A stretch of 64,000 nucleotides of DNA from Planctomycetota bacterium (GCA_002687715.1 NZBC01000048.1:6402-70401), one strand, 5' to 3'; shown: positions 1 to 64,000, counted from the first letter of the stretch. The notes: generated by a model from the sequence alone, not told the origin. Made by a program: numbers and translations.

Positions 1-1598
1 GAAAGCTCGACGCGCACGTACCGCCCACGAACACGGCGGGGCGCCACCGGCTCCAACCACACCTCGACTTCGTTGAGCACGATGTTGCCGTTGCCGCGGC
101 CCGGTCCGCCGTTGGGCAGCGCCGGGTCGGGCAGCGCCTCGATCCGTACGCCGGTGATCTGCGGGAGGTCAGTCAGCGTCTTGATCGTGTAGGTCGCGGT
201 GTCCGGAGACGGCCCCACCGCAGCGATGACGCCGGTGCCATCCGCTACGAGCTTTCCTCCGCCGGTGGAAACCGCGGACTCGACCTGCGGGATGACCCAA
301 CGGTGGCCCGCCGCCGCGCGTCGCTCCCAGGCGCGCTGCCGATCCGGGCCGCCCGCGGCAAGGCGGCCCATCCGCCGCTCCAACTCCGCGATCTCCCGGT
401 CGAAGACGGACCGCTTCTCGACCTCCTCCGCGGTGGGGGTCGGGAGACGCGGCGCGTCATTGGGCAGATCGCGATCGACCGTTTGGTTGAACACCGCGAA
501 CAGCCGGTAGTACTCCTCCTGCGAGACCGGATCGAACTTGTGGTTGTGGCACTGCGCGCAGCCGAGCGTCAGCCCCATCCACACCTGTCCCGTCGTGTTC
601 ACCCGGTCCTTCACCGCGGCGACGCGGAACTCCTCGTCGTCGGTGCCGCCCTCGGTGTTCGTCATCGTGTTGCGGTGGAACGCCGTCGCGAGCTTCTGCG
701 ACATGGTGGCGTCCGGCAGGAGATCGCCGCCGAGCTGCTCGACGGTAAAGCGGTCGTAGGGCTGGTTGCGGTTGAACGCATCGATCACCCAGTCGCGCCA
801 ACGCCAGATCTTCCGCAACGGGTCGGACGCATATCCGTTCGAATCGGCATAGCGTGCGAGGTCGAGCCAGAGCCGTGCCATCCGCTCCCCGTACGCAGGT
901 GAAGCCAGCAGCCGATCAACCGCCTTCTCATACCAGCCCGAAGAGCGGTCGTTCGCGAACGCGCGCATCTCTTCGAGCGTCGGCGGAAGGCCGTTCAGGT
1001 CTAGAGTGAGCCGGCGAAGCAGCGCGTAGCGGTCGGCCTCTGCCGCGGGTTGCAACCCCTCGCGCTCTTGCCGAGCCCGCACGTAGCGGTCGATGGGCGT
1101 CCGCACCCACGCCACCGCGGCAACCGCAGGCGGCGCCCGCGGCTCGGGCTTGACGAACGCCCAGTGCTTCGCCCACGGCGCTCCGGCGTCAATCCATGCG
1201 CCGAGTCGCGTGATCTCACCGGGCTTGAGCTCGTGCGCAGAATCGCCAGGCGGCATCCGACGCTTCGGATCGTCTGCCGTGATCCGTCGCCACAGGGCGC
1301 TCGCCGCACGATCCCCCGGGACCACGGCGCGTCGCCCGCTCCGAAGCTCCGCGGTCGCGCCCGTTCGCGTGTCCAGCCGCAGCCCCGCCTGGCGGTCCTC
1401 CTCATCCGGCCCGTGACACGCGAAGCAGTTGCGCGACAGGATCGACCGGATCTCGCGCGCGAGGTCCGGGTTCGTCAAACGGGGCCCGGTCGGACAACCC
1501 GCGACCAAACCGTCCGGCACGACCTCCACCGCCGCACCCGGGATCAGGGTCAGCGCGGCGCACCCGACGAGAACCAGCGAAAGAGGAAGTCGAAGCAT
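1..1598 (-). CDS. Planctomycete cytochrome c (PSCyt1) + DUF1549-type protein, 3' end runs off the window
   Basis: Manual translation from ATG at 1598 gives MLRLPLSLVLVGCAAL...EIRSILSRNCFACHGPDEEDRQAGLRLD (CxxCH), LRRLTLDLNGLPPT and CAQCHNHKFDP. It is missing from the ORF track because its stop lies outside the window. Confidence 0.88.
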   Translation of the reverse strand, partial: MLRLPLSLVLVGCAALTLIPGAAVEVVPDGLVAGCPTGPRLTNPDLAREIRSILSRNCFACHGPDEEDRQAGLRLDTRTGATAELRSGRRAVVPGDRAASALWRRITADDPKRRMPPGDSAHELKPGEITRLGAWIDAGAPWAKHWAFVKPEPRAPPAVAAVAWVRTPIDRYVRARQEREGLQPAAEADRYALLRRLTLDLNGLPPTLEEMRAFANDRSSGWYEKAVDRLLASPAYGERMARLWLDLARYADSNGYASDPLRKIWRWRDWVIDAFNRNQPYDRFTVEQLGGDLLPDATMSQKLATAFHRNTMTNTEGGTDDEEFRVAAVKDRVNTTGQVWMGLTLGCAQCHNHKFDPVSQEEYYRLFAVFNQTVDRDLPNDAPRLPTPTAEEVEKRSVFDREIAELERRMGRLAAGGPDRQRAWERRAAAGHRWVIPQVESAVSTGGGKLVADGTGVIAAVGPSPDTATYTIKTLTDLPQITGVRIEALPDPALPNGGPGRGNGNIVLNEVEVWLEPVAPRRVRGRYVRVEL

Positions 1599-1682
1599 CA
1601 CGACGAAGGAAGCATCACAACGAAGGAGTGCCTGATGGTAGCAGGCACTCCCACCTCAGTCGGCGGCATCGACCGGGCACCG

Positions 1683-2819
1683 CTACTGGAGCGTCACCTC
1701 GGCCAGCTGCGTGGCCGCCCATCCGCCGGATACGGGTTCGAACGCAACGGCGGCGATACGGATGACGGTGCCGGACAGCGCCGGACCGGGGTGATTGAGG
1801 AAGATGTTGTCAGCGCGGACGTAGCCGACGACCGGAGCGTTGCCCTGGATGGGCGCGGCCACAGTGAGGCCGCCATTGTTGGTGAGCGCTCCGAAGGCGG
1901 CGTTGGTGAGCGACGCGACGACGAGCGGATCCGCGATCGTCAGGGGAACGACGTTCCCGCCCGGCAGGGGCGTGACGCCGACCTGGACACCCGCCATCAG
2001 CGCATAGCTGTGCGGGTTGGGCGCCACGAAAGGAATGGGCAACTGATTACGGAAGACGCACCAGGCTTCGAGGCTGCCGCCGACCGGTACCGTCCGGCCG
2101 CCGGGGAAGTGGACAGTGGCCTCGCCGGTAGCGAACTCCTGGATGCCTTGACGACGCACCTGGACACCACTGGCGGGGTCGACCCACGTCGTCTGCACCC
2201 GATACGGTGCGGCCGGTAGACCCGCCGTAGGTAGCGGTACGGTCAGGCGCCCGGCGGCGGGCACGGTCAGGCCGGCCAGGAGGCTGGTCCCGATCACCGG
2301 ACCTCCACCGAGCGGCAACACCTCGACGCGATCGCCCGGGACGAATGTGTGCGGTGCCCCCGACACGTTCAGGAAGATCCACTGATCGACGATTCCGACG
2401 TTGATCTCGAGCGGATTCGGCCGGTAGATCGCGTCCGGGTACGCATGAAGCGTGGGGAAGTTCGCCGACGGCGCGCCGACGTCCAAGCGCAGGCAAGCTC
2501 CGTTGCCCACCCGGTTGTAGAGCAGGTAGCTTCCGGCCGACCCAGGTCCCGTTGCCGGGAGAGTCATGCTCTGCGTGAGGATGCCGCCCACCATCAGCGA
2601 TGAGACTGTGTCGGTCGTCGCGGGGAAGCGAGGGAATGTCCGCTCGCCGTCGCGATGGAGAAGAATGGTCTCCCCCGTGCCGTAGAACACCGAACCACCT
2701 GACGTGTTGTTCAGCACAATGGTGATCGTCCCGCCCGCCGGTACGGGGTTCTGCGAAACGGTGAGCGTCTGCGCCTGGATTGACAAGGCAAACAGCCCGA
2801 GCAGTGTGAGGTTCCTCAT
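1683..2819 (-). CDS. Secreted hypothetical protein, beta-rich (Ig-like modules)
   Basis: Signal peptide MRNLTLLGLFALSIQA-Q, followed by G/P/T/V-rich beta-strand sequence. Confidence 0.75.
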   Translation of the reverse strand: MRNLTLLGLFALSIQAQTLTVSQNPVPAGGTITIVLNNTSGGSVFYGTGETILLHRDGERTFPRFPATTDTVSSLMVGGILTQSMTLPATGPGSAGSYLLYNRVGNGACLRLDVGAPSANFPTLHAYPDAIYRPNPLEINVGIVDQWIFLNVSGAPHTFVPGDRVEVLPLGGGPVIGTSLLAGLTVPAAGRLTVPLPTAGLPAAPYRVQTTWVDPASGVQVRRQGIQEFATGEATVHFPGGRTVPVGGSLEAWCVFRNQLPIPFVAPNPHSYALMAGVQVGVTPLPGGNVVPLTIADPLVVASLTNAAFGALTNNGGLTVAAPIQGNAPVVGYVRADNIFLNHPGPALSGTVIRIAAVAFEPVSGGWAATQLAEVTLQ

Positions 2820-2960
2820 GGGTCGCCTGAGTTGGTCTCGAGAAGGCCTGCGCGGGATGGCAGGCTGGTTCACCGCTCACCAGCCTACCTTGCGGTGCCC
2901 TGATGTGGTCACCCGCTTCGGCGATTCCGGGCAGCCCGCGGGCCCTCGCGCCGACTCATC

Positions 2961-4373
2961 CTAGCCACCGAGTTTGTCGATCAAGGTCAGGACGCAGAAC
3001 CACCCGAAGAACGCGCACGCACCGCCCAGCACGACCAGACGCACCGGGTGCGGACGCAACTCGCCGCGGAAGGCCCGGAGGTTCATCACGAGGAGCAGGG
3101 CGGAGTAGAGGCACATCACGAAGCCGTTGAGCGTCGCCGCCATCACCAACAAGGCGAGCGGCTTGTCGAAGCCCAGGAGCAGCACGACGATGCCGAACCC
3201 GATGAGCGTCCACAGCGTGACGAAGTAGATCCGGGACAGCGGCACCGCCTCGAGACCGCGGGACCAGGTCGCCTTGGCCGCGTCGGCCGCCACCCGCGAC
3301 ACGGCGTCCAGCAGCGCGAACTCGGTCGAGAACAGGACGAGCACTCCACCCCACAGGAACGCGTGACGCGCCCATGCCCCGAAGCGCTCCTCCAGCACGC
3401 GTCCTTGTTCGTGGATGAACGAGAACCCTTCACCGATATCGGCGCCCGTACCGAGCAACGCCCGCGCCACGAGCGAGAACAGGCACAGCGAAACGAGGCA
3501 CAACAGGAAGAACGAGAAGAAGTGCTCCAGGTTGGTCCGCCGCCACCACGTCCGCCAGCGCACGAGCTCCGACTCCGATCCCTCGAACACCGCACCCACG
3601 AGGCCGCCGTCCTCCGGCTTTCCGGTCAACGGGCTCGTGATGCGTCCGACCCACCGTCCCATCCCATAGCCCTTGTCGCGAATGTAGCTCGACTGGGCGA
3701 GATTCAACGCCCCGCCCGCGCCCGCGAACGCCACCGCACCGAACAACGTCGGCATGTGGACCCCGTCCGGGATGTTCCCGAACTGCACCGCGCCCGCGAA
3801 CATCTCACGCACGTGCGCCATCTCGACGACCTGCCACGCGATCACGACGACGATCGCGAAGATCGACGCAACGAGGATCATCGAGAGCATCTCGACAGTG
3901 CGGTAGACCACGGGCCCCAGCGACAAGGCGATCCCCGCGAGGACGAGGCCGCCGATCGCGACGGGCACGATCGCGGGCTTCTCGCCACCCGTCTCCGCGA
4001 CCAGCAGCTCAGCCGCGCCCGTCGCCCACCCGGGCCAGATCCAGGGCAACGTCGCGCAGAAGAGGAACACGGGACCGAACACCCGGTGCATCCGGAAGAA
4101 CCCGGTGACCGCGCTCTCCCCGGTCGCCAACGTCCACCGCTCGATCTCCATGTTGATGAAGAACTGCACGGTGACCCCGATCCAGCATGCCCAGAACAAG
4201 GCGAAGCCATGGGTCACCGTCAGCTGCGGCCACATCACGAACTCTCCGGAGCCGACTGCGAGCCCGGCGAGGATGATGCTCGGTCCGATCATGCGCCGCA
4301 GCGAAATGGGCGCGGGCAACTCCCGCACCGGAGGCGCGGGGAGGTGGCGATCCGGAATCCTGGGAGTCGGCAT
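2961..4373 (-). CDS. NRAMP-like (YcsG-type) divalent cation/solute transporter
   Basis: About 11 TM helices and an N-terminal IGPSIILAGLAVGSGEF motif. Confidence 0.75.
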   Translation of the reverse strand: MPTPRIPDRHLPAPPVRELPAPISLRRMIGPSIILAGLAVGSGEFVMWPQLTVTHGFALFWACWIGVTVQFFINMEIERWTLATGESAVTGFFRMHRVFGPVFLFCATLPWIWPGWATGAAELLVAETGGEKPAIVPVAIGGLVLAGIALSLGPVVYRTVEMLSMILVASIFAIVVVIAWQVVEMAHVREMFAGAVQFGNIPDGVHMPTLFGAVAFAGAGGALNLAQSSYIRDKGYGMGRWVGRITSPLTGKPEDGGLVGAVFEGSESELVRWRTWWRRTNLEHFFSFFLLCLVSLCLFSLVARALLGTGADIGEGFSFIHEQGRVLEERFGAWARHAFLWGGVLVLFSTEFALLDAVSRVAADAAKATWSRGLEAVPLSRIYFVTLWTLIGFGIVVLLLGFDKPLALLVMAATLNGFVMCLYSALLLVMNLRAFRGELRPHPVRLVVLGGACAFFGWFCVLTLIDKLGG

Positions 4374-4460
4374 GCCCGGTGTCTATCCGATCGCAAATCG
4401 GGGCGCCAGCGATCTTCCGGGGGCGCGGACCTCCAGAGCGTGTGAAGCAACTTGCTCCGG

Positions 4461-4540
4461 CGGGAGCGCGGACCTCCAGGTCCGCTCTGGCGGCGAAGCC
4501 GGATCCGGACTCAGGCCGGACCTGGAGGTCCACGCTCCCG
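4461..4540. repeat. REP-like inverted doublet (REPIN-like)
   Basis: GGGAGCGCGGACCTCCAGGTCCGC, a spacer with a CGGC-GAA-GCCG hairpin, then an inverted degenerate copy. The same element occurs at 53115-53197 and a partial copy at ~4421. Confidence 0.8.
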
Positions 4541-4550
4541 GGACCCGGCG

Positions 4551-5582
4551 CTATTTCTTCTTGCCGCGGCGTCCCCGGCGGCCGTTGTTGCCGGCCGGCG
4601 TTTCCGGGAGTGTGAGGTCGACGCTGATCTTCATCGTGGGACGGGACTGGGAGAGCTTCGCGGCCGCGTCCTTGGTGACCTTGGTCTGCCAGACGAAGAG
4701 TGACTCGAGATTCTCGAGCTTGGCGATCACCGCCAGCCCCTGATCGGAGACGTCGGTGCCGAAGAGGTTGAGGTAACGGAGCTCCTTCAGCTTCGCGAGC
4801 CTCGCGAGTCCACGGTCCGTCACGTCGGTCTGACGAACGTCGAGCCTGGTGAGGCGCTTCATGCGGCCGACCGTCATCATGGCCCGATCGGTCACGAGCG
4901 TGCGGCCGAGGATGAGTTGGGTGATGTGATTCTGGAGGGGCGCGAGCGCGGCCACCTGCTTGTCGCCGACCTCGTTCTCGTGCGATGCGAACGTGACCCG
5001 CAACAGCACGCTACCGGGAGCCGCGGGCACGATGCGCGCGTGGGCAGCCCGCGCCGCCTTCTCGATCGTTCCAGATGACGCCGGCGCCAGCCCCTGGCCG
5101 AGCTCGTGCAGGCGCTTGATCGCAGTGGGGAGCCGGTCGAGAGGGACGACCGGCGCCGCGGTGTCCTCACTACCGGCGGCATTGGTCCATTCACCGAATC
5201 TCGCACCTTGCTGGATCCACTCCTTGAGCAGGTCCTGCTCACGCTTCGGCAGCGGCCCGCCCTTGTCGGGCATGAACCCGTCCTCGCTCTTTTGCAGCGT
5301 GGTCAGCGTGTAGAGGAGGCTGTCCTCGGGATCGCCTGGGATCACGACCTTTTCGTCGCGGCCGCCCTTGAGGATCCAGTTCTTTCCATCGAGGCGAAGG
5401 CCGGCTTTCGGCTTGCGGAGGATGTCGCGGTCGTCGCGGAACGCCGCTCGATGGCACGAGACGCAGTTCTTCTCGAGGATGGGCCAGATCTGCGACGCGA
5501 AGTCGACTCGCGACTGCGCGGACGCGGACGGGGCGAAGACCCCCGCGAGCACGGCGAGGGTGAGCAGTGTGCGTAACGACAT
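4551..5582 (-). CDS. Planctomycete cytochrome c domain + leucine-rich repeat protein
   Basis: Signal peptide, VDFASQIWPILEKNCVSCH heme motif, and C-terminal LRRs (LxxLxLxxTxVTDxGL). Confidence 0.85.
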   Translation of the reverse strand: MSLRTLLTLAVLAGVFAPSASAQSRVDFASQIWPILEKNCVSCHRAAFRDDRDILRKPKAGLRLDGKNWILKGGRDEKVVIPGDPEDSLLYTLTTLQKSEDGFMPDKGGPLPKREQDLLKEWIQQGARFGEWTNAAGSEDTAAPVVPLDRLPTAIKRLHELGQGLAPASSGTIEKAARAAHARIVPAAPGSVLLRVTFASHENEVGDKQVAALAPLQNHITQLILGRTLVTDRAMMTVGRMKRLTRLDVRQTDVTDRGLARLAKLKELRYLNLFGTDVSDQGLAVIAKLENLESLFVWQTKVTKDAAAKLSQSRPTMKISVDLTLPETPAGNNGRRGRRGKKK

Positions 5583-5594
5583 GGAGGGTCCTCT

Positions 5595-6902
5595 CTACGA
5601 GAAGAGCGCGGTGGCCGGCTTGCCCTTGTGTGCGATCTGGAACGGCCGCTTGGACGGCGAGTAGATGATGCGATCCAGCGGGAGGCCCAACGCATACGCG
5701 ATCGTCGCGTTGAAGTCGGGCACCATCAGCTGGCTCTCGATGACCTCGCGCCCTTCGGCGTCGGTCTTGCCGTAGCGCTGTCCACCCTTCACGCCGCCAC
5801 CGGCGAGCAGACAGGTGAACGCCTTCGGGTAGTGGTCGCGGCCGTTGCGCCCGCCGTTGATGCGAGGTGTCCGCCCGAACTCGGTCGCGAGTACGACGAG
5901 GGTCTCCTCGAGCAGTCCGCGCGCTTCGAGATCGGCGAGCAGCGTGGCGAGGGTCCGGTCCAGCGGAGGACACTTCTCCTCCATCTTGTCCCAGTTCTCG
6001 TTGTGGGTGTCCCAGCCCCCCGAGACGACCTCGATGAAGCGAACGCCGTTCTCGACGAGACGACGCGCGAGCAAACAGCCCTGCCCGAAGTTGTCGTTGC
6101 CGTAGGCGATGCGGAGCGCATCCGGCTCCTTGGTGAGGTCGAAGGCCTCGAGGTCCTTCGAATCCATGAGGTTCATGGCCTGGTCGTACATCTCCGTGTA
6201 CGCCCGGACCTTCTTCTGGGTGTAGCGGTCCTGGAATGCGGCGTTCATCTTCGCCAACCGCTCCAGTCGCTTGTCGAACGTGCGCGCGTCGACGTTCTTG
6301 TGACGCTTCGAGTTCTTGAGCCCCGCCTCCGGATCACCGATGGGCAGGGGGATGTACTCGGACGGGAAGAAGCCCGCGCTGGCTAGGTTGGCCCCGCCGA
6401 CCGCCACGAACCCGGGCAGGTTCGGGTTGGCCGACCCATCGATGCGGTTGACCCACGCCCCGAAGCTCGGGTGCTTGATCGTCCCGCGAGGCTCGTAGCT
6501 CGTGTGCATGAAGTACCGCCCCTGGGCGTGCGCGCCCTGGGTCGAACTCAGCGACGAGACGACCGCCACCTTGTCCATGTGGCGAGCCATGTTCTTGAAG
6601 TGTGACGAGACCAGGACGTCGTCCGCAGTGGTCTTGATCGACTCCGTCGGCCCCTGGGTGCCGGCGCCGGGCTTGGGATCGAAGGTATCGAGATGCGACA
6701 TCCCCCCGGACAGGAAGATGTAGATCACGTTCTTCGCCGTGCCGCCGGTCGGGCGCGCCTCCGCAGCGGGCTCCTCCTGCGCGAGCGCGAGGTTCGAGAG
6801 GAGCGGCATCGCGCCGAGACCGAGCATCGAGCTGGCCGCGCCCGCCACGAAGCTGCGCCTGGTCGGGCCATCGCAACCGTCGAAGTGTTCTCTGAGCGTC
6901 AT
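5595..6902 (-). CDS. DUF1501 family protein (Tat signal)
   Basis: TRRSFV Tat motif, IYIFLSGGMSHLDTFDPK, GGWDTH, TEFGRTP and GRDH motifs. Confidence 0.92.
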   Translation of the reverse strand: MTLREHFDGCDGPTRRSFVAGAASSMLGLGAMPLLSNLALAQEEPAAEARPTGGTAKNVIYIFLSGGMSHLDTFDPKPGAGTQGPTESIKTTADDVLVSSHFKNMARHMDKVAVVSSLSSTQGAHAQGRYFMHTSYEPRGTIKHPSFGAWVNRIDGSANPNLPGFVAVGGANLASAGFFPSEYIPLPIGDPEAGLKNSKRHKNVDARTFDKRLERLAKMNAAFQDRYTQKKVRAYTEMYDQAMNLMDSKDLEAFDLTKEPDALRIAYGNDNFGQGCLLARRLVENGVRFIEVVSGGWDTHNENWDKMEEKCPPLDRTLATLLADLEARGLLEETLVVLATEFGRTPRINGGRNGRDHYPKAFTCLLAGGGVKGGQRYGKTDAEGREVIESQLMVPDFNATIAYALGLPLDRIIYSPSKRPFQIAHKGKPATALFS

Positions 6903-6932
6903 GGTGCGTCCTTCTGGGCAGCAGCGGATGGA

Positions 6933-9050
6933 TCAGCGGATGAAGCGAAACTCGTGGGTGTTCACGAGTGTCCAGACGAGGTCTTTCGTCGCCTGGAGCG
7001 GGGCCTTGGCCATGTCGGCCTTCCACATCGCCAGCTCCGACTGGGTCGGACGACGGTTGAGCGTGCCGAGGAACGCGGCGCGGATCTTCGCAACCGGGCC
7101 CCGTGCGTTCTCCACGGTCTTCATGAGAGCCGAGCTGCGATTCCCGATGACGCTGTCCTCGACGAACCCGTTGATGAGCGAGAGCACTTGCGGGACGGCC
7201 GCATCCTGGTGCGATGCTTGGATCTGATCGCGGTCGGACTGGCCGAACTGGCGGAGGAAGTGACCGGCGGGGGCCGGCTGCTGGACGTCCGACGCCCGGG
7301 CGAGGATGTTCCCGCGTCCACGGCGCCGATAGCGACCGCGGGCCTCGGCGCGGACCTTCTCGATCTCGGCCAGGACCCCCGCCTGAGCCGACTTGTTCCG
7401 GCGACGACGCGCTTCGCGGAGCTTGCGCTGGAGTGGCCGCAGCTTCTTCTGGATGCCCTCGCGCTCCTTGCGCTGCTGCCGCTGGCGCTTCTGACGGGCC
7501 ATCTGGGGATTCGCCCGGCGGGCCGCGAACTCCTCGATGTACTGCTTGAGGTCTGCGCGCGTGCCGGACGCCATCTTCAGGTGACGCTCGTAGATCGGCT
7601 TGGCACGGGTATCGGATTCGAGCAGCGTCGAGTCGACGTCGTCGATCATGAGACCGAGCATCGAGTCCCACATCTGCTCCGCGCTGAGACGACGCAGCGA
7701 GGGGCCGGTGAAGTGATAGGCCTCGCCCGGCTGGGCCCCGGCCTCGGCCACCTCACTCTGCCAGGTCCGCGTGTTGAAGAGCACCCGGAGGTACTGCTTC
7801 AGGTCGTACCGCACGTCGACCATGACCCGCTCGACGTAGGCCATCAGCTCCGGCTGCGACGATTTGGTGTCCTCCTTGAGGTCGTCGACCGGCTCGATCA
7901 GCCCGACCCCCATCACGAGCTTCCACATGCGGTTCGCGATGACCTTGGTGAAGCGCGGGTTCTCGGGCGAGGTCATCCAGTCCGCGTACGCCGTACGGGA
8001 ATCGACCGGCTGGCCGGTCGGCAACTTGCGGCGGCGTTTCTTGTTCTTGGGCTGGCGGCGACCACGTCCCCGGAGCTGGCGCTGGGACAGGGGCCTCGTC
8101 TCGACCTCGACGGCCTCCCCGAAGATCGTCTTGGCTTCGATGAGCGACTTCGGCTTCGCGTCGTCGTACTTGTAGTCGTCCGGCAAACGCGCCAGGCCCG
8201 TGCCGGATCCCGACACTCCGTACACCGCCGACCGCACCGTATTGCGGATCGCTTGACGGGCAGCCTGATCGCCGTACTTCGCGCTCAGCTCCTTCTGCAT
8301 GCCCCTCATGTTCCGCAGCCTGCGGGCCATCTCGACGTCCGTGTACTGGATGTCTCCGGCGAACGCCGCCATCCCGAAGAAGTCCTGTTGCTTCCACTTG
8401 TCGAACGGGTGGTTGTGGCACTGCGCGCACTCGAGGCGCGTCCCGAGGAACGTGCGAACGGCGTTCGCCATGTTGTCCTCCGGCATGCCGCGGTCACGGA
8501 GGATGAACCCCGTCGCCCCGTTGTCCTCAGCGTGGGCGGCGCCGGTGGCGGTCAGGAGCTCGCGGACCATCTGGTCGTAGGGCTTGGCCTCGGCGATCGA
8601 CTTCTTGATCCAGTGCATGTACGGCTCGCCGGAGATCCGCTGCGACAGCCGGGTGCGGACGCGAAGCAGATCCGCCCACCAATTGAACATGTGGCTGACG
8701 TGCCCCGGAGAGTCCAGGAGCTGATCGATGAGCTGGCTGCGCTTGGCCTGCTTCTGAGTGCGGAGGAATGCATCCGCCTCCGCGGCCGACGGGATGCGAC
8801 CGACGATCGCCAGGTACGCCCTGCGGACGAACGTCGCGTCGTCGATGAGCCGGTTCGGACGCATTCCGTGCTCGCGGAGGTCGAGCAGCACGAGCTTGTC
8901 GATCTCCCGCGCCGCTTTCTGCACCTCGTCGAGCGAAGATGCACCGACGTCGGCGCTCGGCTCGATGGGACCGGCCCCGTCGGGCAGGGCCAGGGTCAGC
9001 AAGGCACAGAGGGTGACGTAAGGCAGGCTTCTGAAAGACGTTGGAAGCAT
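6933..9050 (-). CDS. DUF1549/DUF1553 (PSD1-type) protein
   Basis: DDATFVRRAYLAIVGRIP, LECAQCHNHPFDKW, NRMWKLVMGVGLIEPVDD and LRRLSAEQMWDS motifs. Start assigned to MLPTSF, which precedes a signal peptide. Confidence 0.9.
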   Translation of the reverse strand: MLPTSFRSLPYVTLCALLTLALPDGAGPIEPSADVGASSLDEVQKAAREIDKLVLLDLREHGMRPNRLIDDATFVRRAYLAIVGRIPSAAEADAFLRTQKQAKRSQLIDQLLDSPGHVSHMFNWWADLLRVRTRLSQRISGEPYMHWIKKSIAEAKPYDQMVRELLTATGAAHAEDNGATGFILRDRGMPEDNMANAVRTFLGTRLECAQCHNHPFDKWKQQDFFGMAAFAGDIQYTDVEMARRLRNMRGMQKELSAKYGDQAARQAIRNTVRSAVYGVSGSGTGLARLPDDYKYDDAKPKSLIEAKTIFGEAVEVETRPLSQRQLRGRGRRQPKNKKRRRKLPTGQPVDSRTAYADWMTSPENPRFTKVIANRMWKLVMGVGLIEPVDDLKEDTKSSQPELMAYVERVMVDVRYDLKQYLRVLFNTRTWQSEVAEAGAQPGEAYHFTGPSLRRLSAEQMWDSMLGLMIDDVDSTLLESDTRAKPIYERHLKMASGTRADLKQYIEEFAARRANPQMARQKRQRQQRKEREGIQKKLRPLQRKLREARRRRNKSAQAGVLAEIEKVRAEARGRYRRRGRGNILARASDVQQPAPAGHFLRQFGQSDRDQIQASHQDAAVPQVLSLINGFVEDSVIGNRSSALMKTVENARGPVAKIRAAFLGTLNRRPTQSELAMWKADMAKAPLQATKDLVWTLVNTHEFRFIR

Positions 9051-9240
9051 GGTCAGCTCCGGAGCTTCGAGGGGCCGGGTATCGGCCGTCGGCCAGTCTA
9101 CCGCCGGGCGACCTAGTTCTTTCGGTTCTTGCTTCGACCAAAGAGCAATCCCTCCTGGCCCTTCGAGAGCCTCCCTGGCCCGGATCCGAGGCCAGTAGCT
9201 CAATCCCTTGCCGGGTAGCGACTTGCAGTATCCTGCGGCC

Positions 9241-11856
9241 ATGCGCGCAGCCACGTCATGCCTGATCCTCCTGGCAGCCGGGGCCTCCGTTCGAGGTCAG
9301 GCCGCGCGGCCGAACATCCTCTTCCTGCTCACGGATGATCAGCGTCACGACCACCTGGGCCTGCTCCACCCGCACCTGAGGACGGCCGCCATCGACGCCT
9401 TGGCCCGGCGCGGGGTCCGGTTCGAGAACGCGTTCGTGACGACGTCGATCTGCGCGGCCAGTCGCGCCACGCTCCTCTGCGGTCGGACGGAGCGGACCAA
9501 CGGGTTCACGTTCCGCACGCCTCCGCTCGCCGCCCGGTTCACCGACGACAGCTGGCCGCGACGGCTACGCGCCGCGGGGTACCGGACGGGGCACATCGGC
9601 AAGATCGGCGTGAAGTTCACCCGAGGCGCCGGTGCCAAGATGTTCGACGTCCTGCGCGGACACGGCGGGCCCTACGTCAAGCAGCGCGGTCCGAACGCCG
9701 GCCGCCACATGACGGACATGAAGGCCGACGAAGCCCTCGCCTTCCTCGACGCCCAGCCCGACGCCCAGCCGTGGGCGCTGACCGTCTCATTCAACGCACC
9801 GCACGCGGAGGACCCGAATCCCGAGCAGTTCATCTGGCCCCCATCCTGCGATGGTCTCTACGACGACGTGATCCCGCCCGCGCCACCACTCGCCGATCCT
9901 GCGTTCTTCGAGGCACAGCCCGCGTTCCTCAAGAACAGCCTCAACCGCATCCGGTGGCGGTGGCGGTTCGACACCGAAGAGAAGCGCCGCAAGATGGTCC
10001 GCGGCTACTGGCGCATGATCACCGGAGTCGACCACGCAATCGCACGCATCGTGGCCCGGGTCGAGGCGCGCGGCGAGACGGCGAACACAGTCGTCGTCTT
10101 CGCGAGCGACAACGGGTACTTCCTCGGCGACCGCGGCTACGCCGGGAAGTGGCTCCCCTACGAAGCCTCGCTGCGGATTCCGATGATCATCGTCGACCCG
10201 CGTCCGGGCCGAATGCGACCGGGAACCCGCGCGCAGACGGTTCTGAATCTCGACCTACCGAGCACGTTCCTCGACGCCGCGGGCGAGGCCGCGCCAGCGT
10301 CCTACCAGGGTCGCAGTCTGATGCCGCTGGTGGCCGGCGCAACGCCGGCGTGGCGCGACCACTTCCGGTTCGAGCACCGTTTTCGCCACCAGGACATCCC
10401 TCAGCTCGAAGGAGTTCGCACGTCGAAGTGGAAGTACGCCCGCTACGTCACGCAGGATCCGCAGCATGAGGAGCTCTACGACCTCGAGGCGGACCCGCTC
10501 GAGGCGAAGAACCTCGCCTTGGACCGGGCTCACGCGTCGCGACTCGACGCGCTGCGCGCTGTTTGCGACACGATGCGTGAGCAGGACGACGAGGATCGCG
10601 GACCCGCCCCACCCGCTCGGCGGAACGCCAAGACGCGCCCCAACGTCGTGCTCATCATCGGTGACGACCAGCACTGGTCAGACTACGGGTTCATGGGCAG
10701 CTCGGTGATCGCGACGCCGCACCTCGACCGGCTGGCGCGACAGAGCCTCTTCTTTCCGCGCGGCTACGTCCCGTCCAGTCTCTGCTGTCCGTCCCTGGCG
10801 TCGATCATCACCGGCATGCAGCCACACCGACACCGCATCACGGGGAACGAGCCGCCGCGACCCGCGCGGGGCGGACGCAACCGCCGCCAGTACCAGGCAT
10901 CCGTCCGCCAGATGGTCTCGCTGATCGACGGTCAGGCAACGCTGCCCCGCCGGTTGCGCCCGCGGGGCTACTGGAGTCATCAGTCCGGCAAGTGGTGGCT
11001 CGGGAGCTATCGCCGCGGCGGGTTCACTCATGGCATGACCCACGGAGATCCCGCGCGAGGTGGACGCCATGGCGACCACGGGCTCACCATCGGACGACGC
11101 GGTCTGCAACCTCTCCTGGACTTCATCGACGCGGCCGGCGAACGTCCGTTCTTCGCGTGGTACGCGCCGTTCCTCCCCCACACGCCCCACAACCCGCCGA
11201 AGCGGCTCCTCGACCAGTACCGCGGCGCGACCCCGTCCCTGCCCGTCGCGCGCTACCGAGCCATGTGCGCGTGGTTCGACGAGACCTGTGGCCAGCTGCT
11301 GAAGTCTCTCGACGCCCGCGGGCTCACCGATGAGACGATCGTCGTCTTCGTGTGCGACAACGGGTGGATCCAGCGCCCTGACCGCGGCGGCTTTGCACCG
11401 CGGTCGAAGCGATCGCCCTACGACGGCGGGCTGCGGACCCCCATCCTCGTGCGCTGGCCAGGACGGATCACACCGCGGCGAATCGAGACCCCGGTCCTCA
11501 GCACCGACATCGCGCCGACGATCCTCGCGGCGTGCGGTGCCGAGCGACCGGCGGTGATGCGAGGTGTCGACCTGCTGGACCTCGACGCCGTACGCGCCCG
11601 CGATGCGATCCCCGGCGCGGTCTTTCGCCACAACGCCGTCGAGCTGAAACGCCCCGCCGCGAACCTCACCCACCGGTGGCTCGTCTCCGGGCGCTGGAAG
11701 CTCATCGTCCCGTCGCCATCGACGAGCCCGCAGGCCGCCCCGGAGCTGTACGACGTCGTGGCGGATCCTGGCGAGCAGAGCGACCTCGCCGCCGGTGCTC
11801 CGGAGCACGTGCGAGCGCTGACCCAGCGCCTGGATGCCTGGTGGAAACCGCGGTAG
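9241..11856 (+). CDS. Tandem two-domain formylglycine-dependent (S1) sulfatase
   Basis: Two PN(I/V)xxxxxDD starts, with active-site motifs SICAASRATLLCG and SLCCPSLASIITG; signal peptide. Confidence 0.9.
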   Translation: MRAATSCLILLAAGASVRGQAARPNILFLLTDDQRHDHLGLLHPHLRTAAIDALARRGVRFENAFVTTSICAASRATLLCGRTERTNGFTFRTPPLAARFTDDSWPRRLRAAGYRTGHIGKIGVKFTRGAGAKMFDVLRGHGGPYVKQRGPNAGRHMTDMKADEALAFLDAQPDAQPWALTVSFNAPHAEDPNPEQFIWPPSCDGLYDDVIPPAPPLADPAFFEAQPAFLKNSLNRIRWRWRFDTEEKRRKMVRGYWRMITGVDHAIARIVARVEARGETANTVVVFASDNGYFLGDRGYAGKWLPYEASLRIPMIIVDPRPGRMRPGTRAQTVLNLDLPSTFLDAAGEAAPASYQGRSLMPLVAGATPAWRDHFRFEHRFRHQDIPQLEGVRTSKWKYARYVTQDPQHEELYDLEADPLEAKNLALDRAHASRLDALRAVCDTMREQDDEDRGPAPPARRNAKTRPNVVLIIGDDQHWSDYGFMGSSVIATPHLDRLARQSLFFPRGYVPSSLCCPSLASIITGMQPHRHRITGNEPPRPARGGRNRRQYQASVRQMVSLIDGQATLPRRLRPRGYWSHQSGKWWLGSYRRGGFTHGMTHGDPARGGRHGDHGLTIGRRGLQPLLDFIDAAGERPFFAWYAPFLPHTPHNPPKRLLDQYRGATPSLPVARYRAMCAWFDETCGQLLKSLDARGLTDETIVVFVCDNGWIQRPDRGGFAPRSKRSPYDGGLRTPILVRWPGRITPRRIETPVLSTDIAPTILAACGAERPAVMRGVDLLDLDAVRARDAIPGAVFRHNAVELKRPAANLTHRWLVSGRWKLIVPSPSTSPQAAPELYDVVADPGEQSDLAAGAPEHVRALTQRLDAWWKPR

Positions 11857-11858
11857 TA

Positions 11859-12773
11859 ATGGACGTGCGCATGAGCCTCGCCATCCTGCTCGCCGCGCTC
11901 GGCGTGGTCACCGTCGCCTGTCGGCACACCGAACCCGAGCCAGCCCATCCCGAGCCCCCGAACCTCCGCCAGCAGCGGCCGGAGCCCGAGCTTCCCCTCC
12001 CGCCCCCGCGGAGCGGGACCTTCCGCGCACTCACCTACAACATCCACGGCCTGCCCTCGCGGGTGGCGCGGACGTCCATACTGCGCAACGTCCCGCTCAT
12101 CAGCCCCAAGCTGAACGCCTACGACCTGGCCCTGATCCAGGAGGACTTCGTCCATCACGCGGAGCTCGAGAAGGACGCGAACCACCCCCACCGATCGCGT
12201 CCCATGACCCACGGCAAATGGCGCATCCTCAATGACGGGCTGAACCGGTTCTCTCGTTTTCCGTTCGGGCGACTCCTCCGGGTCAAATGGAACGCCTGCC
12301 ACGGGCTCCTCAAGAGCGCCAGCGATTGCCTTGCCCGCAAGGGGTTCTCCGTCGCGACCACGACGTTCGCGGAGGGCGTCAAGATCGACGTCTACAACCT
12401 CCACGCGGAGGCTGGAGGCGGTGAGGAGGACCGCGACGCCCGCCGGATCGGCATCACCCAGCTCGGCCGCTTCATCACTGAATACTCCCGGGGCCGGGCG
12501 GTCATCGTGGCCGGCGACTTCAACCTGCACGCGTTCAGTCCTCGCGACGAGGCCCTCTTCCGCGAGCTCCTCGCCGCCACCGGATTGACCGATGTCGCCC
12601 GCTTCCTGCAGACGGGCCATGAACGAATCGACCGTTTCCTCTTCCGCAGCGGCGGTGGGACCCGGATCGTCCCCGAATCCTGGGAGATGGACCGCACCTT
12701 CATCGACGATCGAGGGTCACGACTGTCCGACCATCCGGCGATCGCCGTGACCTTCCGCTGGACAACGGAGTAG
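11859..12773 (+). CDS. Endonuclease/exonuclease/phosphatase-family lipoprotein (sphingomyelinase-like)
   Basis: Lipobox TVAC; LTYNI, IQED, YNLH, AGDFN, RID and LSDH motifs. Confidence 0.85.
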   Translation: MDVRMSLAILLAALGVVTVACRHTEPEPAHPEPPNLRQQRPEPELPLPPPRSGTFRALTYNIHGLPSRVARTSILRNVPLISPKLNAYDLALIQEDFVHHAELEKDANHPHRSRPMTHGKWRILNDGLNRFSRFPFGRLLRVKWNACHGLLKSASDCLARKGFSVATTTFAEGVKIDVYNLHAEAGGGEEDRDARRIGITQLGRFITEYSRGRAVIVAGDFNLHAFSPRDEALFRELLAATGLTDVARFLQTGHERIDRFLFRSGGGTRIVPESWEMDRTFIDDRGSRLSDHPAIAVTFRWTTE

Positions 12774-12858
12774 CTGCAGCGCGGATCTTCGATCCTGGCT
12801 CCCGAGCGGTTACCATGGCTCCACAGCTCTCGGCCCCGACCTCCGCTCCGCAGCTTCG

Positions 12859-13269
12859 ATGATGAACACGACCGGACACAGCGACACCGTGACCGAGGGC
12901 ATCCGGGTGCGCGTCGCGGCCCAATACCTGCCGGACCAGTCCGATCCCGACACCCTGAACTACCTCTTCGTCTACCGGGTGATCATGTCCAACGAGGGCG
13001 AGAAGCAAGCCGAGCTCCTGCGCCGCCACTGGATCATCAGGGACGCCAACAACGGATTGAACGAAGTGCGGGGAGACGGCGTCGTGGGTGAGTTCCCGGA
13101 TCTCGGCCCCGGCGAGAGCTTCGAGTACATGAGCAGCAGCCACATCCCGACGACCTGGGGGACGATGGAAGGCAGCTACACCTTCCGCCGCCCCGACGGT
13201 GCGACGTTCGAAGCGCTGATCGGACGGTTCTTCCTCGCGCCGAACACCGAGCCCATCTCGAACCTCTGA
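12859..13269 (+). CDS. apaG: ApaG protein
   Basis: LLRRHWIIRD, VRGDGVVGEFP and GTMEGSYTF motifs. Confidence 0.95.
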   Translation: MMNTTGHSDTVTEGIRVRVAAQYLPDQSDPDTLNYLFVYRVIMSNEGEKQAELLRRHWIIRDANNGLNEVRGDGVVGEFPDLGPGESFEYMSSSHIPTTWGTMEGSYTFRRPDGATFEALIGRFFLAPNTEPISNL

Positions 13270-13284
13270 GCGCGGTGAACCCGA

Positions 13285-15189
13285 TCAGAGGTCGAGGCCT
13301 TCGGCGTCCTCGGCGTGCAGCATGATGAAGTCGTAGCGCGGCGACGCGTCCTTGCCCATGAGCTCGTTGAAGGTGCGGTCCGCGTCGACGGGATGCGGGA
13401 TCTCGACCCTCAGCAGGCGTCTGGTGGCTGGATCGAGCGTGGTTTCCCACAGCGTCTTGGGCATCATCTCACCGAGTCCTTTGAATCGCGTGATCTCAGG
13501 GCGGTGGCGCTGGTCGGCCTCCGCCAGAATGCGCTCCTTGTCATCCTCGTCCGCGGCCCAGTGCGTGACCTTGCCGAGATTGATGCGATAGAGCGGAGGC
13601 TGGGCGATGAAGACATGCTCCTTGCGGATCAGCTCTGGCAGATGACGGAAGAAGAACGTGAGCAGGAGCGTCGTGATGTGATGGCCGTCCGAGTCCGCGT
13701 CGGCCAAGAGGATGATGCGGTTGTAGCGCAGCTTGCCGATATCGAACGTCTTGGAGATGCCGCACCCGAGCGCGATGACGAGGTCGTGCAGCTCCTTGTT
13801 CTGAAGCACCTTGCCCGGCGGCAGGGCTTCCGTGTTCAGGACCTTGCCCCGGAGCGGGAGGATCGCCTGGAACGTCCGGTCACGCCCCTGCTTGGCGGAA
13901 CCGCCGGCGCTGTCACCCTCGACGATAAAGAGCTCGGAGTGGCCGGTTCCGGGACTCGTACAGTCGCTGAGCTTGCCGGGAAGCGTCGCGCGCCCCTTGG
14001 TCGCGGACTTGCGCACGACCTGCGCGGACGCCAGGCGCGACGCCTCGCGAGCCCGCGCGGCGAGAATGGCACGGGCGACGATGGCTTCCGCGGAAGACCG
14101 GTTGCCGTTGAGCCACTTCTCGAGCGCGGGACGGACCGTGCCATCGACGCGAGCCGCCACCTCCGGGTTGTTGAGTCGGTCCTTGGTCTGGCCCTGGAAC
14201 TGGGGGTCGGACATGAAGATCGACAGCACCACGACGAGGCCCTCACGAAGATCGTCTGACGTCAGGGTGACGCCCTTGGGCTGGAGCTTGTGCGTTTCGA
14301 CGTAGTTGCGGAGAGCCTTGCCGAGCCCCGACCGGAAGCCGTTCTCGTGAGTCCCTCCCGAACCGGTCGGGATGCCGTTGACGTAGGAGAGCACGCGTTC
14401 GTCCGTGCCGTCGGTCCACTGCAGCGCGCACTGGAGTTTGACCCCTTCGAGGTCCTTCTCGGTGACGAACGGTTGGTCGTGAACCGAGCTCGACTTCCGG
14501 CCCGCGACCAGGTGGGCGAGGTAGTCGACGATCCCGTCGGGATGGAAGAACGTCGTCTTGTCACCGTTGACGTCGTCGACCCACGTCACCTTGAGCCCGC
14601 GATGCAGGTAGCTCGAGACCTCGCACCGATCGCGAATGGTCTGCGGATCGAAGCGCGTCCGAGGGAAGATGGTCGGGTCGGGCTCGAACGTGATCTCGGT
14701 CCCCGTCCCGCGGGCGGGCCCGGCGTTCTTCAGCTTCTTGGTCGTCTTGCCGCGCTGGAACCCGATCGTCCATTTTCTTCCGTCGCGGCGGACGGTGCAC
14801 GACAGTCGCGATGACAACGCGTTGACCACGCTCGAGCCGACGCCGTGCAGTCCGCCGGCGGCCCGATACACGCCGTCCTCGAACTTCGCGCCCGCGTGAA
14901 GGGTCGTGAGGATCACCTCGACCGCGGGCTTCTTGGCCTTCGGGTGTTTGTCGATGGGGATACCGCGGCCGTTGTCGCGCACCGTGACCGATGCGCCATC
15001 CGTGTGCAACGTGACGGTGATCTCCGACGCGTGGCCGTTCATGGCCTCGTCGACGGAGTTGTCGAAGATCTCCCACACGAGGTGGTGCAGGCCGGCGGGA
15101 CCGACCCCGCCGATGTACATGCCGGGCCGCTTGCGCACGGGCGCCAGGCCCTCGAGCACGCTGATGTCCTTTGCCGTGTAGCGCGCCAT
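13285..15189 (-). CDS. parE: Type IIA topoisomerase subunit B (ParE/GyrB family, probably topo IV-like)
   Basis: VRKRPGMYIG, EIFDNSVDE, GGLHGVG, IVEGDSAGG, PLRGK and DADSDG motifs; 634 aa. The parE label rests on the partner subunit lacking a GyrA box. Confidence 0.85.
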   Translation of the reverse strand: MARYTAKDISVLEGLAPVRKRPGMYIGGVGPAGLHHLVWEIFDNSVDEAMNGHASEITVTLHTDGASVTVRDNGRGIPIDKHPKAKKPAVEVILTTLHAGAKFEDGVYRAAGGLHGVGSSVVNALSSRLSCTVRRDGRKWTIGFQRGKTTKKLKNAGPARGTGTEITFEPDPTIFPRTRFDPQTIRDRCEVSSYLHRGLKVTWVDDVNGDKTTFFHPDGIVDYLAHLVAGRKSSSVHDQPFVTEKDLEGVKLQCALQWTDGTDERVLSYVNGIPTGSGGTHENGFRSGLGKALRNYVETHKLQPKGVTLTSDDLREGLVVVLSIFMSDPQFQGQTKDRLNNPEVAARVDGTVRPALEKWLNGNRSSAEAIVARAILAARAREASRLASAQVVRKSATKGRATLPGKLSDCTSPGTGHSELFIVEGDSAGGSAKQGRDRTFQAILPLRGKVLNTEALPPGKVLQNKELHDLVIALGCGISKTFDIGKLRYNRIILLADADSDGHHITTLLLTFFFRHLPELIRKEHVFIAQPPLYRINLGKVTHWAADEDDKERILAEADQRHRPEITRFKGLGEMMPKTLWETTLDPATRRLLRVEIPHPVDADRTFNELMGKDASPRYDFIMLHAEDAEGLDL

Positions 15190-15196
15190 GGGATGT

Positions 15197-17566
15197 CTAC
15201 TCGCTCAGCGGCGGAGGGGCCTCGATGTCCGGCCACACGACGCGAACGAAACCGCCGTTCTTCTGGACCTCGCGGCCGCGACCGCCGCGACCGGTCACCT
15301 CGTACTTGCCCGTACTGATGTTCTTCGTCGCACCCCGGTTGGTCTCGACGGTCAGCAGATCGCGATCTCCATCCGACGCCTTGAATCCGATGACGGAGTC
15401 GTCCGCGGCCGTCTTGATGAGGATGACCCCCTTCCCCGCCCCGGAGAGGAAGTTCACGCTCGCCACCGGACAGATCATCGCACGCGCCTTCTTCGTCGCC
15501 GTGAGAATCGTCTCCAGCCCGTTCACGACCTGGACCCCAACGACCTCGTGGCTCTTCCCCGGGCGGGCGAAGCGGCGCCCCGACTTGGTGCTCGGCTCGA
15601 GGAACGTCGCGAGGCTGAACCGCATCGCGTACCCGTTGCTCGTCACCGCAATGGCGTGGATCGGCGGACCGTCCTCCCCCTCCGTGGAGATGTCGCCAAT
15701 CCAGCGCTCGTCGAGACTCAGGGCCGCGACGATGCGCTCGCCGTCCTTCAGGGAGAACCGCTTCTGCACGGGCTCCCCATGACCGGTCGTGGCGGGAACG
15801 TCGATGACCCGGGGCGAGTACGCGACACCGAAGCTCGAGAACAGGACCAGGGTGGCCGTCGTCGACGCAGGCTCCGCCGCGAGGACGACGTCACCTTCGC
15901 GCAGCTTGGTCTTCGAGAGGTCCTTCACCTCCTTCTGCCGCTTGATCCAGCCATCGCGCGTGACGAGGACCACGTTGTCCTCCGCGACGATGAAATCCTC
16001 TGCCGAGAACTCGGGCTCGTCCGCGACCTCGATGATGGTCCGGCGCACGAATTGAGGGTCGGCGGCGTAGTACTTCCGAAGCTCGGCGAGCTCGTCGTTC
16101 ACGATCGCCCAGCGCTTGGCCTCGTGAGCGAGCAGCCCCTTGATCTCCTTCGCGCGGGCTCTCTTGGCGGCGCGCTCGTCGAGAACGTCGAGGATCTGCA
16201 GCTTGGCGAGCTGGTAGAGCTTGAGGTCGAGGATGGCGTCGGTCTGCAGCTCATCGAGGTTCTTGAACGTCGCGATGATCTTCTTCCTGGCATCGGCGCG
16301 GCCATCGCTGGCGCGGATGATGGCGAGAATCTCGTCGAGGATGTCGAAGACGATCGCGAAGCCGTCGAGGATGTGGAGCCGCTTGTTCAGCGCGTCGAGC
16401 TCGTTCTCCAGCCGGCGCGTGACGACCTGCATCCGGAAGTTGAGGAAGTGCCGGAGCATCTCCTTCAGGTCACAGCGTTGGGGGGCGCCAACGTCCGGGT
16501 TGCTGGACGGAACGAGGCAGGTCAGGTTGACATTGAAGTTCTGCTGCAGCGGCGTGTGCTTGTAGAGATACGCGAGGACCTTCTGGACGTCGGCGTCGCG
16601 TTTGAGCACCAGCTCGACGCGAACGTCCCCGGCCGACAGATCGCGCACGTCGAGGAGCGGCGGCAGCTTCCTCGACACGACGACGTCCGCGAGCCGCTCG
16701 ACGAGAGCCGCCTTGTTCTGCGCGTACGGGATCGAATCGATGTTGATCGTTTTGGTGGCCCGCGTCGTCTCCCCAGCAACCCAGGTCCCACGAACGCGGA
16801 CCGCGCCCTGCCCGGTGCGGTAGATCTGCTCGAGCTCCTCGGGCGAGTTGAGGATGTGACCGCCGGTGGGGAAATCCGGTCCCCGCATGATCCGGCACAG
16901 GCTACCGATCTGGGTGTCCTGGTCTTTCCGCTGGTTCTTGAGGATGCGGAGCAGCGCGTCGCACACCTCGATGGGATTGTGCGGCGGGATGGTCGTGGCC
17001 ATCCCCACCGCGATGCCGACCGCCCCGTTGATGAGGAGGTTCGGTTGCCGCGCAGGCAGGACGACGGGCTCCTCTCGTGTGCCGTCGTAGTTGGGACGGA
17101 AGTCGACCGTCCGCTGGCCGATCTCGCGCAGCATGCCGTCGGCAGCGGGAGTGCTGCGGCATTCCGTGTACCGCATGGCGGCCGCACCATCGCCGTCGAG
17201 TGACCCGAAGTTCCCCGAACCATCGACGAGCGCCTCCCGCATCGCGAACGGCTGCGCCATCCGCACGAGCGCCTCGTAGATCGCCGAGTCGCCATGGGGG
17301 TGGTAGCTACCCATGACGTCGCCGACGACCTTCGCGCACTTGCGGTGCTTGGCCGCGGACCGGATCCCGAGCTGGTCCATCGTGTAGAGGATGCGGCGTT
17401 GGACCGGCTTCAGCCCGTCACGGACGTCCGGCAGGGCACGGCTCGTGATGACGGAAAGCGCGTAGTTGAGGTATCGCGACCGCGCCGCCTCATGGAGCGG
17501 AACCGTCTCTACCACTCCTTCGAGCGGAAGATCAGGTTGGTCCTTCTTGCGTTTGGATCTGGCCAG
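15197..17566 (-). CDS. parC: Type IIA topoisomerase subunit A (ParC/GyrA family), probable CTG start
   Basis: [22 protein letters not shown] and AAMRYTE (catalytic Tyr); the CTD has no canonical GyrA box. The frame extends to a CTG at 17566 downstream of a GGAGG; the ORF track uses GTG at 17515. Confidence 0.85.
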
Positions 17567-17722
17567 GGCACCCCTCCCCCGAGGGTAGTGGGCGCGATTC
17601 TATCCGCATCCGGCGCGGTCTCTACGGGACGCCTCGCCGGAATGCCGAGAGTTCTACCGCTCGGCCGCCAGTTGGCGAAAAGGCGTGCGCGGCCGCTGCT
17701 TTGATGAGGGAAGGGGAAGGGA

Positions 17723-18229
17723 ATGCGGATGGCGCTCATCGTGCTCACTCTGCCCGCGCTCGGCAGCTGCGCCTTCATGGAGGACGTCGGTGAGGCGACG
17801 CTGGACGTGGCTGCCTTCACGATCGAAGGCGCCGGGCGCCTGGCCGAGGTCACGATCACGACGGCCGTCGACGTCACCGGCACCACGATCGACGCCATCG
17901 CCGAAGAGACGGCCGACACGACCCGGACGGTCGCCCGGGAGACCGCAGCCACCACCCGCACCGTGACTCGCGAAGCCATCGACACCTCCGCGGACACGAC
18001 GATCCACGCCGCTCACCACGGCGTCCGCCTCCTCGAGGACACGGACACCCGTCAGATCCTCGAGCTCGCCCGTCCGGACGGCGCCCGGTTCCTGAAGATC
18101 ATCACGAGGGGTATCGACACGGCGTCGGGTCGCCACGTGACGGACGTCCGGTACGAAGGTCGGGACCGCACGGGCCGCCACCTCCCCATCCCGGCCGAGG
18201 TTCGCGCAGCATTCGACGAGCGGCGCTGA
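17723..18229 (+). CDS. Hypothetical lipoprotein
   Basis: Lipobox LGSC, purine-rich RBS, and a T/A/D/E-rich repeat region. Confidence 0.65.
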   Translation: MRMALIVLTLPALGSCAFMEDVGEATLDVAAFTIEGAGRLAEVTITTAVDVTGTTIDAIAEETADTTRTVARETAATTRTVTREAIDTSADTTIHAAHHGVRLLEDTDTRQILELARPDGARFLKIITRGIDTASGRHVTDVRYEGRDRTGRHLPIPAEVRAAFDERR

Positions 18230-18318
18230 CAATCCTCGTCATCCTCACGCCGAATCCGGCGCTCCTTACGGCAACGGGGCACGCTCCCGTCCACTGATCC
18301 GGATGTGTGGAGACAACC

Positions 18319-18936
18319 ATGAAGATCGCAAGCGGCTATGAAGGCACGACGGTAGGGCTTCTCGAACAGGTGGGGCAACCCGAGTCCGCTCAGAACGCAT
18401 GGACCGATCTGATCGCACGTTACGGCAGCGATCTTCGGTCCTATACAGCCAAGCAGATCGGCGACCAGCTCAGGCTGCATCTCGACGTCAATGACGTCAT
18501 CAACGAGGCGTGGATGCGGGTCGTCTGCAGGGCAGACGTCTTCGAGTACCGCGGCCGTAGGAGCCTGTTCAGATGGGTGTGCCTGATGGTCGCGCGCGTC
18601 GTGAAGGACCGCTATCGGGCTTTCGCAAGGCGCGGCGGCGCGCCGATGCGCTTCGGAGATCTCCCCGGCGATGAGGAGGGCGGCGAACGCGACGTCGTCG
18701 CTGACGACCCCGATCCCCAGGACGCCGCTGTCCACAGCGACGAGCTCACACACGCGTTCGAAGCGCTCGACGCGTTGCCGAGCGTCTATCGCAAGCCGCT
18801 GGAGCAGGTGTACCGCTACTACCGATCAAGGTCGGACATCGCGGCCCGGATGGGCATCAGGCGGAACACGCTCAACCAACGGATCAGCCGCGGACACCAC
18901 CTGTGGCGCGAGGAGCTGGACTACCGCCGGGGTTGA
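18319..18936 (+). CDS. ECF sigma-70 factor
   Basis: Sigma2 region (DVNDVINEAW...LFRWVCL) and sigma4 HTH (SRSDIAARMGIRRNTLNQRISRG); GGAG RBS before ATG 18319. Confidence 0.8.
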   Translation: MKIASGYEGTTVGLLEQVGQPESAQNAWTDLIARYGSDLRSYTAKQIGDQLRLHLDVNDVINEAWMRVVCRADVFEYRGRRSLFRWVCLMVARVVKDRYRAFARRGGAPMRFGDLPGDEEGGERDVVADDPDPQDAAVHSDELTHAFEALDALPSVYRKPLEQVYRYYRSRSDIAARMGIRRNTLNQRISRGHHLWREELDYRRG

Positions 18937-18941
18937 GGCCC

Positions 18942-19688
18942 TCAGTACGCGAGGACGTCCCAGGACCACTCCGTTTCATTCACGAGCGGAACGCAGCGCC
19001 GGGTGGTCCAGTGGAGCTCGCGGGCCCGCACGGCGAGGGCGGCCCGATGTTCCGGCCCCGCGGACCATAGCACGAACCTCCAGGCGTCGGCTCGATCGTC
19101 GAGGTCGTCGCGCACGGAGAATCCGATGCGACCTGGATCGGCGTCAAGGTCAAACGCGAAGCCGCCGAGTGGCAAGGCAAGCCCCATGCCACGAGCCTTG
19201 ATGTAGGACTCCTTCAGCGTCCAGTACGCGAAGAACCTCGGCCGGCGTCCGGATTCGGGCAGCGCCTCCAGCGCCCGGACCTCTTGCGCCGCGAAGTGCT
19301 TCTCCGCGACTCCGGGATTGACGTCGCGCAGACGCTCGACGTCGACGCCGATGTCGAGTCCACTGGTGACGGCCACGGCGACGAGCCCCGACGTGTGCGA
19401 CAGGTTGAAGCGCACGGGGGGCGGCCCGCCGCTCGTGCGAAGCTCCGGCCGGCCGTGCACGCCGAGGTCGAAACCGAGAGACGCCGGATCACGGTCGACA
19501 GCCTGACCGACCACGGTCCGCACCAACGCGTGCGCGACCAGGAAGTGATGACGGTCCTTGTCGAAGACGAAACGATCACACCGCACACGTTCGTCATCGG
19601 AGAGCAGGTCGCGATAGCGCGCGAGGACACCGGAGTCCGTGATCGCGTCAGGCTCGGCGAACCATACCTGGGCTTTCGTGCTGCTCAT
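18942..19688 (-). CDS. Sfp-type 4'-phosphopantetheinyl transferase
   Basis: GRP, FNLSHT, IGVDVE and WTLKESYIKARG motifs. Confidence 0.93.
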   Translation of the reverse strand: MSSTKAQVWFAEPDAITDSGVLARYRDLLSDDERVRCDRFVFDKDRHHFLVAHALVRTVVGQAVDRDPASLGFDLGVHGRPELRTSGGPPPVRFNLSHTSGLVAVAVTSGLDIGVDVERLRDVNPGVAEKHFAAQEVRALEALPESGRRPRFFAYWTLKESYIKARGMGLALPLGGFAFDLDADPGRIGFSVRDDLDDRADAWRFVLWSAGPEHRAALAVRARELHWTTRRCVPLVNETEWSWDVLAY

Positions 19689-20030
19689 CCGTCCATTCTA
19701 AGACGCGCGAGGAAGTTCGCATCGACGTGCGGACAAGTGACCCCTCGAGCCGCGAGCGCAGACGCGGTCTCGGAGGCGTCGATGGCCGGGCCGCGGTCCG
19801 CGGGCCCGACCATGCGCTCGGCAACCCACTTGCTCTGAGCGTACCCTCCGCGAACGTCGAGATAGTCGCCGAGGTCCGTCGTCTCGTCCACGCGGACGGC
19901 GTGGGAGCGTACGACGTCGAACACGCCCACCGTCGAGACGTGGTGCAACGGCGCGCCCGCCTCCATCGCGATGCCAGTGATCGCGCGGGTGCCCTCGACG
20001 TTCGGAGCCGACGCCACGTTCAGGGACGTC
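19685..20030 (-). pseudogene. Remnant of an NRPS/CAR terminal thioester-reductase (R) domain
   Basis: PNVEGTR...HHVSTVGV...GGYAQSKWVAERMV (YxxSK) is joined directly to the C-terminal ETASALAARGVTCP segment. The Rossmann N-terminus and the middle are missing. Confidence 0.7.
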
Positions 20031-20258
20031 GTGGGGTGCGGGGCGGGCATCTCGTGGTCAAGGACCGGGAGGGGGGTGCCGATTGCCGGGAATGTGCACC
20101 GGCGGCACCGGTGAGGCACCAGTCGGCCGGCCGCACATCGGCGACCAGATCAGGATAGCAAGACCGCGCCCCGTCGCCGCGGCCCATCTCACGACTCAAG
20201 ATCGCCTCAACGCTAAGCTTGGGTCCACGTCACGCCGGTATCTCGCAACCGTTCCCTC

Positions 20259-21653
20259 ATGGTCTTCTCCGAGTACACCTTCCTCTTCCATTTCCTGCCG
20301 GTGTTCCTGGCGGTGTACTTCGCCACGCCCGCGCGGTTCCGAACGATCCCTCTCGTGATCGCGAGCTACGCGTTCTATGGGTGGGTCCGGTACGACTTCT
20401 GCCTGATCATGCTGGCGTCCACGGTGCTCGACTGGGCCGTGTCCCGCCGGCTGGAGGTGACGACGGGCGGGCGGGCGCGTCGGCTGTTGGTGGCGTGCTC
20501 GGTCGCCGGCAACCTCGGGCTGCTCGCCTGGTTCAAGTACAAGAACTTCGGCATCGACAGTTGGAACACGGTGGCAACGAGCCTGGACCTCCCGGAGATC
20601 ACGGTGGGCCAGTTGATCCTGCCGGTGGGGATCTCCTTCTACACGTTCCAGTCACTCTCCTACACCATCGACGTCTACCGGCGTACCGTCCCCGCAGAGC
20701 GAAGCTTCCTCACATTCGCCGCGTACGTATCGCTCTTCCCCCAGCTCGTCGCCGGTCCGATCGTCCGGTACCGCGAGATCCGTGAGTCGCTCGCCGCGCC
20801 GGGCCCGGACACCGCACTCTTCGCTCGCGGGGTGTTCCGATTCGGACTCGGGCTCGCGAAGAAGGTGCTCATCGCTGACTCCGTCGGACGGTTCGCGGAT
20901 CACCTCTTCGACGGACCATTCGCCGGCACAGGCGCGATCGACGCGTGGACCGGCGTCGTCGCGTATTCAGTCCAGATCTACTTCGACTTCTCCGGCTACT
21001 CCGACATGGCCATCGGGCTCGGCGCGATGCTCGGGTTCCGGCTCCCGGAGAACTTCGATTCCCCCTACCGATCAGCGTCGGTCACCGAATTCTGGCGCCG
21101 GTGGCACATGACGTTGTCGAGCTGGCTCCGGGATTACCTCTACATCCCGCTCGGCGGTAACCGCCGCGGCCGCGCGCGGACGTGGGTGAACCTCGCCGTG
21201 ACCATGCTGCTCTGCGGCCTGTGGCACGGTGCGCAGTGGACGTTCGTCGCGTGGGGGGCGTGGCACGGAGCGTTGTTGCTCGTCGAACGCGCGGGCCTGG
21301 TCGGCGACCTCGATCGCTTCCGCCCGGTACGCCGGTTCGGGACCTTGCTCTGCGTCACTCTGGGCTGGGTGGTGTTTCGGGCGGCGGACTTCGACGTCGC
21401 AGGACGGATCTTCCGCAGCCTCTTCTTCCTCGACGGTCTCGGGACGTTCACCCTCGCCCTCTGGTGGTCTCCGCTGCCGGGTCTGATCGCGCTGAGCGCC
21501 GGAGTCCTGCTCGCGGTGTGGTCTCCGAACACCGCGGTCTTCGAACGACGCATCACTACGCCGCGGGCTGCCTGCGCGATCGCGCTGTTCTGGCTCGCTT
21601 GCCTCACCGTCCTGTTCCAGGACTACAGCCCGTTCCTGTACTTCCAGTTCTGA
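20259..21653 (+). CDS. MBOAT O-acyltransferase, AlgI/PatA-like
   Basis: LPVGISFYTFQ, FPQLVAGPI, QIYFDFSGYSDMA, FWRRWH and GLWHGA motifs. Confidence 0.93.
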   Translation: MVFSEYTFLFHFLPVFLAVYFATPARFRTIPLVIASYAFYGWVRYDFCLIMLASTVLDWAVSRRLEVTTGGRARRLLVACSVAGNLGLLAWFKYKNFGIDSWNTVATSLDLPEITVGQLILPVGISFYTFQSLSYTIDVYRRTVPAERSFLTFAAYVSLFPQLVAGPIVRYREIRESLAAPGPDTALFARGVFRFGLGLAKKVLIADSVGRFADHLFDGPFAGTGAIDAWTGVVAYSVQIYFDFSGYSDMAIGLGAMLGFRLPENFDSPYRSASVTEFWRRWHMTLSSWLRDYLYIPLGGNRRGRARTWVNLAVTMLLCGLWHGAQWTFVAWGAWHGALLLVERAGLVGDLDRFRPVRRFGTLLCVTLGWVVFRAADFDVAGRIFRSLFFLDGLGTFTLALWWSPLPGLIALSAGVLLAVWSPNTAVFERRITTPRAACAIALFWLACLTVLFQDYSPFLYFQF

Positions 21654-21659
21654 TCACCC

Positions 21660-22727
21660 ATGACCGAACCTCCCCTGATCGCACGACTCCTGCTCATCGG
21701 CGGGTTCCTCGCCGTGACGATCACAGTCCCCGTCATCGACGGCTCGGGGTTCTGGCGAGACCCCGAGGATCCGCGCGAACGGAGAGCCGTCGAGAATCTC
21801 CGCTCCGAGTGGGAACCGAGCTTCGAGACGCTGGAGGACGGTCGGTGGGCGCGGCATCTGCAGCTCCGGATCGCCGACGCGTCCCGGGTCGGAGCCTGGC
21901 TGCGTCCGTCGTACTTCGAAGCGCGGGTCGGGCTGCTCCGGGATCCCCCGCATCGCGTGGTCATCGGGAAAGACGGGTGGCTCTTCCTCGCCCGCTCCCT
22001 GCGCCACCAGGGCCGGTCGCCCTTGCGGCTACACGCGCTGCTTCGCGAGGCGCTTCGCCAGAAGATCCCGCTGGGAATCGGCTTCATTCCGTCCAAGGGC
22101 GAGATGCACCCGGACAAGCTGCCGTTCCCGATGGAACCTGCGCGCGCTCGGCTGTACGACCGCCTGACCGCCCAGGTCCGCAAGGCGAAGGTCCCGTTCG
22201 TCGACCTGCGCGCCGCGCTGAAGGAGGCAGCGCAAACCCATGGCCGGTCCATGTTCATTCCGAGCGATACCCACACCGACAGTGTCGGGCTGCTGGTGCT
22301 CGCCCGCACGATTGCGCGGGAGTTTCGCCTCGCCACGGACAAGCGCATCGAGGAGTTCTCCCGAGCCGCGGTTTCATATCGGCACCCGATGCGAACTCAC
22401 CTGGGGGATCTGCAGACCATGCTCGGCGTCGCGGAGGGGTCGCCGACCTGGCGGCGCTTCGACGTGAACGTGGCCGAGCTCAAATCGATCGACCAGCCGC
22501 CGCTGAGCGACGCATCCGCGCATCTGTGGATCGGCGATTCCTTCTCGACCAACAACGCGCTCTACCTGCCGCGTATCACCGCGGAGATGGCAGGCTGGCC
22601 CGACCTGCACCTCGTCAACTACCAACCAGGGTGGGACAAGATCGCCCTGGCCCGGCTGCGGGGGCCGACCAAGCCGAAGACGGTCGTGGTCGTGCTGTCG
22701 GCGCGCTGGTTCCGGCTGACGCGTTGA
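21660..22727 (+). CDS. AlgJ/AlgX-like SGNH O-acetyltransferase partner
   Basis: N-terminal TM; VIGKDGWLFL, DTH and IGDSF motifs; adjacent to the MBOAT gene. Confidence 0.8.
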   Translation: MTEPPLIARLLLIGGFLAVTITVPVIDGSGFWRDPEDPRERRAVENLRSEWEPSFETLEDGRWARHLQLRIADASRVGAWLRPSYFEARVGLLRDPPHRVVIGKDGWLFLARSLRHQGRSPLRLHALLREALRQKIPLGIGFIPSKGEMHPDKLPFPMEPARARLYDRLTAQVRKAKVPFVDLRAALKEAAQTHGRSMFIPSDTHTDSVGLLVLARTIAREFRLATDKRIEEFSRAAVSYRHPMRTHLGDLQTMLGVAEGSPTWRRFDVNVAELKSIDQPPLSDASAHLWIGDSFSTNNALYLPRITAEMAGWPDLHLVNYQPGWDKIALARLRGPTKPKTVVVVLSARWFRLTR

Positions 22728-22746
22728 CCGCTTCGAGCTCGTCTCG

Positions 22747-22900
22747 CGCCTTGCACCCGCGGAGATCCGCTACATCCTCGAGCACGGAGAGGCGGAGGTG
22801 CTCTTCGCGGCGGCCGACCTGTTGAGCCTGCTCTCGTTCCCGCTCTTCCACATCGGAGGACTGTGGTGGGCGGTGACGACGCTCTGCGCGGGAGCCCGTG
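22747..22900 (+). pseudogene. Remnant of an AMP-binding acyl-CoA ligase/adenylation domain
   Basis: Frame reads RLAPAEIRYILEHGEAEVLF...LSFPLFHIGGLWWAVTTLCAGA, two normally distant AMP-binding motifs juxtaposed. Confidence 0.6.
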
Positions 22901-22918
22901 GTAGGCGGCGAAGGGCTG

Positions 22919-22958
22919 CAGACCCACCAGACCCACCAGACCCACCAGACCCGCCAGA
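22919..22958. repeat. 9-bp tandem repeat (CAGACCCAC, about 4 copies)
   Basis: Read directly from the sequence. Confidence 0.7.
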
Positions 22959-23417
22959 ACGACGCAGGTGGCGGTACGAGGTATGCCGTAGTCGGCGGTC
23001 AACCACTCCTGACCCGCAGCCCGAGGAGCTCCAGTCTTGGGATCGATGAGGGCGAACTCCCCTCCCTTTTGCGACCTGTCTCGCGAAGGCCTCCCTCGAG
23101 GTTCAGATCATCGGGGGGAGCCCCCCGGGTGGACGCGTCAACGTCCTCTCGGAGCTCGGGGTTGCGTTCAAGGCGGCCAGAACCCCGCTCGAAGCCCCAG
23201 ATTCGCGCATTCCCGGGACCTCTGGACACAGGGGGGGGCCAGCGAGGTAGACTCGTGCACGTCACCCGAGCCGTTCCCGAGCCGTTTTCCCACGACGCGC
23301 TTTTCGGCCACTCGCCCCCACGAGTCTTCTTTTCTGCTAGCAGCCCGTCCCTCTCGCAGTGCGCGGCCCGCGAGAGGATCGCCGTCTATCAACCTCGCCG
23401 CGCCGAGCTGAGTATCC

Positions 23418-25988
23418 ATGAAGATCCTCGCCAGCCTGCTAATCGTGCTCGTGGCGGTCGCGCTCCCGGTCACCGCCCAATCCGAAACCGCGGTTCGCGT
23501 GATGACCACCGACCAGGGGTCGCAGCGGATCATCGTCGACACGGCGCACGGCGATCAGACGTTGCACCATACGCAATACGCGGTGCTGAACGCCCGCGTA
23601 CATCCGGTAGCCGGGTCGTCGGCCGTGGGCCTCACCTGGACCGAGCTGCGCCCCGGCCGACCGGTGCAGTTCCAGACCGTCAGCGTTGACGGCCAGAAGT
23701 TCATCGAGCCTCGGGAAACGACCTACGACCTGCAGTTGAAGTACGGCGGGTTCGACCCGTTGTTCGCCCAGCCGCAGATCCCGGCTCACCTGGACGCGAA
23801 CCAGGGCGGGCGTCAGTGGATCGTCCAGTACTGGACCCAGGGCCTCGAGCAGTATCGTGACGAGCTCCGCCGCCTCGGCGCCGTGATTCACCTCCATCTG
23901 CCGAACCACGCCAACGTCGTCGAGATGGATCCGTCGCTCGTGTCGACGGTCGCCACGCTCCCCTTCGTCCGCGCAGTGGTCAGCTTCCACCCCGCGTACA
24001 AGCTCGAGACGTCGCTTCTGACCGAGCAGCTCCAGGGCTTCTCCGGATCCGCGACCCGTCGCATCAACATCATGGCGTTCCGCCGTGGTCTCGTCGGGCA
24101 GAACCCGATCGCTGCTCGCGTGCGCGCGCTCGGCGGCTCGGTCCACAAGCTCGACCCGTACATCTTCACGATGGTGGCCACCGTCAACATCGGCATCATC
24201 GCCGACCTCGCCCGCATGGACGAGGTCCAGTGGATGGATCCGTACGGCGACCCCGAGGACGACATGAACATCGCGCGCCAGTTCCACGGCGCCGACTACA
24301 TCGAGACCCAGGCCGGATTCGACGGCACCGGAGTCCGCGCTGAGGTCCTCGACAGCGGCTGCCTCACCACCCACCAGGAGTTCCAGTCGCCGCCGCTCAT
24401 CCCGCACGGCGCGCTCGTGTCGGCCTCCCACGGCACCAGCACCACCGGTCAGGTGTTCGCGACGGGCGTCGACCCCACCGCGCGGGGCATGCTCCCGGCG
24501 GGCCAGGGCGTCGCGGCGTTCTACAACGGCCTCGCCGGCGGCAGCCGCTACAACCACTCGGCTGAGCTGGTCAACCCGGGGCTCGGCTACCGCTGCGTCT
24601 TCCAGACCAACTCCTGGGGTGGCCCCCGGACGACGTCCTACAACAGCTCGTCGCAGGAGATGGATCTCATCCTCTTCGATCTCGAGAGCCTGGTCATCAC
24701 CCAGTCGCAGTCGAACGCGGGCAATCAGATGTCGCGCCCGCAGGCGTGGGCGAAAAACTGCGTCGGCGTCGGCGCCGCGGATCATGTCAACACCCTGACC
24801 CCGAACGACGACAACATCTCCGGCGCCAGCATCGGCCCCGCGCAGGATGGACGCGTCAAGCCGGAGCTCGCCAGCTTCTACGACAACATCCGCACGACCT
24901 CCAACTCCAGCACCACGTCGTACACCAACAGCTTCGGCGGCACCAGCGGCGCGACTCCCATCGTCGCCGGGTCCTTCGGCCTCTTCTACCAGATGTGGCA
25001 CAACGGCATCTTCGGCAACCCGACCGCCACCACGGTGTTCCAGAGCCGTCCGAAGAACACGACCGCCCGCGCGTTCATGATCGCCGGTGCGCGTCAGTGG
25101 AACTGGCCCGGCGTTCCGGCCAACAGTGGACTGGACCGTGACAAGCAGGGCTGGGGCCATCCGGACCTGCAGCGGCTCTACGACTACCGCAGCCGCATCT
25201 ACTACGTGGATGAGACCGACTTCCTCACCAACCTGCAGAGCACGTCGCACGCCGTGACGGTCCCCGCGGGCGAGACGCTCTTCAAGGCGTGCCTCACCTG
25301 GCGCGACAACCCCGGCACGGTGTCGGCTACGCAGCACCTCATCAACAACCTCGACCTCCGCGTGACCTCGCCGAGTGGGCAGGTCTACCTGGGCAACGTG
25401 GGCCTGACCAACAACGCCTCCGGCAGTGCGGGCGAAGCCCTGTTCTCGTCGACCGGCGGCAGCGCCGACACGAAGAACTCGGTGGAGAACGTGTTCGTCC
25501 AGAACCCGCAGGCCGGCACCTGGGTCGTCGAGGTCATCGCCACGAGCCTGAACCAGGACATCCACCCCGAGACCTCGGCGCTCGACGCCGACTACGCGCT
25601 GTGCATCCTCGGAGTGCTGCCAGGCACGGTTTCGTTCTTCGACCTGAGCCTGACCTCGAATGCCGGCGGTGACCTGACGATGGACATCGACAACGTCCCC
25701 GCCGGAACGACCCAGGGCTTCACGGTGTTCTCGGAGATGGCGGCCGGCCCGGTGGGCGGTGGCGTCCTGTTCGGCCTCAACCCGACCCTGATCTCGCTGT
25801 TCTCGTTCCAGGTCCCGGTCGGGGTCGGCAACGTGTTCCACTGGTCGTACCCGTCCGGTGGTGCGTATCCCGACGCTCCGGTGACGTTCCCGGGCCTGCC
25901 CGCGAGCCTCTACCCGATCGATGCCGTGGGACTCGCGATCGACGGCGCCTTCAACATCTCGGTGACCCCGAACCGCCGCGCTCTCTGA
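23418..25988 (+). CDS. Secreted S8 (subtilisin-like) serine protease
   Basis: Signal peptide; VLDSG (Asp), SHGT (His), FGGTSGATP (Ser); NNLDLRV P-domain; C-terminal domain. Confidence 0.9.
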   Translation: MKILASLLIVLVAVALPVTAQSETAVRVMTTDQGSQRIIVDTAHGDQTLHHTQYAVLNARVHPVAGSSAVGLTWTELRPGRPVQFQTVSVDGQKFIEPRETTYDLQLKYGGFDPLFAQPQIPAHLDANQGGRQWIVQYWTQGLEQYRDELRRLGAVIHLHLPNHANVVEMDPSLVSTVATLPFVRAVVSFHPAYKLETSLLTEQLQGFSGSATRRINIMAFRRGLVGQNPIAARVRALGGSVHKLDPYIFTMVATVNIGIIADLARMDEVQWMDPYGDPEDDMNIARQFHGADYIETQAGFDGTGVRAEVLDSGCLTTHQEFQSPPLIPHGALVSASHGTSTTGQVFATGVDPTARGMLPAGQGVAAFYNGLAGGSRYNHSAELVNPGLGYRCVFQTNSWGGPRTTSYNSSSQEMDLILFDLESLVITQSQSNAGNQMSRPQAWAKNCVGVGAADHVNTLTPNDDNISGASIGPAQDGRVKPELASFYDNIRTTSNSSTTSYTNSFGGTSGATPIVAGSFGLFYQMWHNGIFGNPTATTVFQSRPKNTTARAFMIAGARQWNWPGVPANSGLDRDKQGWGHPDLQRLYDYRSRIYYVDETDFLTNLQSTSHAVTVPAGETLFKACLTWRDNPGTVSATQHLINNLDLRVTSPSGQVYLGNVGLTNNASGSAGEALFSSTGGSADTKNSVENVFVQNPQAGTWVVEVIATSLNQDIHPETSALDADYALCILGVLPGTVSFFDLSLTSNAGGDLTMDIDNVPAGTTQGFTVFSEMAAGPVGGGVLFGLNPTLISLFSFQVPVGVGNVFHWSYPSGGAYPDAPVTFPGLPASLYPIDAVGLAIDGAFNISVTPNRRAL

Positions 25989-26009
25989 GTCGGCCCGGTT
26001 CTGGATGAG

Positions 26010-26050
26010 ACGCGGTCCGCGGCCCAGGGTCGCGGACCGCGTTTCTTTTT
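26010..26050 (+). terminator. Intrinsic terminator
   Basis: 12-bp stem ACGCGGTCCGCG/CGCGGACCGCGT followed by TTCTTTTT. Confidence 0.85.
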
Positions 26051-26107
26051 CGACCATCACCGGCGCGCCGCGACCGGACCTCCCCTCTCAGAGGTGGAGG
26101 AGATCCG

Positions 26108-26425
26108 CTGGGGAATACGACATCCGACAGCGACGACCGGATCGGCAAGCTCACGGAGGAGGCGGCTCGCCTGCTCGCGGGCGGCCAGGCGCCCGACGTG
26201 GAGGCGCTCGAGGGTCGATTCGGCATCCCGCCCAAAGTCGCACGACGATGCCTCGAAGCGCTGGGCGCCCTCGATGCCGCGCTGGACGGCGATCATGGCC
26301 CTAGCCCGGCCCGGCAGAGCCACTCAGATCGACCGCGTTTTCGCGACCTGGCTGACGCTCGGAATGGTGCTGGCCGCCCTCTGGGCAGCGCTCCGCCCCC
26401 ACCAGATGGTCGCCGGCGGCCCTAG
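26108..26425 (+). pseudogene. Possible N-terminal remnant of a planctomycete Ser/Thr kinase
   Basis: GGAGGAG RBS then CTG; DRIGKLTEEAARLLAGGQAPDVEALEGRF...RCLEALGALD resembles the pre-kinase helical leader, but no kinase domain follows. Confidence 0.4.
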
Positions 26426-26626
26426 TCCGGCCCTTCGTGCCGTGCTGCGGCGGCCTCGGAGCCAGGATTTGGGGTGAAACCGGCGGGGACCCCCGGGTAC
26501 ACTCACTCGAGGATCTTCCCCTTCCTCTTGCTCTCGTCCCCCTAACAGCGTCCGTTCAGTAGCGCTCTGCCACAGCTCCCCCCTGCCTGGGGCGTGCTTG
26601 GTCGAGTCCTCTGTGCAAGAGATTCC

Positions 26627-29200
26627 ATGCACCACAGAACAATCCTCCGTGCCGCGATGGTGGCCCTCACCATTTCGACGTGTGCCTGGGCCCAGGGCGA
26701 TGCCCACATCGGCATCGATCCGAACGGGCATCAGCTGGTCATCGCAGACACCGGTCTCCGGACCGCAAACGTCCACGAGACCAAGTACCCAGTCCTTCAG
26801 CCCGTGCTGCGCACGGTGCCGGACAGCTCCATCGTCGCAGTGACCTGGTCGGAGCAACAGCCGAGCGGGCTCGTCGACTACTACTCGATCAGCCTCGACG
26901 GCAAGACGTTCCTGCCGGCCAAGGCGACGAACTACGTCCTGAAGCTGCGCTTCGGCGAGTACGACCCGATGCAGGGCATCCCCGGCGTTCCCCCGCACCT
27001 GGACGCGAACCAGGGGGGCAACCTGTGGATCGTCCAGTTCTGGACGCAGGCCCTGCCGGCCTATCGCGACGCGCTGCGGGACCTCGGCGCGTCGGTCCAC
27101 ATGCATCTGTGGAACCACTCGAACGTCGTCGAGATGAGTCCGGCGATGGCGGCGGCCGTCCAGGCCATGCCGCACGTTCGTGCTGTCGTCGCCTACCACC
27201 CGGCCTTCAAGCTCGACGAGACCCTCCTTCAGGAGCAGATCGCGGGCTACGCCGCGCAGGATCCGAAGCAGATCAACGTCGTCAGCCTTCGCCGCGGACT
27301 CGCGGCGCAGAATCCGATTGCAGACCGCATCCGTGCGATGGGCGCTCCCGTCCATGCAACGTCACCTGGCGTCTGGCAGATCCGGTCGACCCTGAGTCTC
27401 GCGCAGGTCGCGGAGCTCGCCCGCCGCGACGACGTGCAGTGGATCGAGATCGAGTCGCCGGGCCGCTACACCGCGGACATGGACATCGCAAAGGTCTTCC
27501 ACGGCTCGACGTACGTCTTCAACAACGCCGGCTTCGACGGCACGGGAGTCCGGGGCGAAATCTGCGACACCGGCACCCAGGCGTCTCACCCCGAGTTCCA
27601 GGCGATCCCACTCATTCCTCACGGGGTGAACAACGCGGGCTCGCACGGCACCAGCACCTACGGACAGATCTTCGCGTCGGGCGTCAACGCCCAGGCGAAG
27701 GGTATCTGCCCGAACGGTCAAGGTATCGCCAACCAGTATCAGAACTGGGCCGGCGGCAGCGAGTACAACCACACGTCTCAGCTATCCAACCCCGCGCTCC
27801 AGTACCGCGCCGTCTTCCAGACGTTCAGCGGTTTCACCGGGCTCACGACCACCTACAACTCGGGCTCGCAGACCGCCGACCAGATCCTCTTCGACAACTC
27901 GCGCATGACCATGACGCAGTCGCAGAGCAACACCGGCAACCAGAACTCGCGTTCCCGTGCGTGGGGCAAGAACTGCGTCGCCGTCGGCGGCATCTCCCAC
28001 GGCAACACGCTCACCAAGGCGGATGATGCCTGGACCGGCGCCAGCGTCGGCCCCGCGTCGGACGGCCGGGTGAAGCCGGAGCTCGCCAGCTTCTACGACA
28101 ACATCTTCACGACCACGACGACCAGCAACTACACGTCGGGCTTCGGTGGCACCTCGGGCGCCACTCCGATCGTCGCGGGCCACTTCGGCATCTTCTATCA
28201 GATGTGGCACAACGGCATCTTCAACAACCCGACGTCGACGTCGGTGTTCGACAGCCGCCCGGAGAACACGACGGCGCGCGCGATGATCGTCGCGTCAGCG
28301 ACGCAGTGGCCGTTCTCCGGTGGCGCCAGCAACATCCACCGCGATCGCCAGGGCTGGGGCCACCCCGACCTGCAACGTCTCTACGACAACCGCCTGAACC
28401 TGCTCTACATCAACGAGACCGACGTCCTCGCGCCGCTCTCGTCGACGATTCACGTCATCAACGTGTCCAGCGGTGAGCCGGAGTTCCGCGCGACGCTGTG
28501 CTGGCGCGACAACCCGGGCACCCTGTCCGGCTCGCAGCACCTCATCAACGACATGGACCTCCGCGTCACCTCGCCCTCGGGCATGGTGTACTGGGGCAAC
28601 AACGGGATGACGAACGGCGTCTCCGGTTCCGCCGGCGAGAACGAGTGGACATCGGTGGGCGGCAGCCCCGACACGACCAACTCGCTCGAGAACGTCTTCG
28701 TGCAGAACCCGCAGGCCGGCCCCTGGCTCGTCGAGGTCATCGCCTCGAACATCAACCAGGACAACCACGTCGAGACGGGAGCGCTCGACGCCGACTACGC
28801 GCTCTGTGTCATCGGCGGCCCCGCCGGCCCCCCGACGTTCTTCAACCTCGACCTCCAGACCAACGGCAACGGCGACATCTTCTTCGAGGTCCAGAACATC
28901 CCCGCCGGCACCAACCAGGGCTGGTGCTTGTTCTCCAGCGACACCTCGGGCCCGCAGGGCGGTGGTGCGGTGTTCGGGCTCTACCCGGACTTCCTCACTC
29001 TCCAGACCCTCATCAGCCCGTTGGCCGCCGGCAACCCGCTCCACTGGAGCTACCCAGCGGCCGGGCTGTTCCCGGACGTCCCGTTCAGCCTCCCCGCCGG
29101 CTCGCTCCCGCCGGCCTTCTTCCCGCTGGACGGCGTCGCCATCGCCACGGATCCCGGATTCGCGAGCGTGAGTTCTTCCCCGGTCCGCCGCGTCAACTGA
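26627..29200 (+). CDS. Secreted S8 serine protease (paralog of 23418-25988)
   Basis: Signal peptide; ICDTG, SHGT and FGGTSGATP motifs; colinear with the upstream paralog. Confidence 0.9.
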   Translation: MHHRTILRAAMVALTISTCAWAQGDAHIGIDPNGHQLVIADTGLRTANVHETKYPVLQPVLRTVPDSSIVAVTWSEQQPSGLVDYYSISLDGKTFLPAKATNYVLKLRFGEYDPMQGIPGVPPHLDANQGGNLWIVQFWTQALPAYRDALRDLGASVHMHLWNHSNVVEMSPAMAAAVQAMPHVRAVVAYHPAFKLDETLLQEQIAGYAAQDPKQINVVSLRRGLAAQNPIADRIRAMGAPVHATSPGVWQIRSTLSLAQVAELARRDDVQWIEIESPGRYTADMDIAKVFHGSTYVFNNAGFDGTGVRGEICDTGTQASHPEFQAIPLIPHGVNNAGSHGTSTYGQIFASGVNAQAKGICPNGQGIANQYQNWAGGSEYNHTSQLSNPALQYRAVFQTFSGFTGLTTTYNSGSQTADQILFDNSRMTMTQSQSNTGNQNSRSRAWGKNCVAVGGISHGNTLTKADDAWTGASVGPASDGRVKPELASFYDNIFTTTTTSNYTSGFGGTSGATPIVAGHFGIFYQMWHNGIFNNPTSTSVFDSRPENTTARAMIVASATQWPFSGGASNIHRDRQGWGHPDLQRLYDNRLNLLYINETDVLAPLSSTIHVINVSSGEPEFRATLCWRDNPGTLSGSQHLINDMDLRVTSPSGMVYWGNNGMTNGVSGSAGENEWTSVGGSPDTTNSLENVFVQNPQAGPWLVEVIASNINQDNHVETGALDADYALCVIGGPAGPPTFFNLDLQTNGNGDIFFEVQNIPAGTNQGWCLFSSDTSGPQGGGAVFGLYPDFLTLQTLISPLAAGNPLHWSYPAAGLFPDVPFSLPAGSLPPAFFPLDGVAIATDPGFASVSSSPVRRVN

Positions 29201-29232
29201 TCCGCGACCGCGTCTTGCGGCGCGCATGACGA

Positions 29233-29270
29233 AACGGCGCACGACCCTCGGGTCGGGCGCCGTTCTCTTT
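29233..29270 (+). terminator. Intrinsic terminator
   Basis: AACGGCGC-CGACC / GGTCG-GCGCCGTT stem followed by CTCTTT. Confidence 0.7.
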
Positions 29271-29318
29271 GGTTGCGATGGCGCCACCGGAATGCCCCGG
29301 CCGAGGTACTGTCCGGTC

Positions 29319-29582
29319 ATGGCCAACCGCGAAGCACGCTGCCCGCTCTGCCGCGGGACGTCATTCACGTACGGGCAAGTCGGGCGCGGCCTGCTCGGAC
29401 ACCACCCGAACCGCCTCTACCGGTTCTTCCACGCGAGCACTGCCCGCTACCGGGGGCGAGCGGCCATCCGGTCGTTCGTCTGCACGGGCTGCGGATACCT
29501 CGGAACCTACGTGGACCCGGCCGACCTCGAGCGCATGCGCGACCAGGGACGCAAGCTCTACAACGTCCGAGACCAGTACTGA
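29319..29582 (+). CDS. Small zinc-ribbon protein
   Basis: CPLC...CTGCGY; start chosen downstream of the terminator. Confidence 0.65.
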   Translation: MANREARCPLCRGTSFTYGQVGRGLLGHHPNRLYRFFHASTARYRGRAAIRSFVCTGCGYLGTYVDPADLERMRDQGRKLYNVRDQY

Positions 29583-29613
29583 CATCCCCCACCGACGAGA
29601 CTCGTGCTCTCGC

Positions 29614-31700
29614 TCAGCGGCCCTCCAGTGACGCGAGCTGACGACGGAACTGGTCCAGAAGCGAGTCCAGACGGCGAACCGCAGCCGAGAACTCGCTCCA
29701 GGTCATTCCATTCCACTTCCACGCGCCCGGTCCCTTCGCGAGGAACCCGCGAATGACCCGTCCCTCACGGAGAGAGGCGATGCGCCGAATCACATACTTG
29801 CATCGAGACGCAGAGTGGTCAGTGCCTGCTCGCTCGCTCCACATCAGCGTCGCGTCGCCGAGAAGCCCGTGCGCAAGCTCGAGTTGGGCGGCGGAGCCCG
29901 GATCAGCCGTGCCGGACTTCAACGCGGCCACGATCGCGACCACCAGATAATCGGGGAAACGTGATCGAGCGAGCCGGGGATCATCGTTGAGAGCCCGCTC
30001 GAGGAGGTCCGAAGCGATCCCGGGGCGGTCGGCCACCGCGGCCACCCATCCGAGTCTCGCAAGGTCACGCGGGTCGTCCGGCCAATCCTGTTCCCGGTGT
30101 CGCCGATCGAAGCCGTCGGCCAGGGTCGCGACCGAATCGGCCAGCGACAGCCACTCTGCGGACGGGTGACTCCAGTCCTCGCTCTTGGTCCCCAGTTCAT
30201 GCCCCTTCCGCAGGTGGAGCAGCGCACCCTGGGGATCCCCTGAGTACATCAACGCGAGTCCCAGATTGCAGCGCACCTCCGCAGAATCCGGACTGGCATC
30301 GACGGCAATGCGGAGGGCATCGACGGCTCGACTCCACTCCTGCACGATCAGGAGATACGTTCCGAGGTTGTAGTTGGCGTCCGAATCCCCCGGCCTGAGC
30401 GCGGCCATCCGTTCGGCGGCGTCGATGGCGGCGCCGACATGGCCGAACTCGACCAGAATGTGGGATAGGGGGGCGAGCGCTTGAAAATGCTCCGGATCGA
30501 TCGCCGTCGCGCGCTTGAATGCCTCGAGGGCCCGGGACGGCTTGCCGCTGGAGAACCATGCGGCACCGAGCATCGTCCACGCTTCGACGCTTGCTGGCAT
30601 GAGACCGGTCGCCCGGGTGAGCCTGCGAATGGCGGGTGCGAAGTCTCTCAGCCTGACCTCGGTGGCACCCAGATACACGAGGACTGGTCCCCAATCCGGC
30701 CGGTGTTGGAGGGCACGTTCCAGAATGGGCTTCGCGGCCTGGAGATCGCCGCGCATGTAGAGCGCGTAACCCAGGTCCGCCAGCGCGTGCGGGCTGTCCG
30801 GCCGCGCGGCGAGGGCGAGCTTGTAATGGTTGACCACCGGTGCCCACTCCCCAGCCTCGCCCTGCGGCGGCGCGAGCAACGTACCGAGATCATGGTTGAT
30901 GTCGTGATCCGCCGGGTATCGACGGTGGGCTTCCTCGTACACGAGCCGCGCAGCGTCTCTCTTCCCCAGCGCCTGGAGCGCTCTCGCCAAGAGCACCAGC
31001 CCGTGGGCGGAGCAGCTGCCGAGGTCGCCGGCCATGCTCCGCAGTCTCTCCACGTCTCCACCCAGAAACGCCTTCCTCGTCTCCGTCCGCCGGGGGGCGG
31101 GATCGAGTGCCATCGCAGCCGCAGTCAGCTTGCGCCACTCCGGGGGATCGGCCCCTCCGAGAAGAAACCGGACCTGGGCCCATTCGTCGAGTGCGTGGAT
31201 CATCCGGTCGGAGATCCCGGATGCCAGGACACGATCACTCATCACGCGTGCGGAGTCCCGGGCCGGGTCCACCCCGAGCAGGGCGAAGATCTTCCCGAGA
31301 TAGGTGTCGCGTTTGCGGGTCGCATCGCGCTCCCAATGGGGGGCGGATCGGTCCAGCTGTCGGAGCACGCTTCTCGCGAGACGCGCCCGCTTCCCCTCCG
31401 CCTCCACGGTCGAGCACAGAGACTCGATCGATCGAGCAAGATCCGTCTCGCCCCCGTACGTTCCGACGAGCTCTCGAGCCTGCTCGGCCGCCACCGCCGC
31501 TGCAGCCCATGCGCTCTCGTTGTCGGCGCCCTCGCTCCGCGCCTGCTCGAGGCGAGCACGGGCCTCGACGAGGGTCCCAGTCAGCGCCGCAATCCGCTCG
31601 CGCTCGCGGGCCCCCTCCGATTGCTCTGCCTGCTGCCATGCCAGTAGTGACACGGCGATGGCCGCAACCACGACGCCCGCGAGGAGGACGGTTCGGCGCC
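29614..31700 (-). pseudogene. TM + TPR C-terminal half of a Ser/Thr kinase-TPR protein, N-terminus lost
   Basis: RRTVLLAGVVVAAIAVSLLAW TM segment followed by multiple TPRs; upstream sequence belongs to a different gene in another frame. Confidence 0.7.
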
Positions 31701-32195
31701 CGTGTACGTGGCGATGAGGTTCGTGAACGTCCCCGCCCCATCGTCCTGGTAGACGTTGAGGGTCCCGATCGTGGCGCCGATACGAGAGAGCGCGAAATCC
31801 AGCGTGAAGCTCGAGAGCTGGGTCGCGTCGATGACACAGGTGTCGAGGATGAACTGCGCCGTTCCGCCGGCTCCCGACGTCTCGCAGTACACGTGGTTCG
31901 GCATGGTCGAGGCCGTCGTCGGGCCGGTGGCGGACGAGGACGTACCGCCGGTGTCGCTGGTCCAGGGCTGGGAACCGCCGCCGTCCACGAGACCCTGAGG
32001 GAAGAGCCCCGCTCCGAGGGTGGTCAGCGCGTCGAAGCTCCACGACGTCGGACATGGGATGACGGCGTAGTCGACGCCGGCCGAGAGGGTGACGCCGTCC
32101 GGATGACCAGGATCAAGGGTGAGCATCTGGCCCGCGACCGTCAGGGGCACCGGGGGCGAGAGGTTGATGCTGATGGGGCCCGAATACGGCGTCAC
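31690..32195 (-). pseudogene. Fragment of a MAM-like domain secreted protein
   Basis: WTSDTGGTSSSATGP...VYCETSG...LDFALSRIGATIGTLNVY; truncated at both ends. Confidence 0.6.
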
Positions 32196-32342
32196 GAGCG
32201 GAAAGCAGCCAACAGAGGCGTTGTCATCTCGGGATGGACGGCCTCTCTGGACTCCAGCTGCTCGAGGTGGCGGACCTTGTGTATGACCCGAGACGGAGCC
32301 ACAGATTCTAGCGCCCCCGGGGGACGGGCACCGTCCTCCGGT

Positions 32343-33998
32343 CTACTGGACCCTCGCGTCCCAGACCATGTGCTCCCGATTCCGGGAGAACGTGCGGCCG
32401 GCGGACTCCGTCCGGAACCCCGGCACCCGCAGCACGACCTCGGTCCCGATCGGAACCGCGACGTCGAAGGCGAAGCGTCCGTGGGCGTCCGTCCTCAGTC
32501 CGCCGTAGACCGTCCCCGGCTGCGCCCGCATCTGGACGATGACATCCACATCGGGCACCGCGTGGCCGGAACGGACGTTGGAAAGCGACCCCGTGAACAT
32601 GACCGTCACGTGTCCCGGCGCCGTGCGTGGGTCGACGAGCACCGGCACCTCGAGCACCGGTGCGAACGGATGATGGTGGCACCACTCCTCCACGATAGCG
32701 CGGTGCGGCGCCCACCAGAGTTGAACTCGGACGCGACCATGGCCGCGGGCGCCGACCCACAGATGGTGGTTCCGGCGACCGCCTCCGAAAAGCGCGCTCA
32801 GCGGATCCTGCTTCGCGTCGAGGATGCGGGTCTCGAGGATGTGGTCGCCCGGGCGCAGCGTCGTACCGCCGCCCTTTCGACCCGAGCGCCAAAGCACCGA
32901 ATCGATGTGCGAAGACCCCCACGCCCGAAGCACCAGCACGCCCTCGCGCGCCCACTTGCGATCGGGTCCTTCGACCCAATTCGCCTGACCGAGATGCGCC
33001 TCCCACGTGTGCTCCCAGATCATCTGCATCTTGGGAGCGAGTTCCTCGTAGACCGGCGCAGGGTGGACGTGCGGCGGCGGCGGCGCCACGACGTGCGGAA
33101 TGATGCCGTGCGCGAACTCCGCATGCGGACGTTCTCGCATGTAGCGCGCGGTCGCCTTCTCCGACGGGAACCAGATCACCTGCACCCGGATCTTGCCCCG
33201 ACCGGTCGCAGCCCACTGCCAGGTGCGCCCGCGCCCACCGCGCTTGCGAATGTAGCTCTGGATGAAGCCCGGTGGCGTGACCAGGTCCTTCGACGGAATG
33301 TTCGCCAAGAGGATGCCCGCGATCTTCTCATCGACTGAGACGACGTGGGGACCGGCCGCCACCCGCACCAGGAGCCGTCCCCGATCCACCGGCCACGTCG
33401 TAGCCGGAGCGCTGATCCACTGCTTGCGTTGTCGCACCTCCCAGGTCCGGTCCCAGATCACGGTCGTCGAGTGGATGGTGGATGGGTCGACGGTTGGCCG
33501 CGGCCGCGCTGGCGGTTGCACCGGCGGCCTGACTGGTCTCGGCTTGGGTGTCGGCTTCACGTTGGGCCGATTGGTCGTCGCCATCTGGATGCGGGTCACC
33601 CGGTTCGCCTTCAGCAGAAACGCGATCCCCGGGACCATGTTCCAGCCCGGCTTGATGGTCTTGAGCGCCGGGTAGGCCTGGAGCACCCGTTGGCCAACGG
33701 CGCCCACGGCGATGCCTCGCCTCGTCCTCCCCTTGAACGGCAGCGCGACCTGGATGAACGAAACCCGATTCTGCGCATCCACGACGACCGTCACGCCGTT
33801 CTTCGGGAACGTGATCCGCCGGTTCTCCACGGTCGGACGCTCGGGCAGCCTTCCCGAGACCACGAGACGCTTCGCGTTCCCGAGGGCGATGGTCTTGCCG
33901 CCGAACGAGATACTCTGCGCGCCTTCGTTGATGGCCTGGCCTTGGGCCGACAGCGCCGCCACGAGGGCGAGGGACACGACGAGGGTCTTGGCGATCAT
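32343..33998 (-). CDS. Secreted hypothetical protein with an internal domain duplication
   Basis: Signal peptide MIAKTLVVSLALVAALSA-Q, GGAGG RBS, Pro-rich linkers and two related Trp-rich domains. Confidence 0.75.
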   Translation of the reverse strand: MIAKTLVVSLALVAALSAQGQAINEGAQSISFGGKTIALGNAKRLVVSGRLPERPTVENRRITFPKNGVTVVVDAQNRVSFIQVALPFKGRTRRGIAVGAVGQRVLQAYPALKTIKPGWNMVPGIAFLLKANRVTRIQMATTNRPNVKPTPKPRPVRPPVQPPARPRPTVDPSTIHSTTVIWDRTWEVRQRKQWISAPATTWPVDRGRLLVRVAAGPHVVSVDEKIAGILLANIPSKDLVTPPGFIQSYIRKRGGRGRTWQWAATGRGKIRVQVIWFPSEKATARYMRERPHAEFAHGIIPHVVAPPPPHVHPAPVYEELAPKMQMIWEHTWEAHLGQANWVEGPDRKWAREGVLVLRAWGSSHIDSVLWRSGRKGGGTTLRPGDHILETRILDAKQDPLSALFGGGRRNHHLWVGARGHGRVRVQLWWAPHRAIVEEWCHHHPFAPVLEVPVLVDPRTAPGHVTVMFTGSLSNVRSGHAVPDVDVIVQMRAQPGTVYGGLRTDAHGRFAFDVAVPIGTEVVLRVPGFRTESAGRTFSRNREHMVWDARVQ

Positions 33999-34117
33999 GG
34001 GTGGTTCCTCCACGTTCCGGTGATGACTCGTCCGCTTTCGAGTCTGCATCGGGGCTCAGGATAACGTTCGGACGGCGGGTCCGGTGACCTTCAGCCGTCT
34101 TGGGTAGACTCCCGCGG

Positions 34118-36991
34118 ATGCGCCCCAAGACGCTCCCGATGGCCTTCGGCCTCGCCGCCCTTCTTCTCGCCCTCCCCCCCCTCGCCGTCGGCCAGGGCGG
34201 TTTCACCCTGGACCAGGTGCTCAGTGCGCCCTTCCCGTCCTCGCTCGTGGCCGCCCCGTCGGGCGCCCGGATCGCCTGGGCCTACGTCGCTCAGGGACGC
34301 CGGGGCATCCGGGTCGCGGAGGCGCCCGAGTGGACGCCGCGGGATGTGGTCAGGTGGCCGAACGACGACGGCGCCGTGGTTTCCGTCCTCGGGTTCTCGG
34401 GAGACGGCGCGCAGGTGGTGTTCACGCGGGGATTCCCCTACAACCCCGCGAATCTCGACCGTCCCCCACGGCCCGCGCTGTTCAGGATCCCCTGGAAAGG
34501 TGGCCCGCAAGTCCGGCTGTCGTCTTCGACCACGGTCGCATTGAGCCCGAACCGGCCGCTCGCAGCCAGGATGTCCGGAGGCGACCTCACCCTGCTGAAG
34601 CTGGTAGGCGCGGCGCGCCCCTCGAAGCTCTGCGCGTTCCGCGGTTCGGCCGACTCGCTGCGCTGGTCGCCGGACGGGACCCAGATCGCGGTGCGCGTGC
34701 GACGCGCCGGCAAATCGGGGATCGCGGTGGTCGATGTCGGGACGAGGAAGATCACCCATTTGCCGATGTCCCCGACCAGGATCGGGGCGCCCGTGTGGTC
34801 CCCCGACGGACGGCGCCTGGCCCACGTCACGTTCGCCCGACGGGGCAGCCCCGGCAGCCTGCTCGCGAGGAGGCCGTACCCGAAGCCGGACGCGTGGTCG
34901 ATCACCGTCGCGGATCTCGCTCCGGGCACCGTGCGGTCATCTTGGCCCGAGGACGCGAGCGCGTCGCGATGGGCGCGGGTCGCCTGGCGCGACGAGGATC
35001 ATCTCCTGGTGCTGTCCGAGCGCGACGGCTGGCGTCGGTTGTACACCTGCGCCGTCGGCGACCCGCCCGTTGCAGTCAGCCCCACTCACGCGATCGTCGA
35101 AGGCTTCACCGTGGATCGCACGCGCGGCCGTCCGGTGTTCGTCACCAACGCCCTTGACCTCGATCGGCGTCACCTGTGGACGTGGACGCCGGACCAGGGT
35201 CTCTCCGCAAGGACGCCGGGGACGGGCATCGAATGGAGCCCGGTCATCACGGGCGACGGGCGGTGGATGGCACATCTCGCTTCGAGCGCACGTCGGCCAG
35301 CGCACGTCGTCGTGAAGCCGATCGACGAGAAGTCCGTCAACGAGAAGAAGTCCCGACGACTCGACACCGACCTGCCCGCGACGTTCCCGTTGAAGAAGCT
35401 CGTAGAGCCCAAGCCGGTGATCGTGCGCGCGGCGGACGGGACGCAAGTGCACTGTCAGCTCTTCCAGGCAGCCGCCCCGGCGAAGCGACGGCCCGCGGTG
35501 CTGTTCTTCCACGGCGGACCCATCCGCCAGATGCTGCTCGGCTGGCACTACCGCCACTACTACCACTGCGCCTATGCCCTGAATCAGCACCTCGCGTCCC
35601 AGGGCTACGTCGTGCTGTCGGTGAACTTCCGGATGGGCATCGGCTACGGCGCGAAGTTCCGGGACGTGCCGGACGGGGGGCCGCGCGGCGCGTCGGAATA
35701 CCAGGACGTGCTCGCCGCGACGAAGTGGCTCCAAGAGCAACCCGGCGTCGATGCAGCGCGGATCGGCCTGTGGGGCGGCTCGTATGGCGGCTTCCTCACC
35801 GCTCTCGGCCTGGGCCGCAACTCCGACCTCTTCGCGGCGGGCGTCGACCTGCACGGCGTTCACGACTGGAACGCGTGGCAGAAGTGGGTCCGACGTGGAC
35901 GTTCGAGTCAGACCAACGCACTGGCCCACAAGTCGTCGCCGGTCGCCGCGCTCGATGGCTGGCGATCACCGGTCCTGCTCGTCCACGGGGACGACGACCG
36001 CAACGTCCCGTTCTCGGAGACGACGCAGCTCGCCAAAGCACTGAAGGAGCGCGGCGTTCCTCACGAGGTCGTCACGCTCCCGGGTGAGATTCACTCGTTT
36101 CTGCTCCACCAGAGCTGGCTCCGGGTCTTCGGCGCCGCCGCCGGTTTCCTCGACCGGAGACTGAAACAGAAGGCGTCGCCGGTCGCGCCCATCGCAGACG
36201 GCGCCGCCCGCTACGAGTTCCACCTCGACGGCGTCCCCATCGAGACGTTCACGTACAAGCCGAAGAGCTATCGCGGCGAACGGATGATCATCGTGATGCA
36301 CGGAACGCTGCGCAACGCCGACGAGTATCGCGACCACGCGGTCGCGATGGGCGAGCGCTTCGGTGCACTCGTCGTCGCGCCCCGATTCGACCGCCGACGG
36401 TTCACCAGTCGGCGGTACCACCGCGGCGGCATCCTGACCGCGGATGGCAAGGCCGCCCCGAAGGGCGAGTGGACGTACCGGTTCATCCCCATGCTCGCGA
36501 GGTCAGTGCGCGAGATGGAGCAGCGAGCGAACCTCCCGTTCACCGTCATCGGACACTCGGCTGGCGGCCAGTTCGTCGCACGCATGTCGGCATTCCAGGA
36601 CACGGGCGCCGTACGTCACGTCGCGGCGAACCCCGGCTCTGAGCTATTCCCGACCCGGGACTTACCGTTCGGTTACGGATTCGGCGGACTGCCGCCCACC
36701 CTGGCGGACGACACGGCGCTGAAACGCTACCTCGCCGTCCCGCTGACGCTCTACCTGGGCACCGCCGACGACCGGCCGGACGAGTACTTCGACCAGAGCC
36801 CCAATGCCATGAAGCAAGGGGGCGGGCGGCTTCAGCGCGGTCGCGCATGCTTCGCAGCAGCATCGAAGCTCGCCAAAGAACGCGGCTGGCCGTTCCACTG
36901 GCGAATCGTCGAGGCGAAGGGCGTCGGCCACGATCATCAGAAGATGTTCGACCACGCAGCATGCGAAGCCGCCCTGTTCGGGAAACGTTGA
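34118..36991 (+). CDS. S9 family peptidase fused to a second alpha/beta hydrolase
   Basis: Beta-propeller; GGSYGG...HGDDDRNV...EIHSF triad; a second GHSAGG...GTADD...GVGH triad. Confidence 0.88.
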   Translation: MRPKTLPMAFGLAALLLALPPLAVGQGGFTLDQVLSAPFPSSLVAAPSGARIAWAYVAQGRRGIRVAEAPEWTPRDVVRWPNDDGAVVSVLGFSGDGAQVVFTRGFPYNPANLDRPPRPALFRIPWKGGPQVRLSSSTTVALSPNRPLAARMSGGDLTLLKLVGAARPSKLCAFRGSADSLRWSPDGTQIAVRVRRAGKSGIAVVDVGTRKITHLPMSPTRIGAPVWSPDGRRLAHVTFARRGSPGSLLARRPYPKPDAWSITVADLAPGTVRSSWPEDASASRWARVAWRDEDHLLVLSERDGWRRLYTCAVGDPPVAVSPTHAIVEGFTVDRTRGRPVFVTNALDLDRRHLWTWTPDQGLSARTPGTGIEWSPVITGDGRWMAHLASSARRPAHVVVKPIDEKSVNEKKSRRLDTDLPATFPLKKLVEPKPVIVRAADGTQVHCQLFQAAAPAKRRPAVLFFHGGPIRQMLLGWHYRHYYHCAYALNQHLASQGYVVLSVNFRMGIGYGAKFRDVPDGGPRGASEYQDVLAATKWLQEQPGVDAARIGLWGGSYGGFLTALGLGRNSDLFAAGVDLHGVHDWNAWQKWVRRGRSSQTNALAHKSSPVAALDGWRSPVLLVHGDDDRNVPFSETTQLAKALKERGVPHEVVTLPGEIHSFLLHQSWLRVFGAAAGFLDRRLKQKASPVAPIADGAARYEFHLDGVPIETFTYKPKSYRGERMIIVMHGTLRNADEYRDHAVAMGERFGALVVAPRFDRRRFTSRRYHRGGILTADGKAAPKGEWTYRFIPMLARSVREMEQRANLPFTVIGHSAGGQFVARMSAFQDTGAVRHVAANPGSELFPTRDLPFGYGFGGLPPTLADDTALKRYLAVPLTLYLGTADDRPDEYFDQSPNAMKQGGGRLQRGRACFAAASKLAKERGWPFHWRIVEAKGVGHDHQKMFDHAACEAALFGKR

Positions 36992-37127
36992 ACGCGTATT
37001 TCCCGGAATCCGTCCGTATCCCTATGCGTCCATGATGAAGGGCACCGGGGCACGCGCCGTATCAAGGTCAGGTCTGATACGCTGCGACTCCTGCGCCAGG
37101 GCACGAGAGGACCGAGCGATATCGTCC

Positions 37128-37400
37128 ATGATCGAGACCAGATCCACAGCACGGCGTCTGTATGGTCTCCGCAGTGTCCTCGTCTGCGGCCTGCTCTCCC
37201 TCACTCTTTCCGCGCAGATCGGAGAGATGGAGGAGGTCGAGGAGGAAGAAGAGGACGTCGCCACGGCCTACGTCCTCCCCTTCGTCGCCGAAGTCCACCA
37301 GCAGTCCTACAAGGACTTCAAGAAGTTCTGCGTCGAGAAGAAGTGGTCCCGTGCGTTCCGCAGCATCGGCAAGCAACTCGAGCAGACTCGTGGTCCATGA
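37128..37400 (+). pseudogene. Truncated N-terminus of a secreted protein
   Basis: Signal peptide LLSLTLSA-Q and an acidic stretch; ends abruptly inside the antisense of the NUDIX gene. Confidence 0.5.
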
Positions 37401-37782
37401 AGCCCGCCCACACTACCTCGCGGCGATCGACTTCGATCGCCGGCTCCTCCGGGACGTCGACCTCGAACACGTGGGCCTCGTCGCGCTTGTATTCCTCGCG
37501 GGTCGCCACGAGCCCGACGTAGCGAAGCTCCTCGGGGGGGATGTGGATGCCGGTCTCTTCCAACAGCTCGCGTGACGCCGCGATGGCGAGGCCCTCCCCT
37601 CGCTTCACGCGCCCCGCGGGGAACCCGAGCTTCCGTCGATAGGAGTTGCGAACGACGAGGATCCGATCGGCGTACGTCACCGCGACATGCGCACCGACCA
37701 CCTTCGAGCGCAAGATGAACCACGCCATGAGCTGGGCAGCGAAAGCGGCGCGCAAAGCCCACCGTATGCACGAATCGAGCAC
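37318..37782 (-). CDS. NUDIX hydrolase (C-terminus possibly replaced)
   Basis: Nudix box GRVKRGEGLAIAASRELLEETGI. Confidence 0.8.
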   Translation of the reverse strand: MLDSCIRWALRAAFAAQLMAWFILRSKVVGAHVAVTYADRILVVRNSYRRKLGFPAGRVKRGEGLAIAASRELLEETGIHIPPEELRYVGLVATREEYKRDEAHVFEVDVPEEPAIEVDRREVVWAGFMDHESARVACRCCGTHGTTSSRRRTS

Positions 37783-38070
37783 TGGCGAAGGCTATCAGGA
37801 CGGCTGAAAACAAGAGGCGGGGCCCCGGCCGAGGTCACGTACTACTCAGCCCACCTGTGACCGGCGGCCGGGGTGCACCCGCGGGGACGCCTCACGGACG
37901 TCCCCTCGTCTCCGAGATCCATAGATCCCTCGCAGGGTCGCTTTCACACTCAGCGGCTTTTTTCGCGTCGCCGCCCGCCTTAAAGCCGAAAAAGGGACGG
38001 CGGTGGAATGTCACGAGGCGCAGGCCGGAATCCCGGGCGTTTCTATTCCACTTTCACAGGGAGGTTTCGG

Positions 38071-38997
38071 ATGCCGGCAGGCCCGCTGTGCCCCATCCGC
38101 GAAGACCCGGATCTCGATCAGTACGAATCGGATCTGGCTTCGCTGCAACGGTACGAGAAGGACGCAGACGCCGAGATGGCGCGCGTCGACGGACTGCCGA
38201 TCTGGAAGCCGACCGCGTACGAGCGCCACTACGTCCCGGGCTTGCGGCTCGTGGGTATCCGCGACAAGACGAACGTGGTCCTCCAGAGCACCGCCGACCT
38301 CCATATTCACACCGATTGGTCGGACGGAGACGATCTCGACGCCGTCCTGGAGCATGCGGTCGCGGCCGGACTCGACGCCATCGCGATCACCGACCATGAC
38401 GAGATCGAGGGTGCGCTCGAGGCGCGCCGTCGCGTCCACAAGCGCCGGCTGCCGATCGCGGTCGTCCCTGGGATCGAGGTTTCCAGCCGGGACGGCCACA
38501 TTGGAGGTCTCTTCGTGACGCGGAAGATCGAGAAGGGACTCTCCGCCGAAGAGACCGTGCAGCGCATCCACGACGCCGGAGGCCTCGCGGTCGCCCACCA
38601 CCCCTACGTCCCGCGCTGGATCGAGATCGTGCTCATGCAGCGCCTCGGCTGCCGCGACCTCATCAAGACCGTTCCGTTCGACGCCATCGAGTGCAACAAC
38701 GCCGTCCCGGGGCGAGGCATCAAGTACAACCTCGAAGCCATCAAGTACATACGCGACCATCACCTGAACGTCGCGGTGACCGGCGGCAGCGATGCCCACA
38801 TTGCGGAACTCGTCGGCAAGGGCCGCACCTGCTTCGCCGGCAACGAAGGGGTGGTCTCGCTGCGCACCGGAATCATCCACGGGTTCACGCACGGCTCCGA
38901 GGGATACTGGACCACGCGGGAGAAGGTCTCGTACTACTTCCACCTCATCCGCGCGATTGTCGCGAACGGCCTGCTGCGCCGCGGGTCGGTGAACTGA
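38071..38997 (+). CDS. PHP-domain phosphoesterase
   Basis: DLHIHT...SDG, ITDHD, GIEVS, AHHP and GGSDAH motifs; GGGAGG RBS before ATG 38071. Confidence 0.88.
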   Translation: MPAGPLCPIREDPDLDQYESDLASLQRYEKDADAEMARVDGLPIWKPTAYERHYVPGLRLVGIRDKTNVVLQSTADLHIHTDWSDGDDLDAVLEHAVAAGLDAIAITDHDEIEGALEARRRVHKRRLPIAVVPGIEVSSRDGHIGGLFVTRKIEKGLSAEETVQRIHDAGGLAVAHHPYVPRWIEIVLMQRLGCRDLIKTVPFDAIECNNAVPGRGIKYNLEAIKYIRDHHLNVAVTGGSDAHIAELVGKGRTCFAGNEGVVSLRTGIIHGFTHGSEGYWTTREKVSYYFHLIRAIVANGLLRRGSVN

Positions 38998-39011
38998 CCG
39001 CGGAACGGACC

Positions 39012-39356
39012 TCAACCCGCAAACGACCGAAGCGCGTCTTCCCGGGTGGCGTGGATGTCGATGACCCGATGCATGCGAACCATCTCGAACATCGAACGCA
39101 CGGGGGCGCTGATGTTCCCGAGCTTGAGGTCGCCGCCGGCAGCGTTGAGCCGACGCAGGCAAGACAGGATCGCACCGAGTCCTGCGCTGTCGACGAAGGT
39201 GACGTTCCCGAGGTCGAGCATCATTCGCACACCGGGCTGAATCTGGTCTTGGACCTCCTGCCGGAACGCCTTGACCGTTTCCGCGTCGAGGGTCCCCTCC
39301 GCCAGGGTCACGACGACGATGCCGTCGATGCTCTCGGCCGTCATCTGCATGCTCAC
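39012..39356 (-). CDS. STAS-domain anti-sigma factor antagonist
   Basis: LDLGNVTFVDSAGLG with the phosphorylatable Ser. Confidence 0.92.
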   Translation of the reverse strand: MSMQMTAESIDGIVVVTLAEGTLDAETVKAFRQEVQDQIQPGVRMMLDLGNVTFVDSAGLGAILSCLRRLNAAGGDLKLGNISAPVRSMFEMVRMHRVIDIHATREDALRSFAG

Positions 39357-41371
39357 TCTCCTCCGAATCCCTTGACCAAGGTCAGCACGTTCTCACCCTG
39401 CGGCGTCCGCTCATAGCGGACGTCATCCATCACGTTGCGAACGAGGAATATGCCGAGCCCGCCAGCCGACTCGTGGGAGAGGTCCGGCTCGGGTTCTGAC
39501 AGTGGGTCGAACGGCGCACCCGTGTCGCGCAACTCCAACGTGACGTGGTCCTCGGCGGGTTGAATCTCCAAGGCAAAGCACCCCGTCTCCCCCTCCGGCC
39601 ACGCATGCCGGATCACGTTCGATGCGGACTCGACCACGGCGAGTTGGACATCGAACATCGTCTGCTCGTCCGCCGCCAATCCGGGCAACGCCCGACAGCG
39701 GTCGAGAACGAAACGGCGGACCGAGGACAAGGACGACATCAATGCCGGGAGCTCGAGCTTCCACAGCGCCGGACCGTCCTCGATCCGGACCACGACGCAC
39801 GACAGGTCGTCGCTCAGGCCCACGGGCCCCGCGAAGTCGGTGACGACGTCGCGCAATCGGGCAGCAATGTCCGCGGCAGGTAGCGCAGCGCAACCTACGA
39901 GCGCCGCCGCGAGTCGCTCCACTCCGAACATCTCGCCAGACCATCCCGTAGCCTCCGTCATGCCGTCCGAGTAGAGGACGAACACGTCGCCCTTGACGAA
40001 GTGCACGTCTGCGGTCTCGTACTGCGTCGAGGCGTGCATCCCCAGCGGGAGGTTCACCAGGCCATCCCACTCCTTGCGAAGCCGATCCACCCGCCCCGTC
40101 CGACGCCGATAATGCAACCCCGGCGTGTGACCCCAATCGACGTACTCGAGCCGCGACGCGCCAGGCCGGAACCGCGTGTAGACCCCCGTGGCGAACGTGT
40201 CGACCTCGATCAGGCTCTCGGCCATGTCGCGATGAACCCGCGCCACGACCTCGTCGGGAGAACCGACGTGCTTCGCGTGCACCGAAGTCGCAGCATGGCG
40301 TGTGAAGTGGTTCTTGATCGCCGCACCGACCATCGCCGCCGGGAGCCCCTTCCCCATCACGTCACCGACGATGACGTCCGTGACGTCATCGTCGTGGGTG
40401 AAGAACTCCAAGAAGTCACCGTCGACCTGGCGCGACGCCACGGACACCGCAGCGACATCCAGGCCGGGCGTGAGATCGGGGACTCTGCCGATGAGCAGCG
40501 TCTCCTGGATCGTGGCCGCGATATCGAGCTCATGCTCGAGTTGCTTGGACTGGAGATGGCGCTGCCGCAGCCGGTCGTGGTCGACGATCATCGCCGACAG
40601 CGCGCAGAGTGCGCGGAGGTGCCCCATGTGTCGCGAGTCGAACGTCCCAGCATCGTCGTGCCAGACCTGCAGGGCGCCGATCGGCCCGGACTTGAGCAAC
40701 AAGGGAGAGATCGCGACCCGGTTGGCGAGCGCGAGCTCCGGAGCGGTCTCGTCGTCGTGCCGCCACCCGTTCACGATCAGGCCCTGGCCGATCTCCAACG
40801 CCCGACCAACGATGCCGCCGGTCCGTGGACGCGGGGAAGGCTCCGCGGTCCCTTCCCATCTGGCGGGGGTCAACGCTTCCCCGTCCGCCAACCACATGAT
40901 CGCCCGGAGACCGGGCTGGAACGCGACCGCACGCTCGATGATCGCCTGGAGCGCCCGCTCCGGCTCCAGTACCAACGCCGGATCGTCACTCAGTTCGTAC
41001 AACGACGCGAGGCTCTCGTGGGACACGAGGAGCTCTTCGCACAGGTGGTCACGATCTTGCTCCAGATCCGCGATCTGTCCGGAGAGGCAGAGAACCGCAT
41101 TGAGTCCGGCGTGCGCCGGACCGCGCACCCAGACTTCAGCCGCGTCGCCTCCACCGGAGATGTGCAGGAATCGCCAGCCATCTCCACCAGGCTTGCCGTC
41201 GAGGAACGGCGCGCCGACCTCGTGCGGACAATCAGCCGCGCGCGACAGCCATTGCACCTCGTCGCGCAATCGGACGGCGAGACTGTGCGTGGACCGCCCC
41301 GCAAGGAGCGGCTCGGTCAACCGTCGCAAGACGTCGATGAGCGGAGAGGGGATGTGCGGCGCGGTCACCAT
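39353..41371 (-). CDS. GAF + SpoIIE/RsbU PP2C phosphatase + RsbW-like HATPase fusion
   Basis: VDGDF, GDVMGKG, YSDGMTEA and DDLS phosphatase motifs; VESASNVIRHA, DTGAPFDP and GGLGIFLV kinase motifs. Confidence 0.9.
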   Translation of the reverse strand: MVTAPHIPSPLIDVLRRLTEPLLAGRSTHSLAVRLRDEVQWLSRAADCPHEVGAPFLDGKPGGDGWRFLHISGGGDAAEVWVRGPAHAGLNAVLCLSGQIADLEQDRDHLCEELLVSHESLASLYELSDDPALVLEPERALQAIIERAVAFQPGLRAIMWLADGEALTPARWEGTAEPSPRPRTGGIVGRALEIGQGLIVNGWRHDDETAPELALANRVAISPLLLKSGPIGALQVWHDDAGTFDSRHMGHLRALCALSAMIVDHDRLRQRHLQSKQLEHELDIAATIQETLLIGRVPDLTPGLDVAAVSVASRQVDGDFLEFFTHDDDVTDVIVGDVMGKGLPAAMVGAAIKNHFTRHAATSVHAKHVGSPDEVVARVHRDMAESLIEVDTFATGVYTRFRPGASRLEYVDWGHTPGLHYRRRTGRVDRLRKEWDGLVNLPLGMHASTQYETADVHFVKGDVFVLYSDGMTEATGWSGEMFGVERLAAALVGCAALPAADIAARLRDVVTDFAGPVGLSDDLSCVVVRIEDGPALWKLELPALMSSLSSVRRFVLDRCRALPGLAADEQTMFDVQLAVVESASNVIRHAWPEGETGCFALEIQPAEDHVTLELRDTGAPFDPLSEPEPDLSHESAGGLGIFLVRNVMDDVRYERTPQGENVLTLVKGFGGE

Positions 41372-41805
41372 CAGTCGACCGGGGCTCCGATCCGCGGCTG
41401 CACCCCGAGCGCCTCGAGCCGACGGAGGAGGCGCTGCGGGCTCATGGGTTTCGTGAAGTGGGCGTCGGCGTCAGCCCAGCCGGATTCGTCCCGGCGGCTC
41501 TCGAACCCCTGCCCGGTGTGGATCATGATGCGGAGGTCGGGAAAGTCGCGGCGCAACTCTCTGCACAGCTCGAGTCCCGAACGCCCCGGGAGCACCACGT
41601 CGAGGATGACCGCGTGGGGCTCGAACTCCTCGACCCGGGCCCGCACCTCGTCTCCGTCGCTCTCCACCTCGACCTGGTAGCCCGCCCGCTCGAGCTGGAA
41701 CCTCATGAGGTACGCGGTGTGACGTACCTCGTCCACGACGAGTACCCGGCCACGCTCCATGCCCTCATCCTCCGGCAGCCGCTGGCTGCTGCGTGCCTCG
41801 TTCAC
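41371..41805 (-). CDS. Single-domain response regulator receiver
   Basis: VLVVDE, ILDVVLPG, HTG and FTKP motifs; the start may be the internal ATG at 41760. Confidence 0.88.
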   Translation of the reverse strand: MNEARSSQRLPEDEGMERGRVLVVDEVRHTAYLMRFQLERAGYQVEVESDGDEVRARVEEFEPHAVILDVVLPGRSGLELCRELRRDFPDLRIMIHTGQGFESRRDESGWADADAHFTKPMSPQRLLRRLEALGVQPRIGAPVD

Positions 41806-42137
41806 GTGAACCGACTCCGCCGAGCCGGTTTCGACACCCGCCTGGCTCCGGTGGGGTGGGGAGCCGCTCCGTTCGAATTGTCGGCAGAAAGCGTCCGAGA
41901 CCCTGCGGACGAGCCCCGGCCTATCGATCGCGAACGCACGATCTGGCCGATCCGGCCGGGTTCAGGACCGCACGTGGCTCCACCGCCCCAGGGGCGCTCC
42001 AGCGCCTCGAACCTCCTCACCTCCCTCAAAAACCCGCACCCAACGTCACTCCGGCATCCGCGAGAAGGTCCCGGCATAGCCGTTGCGTTAGGTGCCGTCG
42101 GAACGAACAATCTCTGCGTCACATCGGGAGAAGACAA

Positions 42138-45026
42138 GTGGATCGGAGCGCACCTCTCATTTCGAAGTTACTGGTCGTCCTGACCTTCATCGCGACCTCG
42201 GTGTTCATCGCCGGGTGCGGTGGAGGCGGCAGTGGTGGGGGTGGGGGTGGCGGCCCCGCGCCGGGAGGCGGGTTCCTGACCATCACCGGAACCGTCTTCT
42301 ACGGCTTCGCGACGGGAGCCGGCGCGAACCGGAATCCGTTCCCCACGACGCCGCCGCTGGGAGTGCCCTTGCCCGCGGCAGCACCTCCGGGGTCGGGCAG
42401 CGTCAGCGGCGCGGAGTTCGGACTAGGGAATCCCGGGGAGCAGACGTTCATCGAGCTGACGTTCAACGTACCTCTCGATGCCACGACCATATTCCCGGGT
42501 AGCGGCGCCGCCACCGACGGAATCGTCATCTTTCTGAACACGATCGTCGGCGGGGCTCCTCAGTCCACGCCGGTGTCCTTCGTCCTCGACGCGGCGGGTG
42601 TCCTCAACGCCCAGAACGAGTTCCCCACGCCGACCGTCGCGCCGGCAACGTTGCGGCTCTACTACGATACCGACAACAACATCACGACCCCGGAGCGTCT
42701 GCCCGAGGGGTCCTACACCCTTCGTGTAACGGGCGCGCTGCGCGCCTCCGGCGGCGGCCTGTTCTGTACCGGTCCCAGCGGAACCGGCTGTAACGGCGCG
42801 GACGGATACCTGCCGGAGCTCTCGTTCAACGTCGGCAACGACACGACCCCCCTCGCGATGCGCGGCGGCGGCAGCGGCGTCGGCGCGAGCAACATCACGC
42901 AGGGCGACACCTCGGTCCCGCGCAACTCAGAGATCCATCTGAACTTCTCCAAGTCGGTGGACTTCCCATCCCTCGTCGGAGCCGCGAATCTCACCTCGCG
43001 CGACCCGTTCATCACGATCCCCTTCGGACTCGCGGCGGGTGCGTGCGCGACGGCGCCCGTGTTCGGTGCGAACATCGGCAACCTGTTCGTGGGGTACAAC
43101 GCGCCGACGAACCCCGGAACGGGAACGCCCGAGTCGCTGCCCATCGGCCTCGGTGTCGTCGTATACATGCCGGACCCGATCCTCGCCCCGAACCACGTAC
43201 GCGTTCGCTTCGTCGACGCGAGGCCGGCGCCCGCCGGCACGACGCCTGGGACGAGCGCGGAGCTCTCCGGCCTCGAGAACCTCAACCCGGGCGCGGGCCC
43301 GGTGACCTACCAGAACTACGCCAGCAACCCGACGCGCCTTCCCATCGCGAGCAACGCTCCCGGACAGGCGGTGGTGCTCCCGATCCCCGACCTGGAGGTG
43401 GTTCCCGGGTCGACCAACGGGTACAGCCCCGCGCTCGGTGCGACGGACCCACGGGCAGCGATCGTCGACCTGATGATCTCCGGTCCGGCGTTCGGCAATC
43501 CGTCCGGGATCGTGTGCGCGGCGCTTCCCGGCGGCGTTTTCGATCGCGTCTCGATGCCCGCCGCCAACGCGTTCGTGTTCAACCAGGTCCAGGCGGACTA
43601 TTGGCTGCGGTTCATCTTCGCCGAGAGCCCCGCACAGTCGAAGAACCCGCATCCGCCCGACGCCGTCTTCGTTGGCACGCAGAACGGGACGCCGGGGATC
43701 TCCGTCATCAATACCGCGCAGACCATGTCGGAGATCGGGGGCGTCACCACGGGTACGTGGGCGCCGAGCTGGGCCGGTGCCCAGCCGATCGGGACCGTGC
43801 TGCAGCAGCCGGAACCGCTCTCGGACCCCGGCATGCAGCCGATCGATCTCGAGATCGGTCACTGGATCCTGACCCAGACGACCCAGACTCCGACACAGAA
43901 CAACAGCATCGCCAACCCCGGCCGCGGCGTCACCGCGATCCCGGGGACGCCCGACACGCAGAACTCCACGACGCCGGACGGTCTCCTCGGCGTCCTCGGT
44001 GTTCAGCCTTCGCCGTTCCCGCCGCTGCAGCCGATGGGGAACTTCCTCTATGTCGCAGACGGAACGCAGAACATCGTCCGGATCCTGAACGGCTACGACT
44101 ACTCGCAGATCGGGATCATCAACGGCGTGGGCTCCCCCGGCGGTCTCGCGATCTCACCGGACCTAGAGTTCCTCTACGTCACGAACTCGCTCGGCGCCCA
44201 GCTCATCCGCGTCTACGCCAACCCCGTGGGTCCGCTCTTCCACCAGATCGCCCAGGTGATCGCTGTCGGTTCTGCACCGGGCGCGGTCTCAGTCCAGCCC
44301 GGGAACGAGGACGCCATCGTCTGCAACTTCGGGGAGAACTCCATCTCCATCGTCGACGTGAACGCTGGCCAGGAAGTGGACCGTCTCGCCCTCCAGGGCG
44401 GCATCGGCCCGAGCGAAGTGCTCATCACGAACCGGATGACCCCCGGGACCGCCGCGTACATGGCATTCGTCCTCAACCGGTTCAGTGACAACGTGAGCGT
44501 GTACGAGTCCGACTCCCCGCTCGTCCCGGAGAACGGCACCTACGGTGTCATCAAGGCCACGATCGGCGGGTTCAACGGCCCGCGCCGCGGCTGCTGGAAC
44601 CTGATCACGTTCATCGGCCTGACGACCGAGCCCGGTGCGTTCATCGCCAACACCCAGGGTGACCGGGTGGAAGAGCTCACGCTCACCAACTTCACCCTGT
44701 CGACACCGCCGCCCCTACCCGGCCCCGTCGGCACCCGGACGTTCCGCATCCTGAAGACGTACCCGAGCCTCGGCCCCCTCGCCGGCGCCGCCCCGTCCGA
44801 CGTCAGCATCGACACGAGCTCCGGCCTCTACAACGTCCTCGCCTTCGGTGTGAACAACAACAAGAGCATGGCCGACCCCTCCGTCGGCGGCGGCACCCCG
44901 ACCTTCGTGCTGGTGAGCTACCCATCGGCCGGCCTCGTCGCCGTCTGGGACCACGGCGCGCCCGTCCTGCGCTCGACCGCGAACGTGCCCGGGTGCGACT
45001 TCATGCAGTCGTACTACGACCAGTAG
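42138..45026 (+). CDS. Large lipoprotein with Ig-like domains and a YVTN-type beta-propeller
   Basis: GTG start after GGGAG; lipobox IAGC followed by poly-Gly; LYVAD/LYVTN repeats. Confidence 0.8.
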   Translation: MDRSAPLISKLLVVLTFIATSVFIAGCGGGGSGGGGGGGPAPGGGFLTITGTVFYGFATGAGANRNPFPTTPPLGVPLPAAAPPGSGSVSGAEFGLGNPGEQTFIELTFNVPLDATTIFPGSGAATDGIVIFLNTIVGGAPQSTPVSFVLDAAGVLNAQNEFPTPTVAPATLRLYYDTDNNITTPERLPEGSYTLRVTGALRASGGGLFCTGPSGTGCNGADGYLPELSFNVGNDTTPLAMRGGGSGVGASNITQGDTSVPRNSEIHLNFSKSVDFPSLVGAANLTSRDPFITIPFGLAAGACATAPVFGANIGNLFVGYNAPTNPGTGTPESLPIGLGVVVYMPDPILAPNHVRVRFVDARPAPAGTTPGTSAELSGLENLNPGAGPVTYQNYASNPTRLPIASNAPGQAVVLPIPDLEVVPGSTNGYSPALGATDPRAAIVDLMISGPAFGNPSGIVCAALPGGVFDRVSMPAANAFVFNQVQADYWLRFIFAESPAQSKNPHPPDAVFVGTQNGTPGISVINTAQTMSEIGGVTTGTWAPSWAGAQPIGTVLQQPEPLSDPGMQPIDLEIGHWILTQTTQTPTQNNSIANPGRGVTAIPGTPDTQNSTTPDGLLGVLGVQPSPFPPLQPMGNFLYVADGTQNIVRILNGYDYSQIGIINGVGSPGGLAISPDLEFLYVTNSLGAQLIRVYANPVGPLFHQIAQVIAVGSAPGAVSVQPGNEDAIVCNFGENSISIVDVNAGQEVDRLALQGGIGPSEVLITNRMTPGTAAYMAFVLNRFSDNVSVYESDSPLVPENGTYGVIKATIGGFNGPRRGCWNLITFIGLTTEPGAFIANTQGDRVEELTLTNFTLSTPPPLPGPVGTRTFRILKTYPSLGPLAGAAPSDVSIDTSSGLYNVLAFGVNNNKSMADPSVGGGTPTFVLVSYPSAGLVAVWDHGAPVLRSTANVPGCDFMQSYYDQ

Positions 45027-45086
45027 GCTGCATCCGTTCATCGAGTGGTGATGCCCCGGCCTGACAACCGGGTTCGGCCAGTGGTC

Positions 45087-46808
45087 TTACTGGATCGCGA
45101 CCCGCACGACGGGTGCCACCGGTCCCAGCTGGGTGCCCGTGAAGTCGAAGCAGACGGCATCGAGCGTCAGTGGCGGGACCGAGACTGGAGCCCAGGTGAC
45201 CGCACCCTGGTTCGCGATGAAGTGGAACGGGGCGGCGCCCACCGGGGCTTGCACCTGCGCGATGAGGAACGCCGGGTTCGTCGCACAGAGGCCGAGGAAG
45301 ATGCCGGAACCGACCGGGCCGGGGCAGGGCTCGGGGCTGAAAACGTTGAAGTACTCGTTGCCGACGGTGAGCCCCGTGTTCTCGATGATCAAGGGCGTGC
45401 CGGGTCCCCCGGGCTGGGTCATCGAGAGCGCGGGGGTGGGGACGGAGAACTCCCAGGCGCCGATGTCCCAGGCACCACCGAAGGGTCGCGGGTTGCCGCT
45501 GAAGTCGACGGTGAAGAATGACGACAGGTCCTCCCCCGCATCGCGAGCCGGGCTCCCGAACTGGAGGCGAGCGCCAGTCGCGGTCATCGAGGAAACGGAC
45601 CCCTGGAACTGGGGGTCGGCCACCAGCCCCGTCGGGTCATGGCCCAGGTTCTCCCAGGCCGCGAAGTCGATCTCGGTGGTATTGACGTCGAATCGCCCAC
45701 CGATCGATAGCGGATCGTCGTCCGGCCAGTACAGGTTGCGCTCCATGAGGGCGGCCGCCGTCGAGTTGAGCACCCAGTGCATGGACTCGGCACTCGCGCA
45801 GTAGGAGATGTTGTTGCGGACGTCGACGTTCCAGGCCTGGTCGGCCAAGAACGACGGGCCTGCATCCACCACGTTGAGATTCACGATGGTGTTGTTGTGG
45901 GCCGTCAGGGTTGCCTGATCGACGACGACGATCCCGCCGCCGAGGTTCGCGGCGTCGGGCGCGATCACGATCACGTTGTTGTAGGCCGTCCCAACGCTGC
46001 CCAGCCCGTACACGCCAATCGCGCGCTTGCTGCGCCCGCTGATGAAGTTGCTGTGCGCGACGAACCGCGACCCCTGCCCCGAGGGTCCGCGCGAGCCGTT
46101 GATGCCCGCCTTGGTGAACGGGCCGACGATCGTGTTGCCGGAGATCTCACTCACCGGCCAGAACGAGTCATGCAGTGCGATGCCGTCCACCGCGAGCAAG
46201 GTCGTGCCGAGGTCGTGGATGTTGCACCCGCGCACGTTGACGGCGGTCACATACGCGTTGACCGCATCGTTCTCGCAGTGGTGGATATGGCAGTCCTCGA
46301 TCGTCGCGATCCCCGGCTGCCAGAGCGCCACCACTCCGTAGTTTGAGGCCAGCTCGATCTCGCATCGCCGGACGACGACCCGGTCGCAGACGCGAAACTC
46401 GACCGTATTCTGGCCTCCGATCAGATGCAGATCCTCGATGATGACGTCGGTGCGGAGATCGAGGTACACCGCTCCCGTAGTCATGCTCGATCCGCCGTCG
46501 ATCACGGGCGGAGCCCCGACGCCATAGCGCCCGACGATGATGGGGTCGGTCGGAGAGCCGGACCAGCCGACGACGAACTCACCGGCCCAGGTGTCGTCGG
46601 CGCGCAGCAAGACGCGATCGCCGGGCAGGAGCGGCGCGTTGGAGGCGCGCGCGAGTGACTGCCAGGGCGCTGCCGGCGACGTCCCGGCGTTCAGGTCGTT
46701 GCCGGCGCTGGCAGAGACGTAGTAGCTCACGCCCTGGGCCGGGACTGACGCCGAGGCCAGCAAGCAGATCACGACCACGAACGTGCCAAGAGTGGTGGGG
46801 GTTGGCAT
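45087..46808 (-). CDS. Secreted right-handed parallel beta-helix protein
   Basis: Signal peptide; YYVSASAGNDLNAGTSPAAPWQSL; beta-helix repeats; WDIGAWEF motif; C-terminal domain. Confidence 0.85.
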   Translation of the reverse strand: MPTPTTLGTFVVVICLLASASVPAQGVSYYVSASAGNDLNAGTSPAAPWQSLARASNAPLLPGDRVLLRADDTWAGEFVVGWSGSPTDPIIVGRYGVGAPPVIDGGSSMTTGAVYLDLRTDVIIEDLHLIGGQNTVEFRVCDRVVVRRCEIELASNYGVVALWQPGIATIEDCHIHHCENDAVNAYVTAVNVRGCNIHDLGTTLLAVDGIALHDSFWPVSEISGNTIVGPFTKAGINGSRGPSGQGSRFVAHSNFISGRSKRAIGVYGLGSVGTAYNNVIVIAPDAANLGGGIVVVDQATLTAHNNTIVNLNVVDAGPSFLADQAWNVDVRNNISYCASAESMHWVLNSTAAALMERNLYWPDDDPLSIGGRFDVNTTEIDFAAWENLGHDPTGLVADPQFQGSVSSMTATGARLQFGSPARDAGEDLSSFFTVDFSGNPRPFGGAWDIGAWEFSVPTPALSMTQPGGPGTPLIIENTGLTVGNEYFNVFSPEPCPGPVGSGIFLGLCATNPAFLIAQVQAPVGAAPFHFIANQGAVTWAPVSVPPLTLDAVCFDFTGTQLGPVAPVVRVAIQ

Positions 46809-46958
46809 GAGTCTGGCAAGAGTACCCCACTGCTGCCCCTGGCGTCGGTCGAAGCACCGTGAGTCTGGCTGCCCGGGCTGCAGGACGGCTCACCATCTCC
46901 GAGGGGCTCGAGATCCACGTCGGCAAACGACCCTGCCTCTCCCGGACGTCGTAATGGA

Positions 46959-46993
46959 AGACCCGCCCGCCGGGGTTGCCGACGGGCGGGTCT
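46959..46993 (-). terminator. Hairpin downstream of a small ORF
   Basis: AGACCCGCCCG / CGGGCGGGTCT inverted repeat. Confidence 0.5.
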
Positions 46994-47026
46994 CGCGCAA
47001 GTTTCCAGGTCCGAGTCGTTGCTGGT

Positions 47027-47131
47027 TCAGATCATCGCGATGCGAACGACCAGGCTGACATTCCAGGCGACGATCCCCATCAGCGCCAGGGTGCCAAGTG
47101 CTCTGCCAAGGTTGAGTTTCGCGATTGCCAT
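47027..47131 (-). CDS. Putative 34-aa single-TM small protein
   Basis: MAIAKLNLGRALGTLALMGIVAWNVSLVVRIAMI; GGAG RBS 6 nt upstream; hairpin downstream. Confidence 0.5.
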   Translation of the reverse strand: MAIAKLNLGRALGTLALMGIVAWNVSLVVRIAMI

Positions 47132-47276
47132 GATCATCTCCGCTGTCCACAGAGCAGGAACGGACCTGCGTGGACGGAGGGGTCACGGCTCCTGAACCTG
47201 CCCGAGTCAGCCGCTTTCGGGGGCCGAGCCCCTAAGCTCGCCGGCTCCGGAGCATCCGGTATCCGGAGGAACGATC

Positions 47277-48272
47277 ATGAGACAACTCGCCTCGCCCGTG
47301 GCTGCTGCGATCGTCGTCGCCAGCGTAGCCGGCGCCCAGGAGTCAGCGATACCGGAGCAGGACCTCGCGCTGCGGGTGGTGCTCGAGAAGACCGCGCTCG
47401 AGCAGGTCGCAAGGGTGAAGGCGGCCGTGGTGTTCGCCAACCGCGGGAGCCAATCGATCCGGTTCCACGCACCGTGGCACGTACCCCTGATCCGATTCCC
47501 CAGCTGGCGGTTCATCGCCCCGAACGGCGAGGAGTTCCGCCCGCCGCACGTCCCCTTCGGCAGCAAGGCGCGGTCGGGGATGCAGGGAGACATCGTCACC
47601 CTCGAACCCGGCGCGGCGAAGCGCTACGACTTCGACTTCTCGACGTTCGTTCCGGCGCGGGCGGCGAAGAACGACGTCCGCATCCACACCCCGCTAGCGC
47701 TCGCCCCGGGGACGTGGAAGGTCTCCGTCGACTACACCCGCAGGGACGACCGGGTCCCCCATCGAAGCTCCCCGTTCGCGCGTAGCGGGCTTCGCTCCGT
47801 GCCCGGCCTGTGGATCGGATCGGCGAAGAGCGTGCCCGTGACCCTGACCATCGCACCGTCAACGCGACCGCTCCTGCGCATCTCGGGTCCGCGGGACATC
47901 GTGCCCGGCCTGGCCTATCCGCTCGAGATCAGCGTCCAGAACCCGGCCAAGACCGCGCTCGAGCTCGAGGGTGCGTTTCGGGTCCGGGCGTGGACCAAGG
48001 CCGAGCGCGAGGTCTCAGCCGTCCTGGTCCCGGCTGGAGCCGGGCTGCGCCCCGGCGAAGCCGCGACGATCTCCGTTCCCGCCGGTGCGACCCGATCGTG
48101 GACCGTGGACCTGTCCGGGATCACGCTCCGCGGCAGGGACGCCACGAGGTCCGGCAAGCTCGCGGATCTGTTCCGCTTCTCCCCCAGTCTCATCTGCGTC
48201 CTCACGGGCACCGATGGGACGAAAGTGCTCGCGTCGAACGCCCTCCGCCGCTTCATCGCGAAGAAGCGGTGA
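47277..48272 (+). CDS. Secreted hypothetical protein (two Ig-like modules)
   Basis: GGAGG RBS; signal peptide ending VAGA-Q. Confidence 0.7.
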   Translation: MRQLASPVAAAIVVASVAGAQESAIPEQDLALRVVLEKTALEQVARVKAAVVFANRGSQSIRFHAPWHVPLIRFPSWRFIAPNGEEFRPPHVPFGSKARSGMQGDIVTLEPGAAKRYDFDFSTFVPARAAKNDVRIHTPLALAPGTWKVSVDYTRRDDRVPHRSSPFARSGLRSVPGLWIGSAKSVPVTLTIAPSTRPLLRISGPRDIVPGLAYPLEISVQNPAKTALELEGAFRVRAWTKAEREVSAVLVPAGAGLRPGEAATISVPAGATRSWTVDLSGITLRGRDATRSGKLADLFRFSPSLICVLTGTDGTKVLASNALRRFIAKKR

Positions 48273-48280
48273 CGCGGCGG

Positions 48281-49648
48281 CTACTTCATCGCCTCGATCA
48301 GCTCGTTGATCATGCGCTTGGAGTAGCCCGTCGTCGACTCGTCCTTCATGACCGCACGGAGCGCCGGAATGATCGAACGATCTCCGAACTTCGCGAGCGC
48401 GCGCGCGGCCTGGCCGCGGTAGCCGTAGTAGTCGTTGCCGGTCCGGGCGATGTTCAGCAGAAAGGGCTTCGACTCCTTCGCCGCAACGGCGCCGATACTG
48501 CCGAGGGCGTCGAGGATGCCCGTACGGAGGTACATGCCCTTCACTCCGTCGAGGCCTTCCACCTCTGGCCCGGTCCCGTCGTCGTCGGTGATCGTGGACC
48601 ACGCTGCGATCAGTCGCGACGTCGCCCGGAGATCGGCGGCCGAGTCGACGGACCGGATCGCCGCGAGCCGGAGCGCGTGAGCAGCCTCCCCGTCGACGAT
48701 CAAACCCAGGATCTCGTCGTCGACGAACGTCGGGCCGAGAAGCCCGAGCTGACCGATGGCGGTGCACCGCATGGACGGCGTCGAATCCGGGTCCGTCCGG
48801 ATGCGCGTGAGCGCGGCCGCCGCCTGGGGCCCGCCAACGCCCCCGATCTCCCCGATCGCGCGACGGGTCTCCCACGCACTCTGCGCGCCCGCGAGGAGAT
48901 GCTCTATCCCTCGTACGTCACGCTTGTCGACCAGGAGCGAGAGCGCATCCTCGAAGAGCCGATCGCGTTCCGCGAACGGGGCGGTTCCCTCCCCCGAGTC
49001 GAGCTCCTTCAGCAGCGTGGGGAGGATCGAGCCGTCCCGGAAGCCGCGGACGCGATCGACGAACGCCTCCCACGGCTTCTTCTGGTCGAACGACACCTGC
49101 CACTGTCCTGTGGGGACGCTTCCCCGGGCGAAGAAGAGCACGACCCACGTCTCGCTTTTGAACCGCGGCGGCGCCGGACAGCCCTCGACCGGAAGCTGAC
49201 GCAAATCGATCTTCTTGCCCCGGCGCCCGCCCTTGAGGAAGTGCCGGACCGACAGCTTGAATCGGACTCCCGCGTCCTGTTGCAGATACCCGGCCGCGAC
49301 GAGCTCAGCTGCGTCGATCAACTCGAGCAGGGTCAGCCGGATCTCGTCCAGGTGCTCTTCGGTGCGATCGTTCGCGATGAGGACGATCTCGGCGATCTCC
49401 CGCCGAGACTGATCGGCCGTCGCCGTTTCGGATTCGTCACCGGCGAAGATCAGGCCGAGGAACGTCGCGAGCACCGCAGCCGCGACCGCGAGCACGAGTC
49501 CGGTCGCCATCGGGGCCGCTGCGTATCGCTGCCGCGCCAGGGCAGTCACGCGGCGCTCGAGGCCCTCCGCGATTCCCAGCCCCGGCACCGGACTCGCCGC
49601 GGCCAACAAACGCTCCCAGACGATCGGGTCCACAGGATCACGTGACAT
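48281..49648 (-). CDS. Membrane-anchored HEAT-repeat protein, putative anti-sigma factor
   Basis: Single TM and C-terminal HEAT repeats (RGQAARALAKFGD); overlaps the end of the ECF gene. Confidence 0.7.
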   Translation of the reverse strand: MSRDPVDPIVWERLLAAASPVPGLGIAEGLERRVTALARQRYAAAPMATGLVLAVAAAVLATFLGLIFAGDESETATADQSRREIAEIVLIANDRTEEHLDEIRLTLLELIDAAELVAAGYLQQDAGVRFKLSVRHFLKGGRRGKKIDLRQLPVEGCPAPPRFKSETWVVLFFARGSVPTGQWQVSFDQKKPWEAFVDRVRGFRDGSILPTLLKELDSGEGTAPFAERDRLFEDALSLLVDKRDVRGIEHLLAGAQSAWETRRAIGEIGGVGGPQAAAALTRIRTDPDSTPSMRCTAIGQLGLLGPTFVDDEILGLIVDGEAAHALRLAAIRSVDSAADLRATSRLIAAWSTITDDDGTGPEVEGLDGVKGMYLRTGILDALGSIGAVAAKESKPFLLNIARTGNDYYGYRGQAARALAKFGDRSIIPALRAVMKDESTTGYSKRMINELIEAMK

Positions 49649-50231
49649 GGTCGACCTCCTCCGGTAGCCAGCGGCGCAGAGTCGCCCGAAGGTCGGCGCG
49701 TGCGCGTTGCAACGCGGAACTCACGGCTCCGCTCGACATCCCCAGACGTTCGCCGATCTCATCGAGCGATTGGCGCTCGACGTACTTGAACACGAGCAGG
49801 TCGCCGGCCCGGGGGCTCAGCGTGCTGAGGGCCTGCGCGAGCGCGTCCCGGACCTCGGTCCGCTCCAGGACTTCGTCCGGTAGCGGACGCTCTCCCGCCA
49901 GGGCTTCCACGACGCTGGCCAGGTCGGCCGGCGCGAGACCACGGCGACGCGTGGTCCGTGCCCGGTGATGGCGCGCAAGACGGCGCCGAGCGATTCCCAG
50001 CAGCCACGGCCACCACTCCGCGTCGGCGTCGAAACGCGAGAGCCCCTCCCACGCGTCGAAGAAGACGTCCTGCAGCAGCTCCTCAGCGGCGCCAGAGTCC
50101 TGCCCGACCCGCCACCAGAGAAACCGGTGCAGCTGGACCACATGGCGTCGAAACAGGCTCCCTGACGCCGCATCGTCCCCCTGGAGGATGCGGGCCACGA
50201 GCTGTTGATCCGAGCGGAGATCTTCGGTCAT
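49638..50231 (-). CDS. ECF sigma-70 factor
   Basis: AEELLQDVF, WLLGIARR and SLDEIGERLGMSSGAVSSALQRAR motifs. Confidence 0.9.
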   Translation of the reverse strand: MTEDLRSDQQLVARILQGDDAASGSLFRRHVVQLHRFLWWRVGQDSGAAEELLQDVFFDAWEGLSRFDADAEWWPWLLGIARRRLARHHRARTTRRRGLAPADLASVVEALAGERPLPDEVLERTEVRDALAQALSTLSPRAGDLLVFKYVERQSLDEIGERLGMSSGAVSSALQRARADLRATLRRWLPEEVDHVT

Positions 50232-50351
50232 CGGAGAGGGTCTGCACGGGTCTGGGAGGATCTATCGCGAAATCCCCGCCGCCGAAGGTCTTCCTGGAAA
50301 CCACGAGTCGCTTGCCCTCGGCCCATCGCTTATCAATCATGGAGGCCGCTC

Positions 50352-50981
50352 ATGGAGGGCGCCAGCTTCTCCATCCAGGGATCCGGCAAGCCGGACAACC
50401 AGGACAGTCACCTCGTCGATGCGGGAGCCGGTCTCCTCATCGTCGCGGACGGGGTGACCCATTGCGACGGCGGCGGGGTCGCGAGCACCAACGCCGTACG
50501 GCAATTCACCGAAGCGTTGTCCGGTGACGACCCCCCCGACCGGCATCGGATGCGGACCGCCATCAGCCGGGCGCACGCTCTGCTGCGCCGGGACAAGCGG
50601 GCGCTCTACACGACGTTCGACGCGACCATCGTCCAGGAGGATCGGATCCTCTCCGTCCACGTCGGCGACGGTCGCATCTATCACCTCGGTCCGGACGGGC
50701 TCGAGCGTACGACGGAGGACCACGTCGAGCGCGGCTACCTCGCCAACGCGCTGGGCGCAGCCCAGCTCCGCGCCGTCGTCCGTTCGACGCCGCGGAGTTC
50801 CGACGTGTTCGGCGTGGCCATCGCGTCCGACGGCCTCTGGAACGAGATCTCCGAACCCGAGCTCGAGACGCTCCTGCTCGACCCCGAGCAGTCCCTGAGC
50901 GACCGCATGCGCGCTCTCCAGGCTCTGCTCGCCGAACGATCCAATTTCGACGACGCCACCCTCGCTATCGGCATGTTCTGA
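50352..50981 (+). CDS. PP2C-family Ser/Thr phosphatase
   Basis: NQD, VADG, HVGDGRIY, ASDGLW and DDAT motifs. Confidence 0.85.
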   Translation: MEGASFSIQGSGKPDNQDSHLVDAGAGLLIVADGVTHCDGGGVASTNAVRQFTEALSGDDPPDRHRMRTAISRAHALLRRDKRALYTTFDATIVQEDRILSVHVGDGRIYHLGPDGLERTTEDHVERGYLANALGAAQLRAVVRSTPRSSDVFGVAIASDGLWNEISEPELETLLLDPEQSLSDRMRALQALLAERSNFDDATLAIGMF

Positions 50982-51060
50982 CCTGCCCCGGCGGAGAAGG
51001 TCGAAGCCGGTGGGGGCGTGGATCCCCAGATTCGCTCCGGCTCGGGCTATCATGGTCGAC

Positions 51061-52938
51061 ATGATCCGCATCTTGCTCGTCATGGTGCTCGCCGCCGTCA
51101 GCCTGTCCGCCCAGACACCATTCTGGATCGATCCGGCGCGAGTCCTCGTGGTCTACAACGGGAACTGGCCCGACGAGGACGGTAACGGGATCGGCGAAAG
51201 CGAGCAGCTAGCGCTCGAGTATCAGGCGAAGCGTGGGGTCCCCGCGGCGAACCTGCTCTCGGTCGGATGCTCCACCAACCAGTACTACTACTACCAGCTC
51301 GCGGGGTGGTCGGCGTTCTGGAACGAGGTGCGCACACCGATCGTCCAACGGCTCCAGGCGCTAGGAGAGACCAACATCTTCACCATCCTGTTCTGTCGCG
51401 GGGTGCCGTATCGAGTCTCGTTGCCGTCCGGCAACGGCGGTGGCGTGTCGCTCGACCACCTGATGATGACGCCTCACGCACTCGGAACGGCGGCCACTCC
51501 GAGCGTGAGCAACGCACCCGGGCTGGTGTGGACGTCGCCGTACTTCGACCTGGCTCCCGGCCTCGGCACCGGCCTCCCCCACTTCACGCATGCTTACTGG
51601 TTTCAGGGCACGCGGTTCTATCTCGTGTCCCGCCTCGACGGGGACAGCCACGATCGGGCACTCGATCTGATCGAGGGTGCGCTCTACGGCGACCGCTACG
51701 TGTCGCCAGATCCCGGGTACTACCAAGGAAGGCTGTACGTGGACACGCGCTACTCCACCTATCCGAACCCGGCGTCGCTCCCGTGGCCGTTGCAACACGT
51801 GGGGTACGGTGGCGCGGACTCGGACATGGCGCGCGTCGTCCCATTGCTCGAGCCCATCGGCTTCGACGTGTGGTGGGAGAACACGACCGGCAGCTACGAG
51901 ATTGGCGAAGTCAACGCCATGTACCGCAATGGTCAGCCGGCGCAGTTCGCACCCGACGCGTTGTTCTACTACGGCTGGTACAACTACATCACCTACCGCG
52001 ACGTCTGGTCGTGGCTTCCCGGGTCGGCCGCGTGCGACCTCAACTCGAACTCGATCGCCGGACTGCGCACCGGATCGACGTCGTTCGGCAAGGGCGCGCT
52101 CGATCGCGGCCTGACCTGCGGGGTCGGCGTCATCGGCGAACCCTACCTCGCCTATCACCCGTGGCCCGAGACGTTCATCTCCTATCTGATGCGCGGGCAC
52201 GCGTTCGCAGAGGCGGCTGCGGCATCCGATCGGGCCCAGAAGTTCCGGACGCTGTTCATCGGCGATCCGCTGTACTGCCCGATGCAGGTCGGCAAGATCG
52301 CCGATCTCGACACCGTCGCACCCCCCGCACCGGACGTCTCATCCGTGAGCGTGAACGGAACGGACGCGACCTTCCGCGTGGCGCTGAACACCCTCGGACG
52401 CGAACCGGACCTCGTCACGGTCGGCGGTGGGTTCGGAGCGGCGCCCGCCCTCGTCAACGCCCTCGATCACGGCGCGCACTACCGGGTCGCACGCACGATT
52501 ACCCTCGACAACCTCACGCCGGGGACGTACTACCGGGCGAACCTGATCGTCCGCGACCCCGTCGGCAACACGACGCCCCTGCCGGAGCTCCAGTGGTTCC
52601 AGGACCCCGCGGGCACACTCGCCGCCGCGGTCCAGCCCTCCGACCCGGCACCCGCGGCCGCCCAACCGGTCACCCTCGAGTTCGCCATGCGGATCCCCGG
52701 CGGGCTCGCGAGCCTCACGTCGCTCGCGATGAACGTCACCTTCGGCGGCGCGGCGTTCGACCTGATTCCGCTGCTTCCGCTGGTCCCGACCACGCCGCAC
52801 CTGTCGATGAACGGCGAGACGATCAGCCTCGAGGTCCATGTCCCGACCGGGCTCTCGGCCGGCACCTGGACGTTCGCGCTGGACGTCAGCACGGCGACGA
52901 CCACCCAGTCCGCATCCACGGTCGTCACCGTCCCCTAG
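51061..52938 (+). CDS. TIGR03790-like secreted protein with C-terminal FN3/Ig-like modules
   Basis: RVLVVYN, YLVSRLDG, FYYGWY, GEPYL and FIGDPLY motifs. Confidence 0.78.
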   Translation: MIRILLVMVLAAVSLSAQTPFWIDPARVLVVYNGNWPDEDGNGIGESEQLALEYQAKRGVPAANLLSVGCSTNQYYYYQLAGWSAFWNEVRTPIVQRLQALGETNIFTILFCRGVPYRVSLPSGNGGGVSLDHLMMTPHALGTAATPSVSNAPGLVWTSPYFDLAPGLGTGLPHFTHAYWFQGTRFYLVSRLDGDSHDRALDLIEGALYGDRYVSPDPGYYQGRLYVDTRYSTYPNPASLPWPLQHVGYGGADSDMARVVPLLEPIGFDVWWENTTGSYEIGEVNAMYRNGQPAQFAPDALFYYGWYNYITYRDVWSWLPGSAACDLNSNSIAGLRTGSTSFGKGALDRGLTCGVGVIGEPYLAYHPWPETFISYLMRGHAFAEAAAASDRAQKFRTLFIGDPLYCPMQVGKIADLDTVAPPAPDVSSVSVNGTDATFRVALNTLGREPDLVTVGGGFGAAPALVNALDHGAHYRVARTITLDNLTPGTYYRANLIVRDPVGNTTPLPELQWFQDPAGTLAAAVQPSDPAPAAAQPVTLEFAMRIPGGLASLTSLAMNVTFGGAAFDLIPLLPLVPTTPHLSMNGETISLEVHVPTGLSAGTWTFALDVSTATTTQSASTVVTVP

Positions 52939-52974
52939 GACCGCCGCCGCCACGCCGCCTGGCCCAGCCAACTC

Positions 52975-53197
52975 GACGGGAGCGCGAACCTCCAAGTCCG
53001 CTCTGGCCTGACGGGAGCACGAGCCTCCAGGTCCGCTCTGGCTCGACGGGAGCGCGGACCTCCAGGTCCGCTCTGGCCTGACGGGAGCACGAACCTCCAG
53101 GTCCGCTCTGGCCTGACGGGAGCGCGGACCTCCAGGTCCGCTCTGGGGCGGCGAAGCCGGATCCGGACCCGGAGCGGACCTGGAGGTCCGCGCTCCC
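52975..53197. repeat. Five tandem 35-bp REP-like units plus one inverted copy
   Basis: Units start at 52975, 53010, 53045, 53080 and 53115 (consensus GACGGGAGCGCGGACCTCCAGGTCCGCTCTGGCCT) with internal palindrome GCGGACCT-CC-AGGTCCGC; they lie between convergent genes. Confidence 0.88.
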
Positions 53198-53245
53198 ATC
53201 AGAGAGATTGCTCGAGGTCCCGGCGCCTCCGCTGAAGGGCCAGCG

Positions 53246-53596
53246 TCACCCCAGCAGGTCGTCGTAGGCGTCTTCGTTGAAGCCGACGACGAGCGTCTTG
53301 CCGCGCGTCCAGGCCGGAGCCCGGAGCCAGCCGGAACGACCGATGATGACGTCCAGCAGCTCGTCGTCCCCCGGGGGGTCCTTCTTCATGTCGAAGGTGA
53401 GGGTCTTCTTCCCGCGGGCGACGACGACCTTGTGGTGCCTGGCGGCGAGCGCCAGAGCGTCATCGGGCGCCATGCGGTCCTTCGCAGCGTTCACCACCGT
53501 CCCGGTGGAGATGCCGTTCGCCGAGATGTACTCATCGGCGCGGCCGCAACTCGTTCAGCCCTTGCGGTGGTAGTACCACGAGATACTGGATGGCAT
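53246..53596 (-). CDS. ArsC/Spx-family selenoprotein (UxxC, in-frame TGA at 53555-53557)
   Basis: AAGGAGG RBS, then MPSSISWYYHRKG-U-TSCGRA...IGRSGWLRAP...LVVGFNE; SECIS-like hairpin downstream of the TGA. Confidence 0.88.
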
Positions 53597-53642
53597 CGGA
53601 CACCTCCTTGGACCGGAAGCGTAGTTGCAGGAGCGTCCGAAC

Positions 53643-54779
53643 TCAACGACGGCCGAGCACACCGACCTCGACCCAGCCGCTCTGACCGGCCGGCGTCACC
53701 ACGGAGGCCCAACCGTCGTGGACCTTGATCACCCTTATCCGCAGCCCGCGATTCAGACGCACCTGCACCTCCCCGCCCGGCCGCCGACGCAGGCCCACCG
53801 CGCGAACCAGCGGCTCGAAGGTCGAAGACGTAGGCACCGGCCGCGGTGCGGGGTGGACGGGCGGCCGCGGCGGCCGCGGCGCCACCGGCCGCCGGAGCGC
53901 CTCCAGGAAGACGTTGAGCAGGAACTGCCGCACCGAGATGGCGGCGTGCAGGTGTCCCGCCCGCACTCGCTTCAACACACCCTTACGCGCGAGCTCGGCA
54001 TATCCGTTGGACCCCCGCGGAAGATCCAGCGCTCGGGCCTCGGCGGCGGCAGATCTGCGCTCCCAGCGGTGGGTCGTGATCGCGCGCTGGAGGTAGAGGT
54101 GACTCACGACGTGCACGACGCGGCCTCTACCCACCCGTAGTGTGGCGGCGATCTCTCCCGACCCGTAGCGCGCGCGCATCTCGCGCGACCCGATCAGCGG
54201 CGTGCACATCCGCGTACTCGTGAACACGTAGCTCCGGTTCTCGAGCCACCACGTCGCGGCGCGCCCGGACGGGAACACGCCGGCCAGCAACGGATGGCGC
54301 CGGTCGGTCGGCGTCACCCGGACGACGTCGTCAGTCGTGCACCGTCCCGTCCAGCTGACCATCCCCGGAAACGCCCTCGCCACGGCTTCGACGGCCCAAT
54401 CGGTGCTCAGGAGCGTCCCGCCCCGCTCGACGAATCGCCGCAGCCGTCGCCCGTCACTCGGCGTCACCCGCCCCGGACAGTCGAGGATCACCAGCCTCAC
54501 GCCGGAGAGCGACGTCCGCGCCAGCGACCGGGGCACACACCGGCGAAACGGAATCCGCAACCCACGGAGCACCTGGTCCGAATGATCGTGATCCCCGTCG
54601 ATCAGCAGCACCGCGGACCGGGGACACCGCCGCAGCAGGTCCCACCCTCCACGGTCCTTGGTCTTCAACCGCTCCAGCACCAGGATCCCCGCGGCGGAGT
54701 GAGTCTCCTCGGCGAGCCCCTCCCCGGTCTGGGCAGGAAGGCAGGTCGCCACGACGCACAGAGCGATCAGGTAGCGCAT
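53643..54779 (-). CDS. Secreted hypothetical protein (class I GATase-like fold + C-terminal SH3b-like)
   Basis: Signal peptide; RRFVERGGTLLSTDW motif; C-terminal GWASVVTPAGQSGWV. Confidence 0.65.
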   Translation of the reverse strand: MRYLIALCVVATCLPAQTGEGLAEETHSAAGILVLERLKTKDRGGWDLLRRCPRSAVLLIDGDHDHSDQVLRGLRIPFRRCVPRSLARTSLSGVRLVILDCPGRVTPSDGRRLRRFVERGGTLLSTDWAVEAVARAFPGMVSWTGRCTTDDVVRVTPTDRRHPLLAGVFPSGRAATWWLENRSYVFTSTRMCTPLIGSREMRARYGSGEIAATLRVGRGRVVHVVSHLYLQRAITTHRWERRSAAAEARALDLPRGSNGYAELARKGVLKRVRAGHLHAAISVRQFLLNVFLEALRRPVAPRPPRPPVHPAPRPVPTSSTFEPLVRAVGLRRRPGGEVQVRLNRGLRIRVIKVHDGWASVVTPAGQSGWVEVGVLGRR

Positions 54780-54859
54780 ACGACCTTGGACGCGCGTTGA
54801 AGCGTGGAGTTCCCCACGAGCGATCCCTCAGCGTGTCCCTCCGACATCCGCAACCGCAG

Positions 54860-55870
54860 CTACTTAGGCACGAAGTGGCTCGGGCGCACGCCCTTGCGGA
54901 AGCGACCGAACCCGAACCGTAACGGCTCGTACGTTCCCACGATTTCGACATTGGCCGCCTGCGGGACGTCCAGGCCGAGGCCCCAGTAGCACGCGTTGAC
55001 CGCAACCCGCCGCAAGCCGGCGCTCGCAAAGTCCTGGGAGGCTCCGATGGTCGAACAGATGGACCGGGCCTTCTTGCCGTAGGGATTCTCGAATTCGCGC
55101 ACCCACACGAGCGGCATCATCGGGTCGTTCTTCTTGCCTGCGAGGGGGGCGGAATCGGGCTTCATGCCCTCCAGGACCTGGCCGCGAAGCAGGACCTTCG
55201 CGTCCTTGGGGAGGTTGCGGACCCCGTATACGTCGGTGGGGCCCCAGACGTCCTTCACTCCATGGAGCACTGGGTGATCCTTGTGAGCTTCGTCCGGAAC
55301 GCCGCGCGTGCTCTGCGACCCGTGGTGACCGTGGTGGTTGACCCAGGTGTCGCCCAGGATCATGCCGCCGAACCCACGCGCCCATTCCTTGGCCCGGAAA
55401 TGGTACTTGCGGTACGGACTGTCCTTCTTGCGTCGATACTGGAAGGCGTGGGTGGACGTGCGGATGCCGTAGATCGGCTTGCCCGTCTTCACGAAGTCGT
55501 CGAAGTGCTTCATGTCCGCATCCGGAAACTCGCGGAAGCGAAGGAACACGACCGCCATGTCAGCCGTCTTCAGCGCCTCCAGACCCGGGATGAAGGTCTG
55601 GTTGCTCGGATCGATGTCGCCCGTCTCGGGGTTGAGCGAAAACAGGACCGTGCACTTGAAGCCATGGCGGTCCGCGAGCAGGCGCCCGAGCATCGGCATC
55701 GCCTCTTCGGAGCGGTACTCTTCGTCGCCGGCGATGAGCACGATGTGCTTCCCTTTGCCCGGCCCTTCCTTGCCCGCGAACACCAGATGAGGATCGAGCT
55801 TCGACTGCGCCGTGACCGTTGCGGCGAGGATGAGACTGAGGACGAACGGCGAGAGAGCGGGCGTAGGCAT
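54860..55870 (-). CDS. ThuA-like domain protein
   Basis: IVLIAGDEEYRSEEAMP, GIRTSTHAF and NACYW motifs; signal peptide. Confidence 0.85.
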   Translation of the reverse strand: MPTPALSPFVLSLILAATVTAQSKLDPHLVFAGKEGPGKGKHIVLIAGDEEYRSEEAMPMLGRLLADRHGFKCTVLFSLNPETGDIDPSNQTFIPGLEALKTADMAVVFLRFREFPDADMKHFDDFVKTGKPIYGIRTSTHAFQYRRKKDSPYRKYHFRAKEWARGFGGMILGDTWVNHHGHHGSQSTRGVPDEAHKDHPVLHGVKDVWGPTDVYGVRNLPKDAKVLLRGQVLEGMKPDSAPLAGKKNDPMMPLVWVREFENPYGKKARSICSTIGASQDFASAGLRRVAVNACYWGLGLDVPQAANVEIVGTYEPLRFGFGRFRKGVRPSHFVPK

Positions 55871-55946
55871 TGGCTTGATGGACCCAGTTTGACCGCGCGG
55901 AAGGCGACGGGCCGCTCGCAGCGAACGGCCCGCGTCGAAAGCTACT

Positions 55947-57071
55947 CTAGTTCATCTCGGCCAGGAGGGAGTCGACGGCCTCGTCCATCGCCTCGCCGCG
56001 GGGTCCGCGGAAGCGGATGACGCCCTTGTGGTCGAGGATGTAGATGGTCGGCCATCCACGCACGTTCCAGCGCGTGGAGATCGGGCCGCGCGTGCCCTTC
56101 GGCCCGTTCCAGAAGCTGCGCCAGGAGATGTTCTCCTCCTCGCAACGCTTCTTCAACTTGCCGAGGTCGGGGTCGGAGTTGACGCCGATGAGCGCGAACT
56201 TCTCGTTGGCCAGCCTCTTCACGAGCGACCGCTCGTGAGGGTACATGGCCCGGCAGGGGCCTCACCAATCGCCCCAGAAGTCGATGACCACCACCTTGCC
56301 GCGGTAGTCCGACAGCTTGAACTTCACGCCATCGAGGTCGACCCCTTCGATGTCGGGCGCCACCATCCCCTTCTGCAAGCGGTTCTTCTCGAACGCGGGG
56401 GCTTCGGCGCGCGCCGCGAGGTCGCTACCCGGCGCCAGCTGGCTGACCTTCGCGAGCGCCTGCTCTCGACGCGCGGTGACGTCGGGATCTTCGGTCCCAC
56501 GGCGCGGCTTGCGATCGAGGCCCGCCTTGGACATCCAGGCATGCGCCTTCATGAGCTTGCTGGACTCTCCGGCGATCACCTTGTCGAGAATCGACTCGAC
56601 GTTCTCGCGGCCGAGCGCCCGCACGGCGCGCGGCAGGCCACCGATGAAGTCACCGATTTCGTCGCTGCCGAGGTGAGCGGCGACGATCATGTCGATCGCA
56701 GTCTTGCGGTCGTCTTGCGAGGCCGCCCTCATCGAGACCCACGAGAGGAACGGTACGGCTCCGTCGGTGCCCGCGAACTTCTTCGCGCACGCCATGAACT
56801 TCTCGGTGTATGCGCCGTTGTCAGGACGCTTGATGTCCTTCATCAACTCGCGGTAGAGCGCGCCGGCCGCCTGGCGATCACCGGACTTGCGGAGTTTCAC
56901 GTACTCCTCGTTCTTCCGCAGCTTGCCGAGCTCGGCGCGGTAGGCGGACTGCTCGGCGTCGAGCTTCGCCTTCAGGTCAGCGAAGGCCGCTTTCGCGGCC
57001 GCAACGTCCCCCTGCGCCACGACGGGAATCGCGATCGCCAAGAGGAGGAGTACGAATAGGGAGAGCTTCAT
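55947..57071 (-). CDS. Exported TlpA/thioredoxin-like selenoprotein (WUGPC, in-frame TGA at 56262-56264)
   Basis: The two track ORFs (56262..57095 and 55947..56246) are in one frame: GKVVVIDFWGDW-U-GPCRAMYPHER...RGWPTIYILD; perfect hairpin downstream of the TGA. Confidence 0.9.
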
Positions 57072-57097
57072 CGCGAGGGCTCCGTAAGTGGGCAAGA

Positions 57098-57125
57098 CCG
57101 GGCCCCCGTAGATTCGGGGGCCCGG
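57098..57125. terminator. Perfect 11-bp GC hairpin
   Basis: CCGGGCCCCCG-TAGATT-CGGGGGCCCGG; no U-tract. Confidence 0.5.
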
Positions 57126-57160
57126 CGGGTTGCGGGCACTGTATCACGCGCTGGAAGCGG

Positions 57161-58315
57161 CTACTGGACCCGGAAGGTCTGCATCCACAGACCGTCGGAG
57201 AGCGCCGCGCCACTGGCCGTGATCCCCAGCGCCTGGAAGGTCAGACCGATTCCGGGCGGGACCCCCACGAGCGACAGAGGCAGAAAGACCGGGCCGTTGA
57301 TGGCGCCGAGGTCCAGGATGATCGCTGCCTGCGGATCGATGTGCACGACGCCGAACGATGTGACTGCAAAGCCCTCGTTGGCCCCGAGGTCGATGCCGAG
57401 CATCACCTGGCCCGTCGCGGTCGGAGCGACCGCCAAGCCGAAGCCCGAATTGCCGACCCACGGCGTCCCGATGAGCTCGAGACCGGGACCCCCACTGAGA
57501 CCGGGCAGCACGACGGGCTGACCGAAGAAGGTGAGGCCGTGATGACGACGGATGGCGCCACCCGGAGCGGGCGGGAGCGGCACGTTGGCGCCGGTCAGGG
57601 GCGAGCGGCACATGCCGTTGGTGTACGTGGCGAAGGTCCCTCCGGTGGCGAGGCAGATCTGGACGCCGGTCGCCTGGTTCGGCACCCCGACAGCGGGGGG
57701 AACCACGCCGGTCCAGACCAGCGCGACCGGGTCGAACGTGTGCAGGCACGAACCGTCGTCGATCGCGATGATCACGTTGTTCCACGGGTCGTAGGTCAGC
57801 CCGGTGAGGCGAGTGCCGCAGGCGGCGGGAGCCGCCCAGTTGAACGGTCCGTTGAGGACGAGCCCGTTGGTGAACGCGACGGTCGGCGTCTGATACTGGA
57901 CGATCGAGAACCCGTCGCTGATCCACAGGACACGACCGGACGGCGCCGTCGTGTTGTCGACGACCATGCCCGTGACCTGATTGAAGCCGGGAGGCGTGTT
58001 GTACGTGAACGGCGCCCCTCCCCCGGCCGCGATGGATGCGTACGACGCGCGCTGAATCCCCGAGGCGGGGTGACCGTCGCAGTAGTGCAGCGCCTGGTTC
58101 ACGTTGTCAGCGGCGATGGCGCCGAACCACCACGAGTGGGCGGGCGGGATCGGGTGGACGAGATGTCGGGTGATGGGAGCCGGCGCGAGCGGCGGACACC
58201 GGCTCGCAGCGAGCTCCTGAGGAAACGCGGTGTGGTCATAGCTGGCCAGGCGCTGGGCCGGCGAAACAGTGACGAGGACGAGAGCGGACAGGATGATGAA
58301 GAGATAGCGAGTCAT
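57161..58315 (-). CDS. Secreted hypothetical protein
   Basis: AAGGAGG RBS; MTRYLFIILSALVLVTVSPA-Q; propeller-like repeats and a beta-sandwich-like C-terminal domain. Confidence 0.78.
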   Translation of the reverse strand: MTRYLFIILSALVLVTVSPAQRLASYDHTAFPQELAASRCPPLAPAPITRHLVHPIPPAHSWWFGAIAADNVNQALHYCDGHPASGIQRASYASIAAGGGAPFTYNTPPGFNQVTGMVVDNTTAPSGRVLWISDGFSIVQYQTPTVAFTNGLVLNGPFNWAAPAACGTRLTGLTYDPWNNVIIAIDDGSCLHTFDPVALVWTGVVPPAVGVPNQATGVQICLATGGTFATYTNGMCRSPLTGANVPLPPAPGGAIRRHHGLTFFGQPVVLPGLSGGPGLELIGTPWVGNSGFGLAVAPTATGQVMLGIDLGANEGFAVTSFGVVHIDPQAAIILDLGAINGPVFLPLSLVGVPPGIGLTFQALGITASGAALSDGLWMQTFRVQ

Positions 58316-58358
58316 GGTTGCCTCCTTGTTGCTGGTCGAGCACGGGGAACCAGTACTG

Positions 58359-58385
58359 CTGCGGAAGGGGAGCGCGGGCGTTACG
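58359..58385 (-). promoter_or_regulatory. Putative ECF promoter CGTAACGC-N12-TCCGCAG
   Basis: Same motif and spacing as at 62973-62999. Confidence 0.65.
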
Positions 58386-58452
58386 CGCGAGGACGGAGAT
58401 TCTGGGGAGGGACCCCAAGAAAAGAGCAGAGGGGAAGAGAGGTAGGGAGAGA

Positions 58453-60990
58453 TCAGCGGATGACGGCGAGCGCCGGACGGACGCCCAGGACGGGCTGCGC
58501 GACGCGAGGGGTCACCCGATCCCGAGTCGCGACGCTGCGGCTGGCCACGTTGATCGCGAAGAAGGACCCGCGCCGGACCCGCATGGATGCGTCCACCTCG
58601 AGGTCCGGGGTCACCGTCATCGGCTCGCCGTCCACGAAGGGATCCGCACACCACTCGGCGAGATTGCCGATGACGCCATGCAGACCGAACGGATTCGGGG
58701 GAAACGCGGCGACGGGCGAGTGAAAGACATGCCCGTCATCCAGCTTGGTGTGGTTCCCGCTGTGCGCCGCGTGGAATCGGAGGTCGGCCGTGTTCGCGTT
58801 GCGAGCCGCCTCGACGAGGTCCTTTCCCGTGTGCCACACCGTGGAGGTCCCACCGCGCGCAGCGCGCTCCCACCACGCCTCGATCGGCAGGACGAGCCCG
58901 ACGCGGGCCAGTGCATTGCGCGCGTCGTACCAGTCGATCCGCTCGACCGGACGGAGCGGCGCCACGTGAAGACTCGGGTTCGATCCGGTGATCCGCTCCC
59001 ACTGATCCTGGGTCATCTCGTACTTGGAGATGAAGAACGGACCGAGGTCGGCCTCGATGACGCCCCGGGCCTGGCGTCGCTCGAGAAGCGACGTCGGGAT
59101 CGGGTTGCCGACGAAGTTCGGCGCCTTGGCATCGCTGATCTGGAACCCGAGGTGGCACGGGCCACCCGGAATGAGCACCAGTACCACGGCCGAACCCGGG
59201 GCCAGCTGAAGCCGGCCGTTCTGGTCGCGCTTCGGCGGCTCCCCCGTCAGCAGATACGCGAACTCGAAGAGCCTCGACTTCTTGTCCTGGCCGAGCGGCA
59301 GCAGTCCGAGCTGGGGTTTGATCACCAGCCCGCGGTACCTCGGCTCGCCGCGAATCCCCTCGACCGCTGCATCCCAGGCATCGCCGGCTTCGACGAGTGA
59401 CCGTCTCTCGAGGTTCGCCGCCGTCGCCCGCCGCGCGGCCATCTTCACGACGAGGGGACGCAGATCCTCGATGCCCTGGACGACCTCCTTCAGGATGCGG
59501 ATCCGGTCGGGAGCGCCCGGTTCCTCCGGCCGCTCCAGAAGATCAGCGAGGCGGCGGCGGGCCGCGGGGAGGCGCTCCTCGACCCGGGTCGCGTCCACGA
59601 GCCACTCGTCGATCTCCTCGAGCTTCGACGGGACCGCGGGCCAGTGCTTGTCGAACGTCGAACGCAGCCGGTTCGTCCCCCAACCGCTGCGAAGCGCACG
59701 CCAGTCACCTAGTCGCGCCTGCGACAGGTGGAAGTTCCGCTGCGCGCGGTTCATGCCGATCCACGACCCGGCGAACCCGATGAGCGCGAGGAGCAACGCT
59801 GCGGCGACGTACGGGTTCCGCTGCACCCATCGCCGCAACCGCAGGACCGGCCCGGCGGGGCGCGCGAGGATCGGACGCCGCTCCCGCAACCGGCGGAGCT
59901 CGTCGGCGAGGTGCTCAGCGGTCTGGTAACGGCGGTTCCGGTCCTTCTCCAGCGCGGTTCTGGCGACGACCTCGATGTCCTTGCCGATGGAGCGGTTGTG
60001 ACGCCGCAACGGCGCGGGCTCCGTCTCCGCGATCGCCCGATAGAGCCCGTGTCGGGACACGGCCTGGAACGGTCGTTCGAGGGCAAGGCACTCGTAGAGC
60101 ACGACACCCAGCGCCCACACGTCGGCCCGCCGATCAGGCACGCCCGATTCCGCATCGATCTGTTCGGGGGCCATGTACGACGGCGTGCCGAACACGTCAC
60201 CGGTACGGGTGAGGTCGTCGTCGAGATCGTCGTCGCGCGCCAGCCCGAAGTCGAGCAGAACGGGGCGCCCGTCGATGCCGATCATGACGTTACCGGGTTT
60301 GAAATCGCGGTGGACGATGCCCACCTCGTGCGCGGCGTGCAGCGCACGGGCACAGTCCTCGACCAAGCGCAGGACATCGTCGAGCGCGCCGCGGGTCCTC
60401 GGGGTCTCCGGACTCGTCGACGGTACCTCCGCCGCCATCGCGGACACCTCGTCCTCGGTGGCAGCGGTGAGCAGAGTCGACATGGCGTGGTCCAAGCTCT
60501 CCACCCGGCCATCACGGGCGCGGGAGATGCGGGTCGCCAGCGACTCTCCCTCGACGTGGCGCATCGCGATGAACGGCAGCCCGTCCTGGACGCCCGTCTC
60601 GAACACGGGACAGATCGAGGGGTGATCGAGACGCGACGCGATCCTCGCTTCGCGCCGGAAGCGCTCGAAGTGGAGCAACGCGCCGGGACCGTGAGCATGC
60701 AGGAGTTTGAGCGCGACCTGCCGCGACAGGCGGGTGTCGTCAGCGAGCCACACGCTCCCCTGCCCACCGCTACCGAGTTCGTGCACGAGCCGGTACGGGC
60801 CGAAGCGGTCGTCCGCCGGGTCCGCCGTCACCCGCGGCACCTCCGGCTTGGTTCCGGCTCGCGTCGTAGCTTCCTGGCTCAGCTCGTCGAAGATGTCGAG
60901 ATAGCGGCGCGGTGGCCCGACGTCGCCGCGCTCCTTGTCCTGGACGAACGCCTCCAGCATACGTTCCAGTGGCGACGCGGGGCCGGTCAT
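58453..60990 (-). CDS. Ser/Thr protein kinase with a C-terminal FGE-sulfatase (SUMF1) domain
   Basis: LGSGGQGSV, VALK, HRDFKPGN, DFGLA and GTPSYMAPE motifs; TM; YEMTQDQW, WERAARG and NPFGLHGVIGNLAEWC. Confidence 0.92.
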   Translation of the reverse strand: MTGPASPLERMLEAFVQDKERGDVGPPRRYLDIFDELSQEATTRAGTKPEVPRVTADPADDRFGPYRLVHELGSGGQGSVWLADDTRLSRQVALKLLHAHGPGALLHFERFRREARIASRLDHPSICPVFETGVQDGLPFIAMRHVEGESLATRISRARDGRVESLDHAMSTLLTAATEDEVSAMAAEVPSTSPETPRTRGALDDVLRLVEDCARALHAAHEVGIVHRDFKPGNVMIGIDGRPVLLDFGLARDDDLDDDLTRTGDVFGTPSYMAPEQIDAESGVPDRRADVWALGVVLYECLALERPFQAVSRHGLYRAIAETEPAPLRRHNRSIGKDIEVVARTALEKDRNRRYQTAEHLADELRRLRERRPILARPAGPVLRLRRWVQRNPYVAAALLLALIGFAGSWIGMNRAQRNFHLSQARLGDWRALRSGWGTNRLRSTFDKHWPAVPSKLEEIDEWLVDATRVEERLPAARRRLADLLERPEEPGAPDRIRILKEVVQGIEDLRPLVVKMAARRATAANLERRSLVEAGDAWDAAVEGIRGEPRYRGLVIKPQLGLLPLGQDKKSRLFEFAYLLTGEPPKRDQNGRLQLAPGSAVVLVLIPGGPCHLGFQISDAKAPNFVGNPIPTSLLERRQARGVIEADLGPFFISKYEMTQDQWERITGSNPSLHVAPLRPVERIDWYDARNALARVGLVLPIEAWWERAARGGTSTVWHTGKDLVEAARNANTADLRFHAAHSGNHTKLDDGHVFHSPVAAFPPNPFGLHGVIGNLAEWCADPFVDGEPMTVTPDLEVDASMRVRRGSFFAINVASRSVATRDRVTPRVAQPVLGVRPALAVIR

Positions 60991-62939
60991 CAGAAACTCA
61001 CGAGCAGGAGGTAATCGAACTGCCCCGACGCGCCCGTGCTCATCACGTGCCGCACGCGGAGCACGTCCATCATCCCCTGCGCCACGAACGGCGTATCGGG
61101 ATCCGTAGTCGGGTTCGTGGCCGGCCCCGGGATGCCCGACATCCCCGCGAACGCCGCAGTGCCCGGACCGCCGTTCTGCTGCTCACGAATCAACACCAGA
61201 CCGGACGGAGCGTCGATCATGTGCTGCAGGAAGAGGTCGTGCCGCGGGCCCGGTGGCAGCGGGAGCTGGCTCTGCGGGTTCATCGAACACATCGCACCGG
61301 GGAACATCGAGCAGCGCGTGATGAGCTGATCAGTGAGGGGGTCGACCTCGCAAAGGACGGCGCGGATGGAGACGTTCGCCGGGAGGAGCTTGAGGCCCCA
61401 GAGGTCGGCGTCCCCCGGGCCGAGGAAACCGCGCATGGCCTGGATCTCGTTGGGATCGGAGAAGAACCCGCCCGATGGATCGGTGCTGGGACCGGTCTGC
61501 GGCGACTCCGATCCGATCAACGACGCCGGCGGATGCACGAACACCCACGCCTCCATCTGGTCGGAGTTCGGGAAGTAGGTTCCGCTGGTCGACGTCACGA
61601 CGACCGGCCCGCCCAGCCCGTCCTCATGCGCGGGCAGGAGGCGGAACAGGATCTCGTTGGGACGCACGACCCAGATGTCCGCCTCGATCCCGTTCACTTC
61701 GATCTTCGCGGTAGACGGGTCGGTCGCGTCGAAGCCGGCGCCGAGCAGGCTGAACAGGGTGCCGTCGGCGACTCCAGCCGCGCTCGCAGCGTGACCATGG
61801 TTGGGCACGATCGCATCGCGCGCGAACGGGTAGGGGTTGCCCCCGCTGGTCAGTGGGGGAATCTGAGGCGGATTCGCCGGCACCGAAGGCTGCACGCCGA
61901 TGTCGTTACGCGGCGTGAGCGCGTACCCCGTGACGGAACCGGGGTCCGGCGAGATGCCCTGCAGGTGGAAGATGAAGCCGTTGGCATTGGGCAGGGTATA
62001 GGTGAACGCATAGTCGCCGTTGGCATCCGTCACCCAGGGGCCGGGACAGATCGCCAGGACCTGGCACGCCGCTGGCGAGTTGAAGACGCCGGCGCCGTCG
62101 TAGATGACGATGTCGAGACTGCTGAGATCGAGAGTATCGTTGCCGATCAGCGCATTCGACGTGAGAGGCTGCCCGTGGACGAGCGACACCGGGGTGTTCG
62201 GCGCGACGGCGCCCTGACGTGACGTGACGGACGTGCCCGGCGTCCCCCAGTACTCGTAGGGTCCGGAGCCCTGACGCACGAGCCCGCTCTGATCGAGGGT
62301 CGCGCCGGCATGATCGCGCTGTCCAGCAACGGGAGACCTCCTACGATTCGAGAACGCGAACATCGACTCGTCCGCACGCCCCCCGACCGTGATCTCGAGC
62401 GTCTCGTCACCCACGTGCTGGGGCGTCTCCGCGAGCGCACCCGGCAACGGGACGATCTCGATGCGGATGCGATCTCCCGGCCGCGCATGCACGTTGTCCG
62501 CACCGTCCTCCGGCGCCCGGCGGTAGTAGCAGGTGCACTCCTCGATCGGATAGACACCGACATTGGTCACGGTGCGCACGCGACACGTCCCCGCCACCGG
62601 CACCCCGTTCTTCATCATGTCCGGACACGTCCCACCGCTACACGAGGCGGCGGGCGAGGCCGCGTTGCAAGCCACGCCGGGGATATCGATCATCACGATC
62701 TGCACCGAGATCGTCGGCGCACCGCCACCCGCCGGAATGTGGGTCGTCCGCAGCTCGAACGAATAGTCGCCCCCGACGGTCGTCGCGACGTCGAACAACG
62801 CCACGACCTTCAAGGCCCCTGGGTCCACGCCGGGTTCCAGGCGGATCCCCGAGGCGGAACGGTTCCTCACCTGCGCGGGGATGGTTGCTGTCGCCAGCAA
62901 GGCGACGGTCAGAAAGAGCTTCAAGCGCATCGTAGGCAT
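60990..62939 (-). CDS. Secreted hypothetical protein (Cys-rich N-domain, IPT/TIG-like module)
   Basis: GGAGG RBS; signal peptide ending ATIPA-Q; LLGAGFD...IEVNGIEA...EILFRL segment. Confidence 0.75.
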   Translation of the reverse strand: MPTMRLKLFLTVALLATATIPAQVRNRSASGIRLEPGVDPGALKVVALFDVATTVGGDYSFELRTTHIPAGGGAPTISVQIVMIDIPGVACNAASPAASCSGGTCPDMMKNGVPVAGTCRVRTVTNVGVYPIEECTCYYRRAPEDGADNVHARPGDRIRIEIVPLPGALAETPQHVGDETLEITVGGRADESMFAFSNRRRSPVAGQRDHAGATLDQSGLVRQGSGPYEYWGTPGTSVTSRQGAVAPNTPVSLVHGQPLTSNALIGNDTLDLSSLDIVIYDGAGVFNSPAACQVLAICPGPWVTDANGDYAFTYTLPNANGFIFHLQGISPDPGSVTGYALTPRNDIGVQPSVPANPPQIPPLTSGGNPYPFARDAIVPNHGHAASAAGVADGTLFSLLGAGFDATDPSTAKIEVNGIEADIWVVRPNEILFRLLPAHEDGLGGPVVVTSTSGTYFPNSDQMEAWVFVHPPASLIGSESPQTGPSTDPSGGFFSDPNEIQAMRGFLGPGDADLWGLKLLPANVSIRAVLCEVDPLTDQLITRCSMFPGAMCSMNPQSQLPLPPGPRHDLFLQHMIDAPSGLVLIREQQNGGPGTAAFAGMSGIPGPATNPTTDPDTPFVAQGMMDVLRVRHVMSTGASGQFDYLLLVSF

Positions 62940-62972
62940 CGGGAATCCCTCCGAGACTGCACGGGAGACCAT

Positions 62973-62999
62973 CTGCGGATCCTACTCCCGTGCGTTACG
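62973..62999 (-). promoter_or_regulatory. Putative ECF promoter CGTAACGC-N12-TCCGCAG (overlaps the ECF stop codon)
   Basis: Same motif and spacing as at 58359-58385. Confidence 0.65.
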
Positions 63000-63612
63000 T
63001 CGCTTTCCCGGGTTTCTCCATCTCGACCCGAAGAGCCGCGATCGCCCGGTGCAGCAGGACCCTCACGGCCCCCTCGCTCCGGCCCAGCTGCCCGGCGATC
63101 TCGGCGTGGGACTGGTCGAGGAACCGGGCCATGAGGATGACGTCGCGGTGGTCTCTGGAGAGGCGCTGCAAGGCGGATTCGAGCCGCTGGAGTTCCTCTT
63201 TGTGCTCGGCGGCGCCCGACGGCGTACCCAGCTCGTCGGCGAACGCGGCCGCGATCCGCGACGCCATCGACTCGTCGCCGTCGGCCGGAGCGAGCTCCGC
63301 ATCTCGGCCGGCATCGCGCCGCTCCGCTTTCCAGTAGCGGGCCTTGTCCACGACCTTCCGCAGCGCAGCCTGGTACAGCCAGCGTTTGAAGTGGGTCTCG
63401 CCCTCCCACGCCAGCTCGTCCAGGTCCTGCAGGAGCTCGCGACAGGTGGACTGGACCAGGTCCGAGATGCCTTCCTTCCCCCGGAGCATCTCTCCGGCCC
63501 GCTGGTGCAGGAACCCCTGCAGACCGGGAAGGTGCCGTTCCAGCAACGACTCGACGGCTTGCGCGTCGCCGTCGCGGGCACGGCGGATCAGGGGCAGGCT
63601 GTCCTCGCTCAT
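62995..63612 (-). CDS. ECF sigma-70 factor (kinase-associated type)
   Basis: ISDLVQSTC, FKRWLYQAA, GTPSGAA and SHAEIAGQLGRSEGAVRVLLHRA motifs. Confidence 0.9.
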   Translation of the reverse strand: MSEDSLPLIRRARDGDAQAVESLLERHLPGLQGFLHQRAGEMLRGKEGISDLVQSTCRELLQDLDELAWEGETHFKRWLYQAALRKVVDKARYWKAERRDAGRDAELAPADGDESMASRIAAAFADELGTPSGAAEHKEELQRLESALQRLSRDHRDVILMARFLDQSHAEIAGQLGRSEGAVRVLLHRAIAALRVEMEKPGKAT

Positions 63613-63700
63613 CGCGCGACCATCATACGGGCGACCGGCCCACCCGAATCCCGATTTCCCTTTGGTCGAACTGCCATCCGGGGCATCCTCAAAGGTCGTC

Positions 63701-64000
63701 ATGCCTACGGATGTCGAGCTCCTCCGCGCCTACGTCGATCAGGAAGATCGGTCGGCCCTGGACGCCCTCTTCGGGCGGCACTACGCGGCCGTCTATCACG
63801 TGACCCTGCGCCTCGTCGGCCACGAATCGGACGCCCGCGACCTCACGCAGATCGTGTTCCTGAAAGCGCTGCGAGCCGCCCTCCACGTCGATCAGGGCGC
63901 CGCGTTCCGGCGCTGGCTCTTGCGGATCGCCGTGAACCCTGAAGGCGACGGACTGCGCGGGAACATCATCCTGCCCGACGGCGTCGAAGGCGGGATGATC
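63701..64000 (+). CDS. ECF sigma-70 factor N-terminus (partial, possibly chimeric)
   Basis: MPTDVELLRAY...DARDLTQIVFL...FRRWLLRIAVN followed by sequence that does not look like a sigma factor; runs off the window. Confidence 0.7.
   Translation, partial: MPTDVELLRAYVDQEDRSALDALFGRHYAAVYHVTLRLVGHESDARDLTQIVFLKALRAALHVDQGAAFRRWLLRIAVNPEGDGLRGNIILPDGVEGGMI

Follow-up and report, generated by a model that had tools for sequence, protein, structure and literature searches.

A C-terminal domain family shared by unrelated exoproteins of a Planctomycetota order

Comparison with described terminal modules

A close described counterpart of the domain reported here is the C-terminal domain (CTD) of the type IX secretion system (T9SS; type A, TIGR04183 / Por_Secre_tail), a folded Ig-like beta-sandwich that forms the last domain of Sec-exported proteins, occurs once per protein and in tens of copies per genome, is carried by very diverse passengers and is restricted by lineage. 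T9SS CTDs are roughly 70-100 aa in length, and the range of T9SS is a group within the Bacteroidota. Our domain shares this architecture, yet it has no sequence match to the T9SS CTD, is ~120 aa long, belongs to a planctomycetotal rather than a bacteroidotal host, and no sortase-like partner was identified for it. A second counterpart is PPC (PF04151), a beta-sandwich that closes secreted peptidases and other exoenzymes and is removed after secretion; however, at the thresholds applied no PF04151 match was found in the 3 + 43 + 56 proteins scanned, and the carrier range seen here is much wider. Dockerin and SLH modules are also terminal and gather many enzymes on one scaffold or envelope polymer, but the domain has no Pfam dockerin or SLH match, no cohesin-like scaffold was found, and its predicted fold is an FN3-like sandwich. 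Finally, PEP-CTERM/exosortase and LPXTG/sortase-type signals (PMC1569441; bioRxiv 10.1101/2023.06.07.544157) are C-terminal homology regions common to unrelated secreted proteins and patchily distributed by lineage. They are short tripartite signals of motif, TM helix and basic tail, whereas the domain here is a 120-aa soluble fold with the ending ...R[VI]T[FW], and the presence of exosortase does not follow it.

The domain family in the window and in the genome

The window (the whole 64,000-nucleotide stretch that was analysed, GCA_002687715.1 NZBC01000048.1:6402-70401) encodes two S8 subtilases and an unrelated beta-helix protein, which a sequence-only reading had proposed to end in one and the same domain, lacking a TM helix plus basic tail and not recognised as a named family. 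All three tails are present at the positions then stated and with the motifs then quoted (Table 1), and we regard it as practically certain that the family and its modularity are real. Each of the three is ~120 aa long, closes its protein and carries the consensus motifs that run along the domain (GDL..., [FW]T[LF]xS, GxGPxFG[LI]xPD, PGNPFH[FW], LPPG, GxTxDxV, SNVxR[VI]T), which occurs as one copy per protein and is always the last domain. A seed profile of the three tails matches them at E 3e-58, 1e-56 and 1e-38 (iterated profile: 2e-39, 4e-30 and 1e-17). Homology between protease and beta-helix tails is likewise borne out by BLASTP for P0001 (S8a; E 5e-7, 39% identity over 92 columns), while the same comparison for P0002 (S8b) is weak by itself (E 0.064). 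Searches of the tail domain against Pfam, NCBIfam and PDB sequences gave no match, the P0001 tail specifically having none in Pfam or NCBIfam, and inspection of the protein ends, which read ...SNVxR[VI]T[FWLQ] as a soluble beta-strand followed by the stop, revealed neither a TM helix nor a basic tail after the domain. The tail domain is an undescribed, lineage-restricted, C-terminal module of Planctomycetota exoproteins.

Table 1 Features of the window (positions counted from its first nucleotide)
Feature	Position	Strand	Basis
S8 subtilase gene P0001, 856 aa, signal peptide MKILASLLIVLVAVALPVTAQ	23418..25988	+	translation; signal-peptide heuristic
P0001 C-terminal domain, main type, last 117 aa	25635..25985	+	profile E 1.2e-56, 0 aa from stop
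Second S8 subtilase gene P0002	26594..29200	+	translation, Pfam
P0002 C-terminal domain	28838..29197	+	profile E 3.3e-58; sequence used for AlphaFold2
S9 prolyl-oligopeptidase-family gene	34088..36988	+	Pfam Peptidase_S9 E 7e-38
Secreted right-handed beta-helix protein P0003, 573 aa	45087..46808	-	Pfam Beta_helix E 4.7e-14; signal peptide
P0003 C-terminal domain, Cys-containing subtype	45090..45437	-	E 1.4e-17 vs mainly main-type profile
Secreted protein P0004, tail not detectable as family member	1683..2819	-	hhalign probability 5%
Secreted protein P0005, tail not detectable as family member	57161..58315	-	hhalign probability 0.3%

Among the carriers in the window, P0001 matches Pfam Peptidase_S8 at aa 336-527 (E 1.8e-7), and P0002, 53% identical to it and with a likely start at the ATG at 26627 (MHHRTILRAAMVALTISTCAWAQ), keeps the motifs DTG, HGT and GTSGATP, which we take to be the sites of the catalytic Asp, His and Ser. 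In P0003 a choice-of-anchor Q domain at aa 413-454 directly precedes the C-terminal domain (NCBIfam NF041518, 41.4 bits, cut-off 25). Besides its main type, the domain has a Cys-containing subtype with the signature NVFSPEPCPGPVGSG..GLC..VCF and about 10 tails in the genome; the P0003 tail clusters with five further Cys-type tails at a support of 96/96 in the domain tree. The S9 prolyl-oligopeptidase-family gene of Table 1 recurs next to the domain-bearing S8 gene in relatives, 6 of the 14 compared loci having a homologue at a distance of up to about 10 kb; it is the only recurrent neighbour there. The looser versions of the domain that had been suggested at the ends of P0004 and P0005 are not detectable as members: both ORFs are absent among the profile matches listed at sequence E<=10, no paralogue in the genome is retrieved when their terminal 115 aa are used as jackhmmer queries, and the hhalign probabilities of Table 1 were obtained against a 39-row family alignment, that of P0004 over the last 31 columns only.

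Across the genome (G000; 77% complete, 67% GC), translated in six frames into 52,407 ORFs, the profile of the three window tails matches 37 ORFs at domain E<=1e-3, every one of these matches stopping 0-11 aa short of the stop codon. A refined profile, run with no filters, extends the set to 47 ORFs at E<=1e-5, and in 47/47 the match lies <=12 aa from the stop codon (0-3 in most). Database searches returned 642 representatives at 50% identity among 1.84 billion, with 388 at E<=1e-10; among the best 150 of the 642, 149 have a match that leaves no more than 3 residues before the terminus, while the exception (P0129) is aligned in part, up to profile position 103, and stops 18 aa from the end. The number and C-terminal position of these matches are far beyond chance.

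An AlphaFold2 model of the P0002 tail (pLDDT 96.4, pTM 0.88) is a beta-sandwich, and the predicted fold appears to be a generic FN3/Ig-like one. Its best structural match in VIA is the N-terminal FN3-like domain of the pectate lyase Pel3 (PDB 4u49; rmsd 2.9 A over 83 residues) at Z 8.0, and many FN3 domains follow at Z 6.3-7.7, all within the range (Z <=8) described by the tool itself as common where a model has no clear match; the best Foldseek match has E 5e-3 and TM 0.49. Despite this likeness to the FN3/Ig-like accessory domains of exoenzymes, the tail domain differs from them in its ~35 extra residues, an identity of 8-14% and the absence of a Pfam fn3 match.

Carriers, distribution and exchange of tails

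A heuristic recognises signal-peptide-like N-termini, typically with AQ or GQ as their last residues, in 36 of 39 members; outside those 36, the signal peptide of P0002 was seen by eye and two members are truncated at contig ends. The passengers are unrelated to one another (S8, M14, trypsin-like, GH18+CBM2, CotH/LTD, Laminin_G_3, beta-helix, PKD, LVIVD, DUF4394, propellers, FG-GAP), and at least two proteins consist of a signal peptide and the domain alone. The search with a three-domain profile, which the sequence-only reading had proposed, supports that reading, yielding tens of C-terminal matches per genome on signal-peptide proteins with many unrelated catalytic or binding domains. No outcome that it had named as refuting occurred: the matches extend beyond S8 paralogs, the beta-helix match is significant, and by sequence the domain belongs to no characterised CBM or Ig family. 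CBM families are absent from the tail and match in passenger regions only, namely CBM_2 at aa 37-134 of the GH18 chitinase carrier (Pfam) and CBM_56 in the CotH carrier. The expected substrate of the chitinase is insoluble, so that this carrier needs to exit the cell. NCBIfam choice-of-anchor domains occur in three carriers: type Q in P0003, and type B in two LVIVD proteins that score 98.6 and 99.9 bits, just under the cut-off of 100; choice-of-anchor families are named for the differing sorting signals that follow them in different lineages.

The suggestion that the domain is lineage-specific also holds. It is found in 22/22 sampled genomes of the same order, with 4-55 copies each, as against 10/378 other genomes of the phylum, where there are 1-2 copies, mostly on an orthologous S8 protease, and where the domain is consequently no general tag. 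Nine of the 13 out-of-order ORFs examined are this same protease; of the 10 domain-positive genomes outside the order, at least 8 have S8 with this tail, as do 5/5 in-order genomes compared at that locus. The domain-bearing S8 protease is the most widely distributed host. Since the domain is almost confined to one S8 outside the order, it may have begun as that enzyme's ordinary accessory domain; the S8 protease was probably the original host, from which the domain spread within the order.

The domain has been shuffled between unrelated passengers. Well-supported clades of the domain tree mix them, uniting M14, S8 and trypsin-like tails at 98/96 and beta-helix, another S8 and propeller tails at 96/96, and CotH groups with LVIVD. 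Conversely, S8 orthologues have exchanged their ends: in Acidobacteria MAGs the terminus is a CarboxypepD_reg domain instead, and two other Planctomycetota MAGs have S8 orthologues with unrelated tails.

A possible sorting tag and its alternatives

The reading that fits best, and to which we would give an even chance, is that the domain serves as a targeting or anchoring (sorting) tag of exoproteins. One common partner would recognise the folded domain once Sec has exported the protein. This partner could be an envelope component that keeps the enzymes and adhesin-like proteins on the cell surface, or an outer-membrane export step that recognises the folded module as T9SS does its CTD. Counting for a tag are homology and number, the fixed terminus, the export signals, passenger diversity, shuffling and lineage restriction, and additionally the choice-of-anchor carriers, tail swapping among S8 orthologues and the insoluble substrate of the chitinase carrier. 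Counting against it are the lack of any machinery or receptor in our searches, the narrow use outside the order and the generic fold, as well as the lower conservation of the tail relative to the rest of the protease (mean identity of 36% versus 48% for the catalytic and 46% for the P-like domain across 15 S8 orthologues). Proteins made of a signal peptide and the domain only are odd for a pure export signal, and the CarboxypepD_reg that replaces the domain in Acidobacteria is an accessory beta-sandwich, not a sorting signal.

Neighbourhood analysis and candidate-family searches found no translocon, sortase or receptor for the domain. The genes that recur next to the 39 members analysed encode Ser/Thr kinases, FG-GAP/astacin proteins and sulfatases. 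The known candidates do not track the domain: G000 and G003 have exosortase, but none was found in G002 or G012 with their 37 and 55 domain copies, and the count of secretins is 5-8 per genome whether or not a genome belongs to the order. As a bolder proposal, and in our estimation a long shot, the order could possess its own route for folded Sec substrates across or onto the outer membrane, independent of T9SS in origin, with the domain as recognition signal and the co-distributed S8, a carrier of the domain, as processing enzyme. This would parallel T9SS, whose signal peptidase PorU itself carries a CTD, and a translocon gene distant from its substrates would explain a miss by neighbourhood analysis.

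The chief alternative, which we consider a serious one though rather unlikely, is a binding role with no sorting involved: the domain would attach to a substrate or ligand, like a CBM or an adhesion module, and tether hydrolases and adhesin-like proteins to one shared external polymer or particle. An FN3/Ig-like fold, which many secreted enzymes use for binding, the many hydrolases among the carriers, another accessory sandwich at the same place in the orthologous acidobacterial S8, the essential restriction to one protease outside the order, the stand-alone signal peptide plus domain proteins and the moderate conservation of the tail all count in its favour. Binding modules, however, are usually also N-terminal, internal or in tandem, whereas the terminal position here is absolute, both in the 47/47 genomic members and, but for the one partially aligned match, in the best 150 of the 642 database representatives, and there is one copy per protein. 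Moreover, the GH18 carrier has a CBM2 already, non-enzymes are carriers too (LTD, LVIVD, Laminin_G_3, propellers), and the tail matches no Pfam CBM family.

Improbable, in our view, is a PPC-like C-terminal pro-domain that aids folding, periplasmic transit or latency and is removed after secretion without a dedicated receptor, the S8 being a possible processing enzyme. In its favour, the domain closes secreted peptidases (S8, M14, trypsin-like), the tails of which form a cluster in the tree, S8 with this tail occurs broadly inside and outside the order, and the S8 retains its DTG, HGT and GTSGATP motifs, but no carrier matches Pfam PPC at E<=1e-3, the junction has no conserved cleavage motif, linkers vary, and many carriers are not peptidases.

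Far less probable still is a divergent T9SS CTD served by a cryptic T9SS in this lineage. The logic would be the same, in that signal-peptide proteins with varied passengers are closed by a folded Ig-like domain of ~100 aa, yet 0/39 tails match any NCBIfam T9SS CTD model even at E<=10, and at the thresholds applied there Pfam gives the tails no match. Of the machinery, PorV was found in 0/5 genomes, with a control that rang weakly and below cut-off in Bacteroides thetaiotaomicron, whereas SprA (0/5) and Por_Secre_tail (not found in the same 5) had silent controls, and these two negatives therefore carry little weight. No T9SS CTD structure is among the listed fold matches, a listing that does not exclude one. 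The chance that the family is a compositional or chance artefact of a high-GC genome is negligible, the GC content of 67% and the one weak pairwise comparison (E 0.064) being outweighed by profile E-values down to 1e-58 (1e-19 for unrelated proteins), the database matches at E<=1e-10, the fixed C-terminus and the confident AlphaFold2 model, the first three of which refute it.

It is poorly understood how Planctomycetota pass their many hydrolases and adhesin-like proteins beyond the outer membrane or retain them on the surface. With about 47 exoproteins per genome sharing a single tag, a set that covers proteases, carboxypeptidases, a chitinase, CotH/LTD and beta-helix proteins, the domain provides a direct computational handle on the secretome of an uncultured order. 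Even if it is only a binding module, the domain merits a family entry, given 642 representatives of which none is named in Pfam or NCBIfam, and if a partner exists it would join T9SS as a second case in which a folded C-terminal domain serves as an address.

A terminal domain shared by unrelated exported proteins

Two S8 subtilases (P0001 and P0002) and a right-handed beta-helix protein (P0003) end in an undescribed domain that is strictly C-terminal, occurs once per protein, has been shuffled among Sec-exported proteins and has expanded across one order of Planctomycetota. The motifs quoted in the sequence-only reading are present in the last 115-120 residues of all three proteins, and the homology proposed there is confirmed: BLASTP gives an E-value of 5e-7 between the tails of P0001 and P0003, and only 0.064 between those of P0002 and P0003. 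A profile built from the three tails and searched against the 52,407 six-frame ORFs of at least 60 aa in the whole genome (G000; 5.82 Mb, 288 contigs, 77% complete) matched 37 ORFs at a domain E-value of 1e-3 or lower, with the match ending 0-11 residues short of the stop in all 37, and iteration converged at 39 members. HMMER's default filters missed four members of a Cys-containing subtype, which the --max option regained together with four more, and a 43-row profile run with --max gives 47 members at E<=1e-5, every one of which ends within 12 aa of the stop. The same search returned six weak matches (1.8e-4 to 4e-3), LTD and astacin/FG-GAP proteins among them; the distance to the stop codon is at most 5 aa in five of them and 16 aa in the sixth. 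A broader superfamily of terminal sandwiches may exist in G000, with this family as one part of it. Two further secreted proteins of the window (ORFs at 1683-2819 and 57161-58315) had been credited with looser versions of the domain, a claim we could not sustain, their tails not being detectable members: both are absent among the profile matches listed at a sequence E-value of 10 or lower, jackhmmer found no paralogues of either, and hhalign against the family gives probabilities of 5% and 0.3%, respectively.

The consensus reads ...GDL..., [FW]T[LF]xS, GxGPxFG[LI]xPD, PGNPFH[FW], LPPG, GxTxDxV and SNVxR[VI]T; after this last motif come 0-2 residues, and 22 of 39 members end in F or W. No TM segment follows the consensus end in the members' tails, as the earlier reading had held for the three window proteins. 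The tail of P0003 represents the subtype with conserved Cys (CPG...GLC...VCF), of which there are about ten in G000.

Sec-type signal peptides stand at the N-terminus of P0001, P0002 and P0003, and a simple hydrophobicity heuristic detects a signal-peptide-like N-terminus in 36 of the 39 first-round members, the remaining three being P0002, where the signal peptide is evident by eye, and two members truncated by contig ends. The passengers, i.e. the remaining parts of these proteins, include peptidases and hydrolases (Peptidase_S8, Peptidase_M14 with CarboxypepD_reg, Trypsin_2, GH18 with CBM_2) as well as CotH with LTD, LTD alone, Laminin_G_3, Beta_helix/NosD, LVIVD repeats, DUF4394 and beta-propellers, and PKD is often the last domain ahead of the tail. 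Tens of terminal matches on signal-peptide proteins with diverse passengers are what the sequence-only reading had expected of such a profile. Among 56 longer database representatives we find the same range plus FG-GAP, Kelch and DUF4214. An NCBIfam choice-of-anchor Q match occupies aa 413-454 of P0003, immediately ahead of its tail, and choice-of-anchor B matches two LVIVD carriers at 98.6 and 99.9 bits, slightly below the cut-off of 100. Signal peptide and domain are all there is to one 144-aa protein of G000 and one 138-aa database protein (P0019); eight other short database matches start within passenger or linker, lack an N-terminal signal peptide, and look like fragments or mis-called starts. 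Carrier genes form seven adjacent pairs in G000 (contigs C44, C247, C24, C74, C116 and C123, and window 23418-29200), several of which repeat the succession of a small unknown protein and a beta-helix-PKD or PKD protein, and this recurrence suggests operon-like units.

The two subtilases are 53% identical over their full length. The window has a GC content of 67%; its run of planctomycete hallmark genes (3-9296) supports the phylum assignment, and in the protein atlas the nearest clusters fall in Planctomycetota.

Features of the window and of other G000 contigs (window coordinates unless a contig is named)
Feature	Coordinates	Strand	Description
PSCyt1+PSCyt2	3-1655	-	hallmark run
PSCyt1+LRR	4554-5594	-	hallmark run
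DUF1501	5598-6932	-	hallmark run
PSCyt2+PSD1	6936-9296	-	hallmark run
885-aa ORF	9199-11853	+	two sulfatase stretches and SGSH_C; apparently two sulfatases fused in tandem
MBOAT (AlgI-like) and AlgX-like SGNH genes	20217-22724	+	polysaccharide O-acetylation pair, directly upstream of both S8 genes
P0001	23418-25988	+	subtilase, Pfam Peptidase_S8
P0002	26594-29200 (likely start 26627)	+	second subtilase; DTG, HGT and GTSGATP motifs
Large ORF	32346-34055	-	no Pfam family, coding-like GC3
S9 gene	34088-36988	+	prolyl-oligopeptidase family
Partner-switching module	39015-41961	-	STAS protein; GAF-SpoIIE phosphatase fused to HATPase_c_2 kinase-like domain; response regulator
Large ORF	41709-45023	+	no Pfam family, coding-like GC3; convergent with P0003 gene
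P0003	45087-46808	-	right-handed beta-helix protein
Large ORF	50899-52935	+	no Pfam family, coding-like GC3
Fused Ser/Thr kinases	58456-61182; 62998-63729	-	FGE-sulfatase or TPR fusions near secreted-protein genes; also G000 loci L044-L054
Large ORF	60993-62981	-	no Pfam family, coding-like GC3
Secretin genes	C162:36837-39979; C162:46469-47839		
LTD, FG-GAP, astacin and trypsin proteins (L035, L036, L058)	C216:10650-15995; C191:7172-10405; C20:5559-9359		weakly matching terminal tail (E 1e-3 to 4e-3)

Named families and predicted fold

The supposition that the domain lies outside the named families is upheld. Pfam (copy of 2025) leaves the tail unmatched in every carrier scanned, including the 56 longer database representatives, none of 39 tails meets a relevant model in NCBIfam 20.0, even at E<=10, and a profile search of PDB sequences gave one chance row only (E 0.62). 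Its neighbours in the protein atlas are clusters that have neither a name nor a Pfam family, a word-indexed protein search with the domain profile returned only four short hypothetical proteins, and the portion of the literature available to full-text search yielded nothing on such a domain.

From a 39-row alignment, AlphaFold2 predicts nine strands and one short helix with very high confidence (pLDDT 96.4, pTM 0.88). In the PDB, the closest Foldseek match, to a fragment of the Aureispira grappling-hook protein (E 5e-3, TM 0.49), falls short of E<=1e-3. VIA-align against 48,161 chains places the N-terminal FN3-like domain of the pectate lyase Pel3 first (Z 8.0) and fills its list with FN3 domains at Z 6.3-7.7, a level that the tool describes as common. 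PPC, T9SS CTD, cohesin and dockerin structures are absent from the matches listed by Foldseek and VIA-align, an absence that excludes none of the four. The domain is thus predicted to form a generic FN3/Ig-like sandwich enlarged by about 35 residues, and a fold of this kind carries little information on function.

Distribution and movement between genes

Among 1.84 billion representatives, the profile finds 642 at E<=1e-3, of which 388 reach E<=1e-10. For the 150 best of the 642, the match falls no more than 3 residues short of the protein end in 149; the exception (P0129) is aligned only in part, up to profile position 103, which leaves 18 residues to the end. All 22 sampled genomes of the order carry the domain, with 4-55 matches each, and a first sample from other families of the phylum gave one genome in 18 with a match, which was weak (1.6e-4). 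When the sample was widened to 401 genomes from across the phylum, 33 were positive at E<=1e-5, namely G000, the 22 just mentioned, and 10 of the remaining 378, with 1-2 copies in each of these ten, a distribution that bears out the lineage specificity claimed from sequence. Nine of the 13 out-of-order ORFs examined are S8 subtilases orthologous to P0001/P0002 with the domain at their very end, and the other four have no Pfam family. Consequently, S8 plus domain is the most widespread architecture, and it is within the order of the window that other proteins acquired the domain.

In a tree of the domain (56 rows, none left out, midpoint-rooted for drawing only), the out-of-order S8 tails form a clade of their own (100/97). 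Within the genome, one clade unites M14, S8 and trypsin-like proteins and one unknown (98/96), another the beta-helix protein, a second S8 and propellers (96/96), and CotH groups with LVIVD in a further supported clade; since supported clades mix passengers in this way, the domain has moved between unrelated genes. A locus search with a single S8 protein also turned up orthologues without the domain. Those at five Acidobacteria MAG loci have a tail of about 90 aa instead, confirmed by Pfam as CarboxypepD_reg in all three scanned, and those in two other Planctomycetota MAGs have unrelated tails. The last 125 aa of the orthologue at L043, on a Planctomycetaceae MAG contig, differ from the domain and are rich in Cys (TYCVGKTNSLGCVPF...); Pfam does not match them, and they may form a further C-terminal module peculiar to a lineage.

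Partner search and readings of function

When every ORF lying up to 8 kb from any of the 39 members was clustered, the outcome was common large paralogue families only (Ser/Thr kinases with TPR or FGE-sulfatase tails, FG-GAP/astacin proteins, sulfatases), and no machinery. Eleven of these ORFs, near 14 of the carriers, encode kinases, which may simply reflect the abundance of such kinases in G000; ECF sigma factors are often found near the fused kinases. Across 14 loci around the S8 gene, an S9 peptidase is the sole recurrent neighbour (6/14, one genome outside the order included); its representative in the window is the gene at 34088-36988. Family searches covered five genomes (G000, three others of the order, one outside): SprA and Por_Secre_tail were found in 0/5, with silent positive controls, and PorV in 0/5, with a positive control matched below the cut-off only. 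Exosortase is present in G000, G003 and the outside genome and was not found in G002 and G012, which hold 37 and 55 copies of the domain, and therefore does not track it; nor do secretins, of which each of the five genomes has 5-8. On contig C162, a carrier gene has two secretin genes at a distance of about 6.5 kb, possibly by coincidence. The neighbour, synteny and five-genome family searches produced no candidate for a translocon, a sortase or a scaffold. The sorting or anchoring role first proposed for the domain passed the profile test set for it, but gained no partner, and we retain it as a hypothesis.

We put at about even chances a shared address function, in which the domain would keep its carriers at the surface or be recognised at a step of export through the outer membrane. 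We prefer this reading because the domain is terminal without exception, some of the passengers are not enzymes, a CBM is already present in one carrier, and choice-of-anchor domains occur in three carriers. Its main rival, which we regard as rather unlikely, is that the domain is an ordinary binding module: outside the order it serves one protease, Acidobacteria use an ordinary accessory sandwich at the same place, cargo-less copies exist, and a comparison of 15 S8 orthologues shows lower conservation in the tail (36% identity) than in the P-like (46%) and catalytic (48%) domains. A PPC-like pro-domain that is cleaved off is improbable, and a divergent T9SS CTD highly so. Whether address or binding module, the domain is a folded C-terminal module common to exoproteins, a kind already known, and it merits definition as a family.
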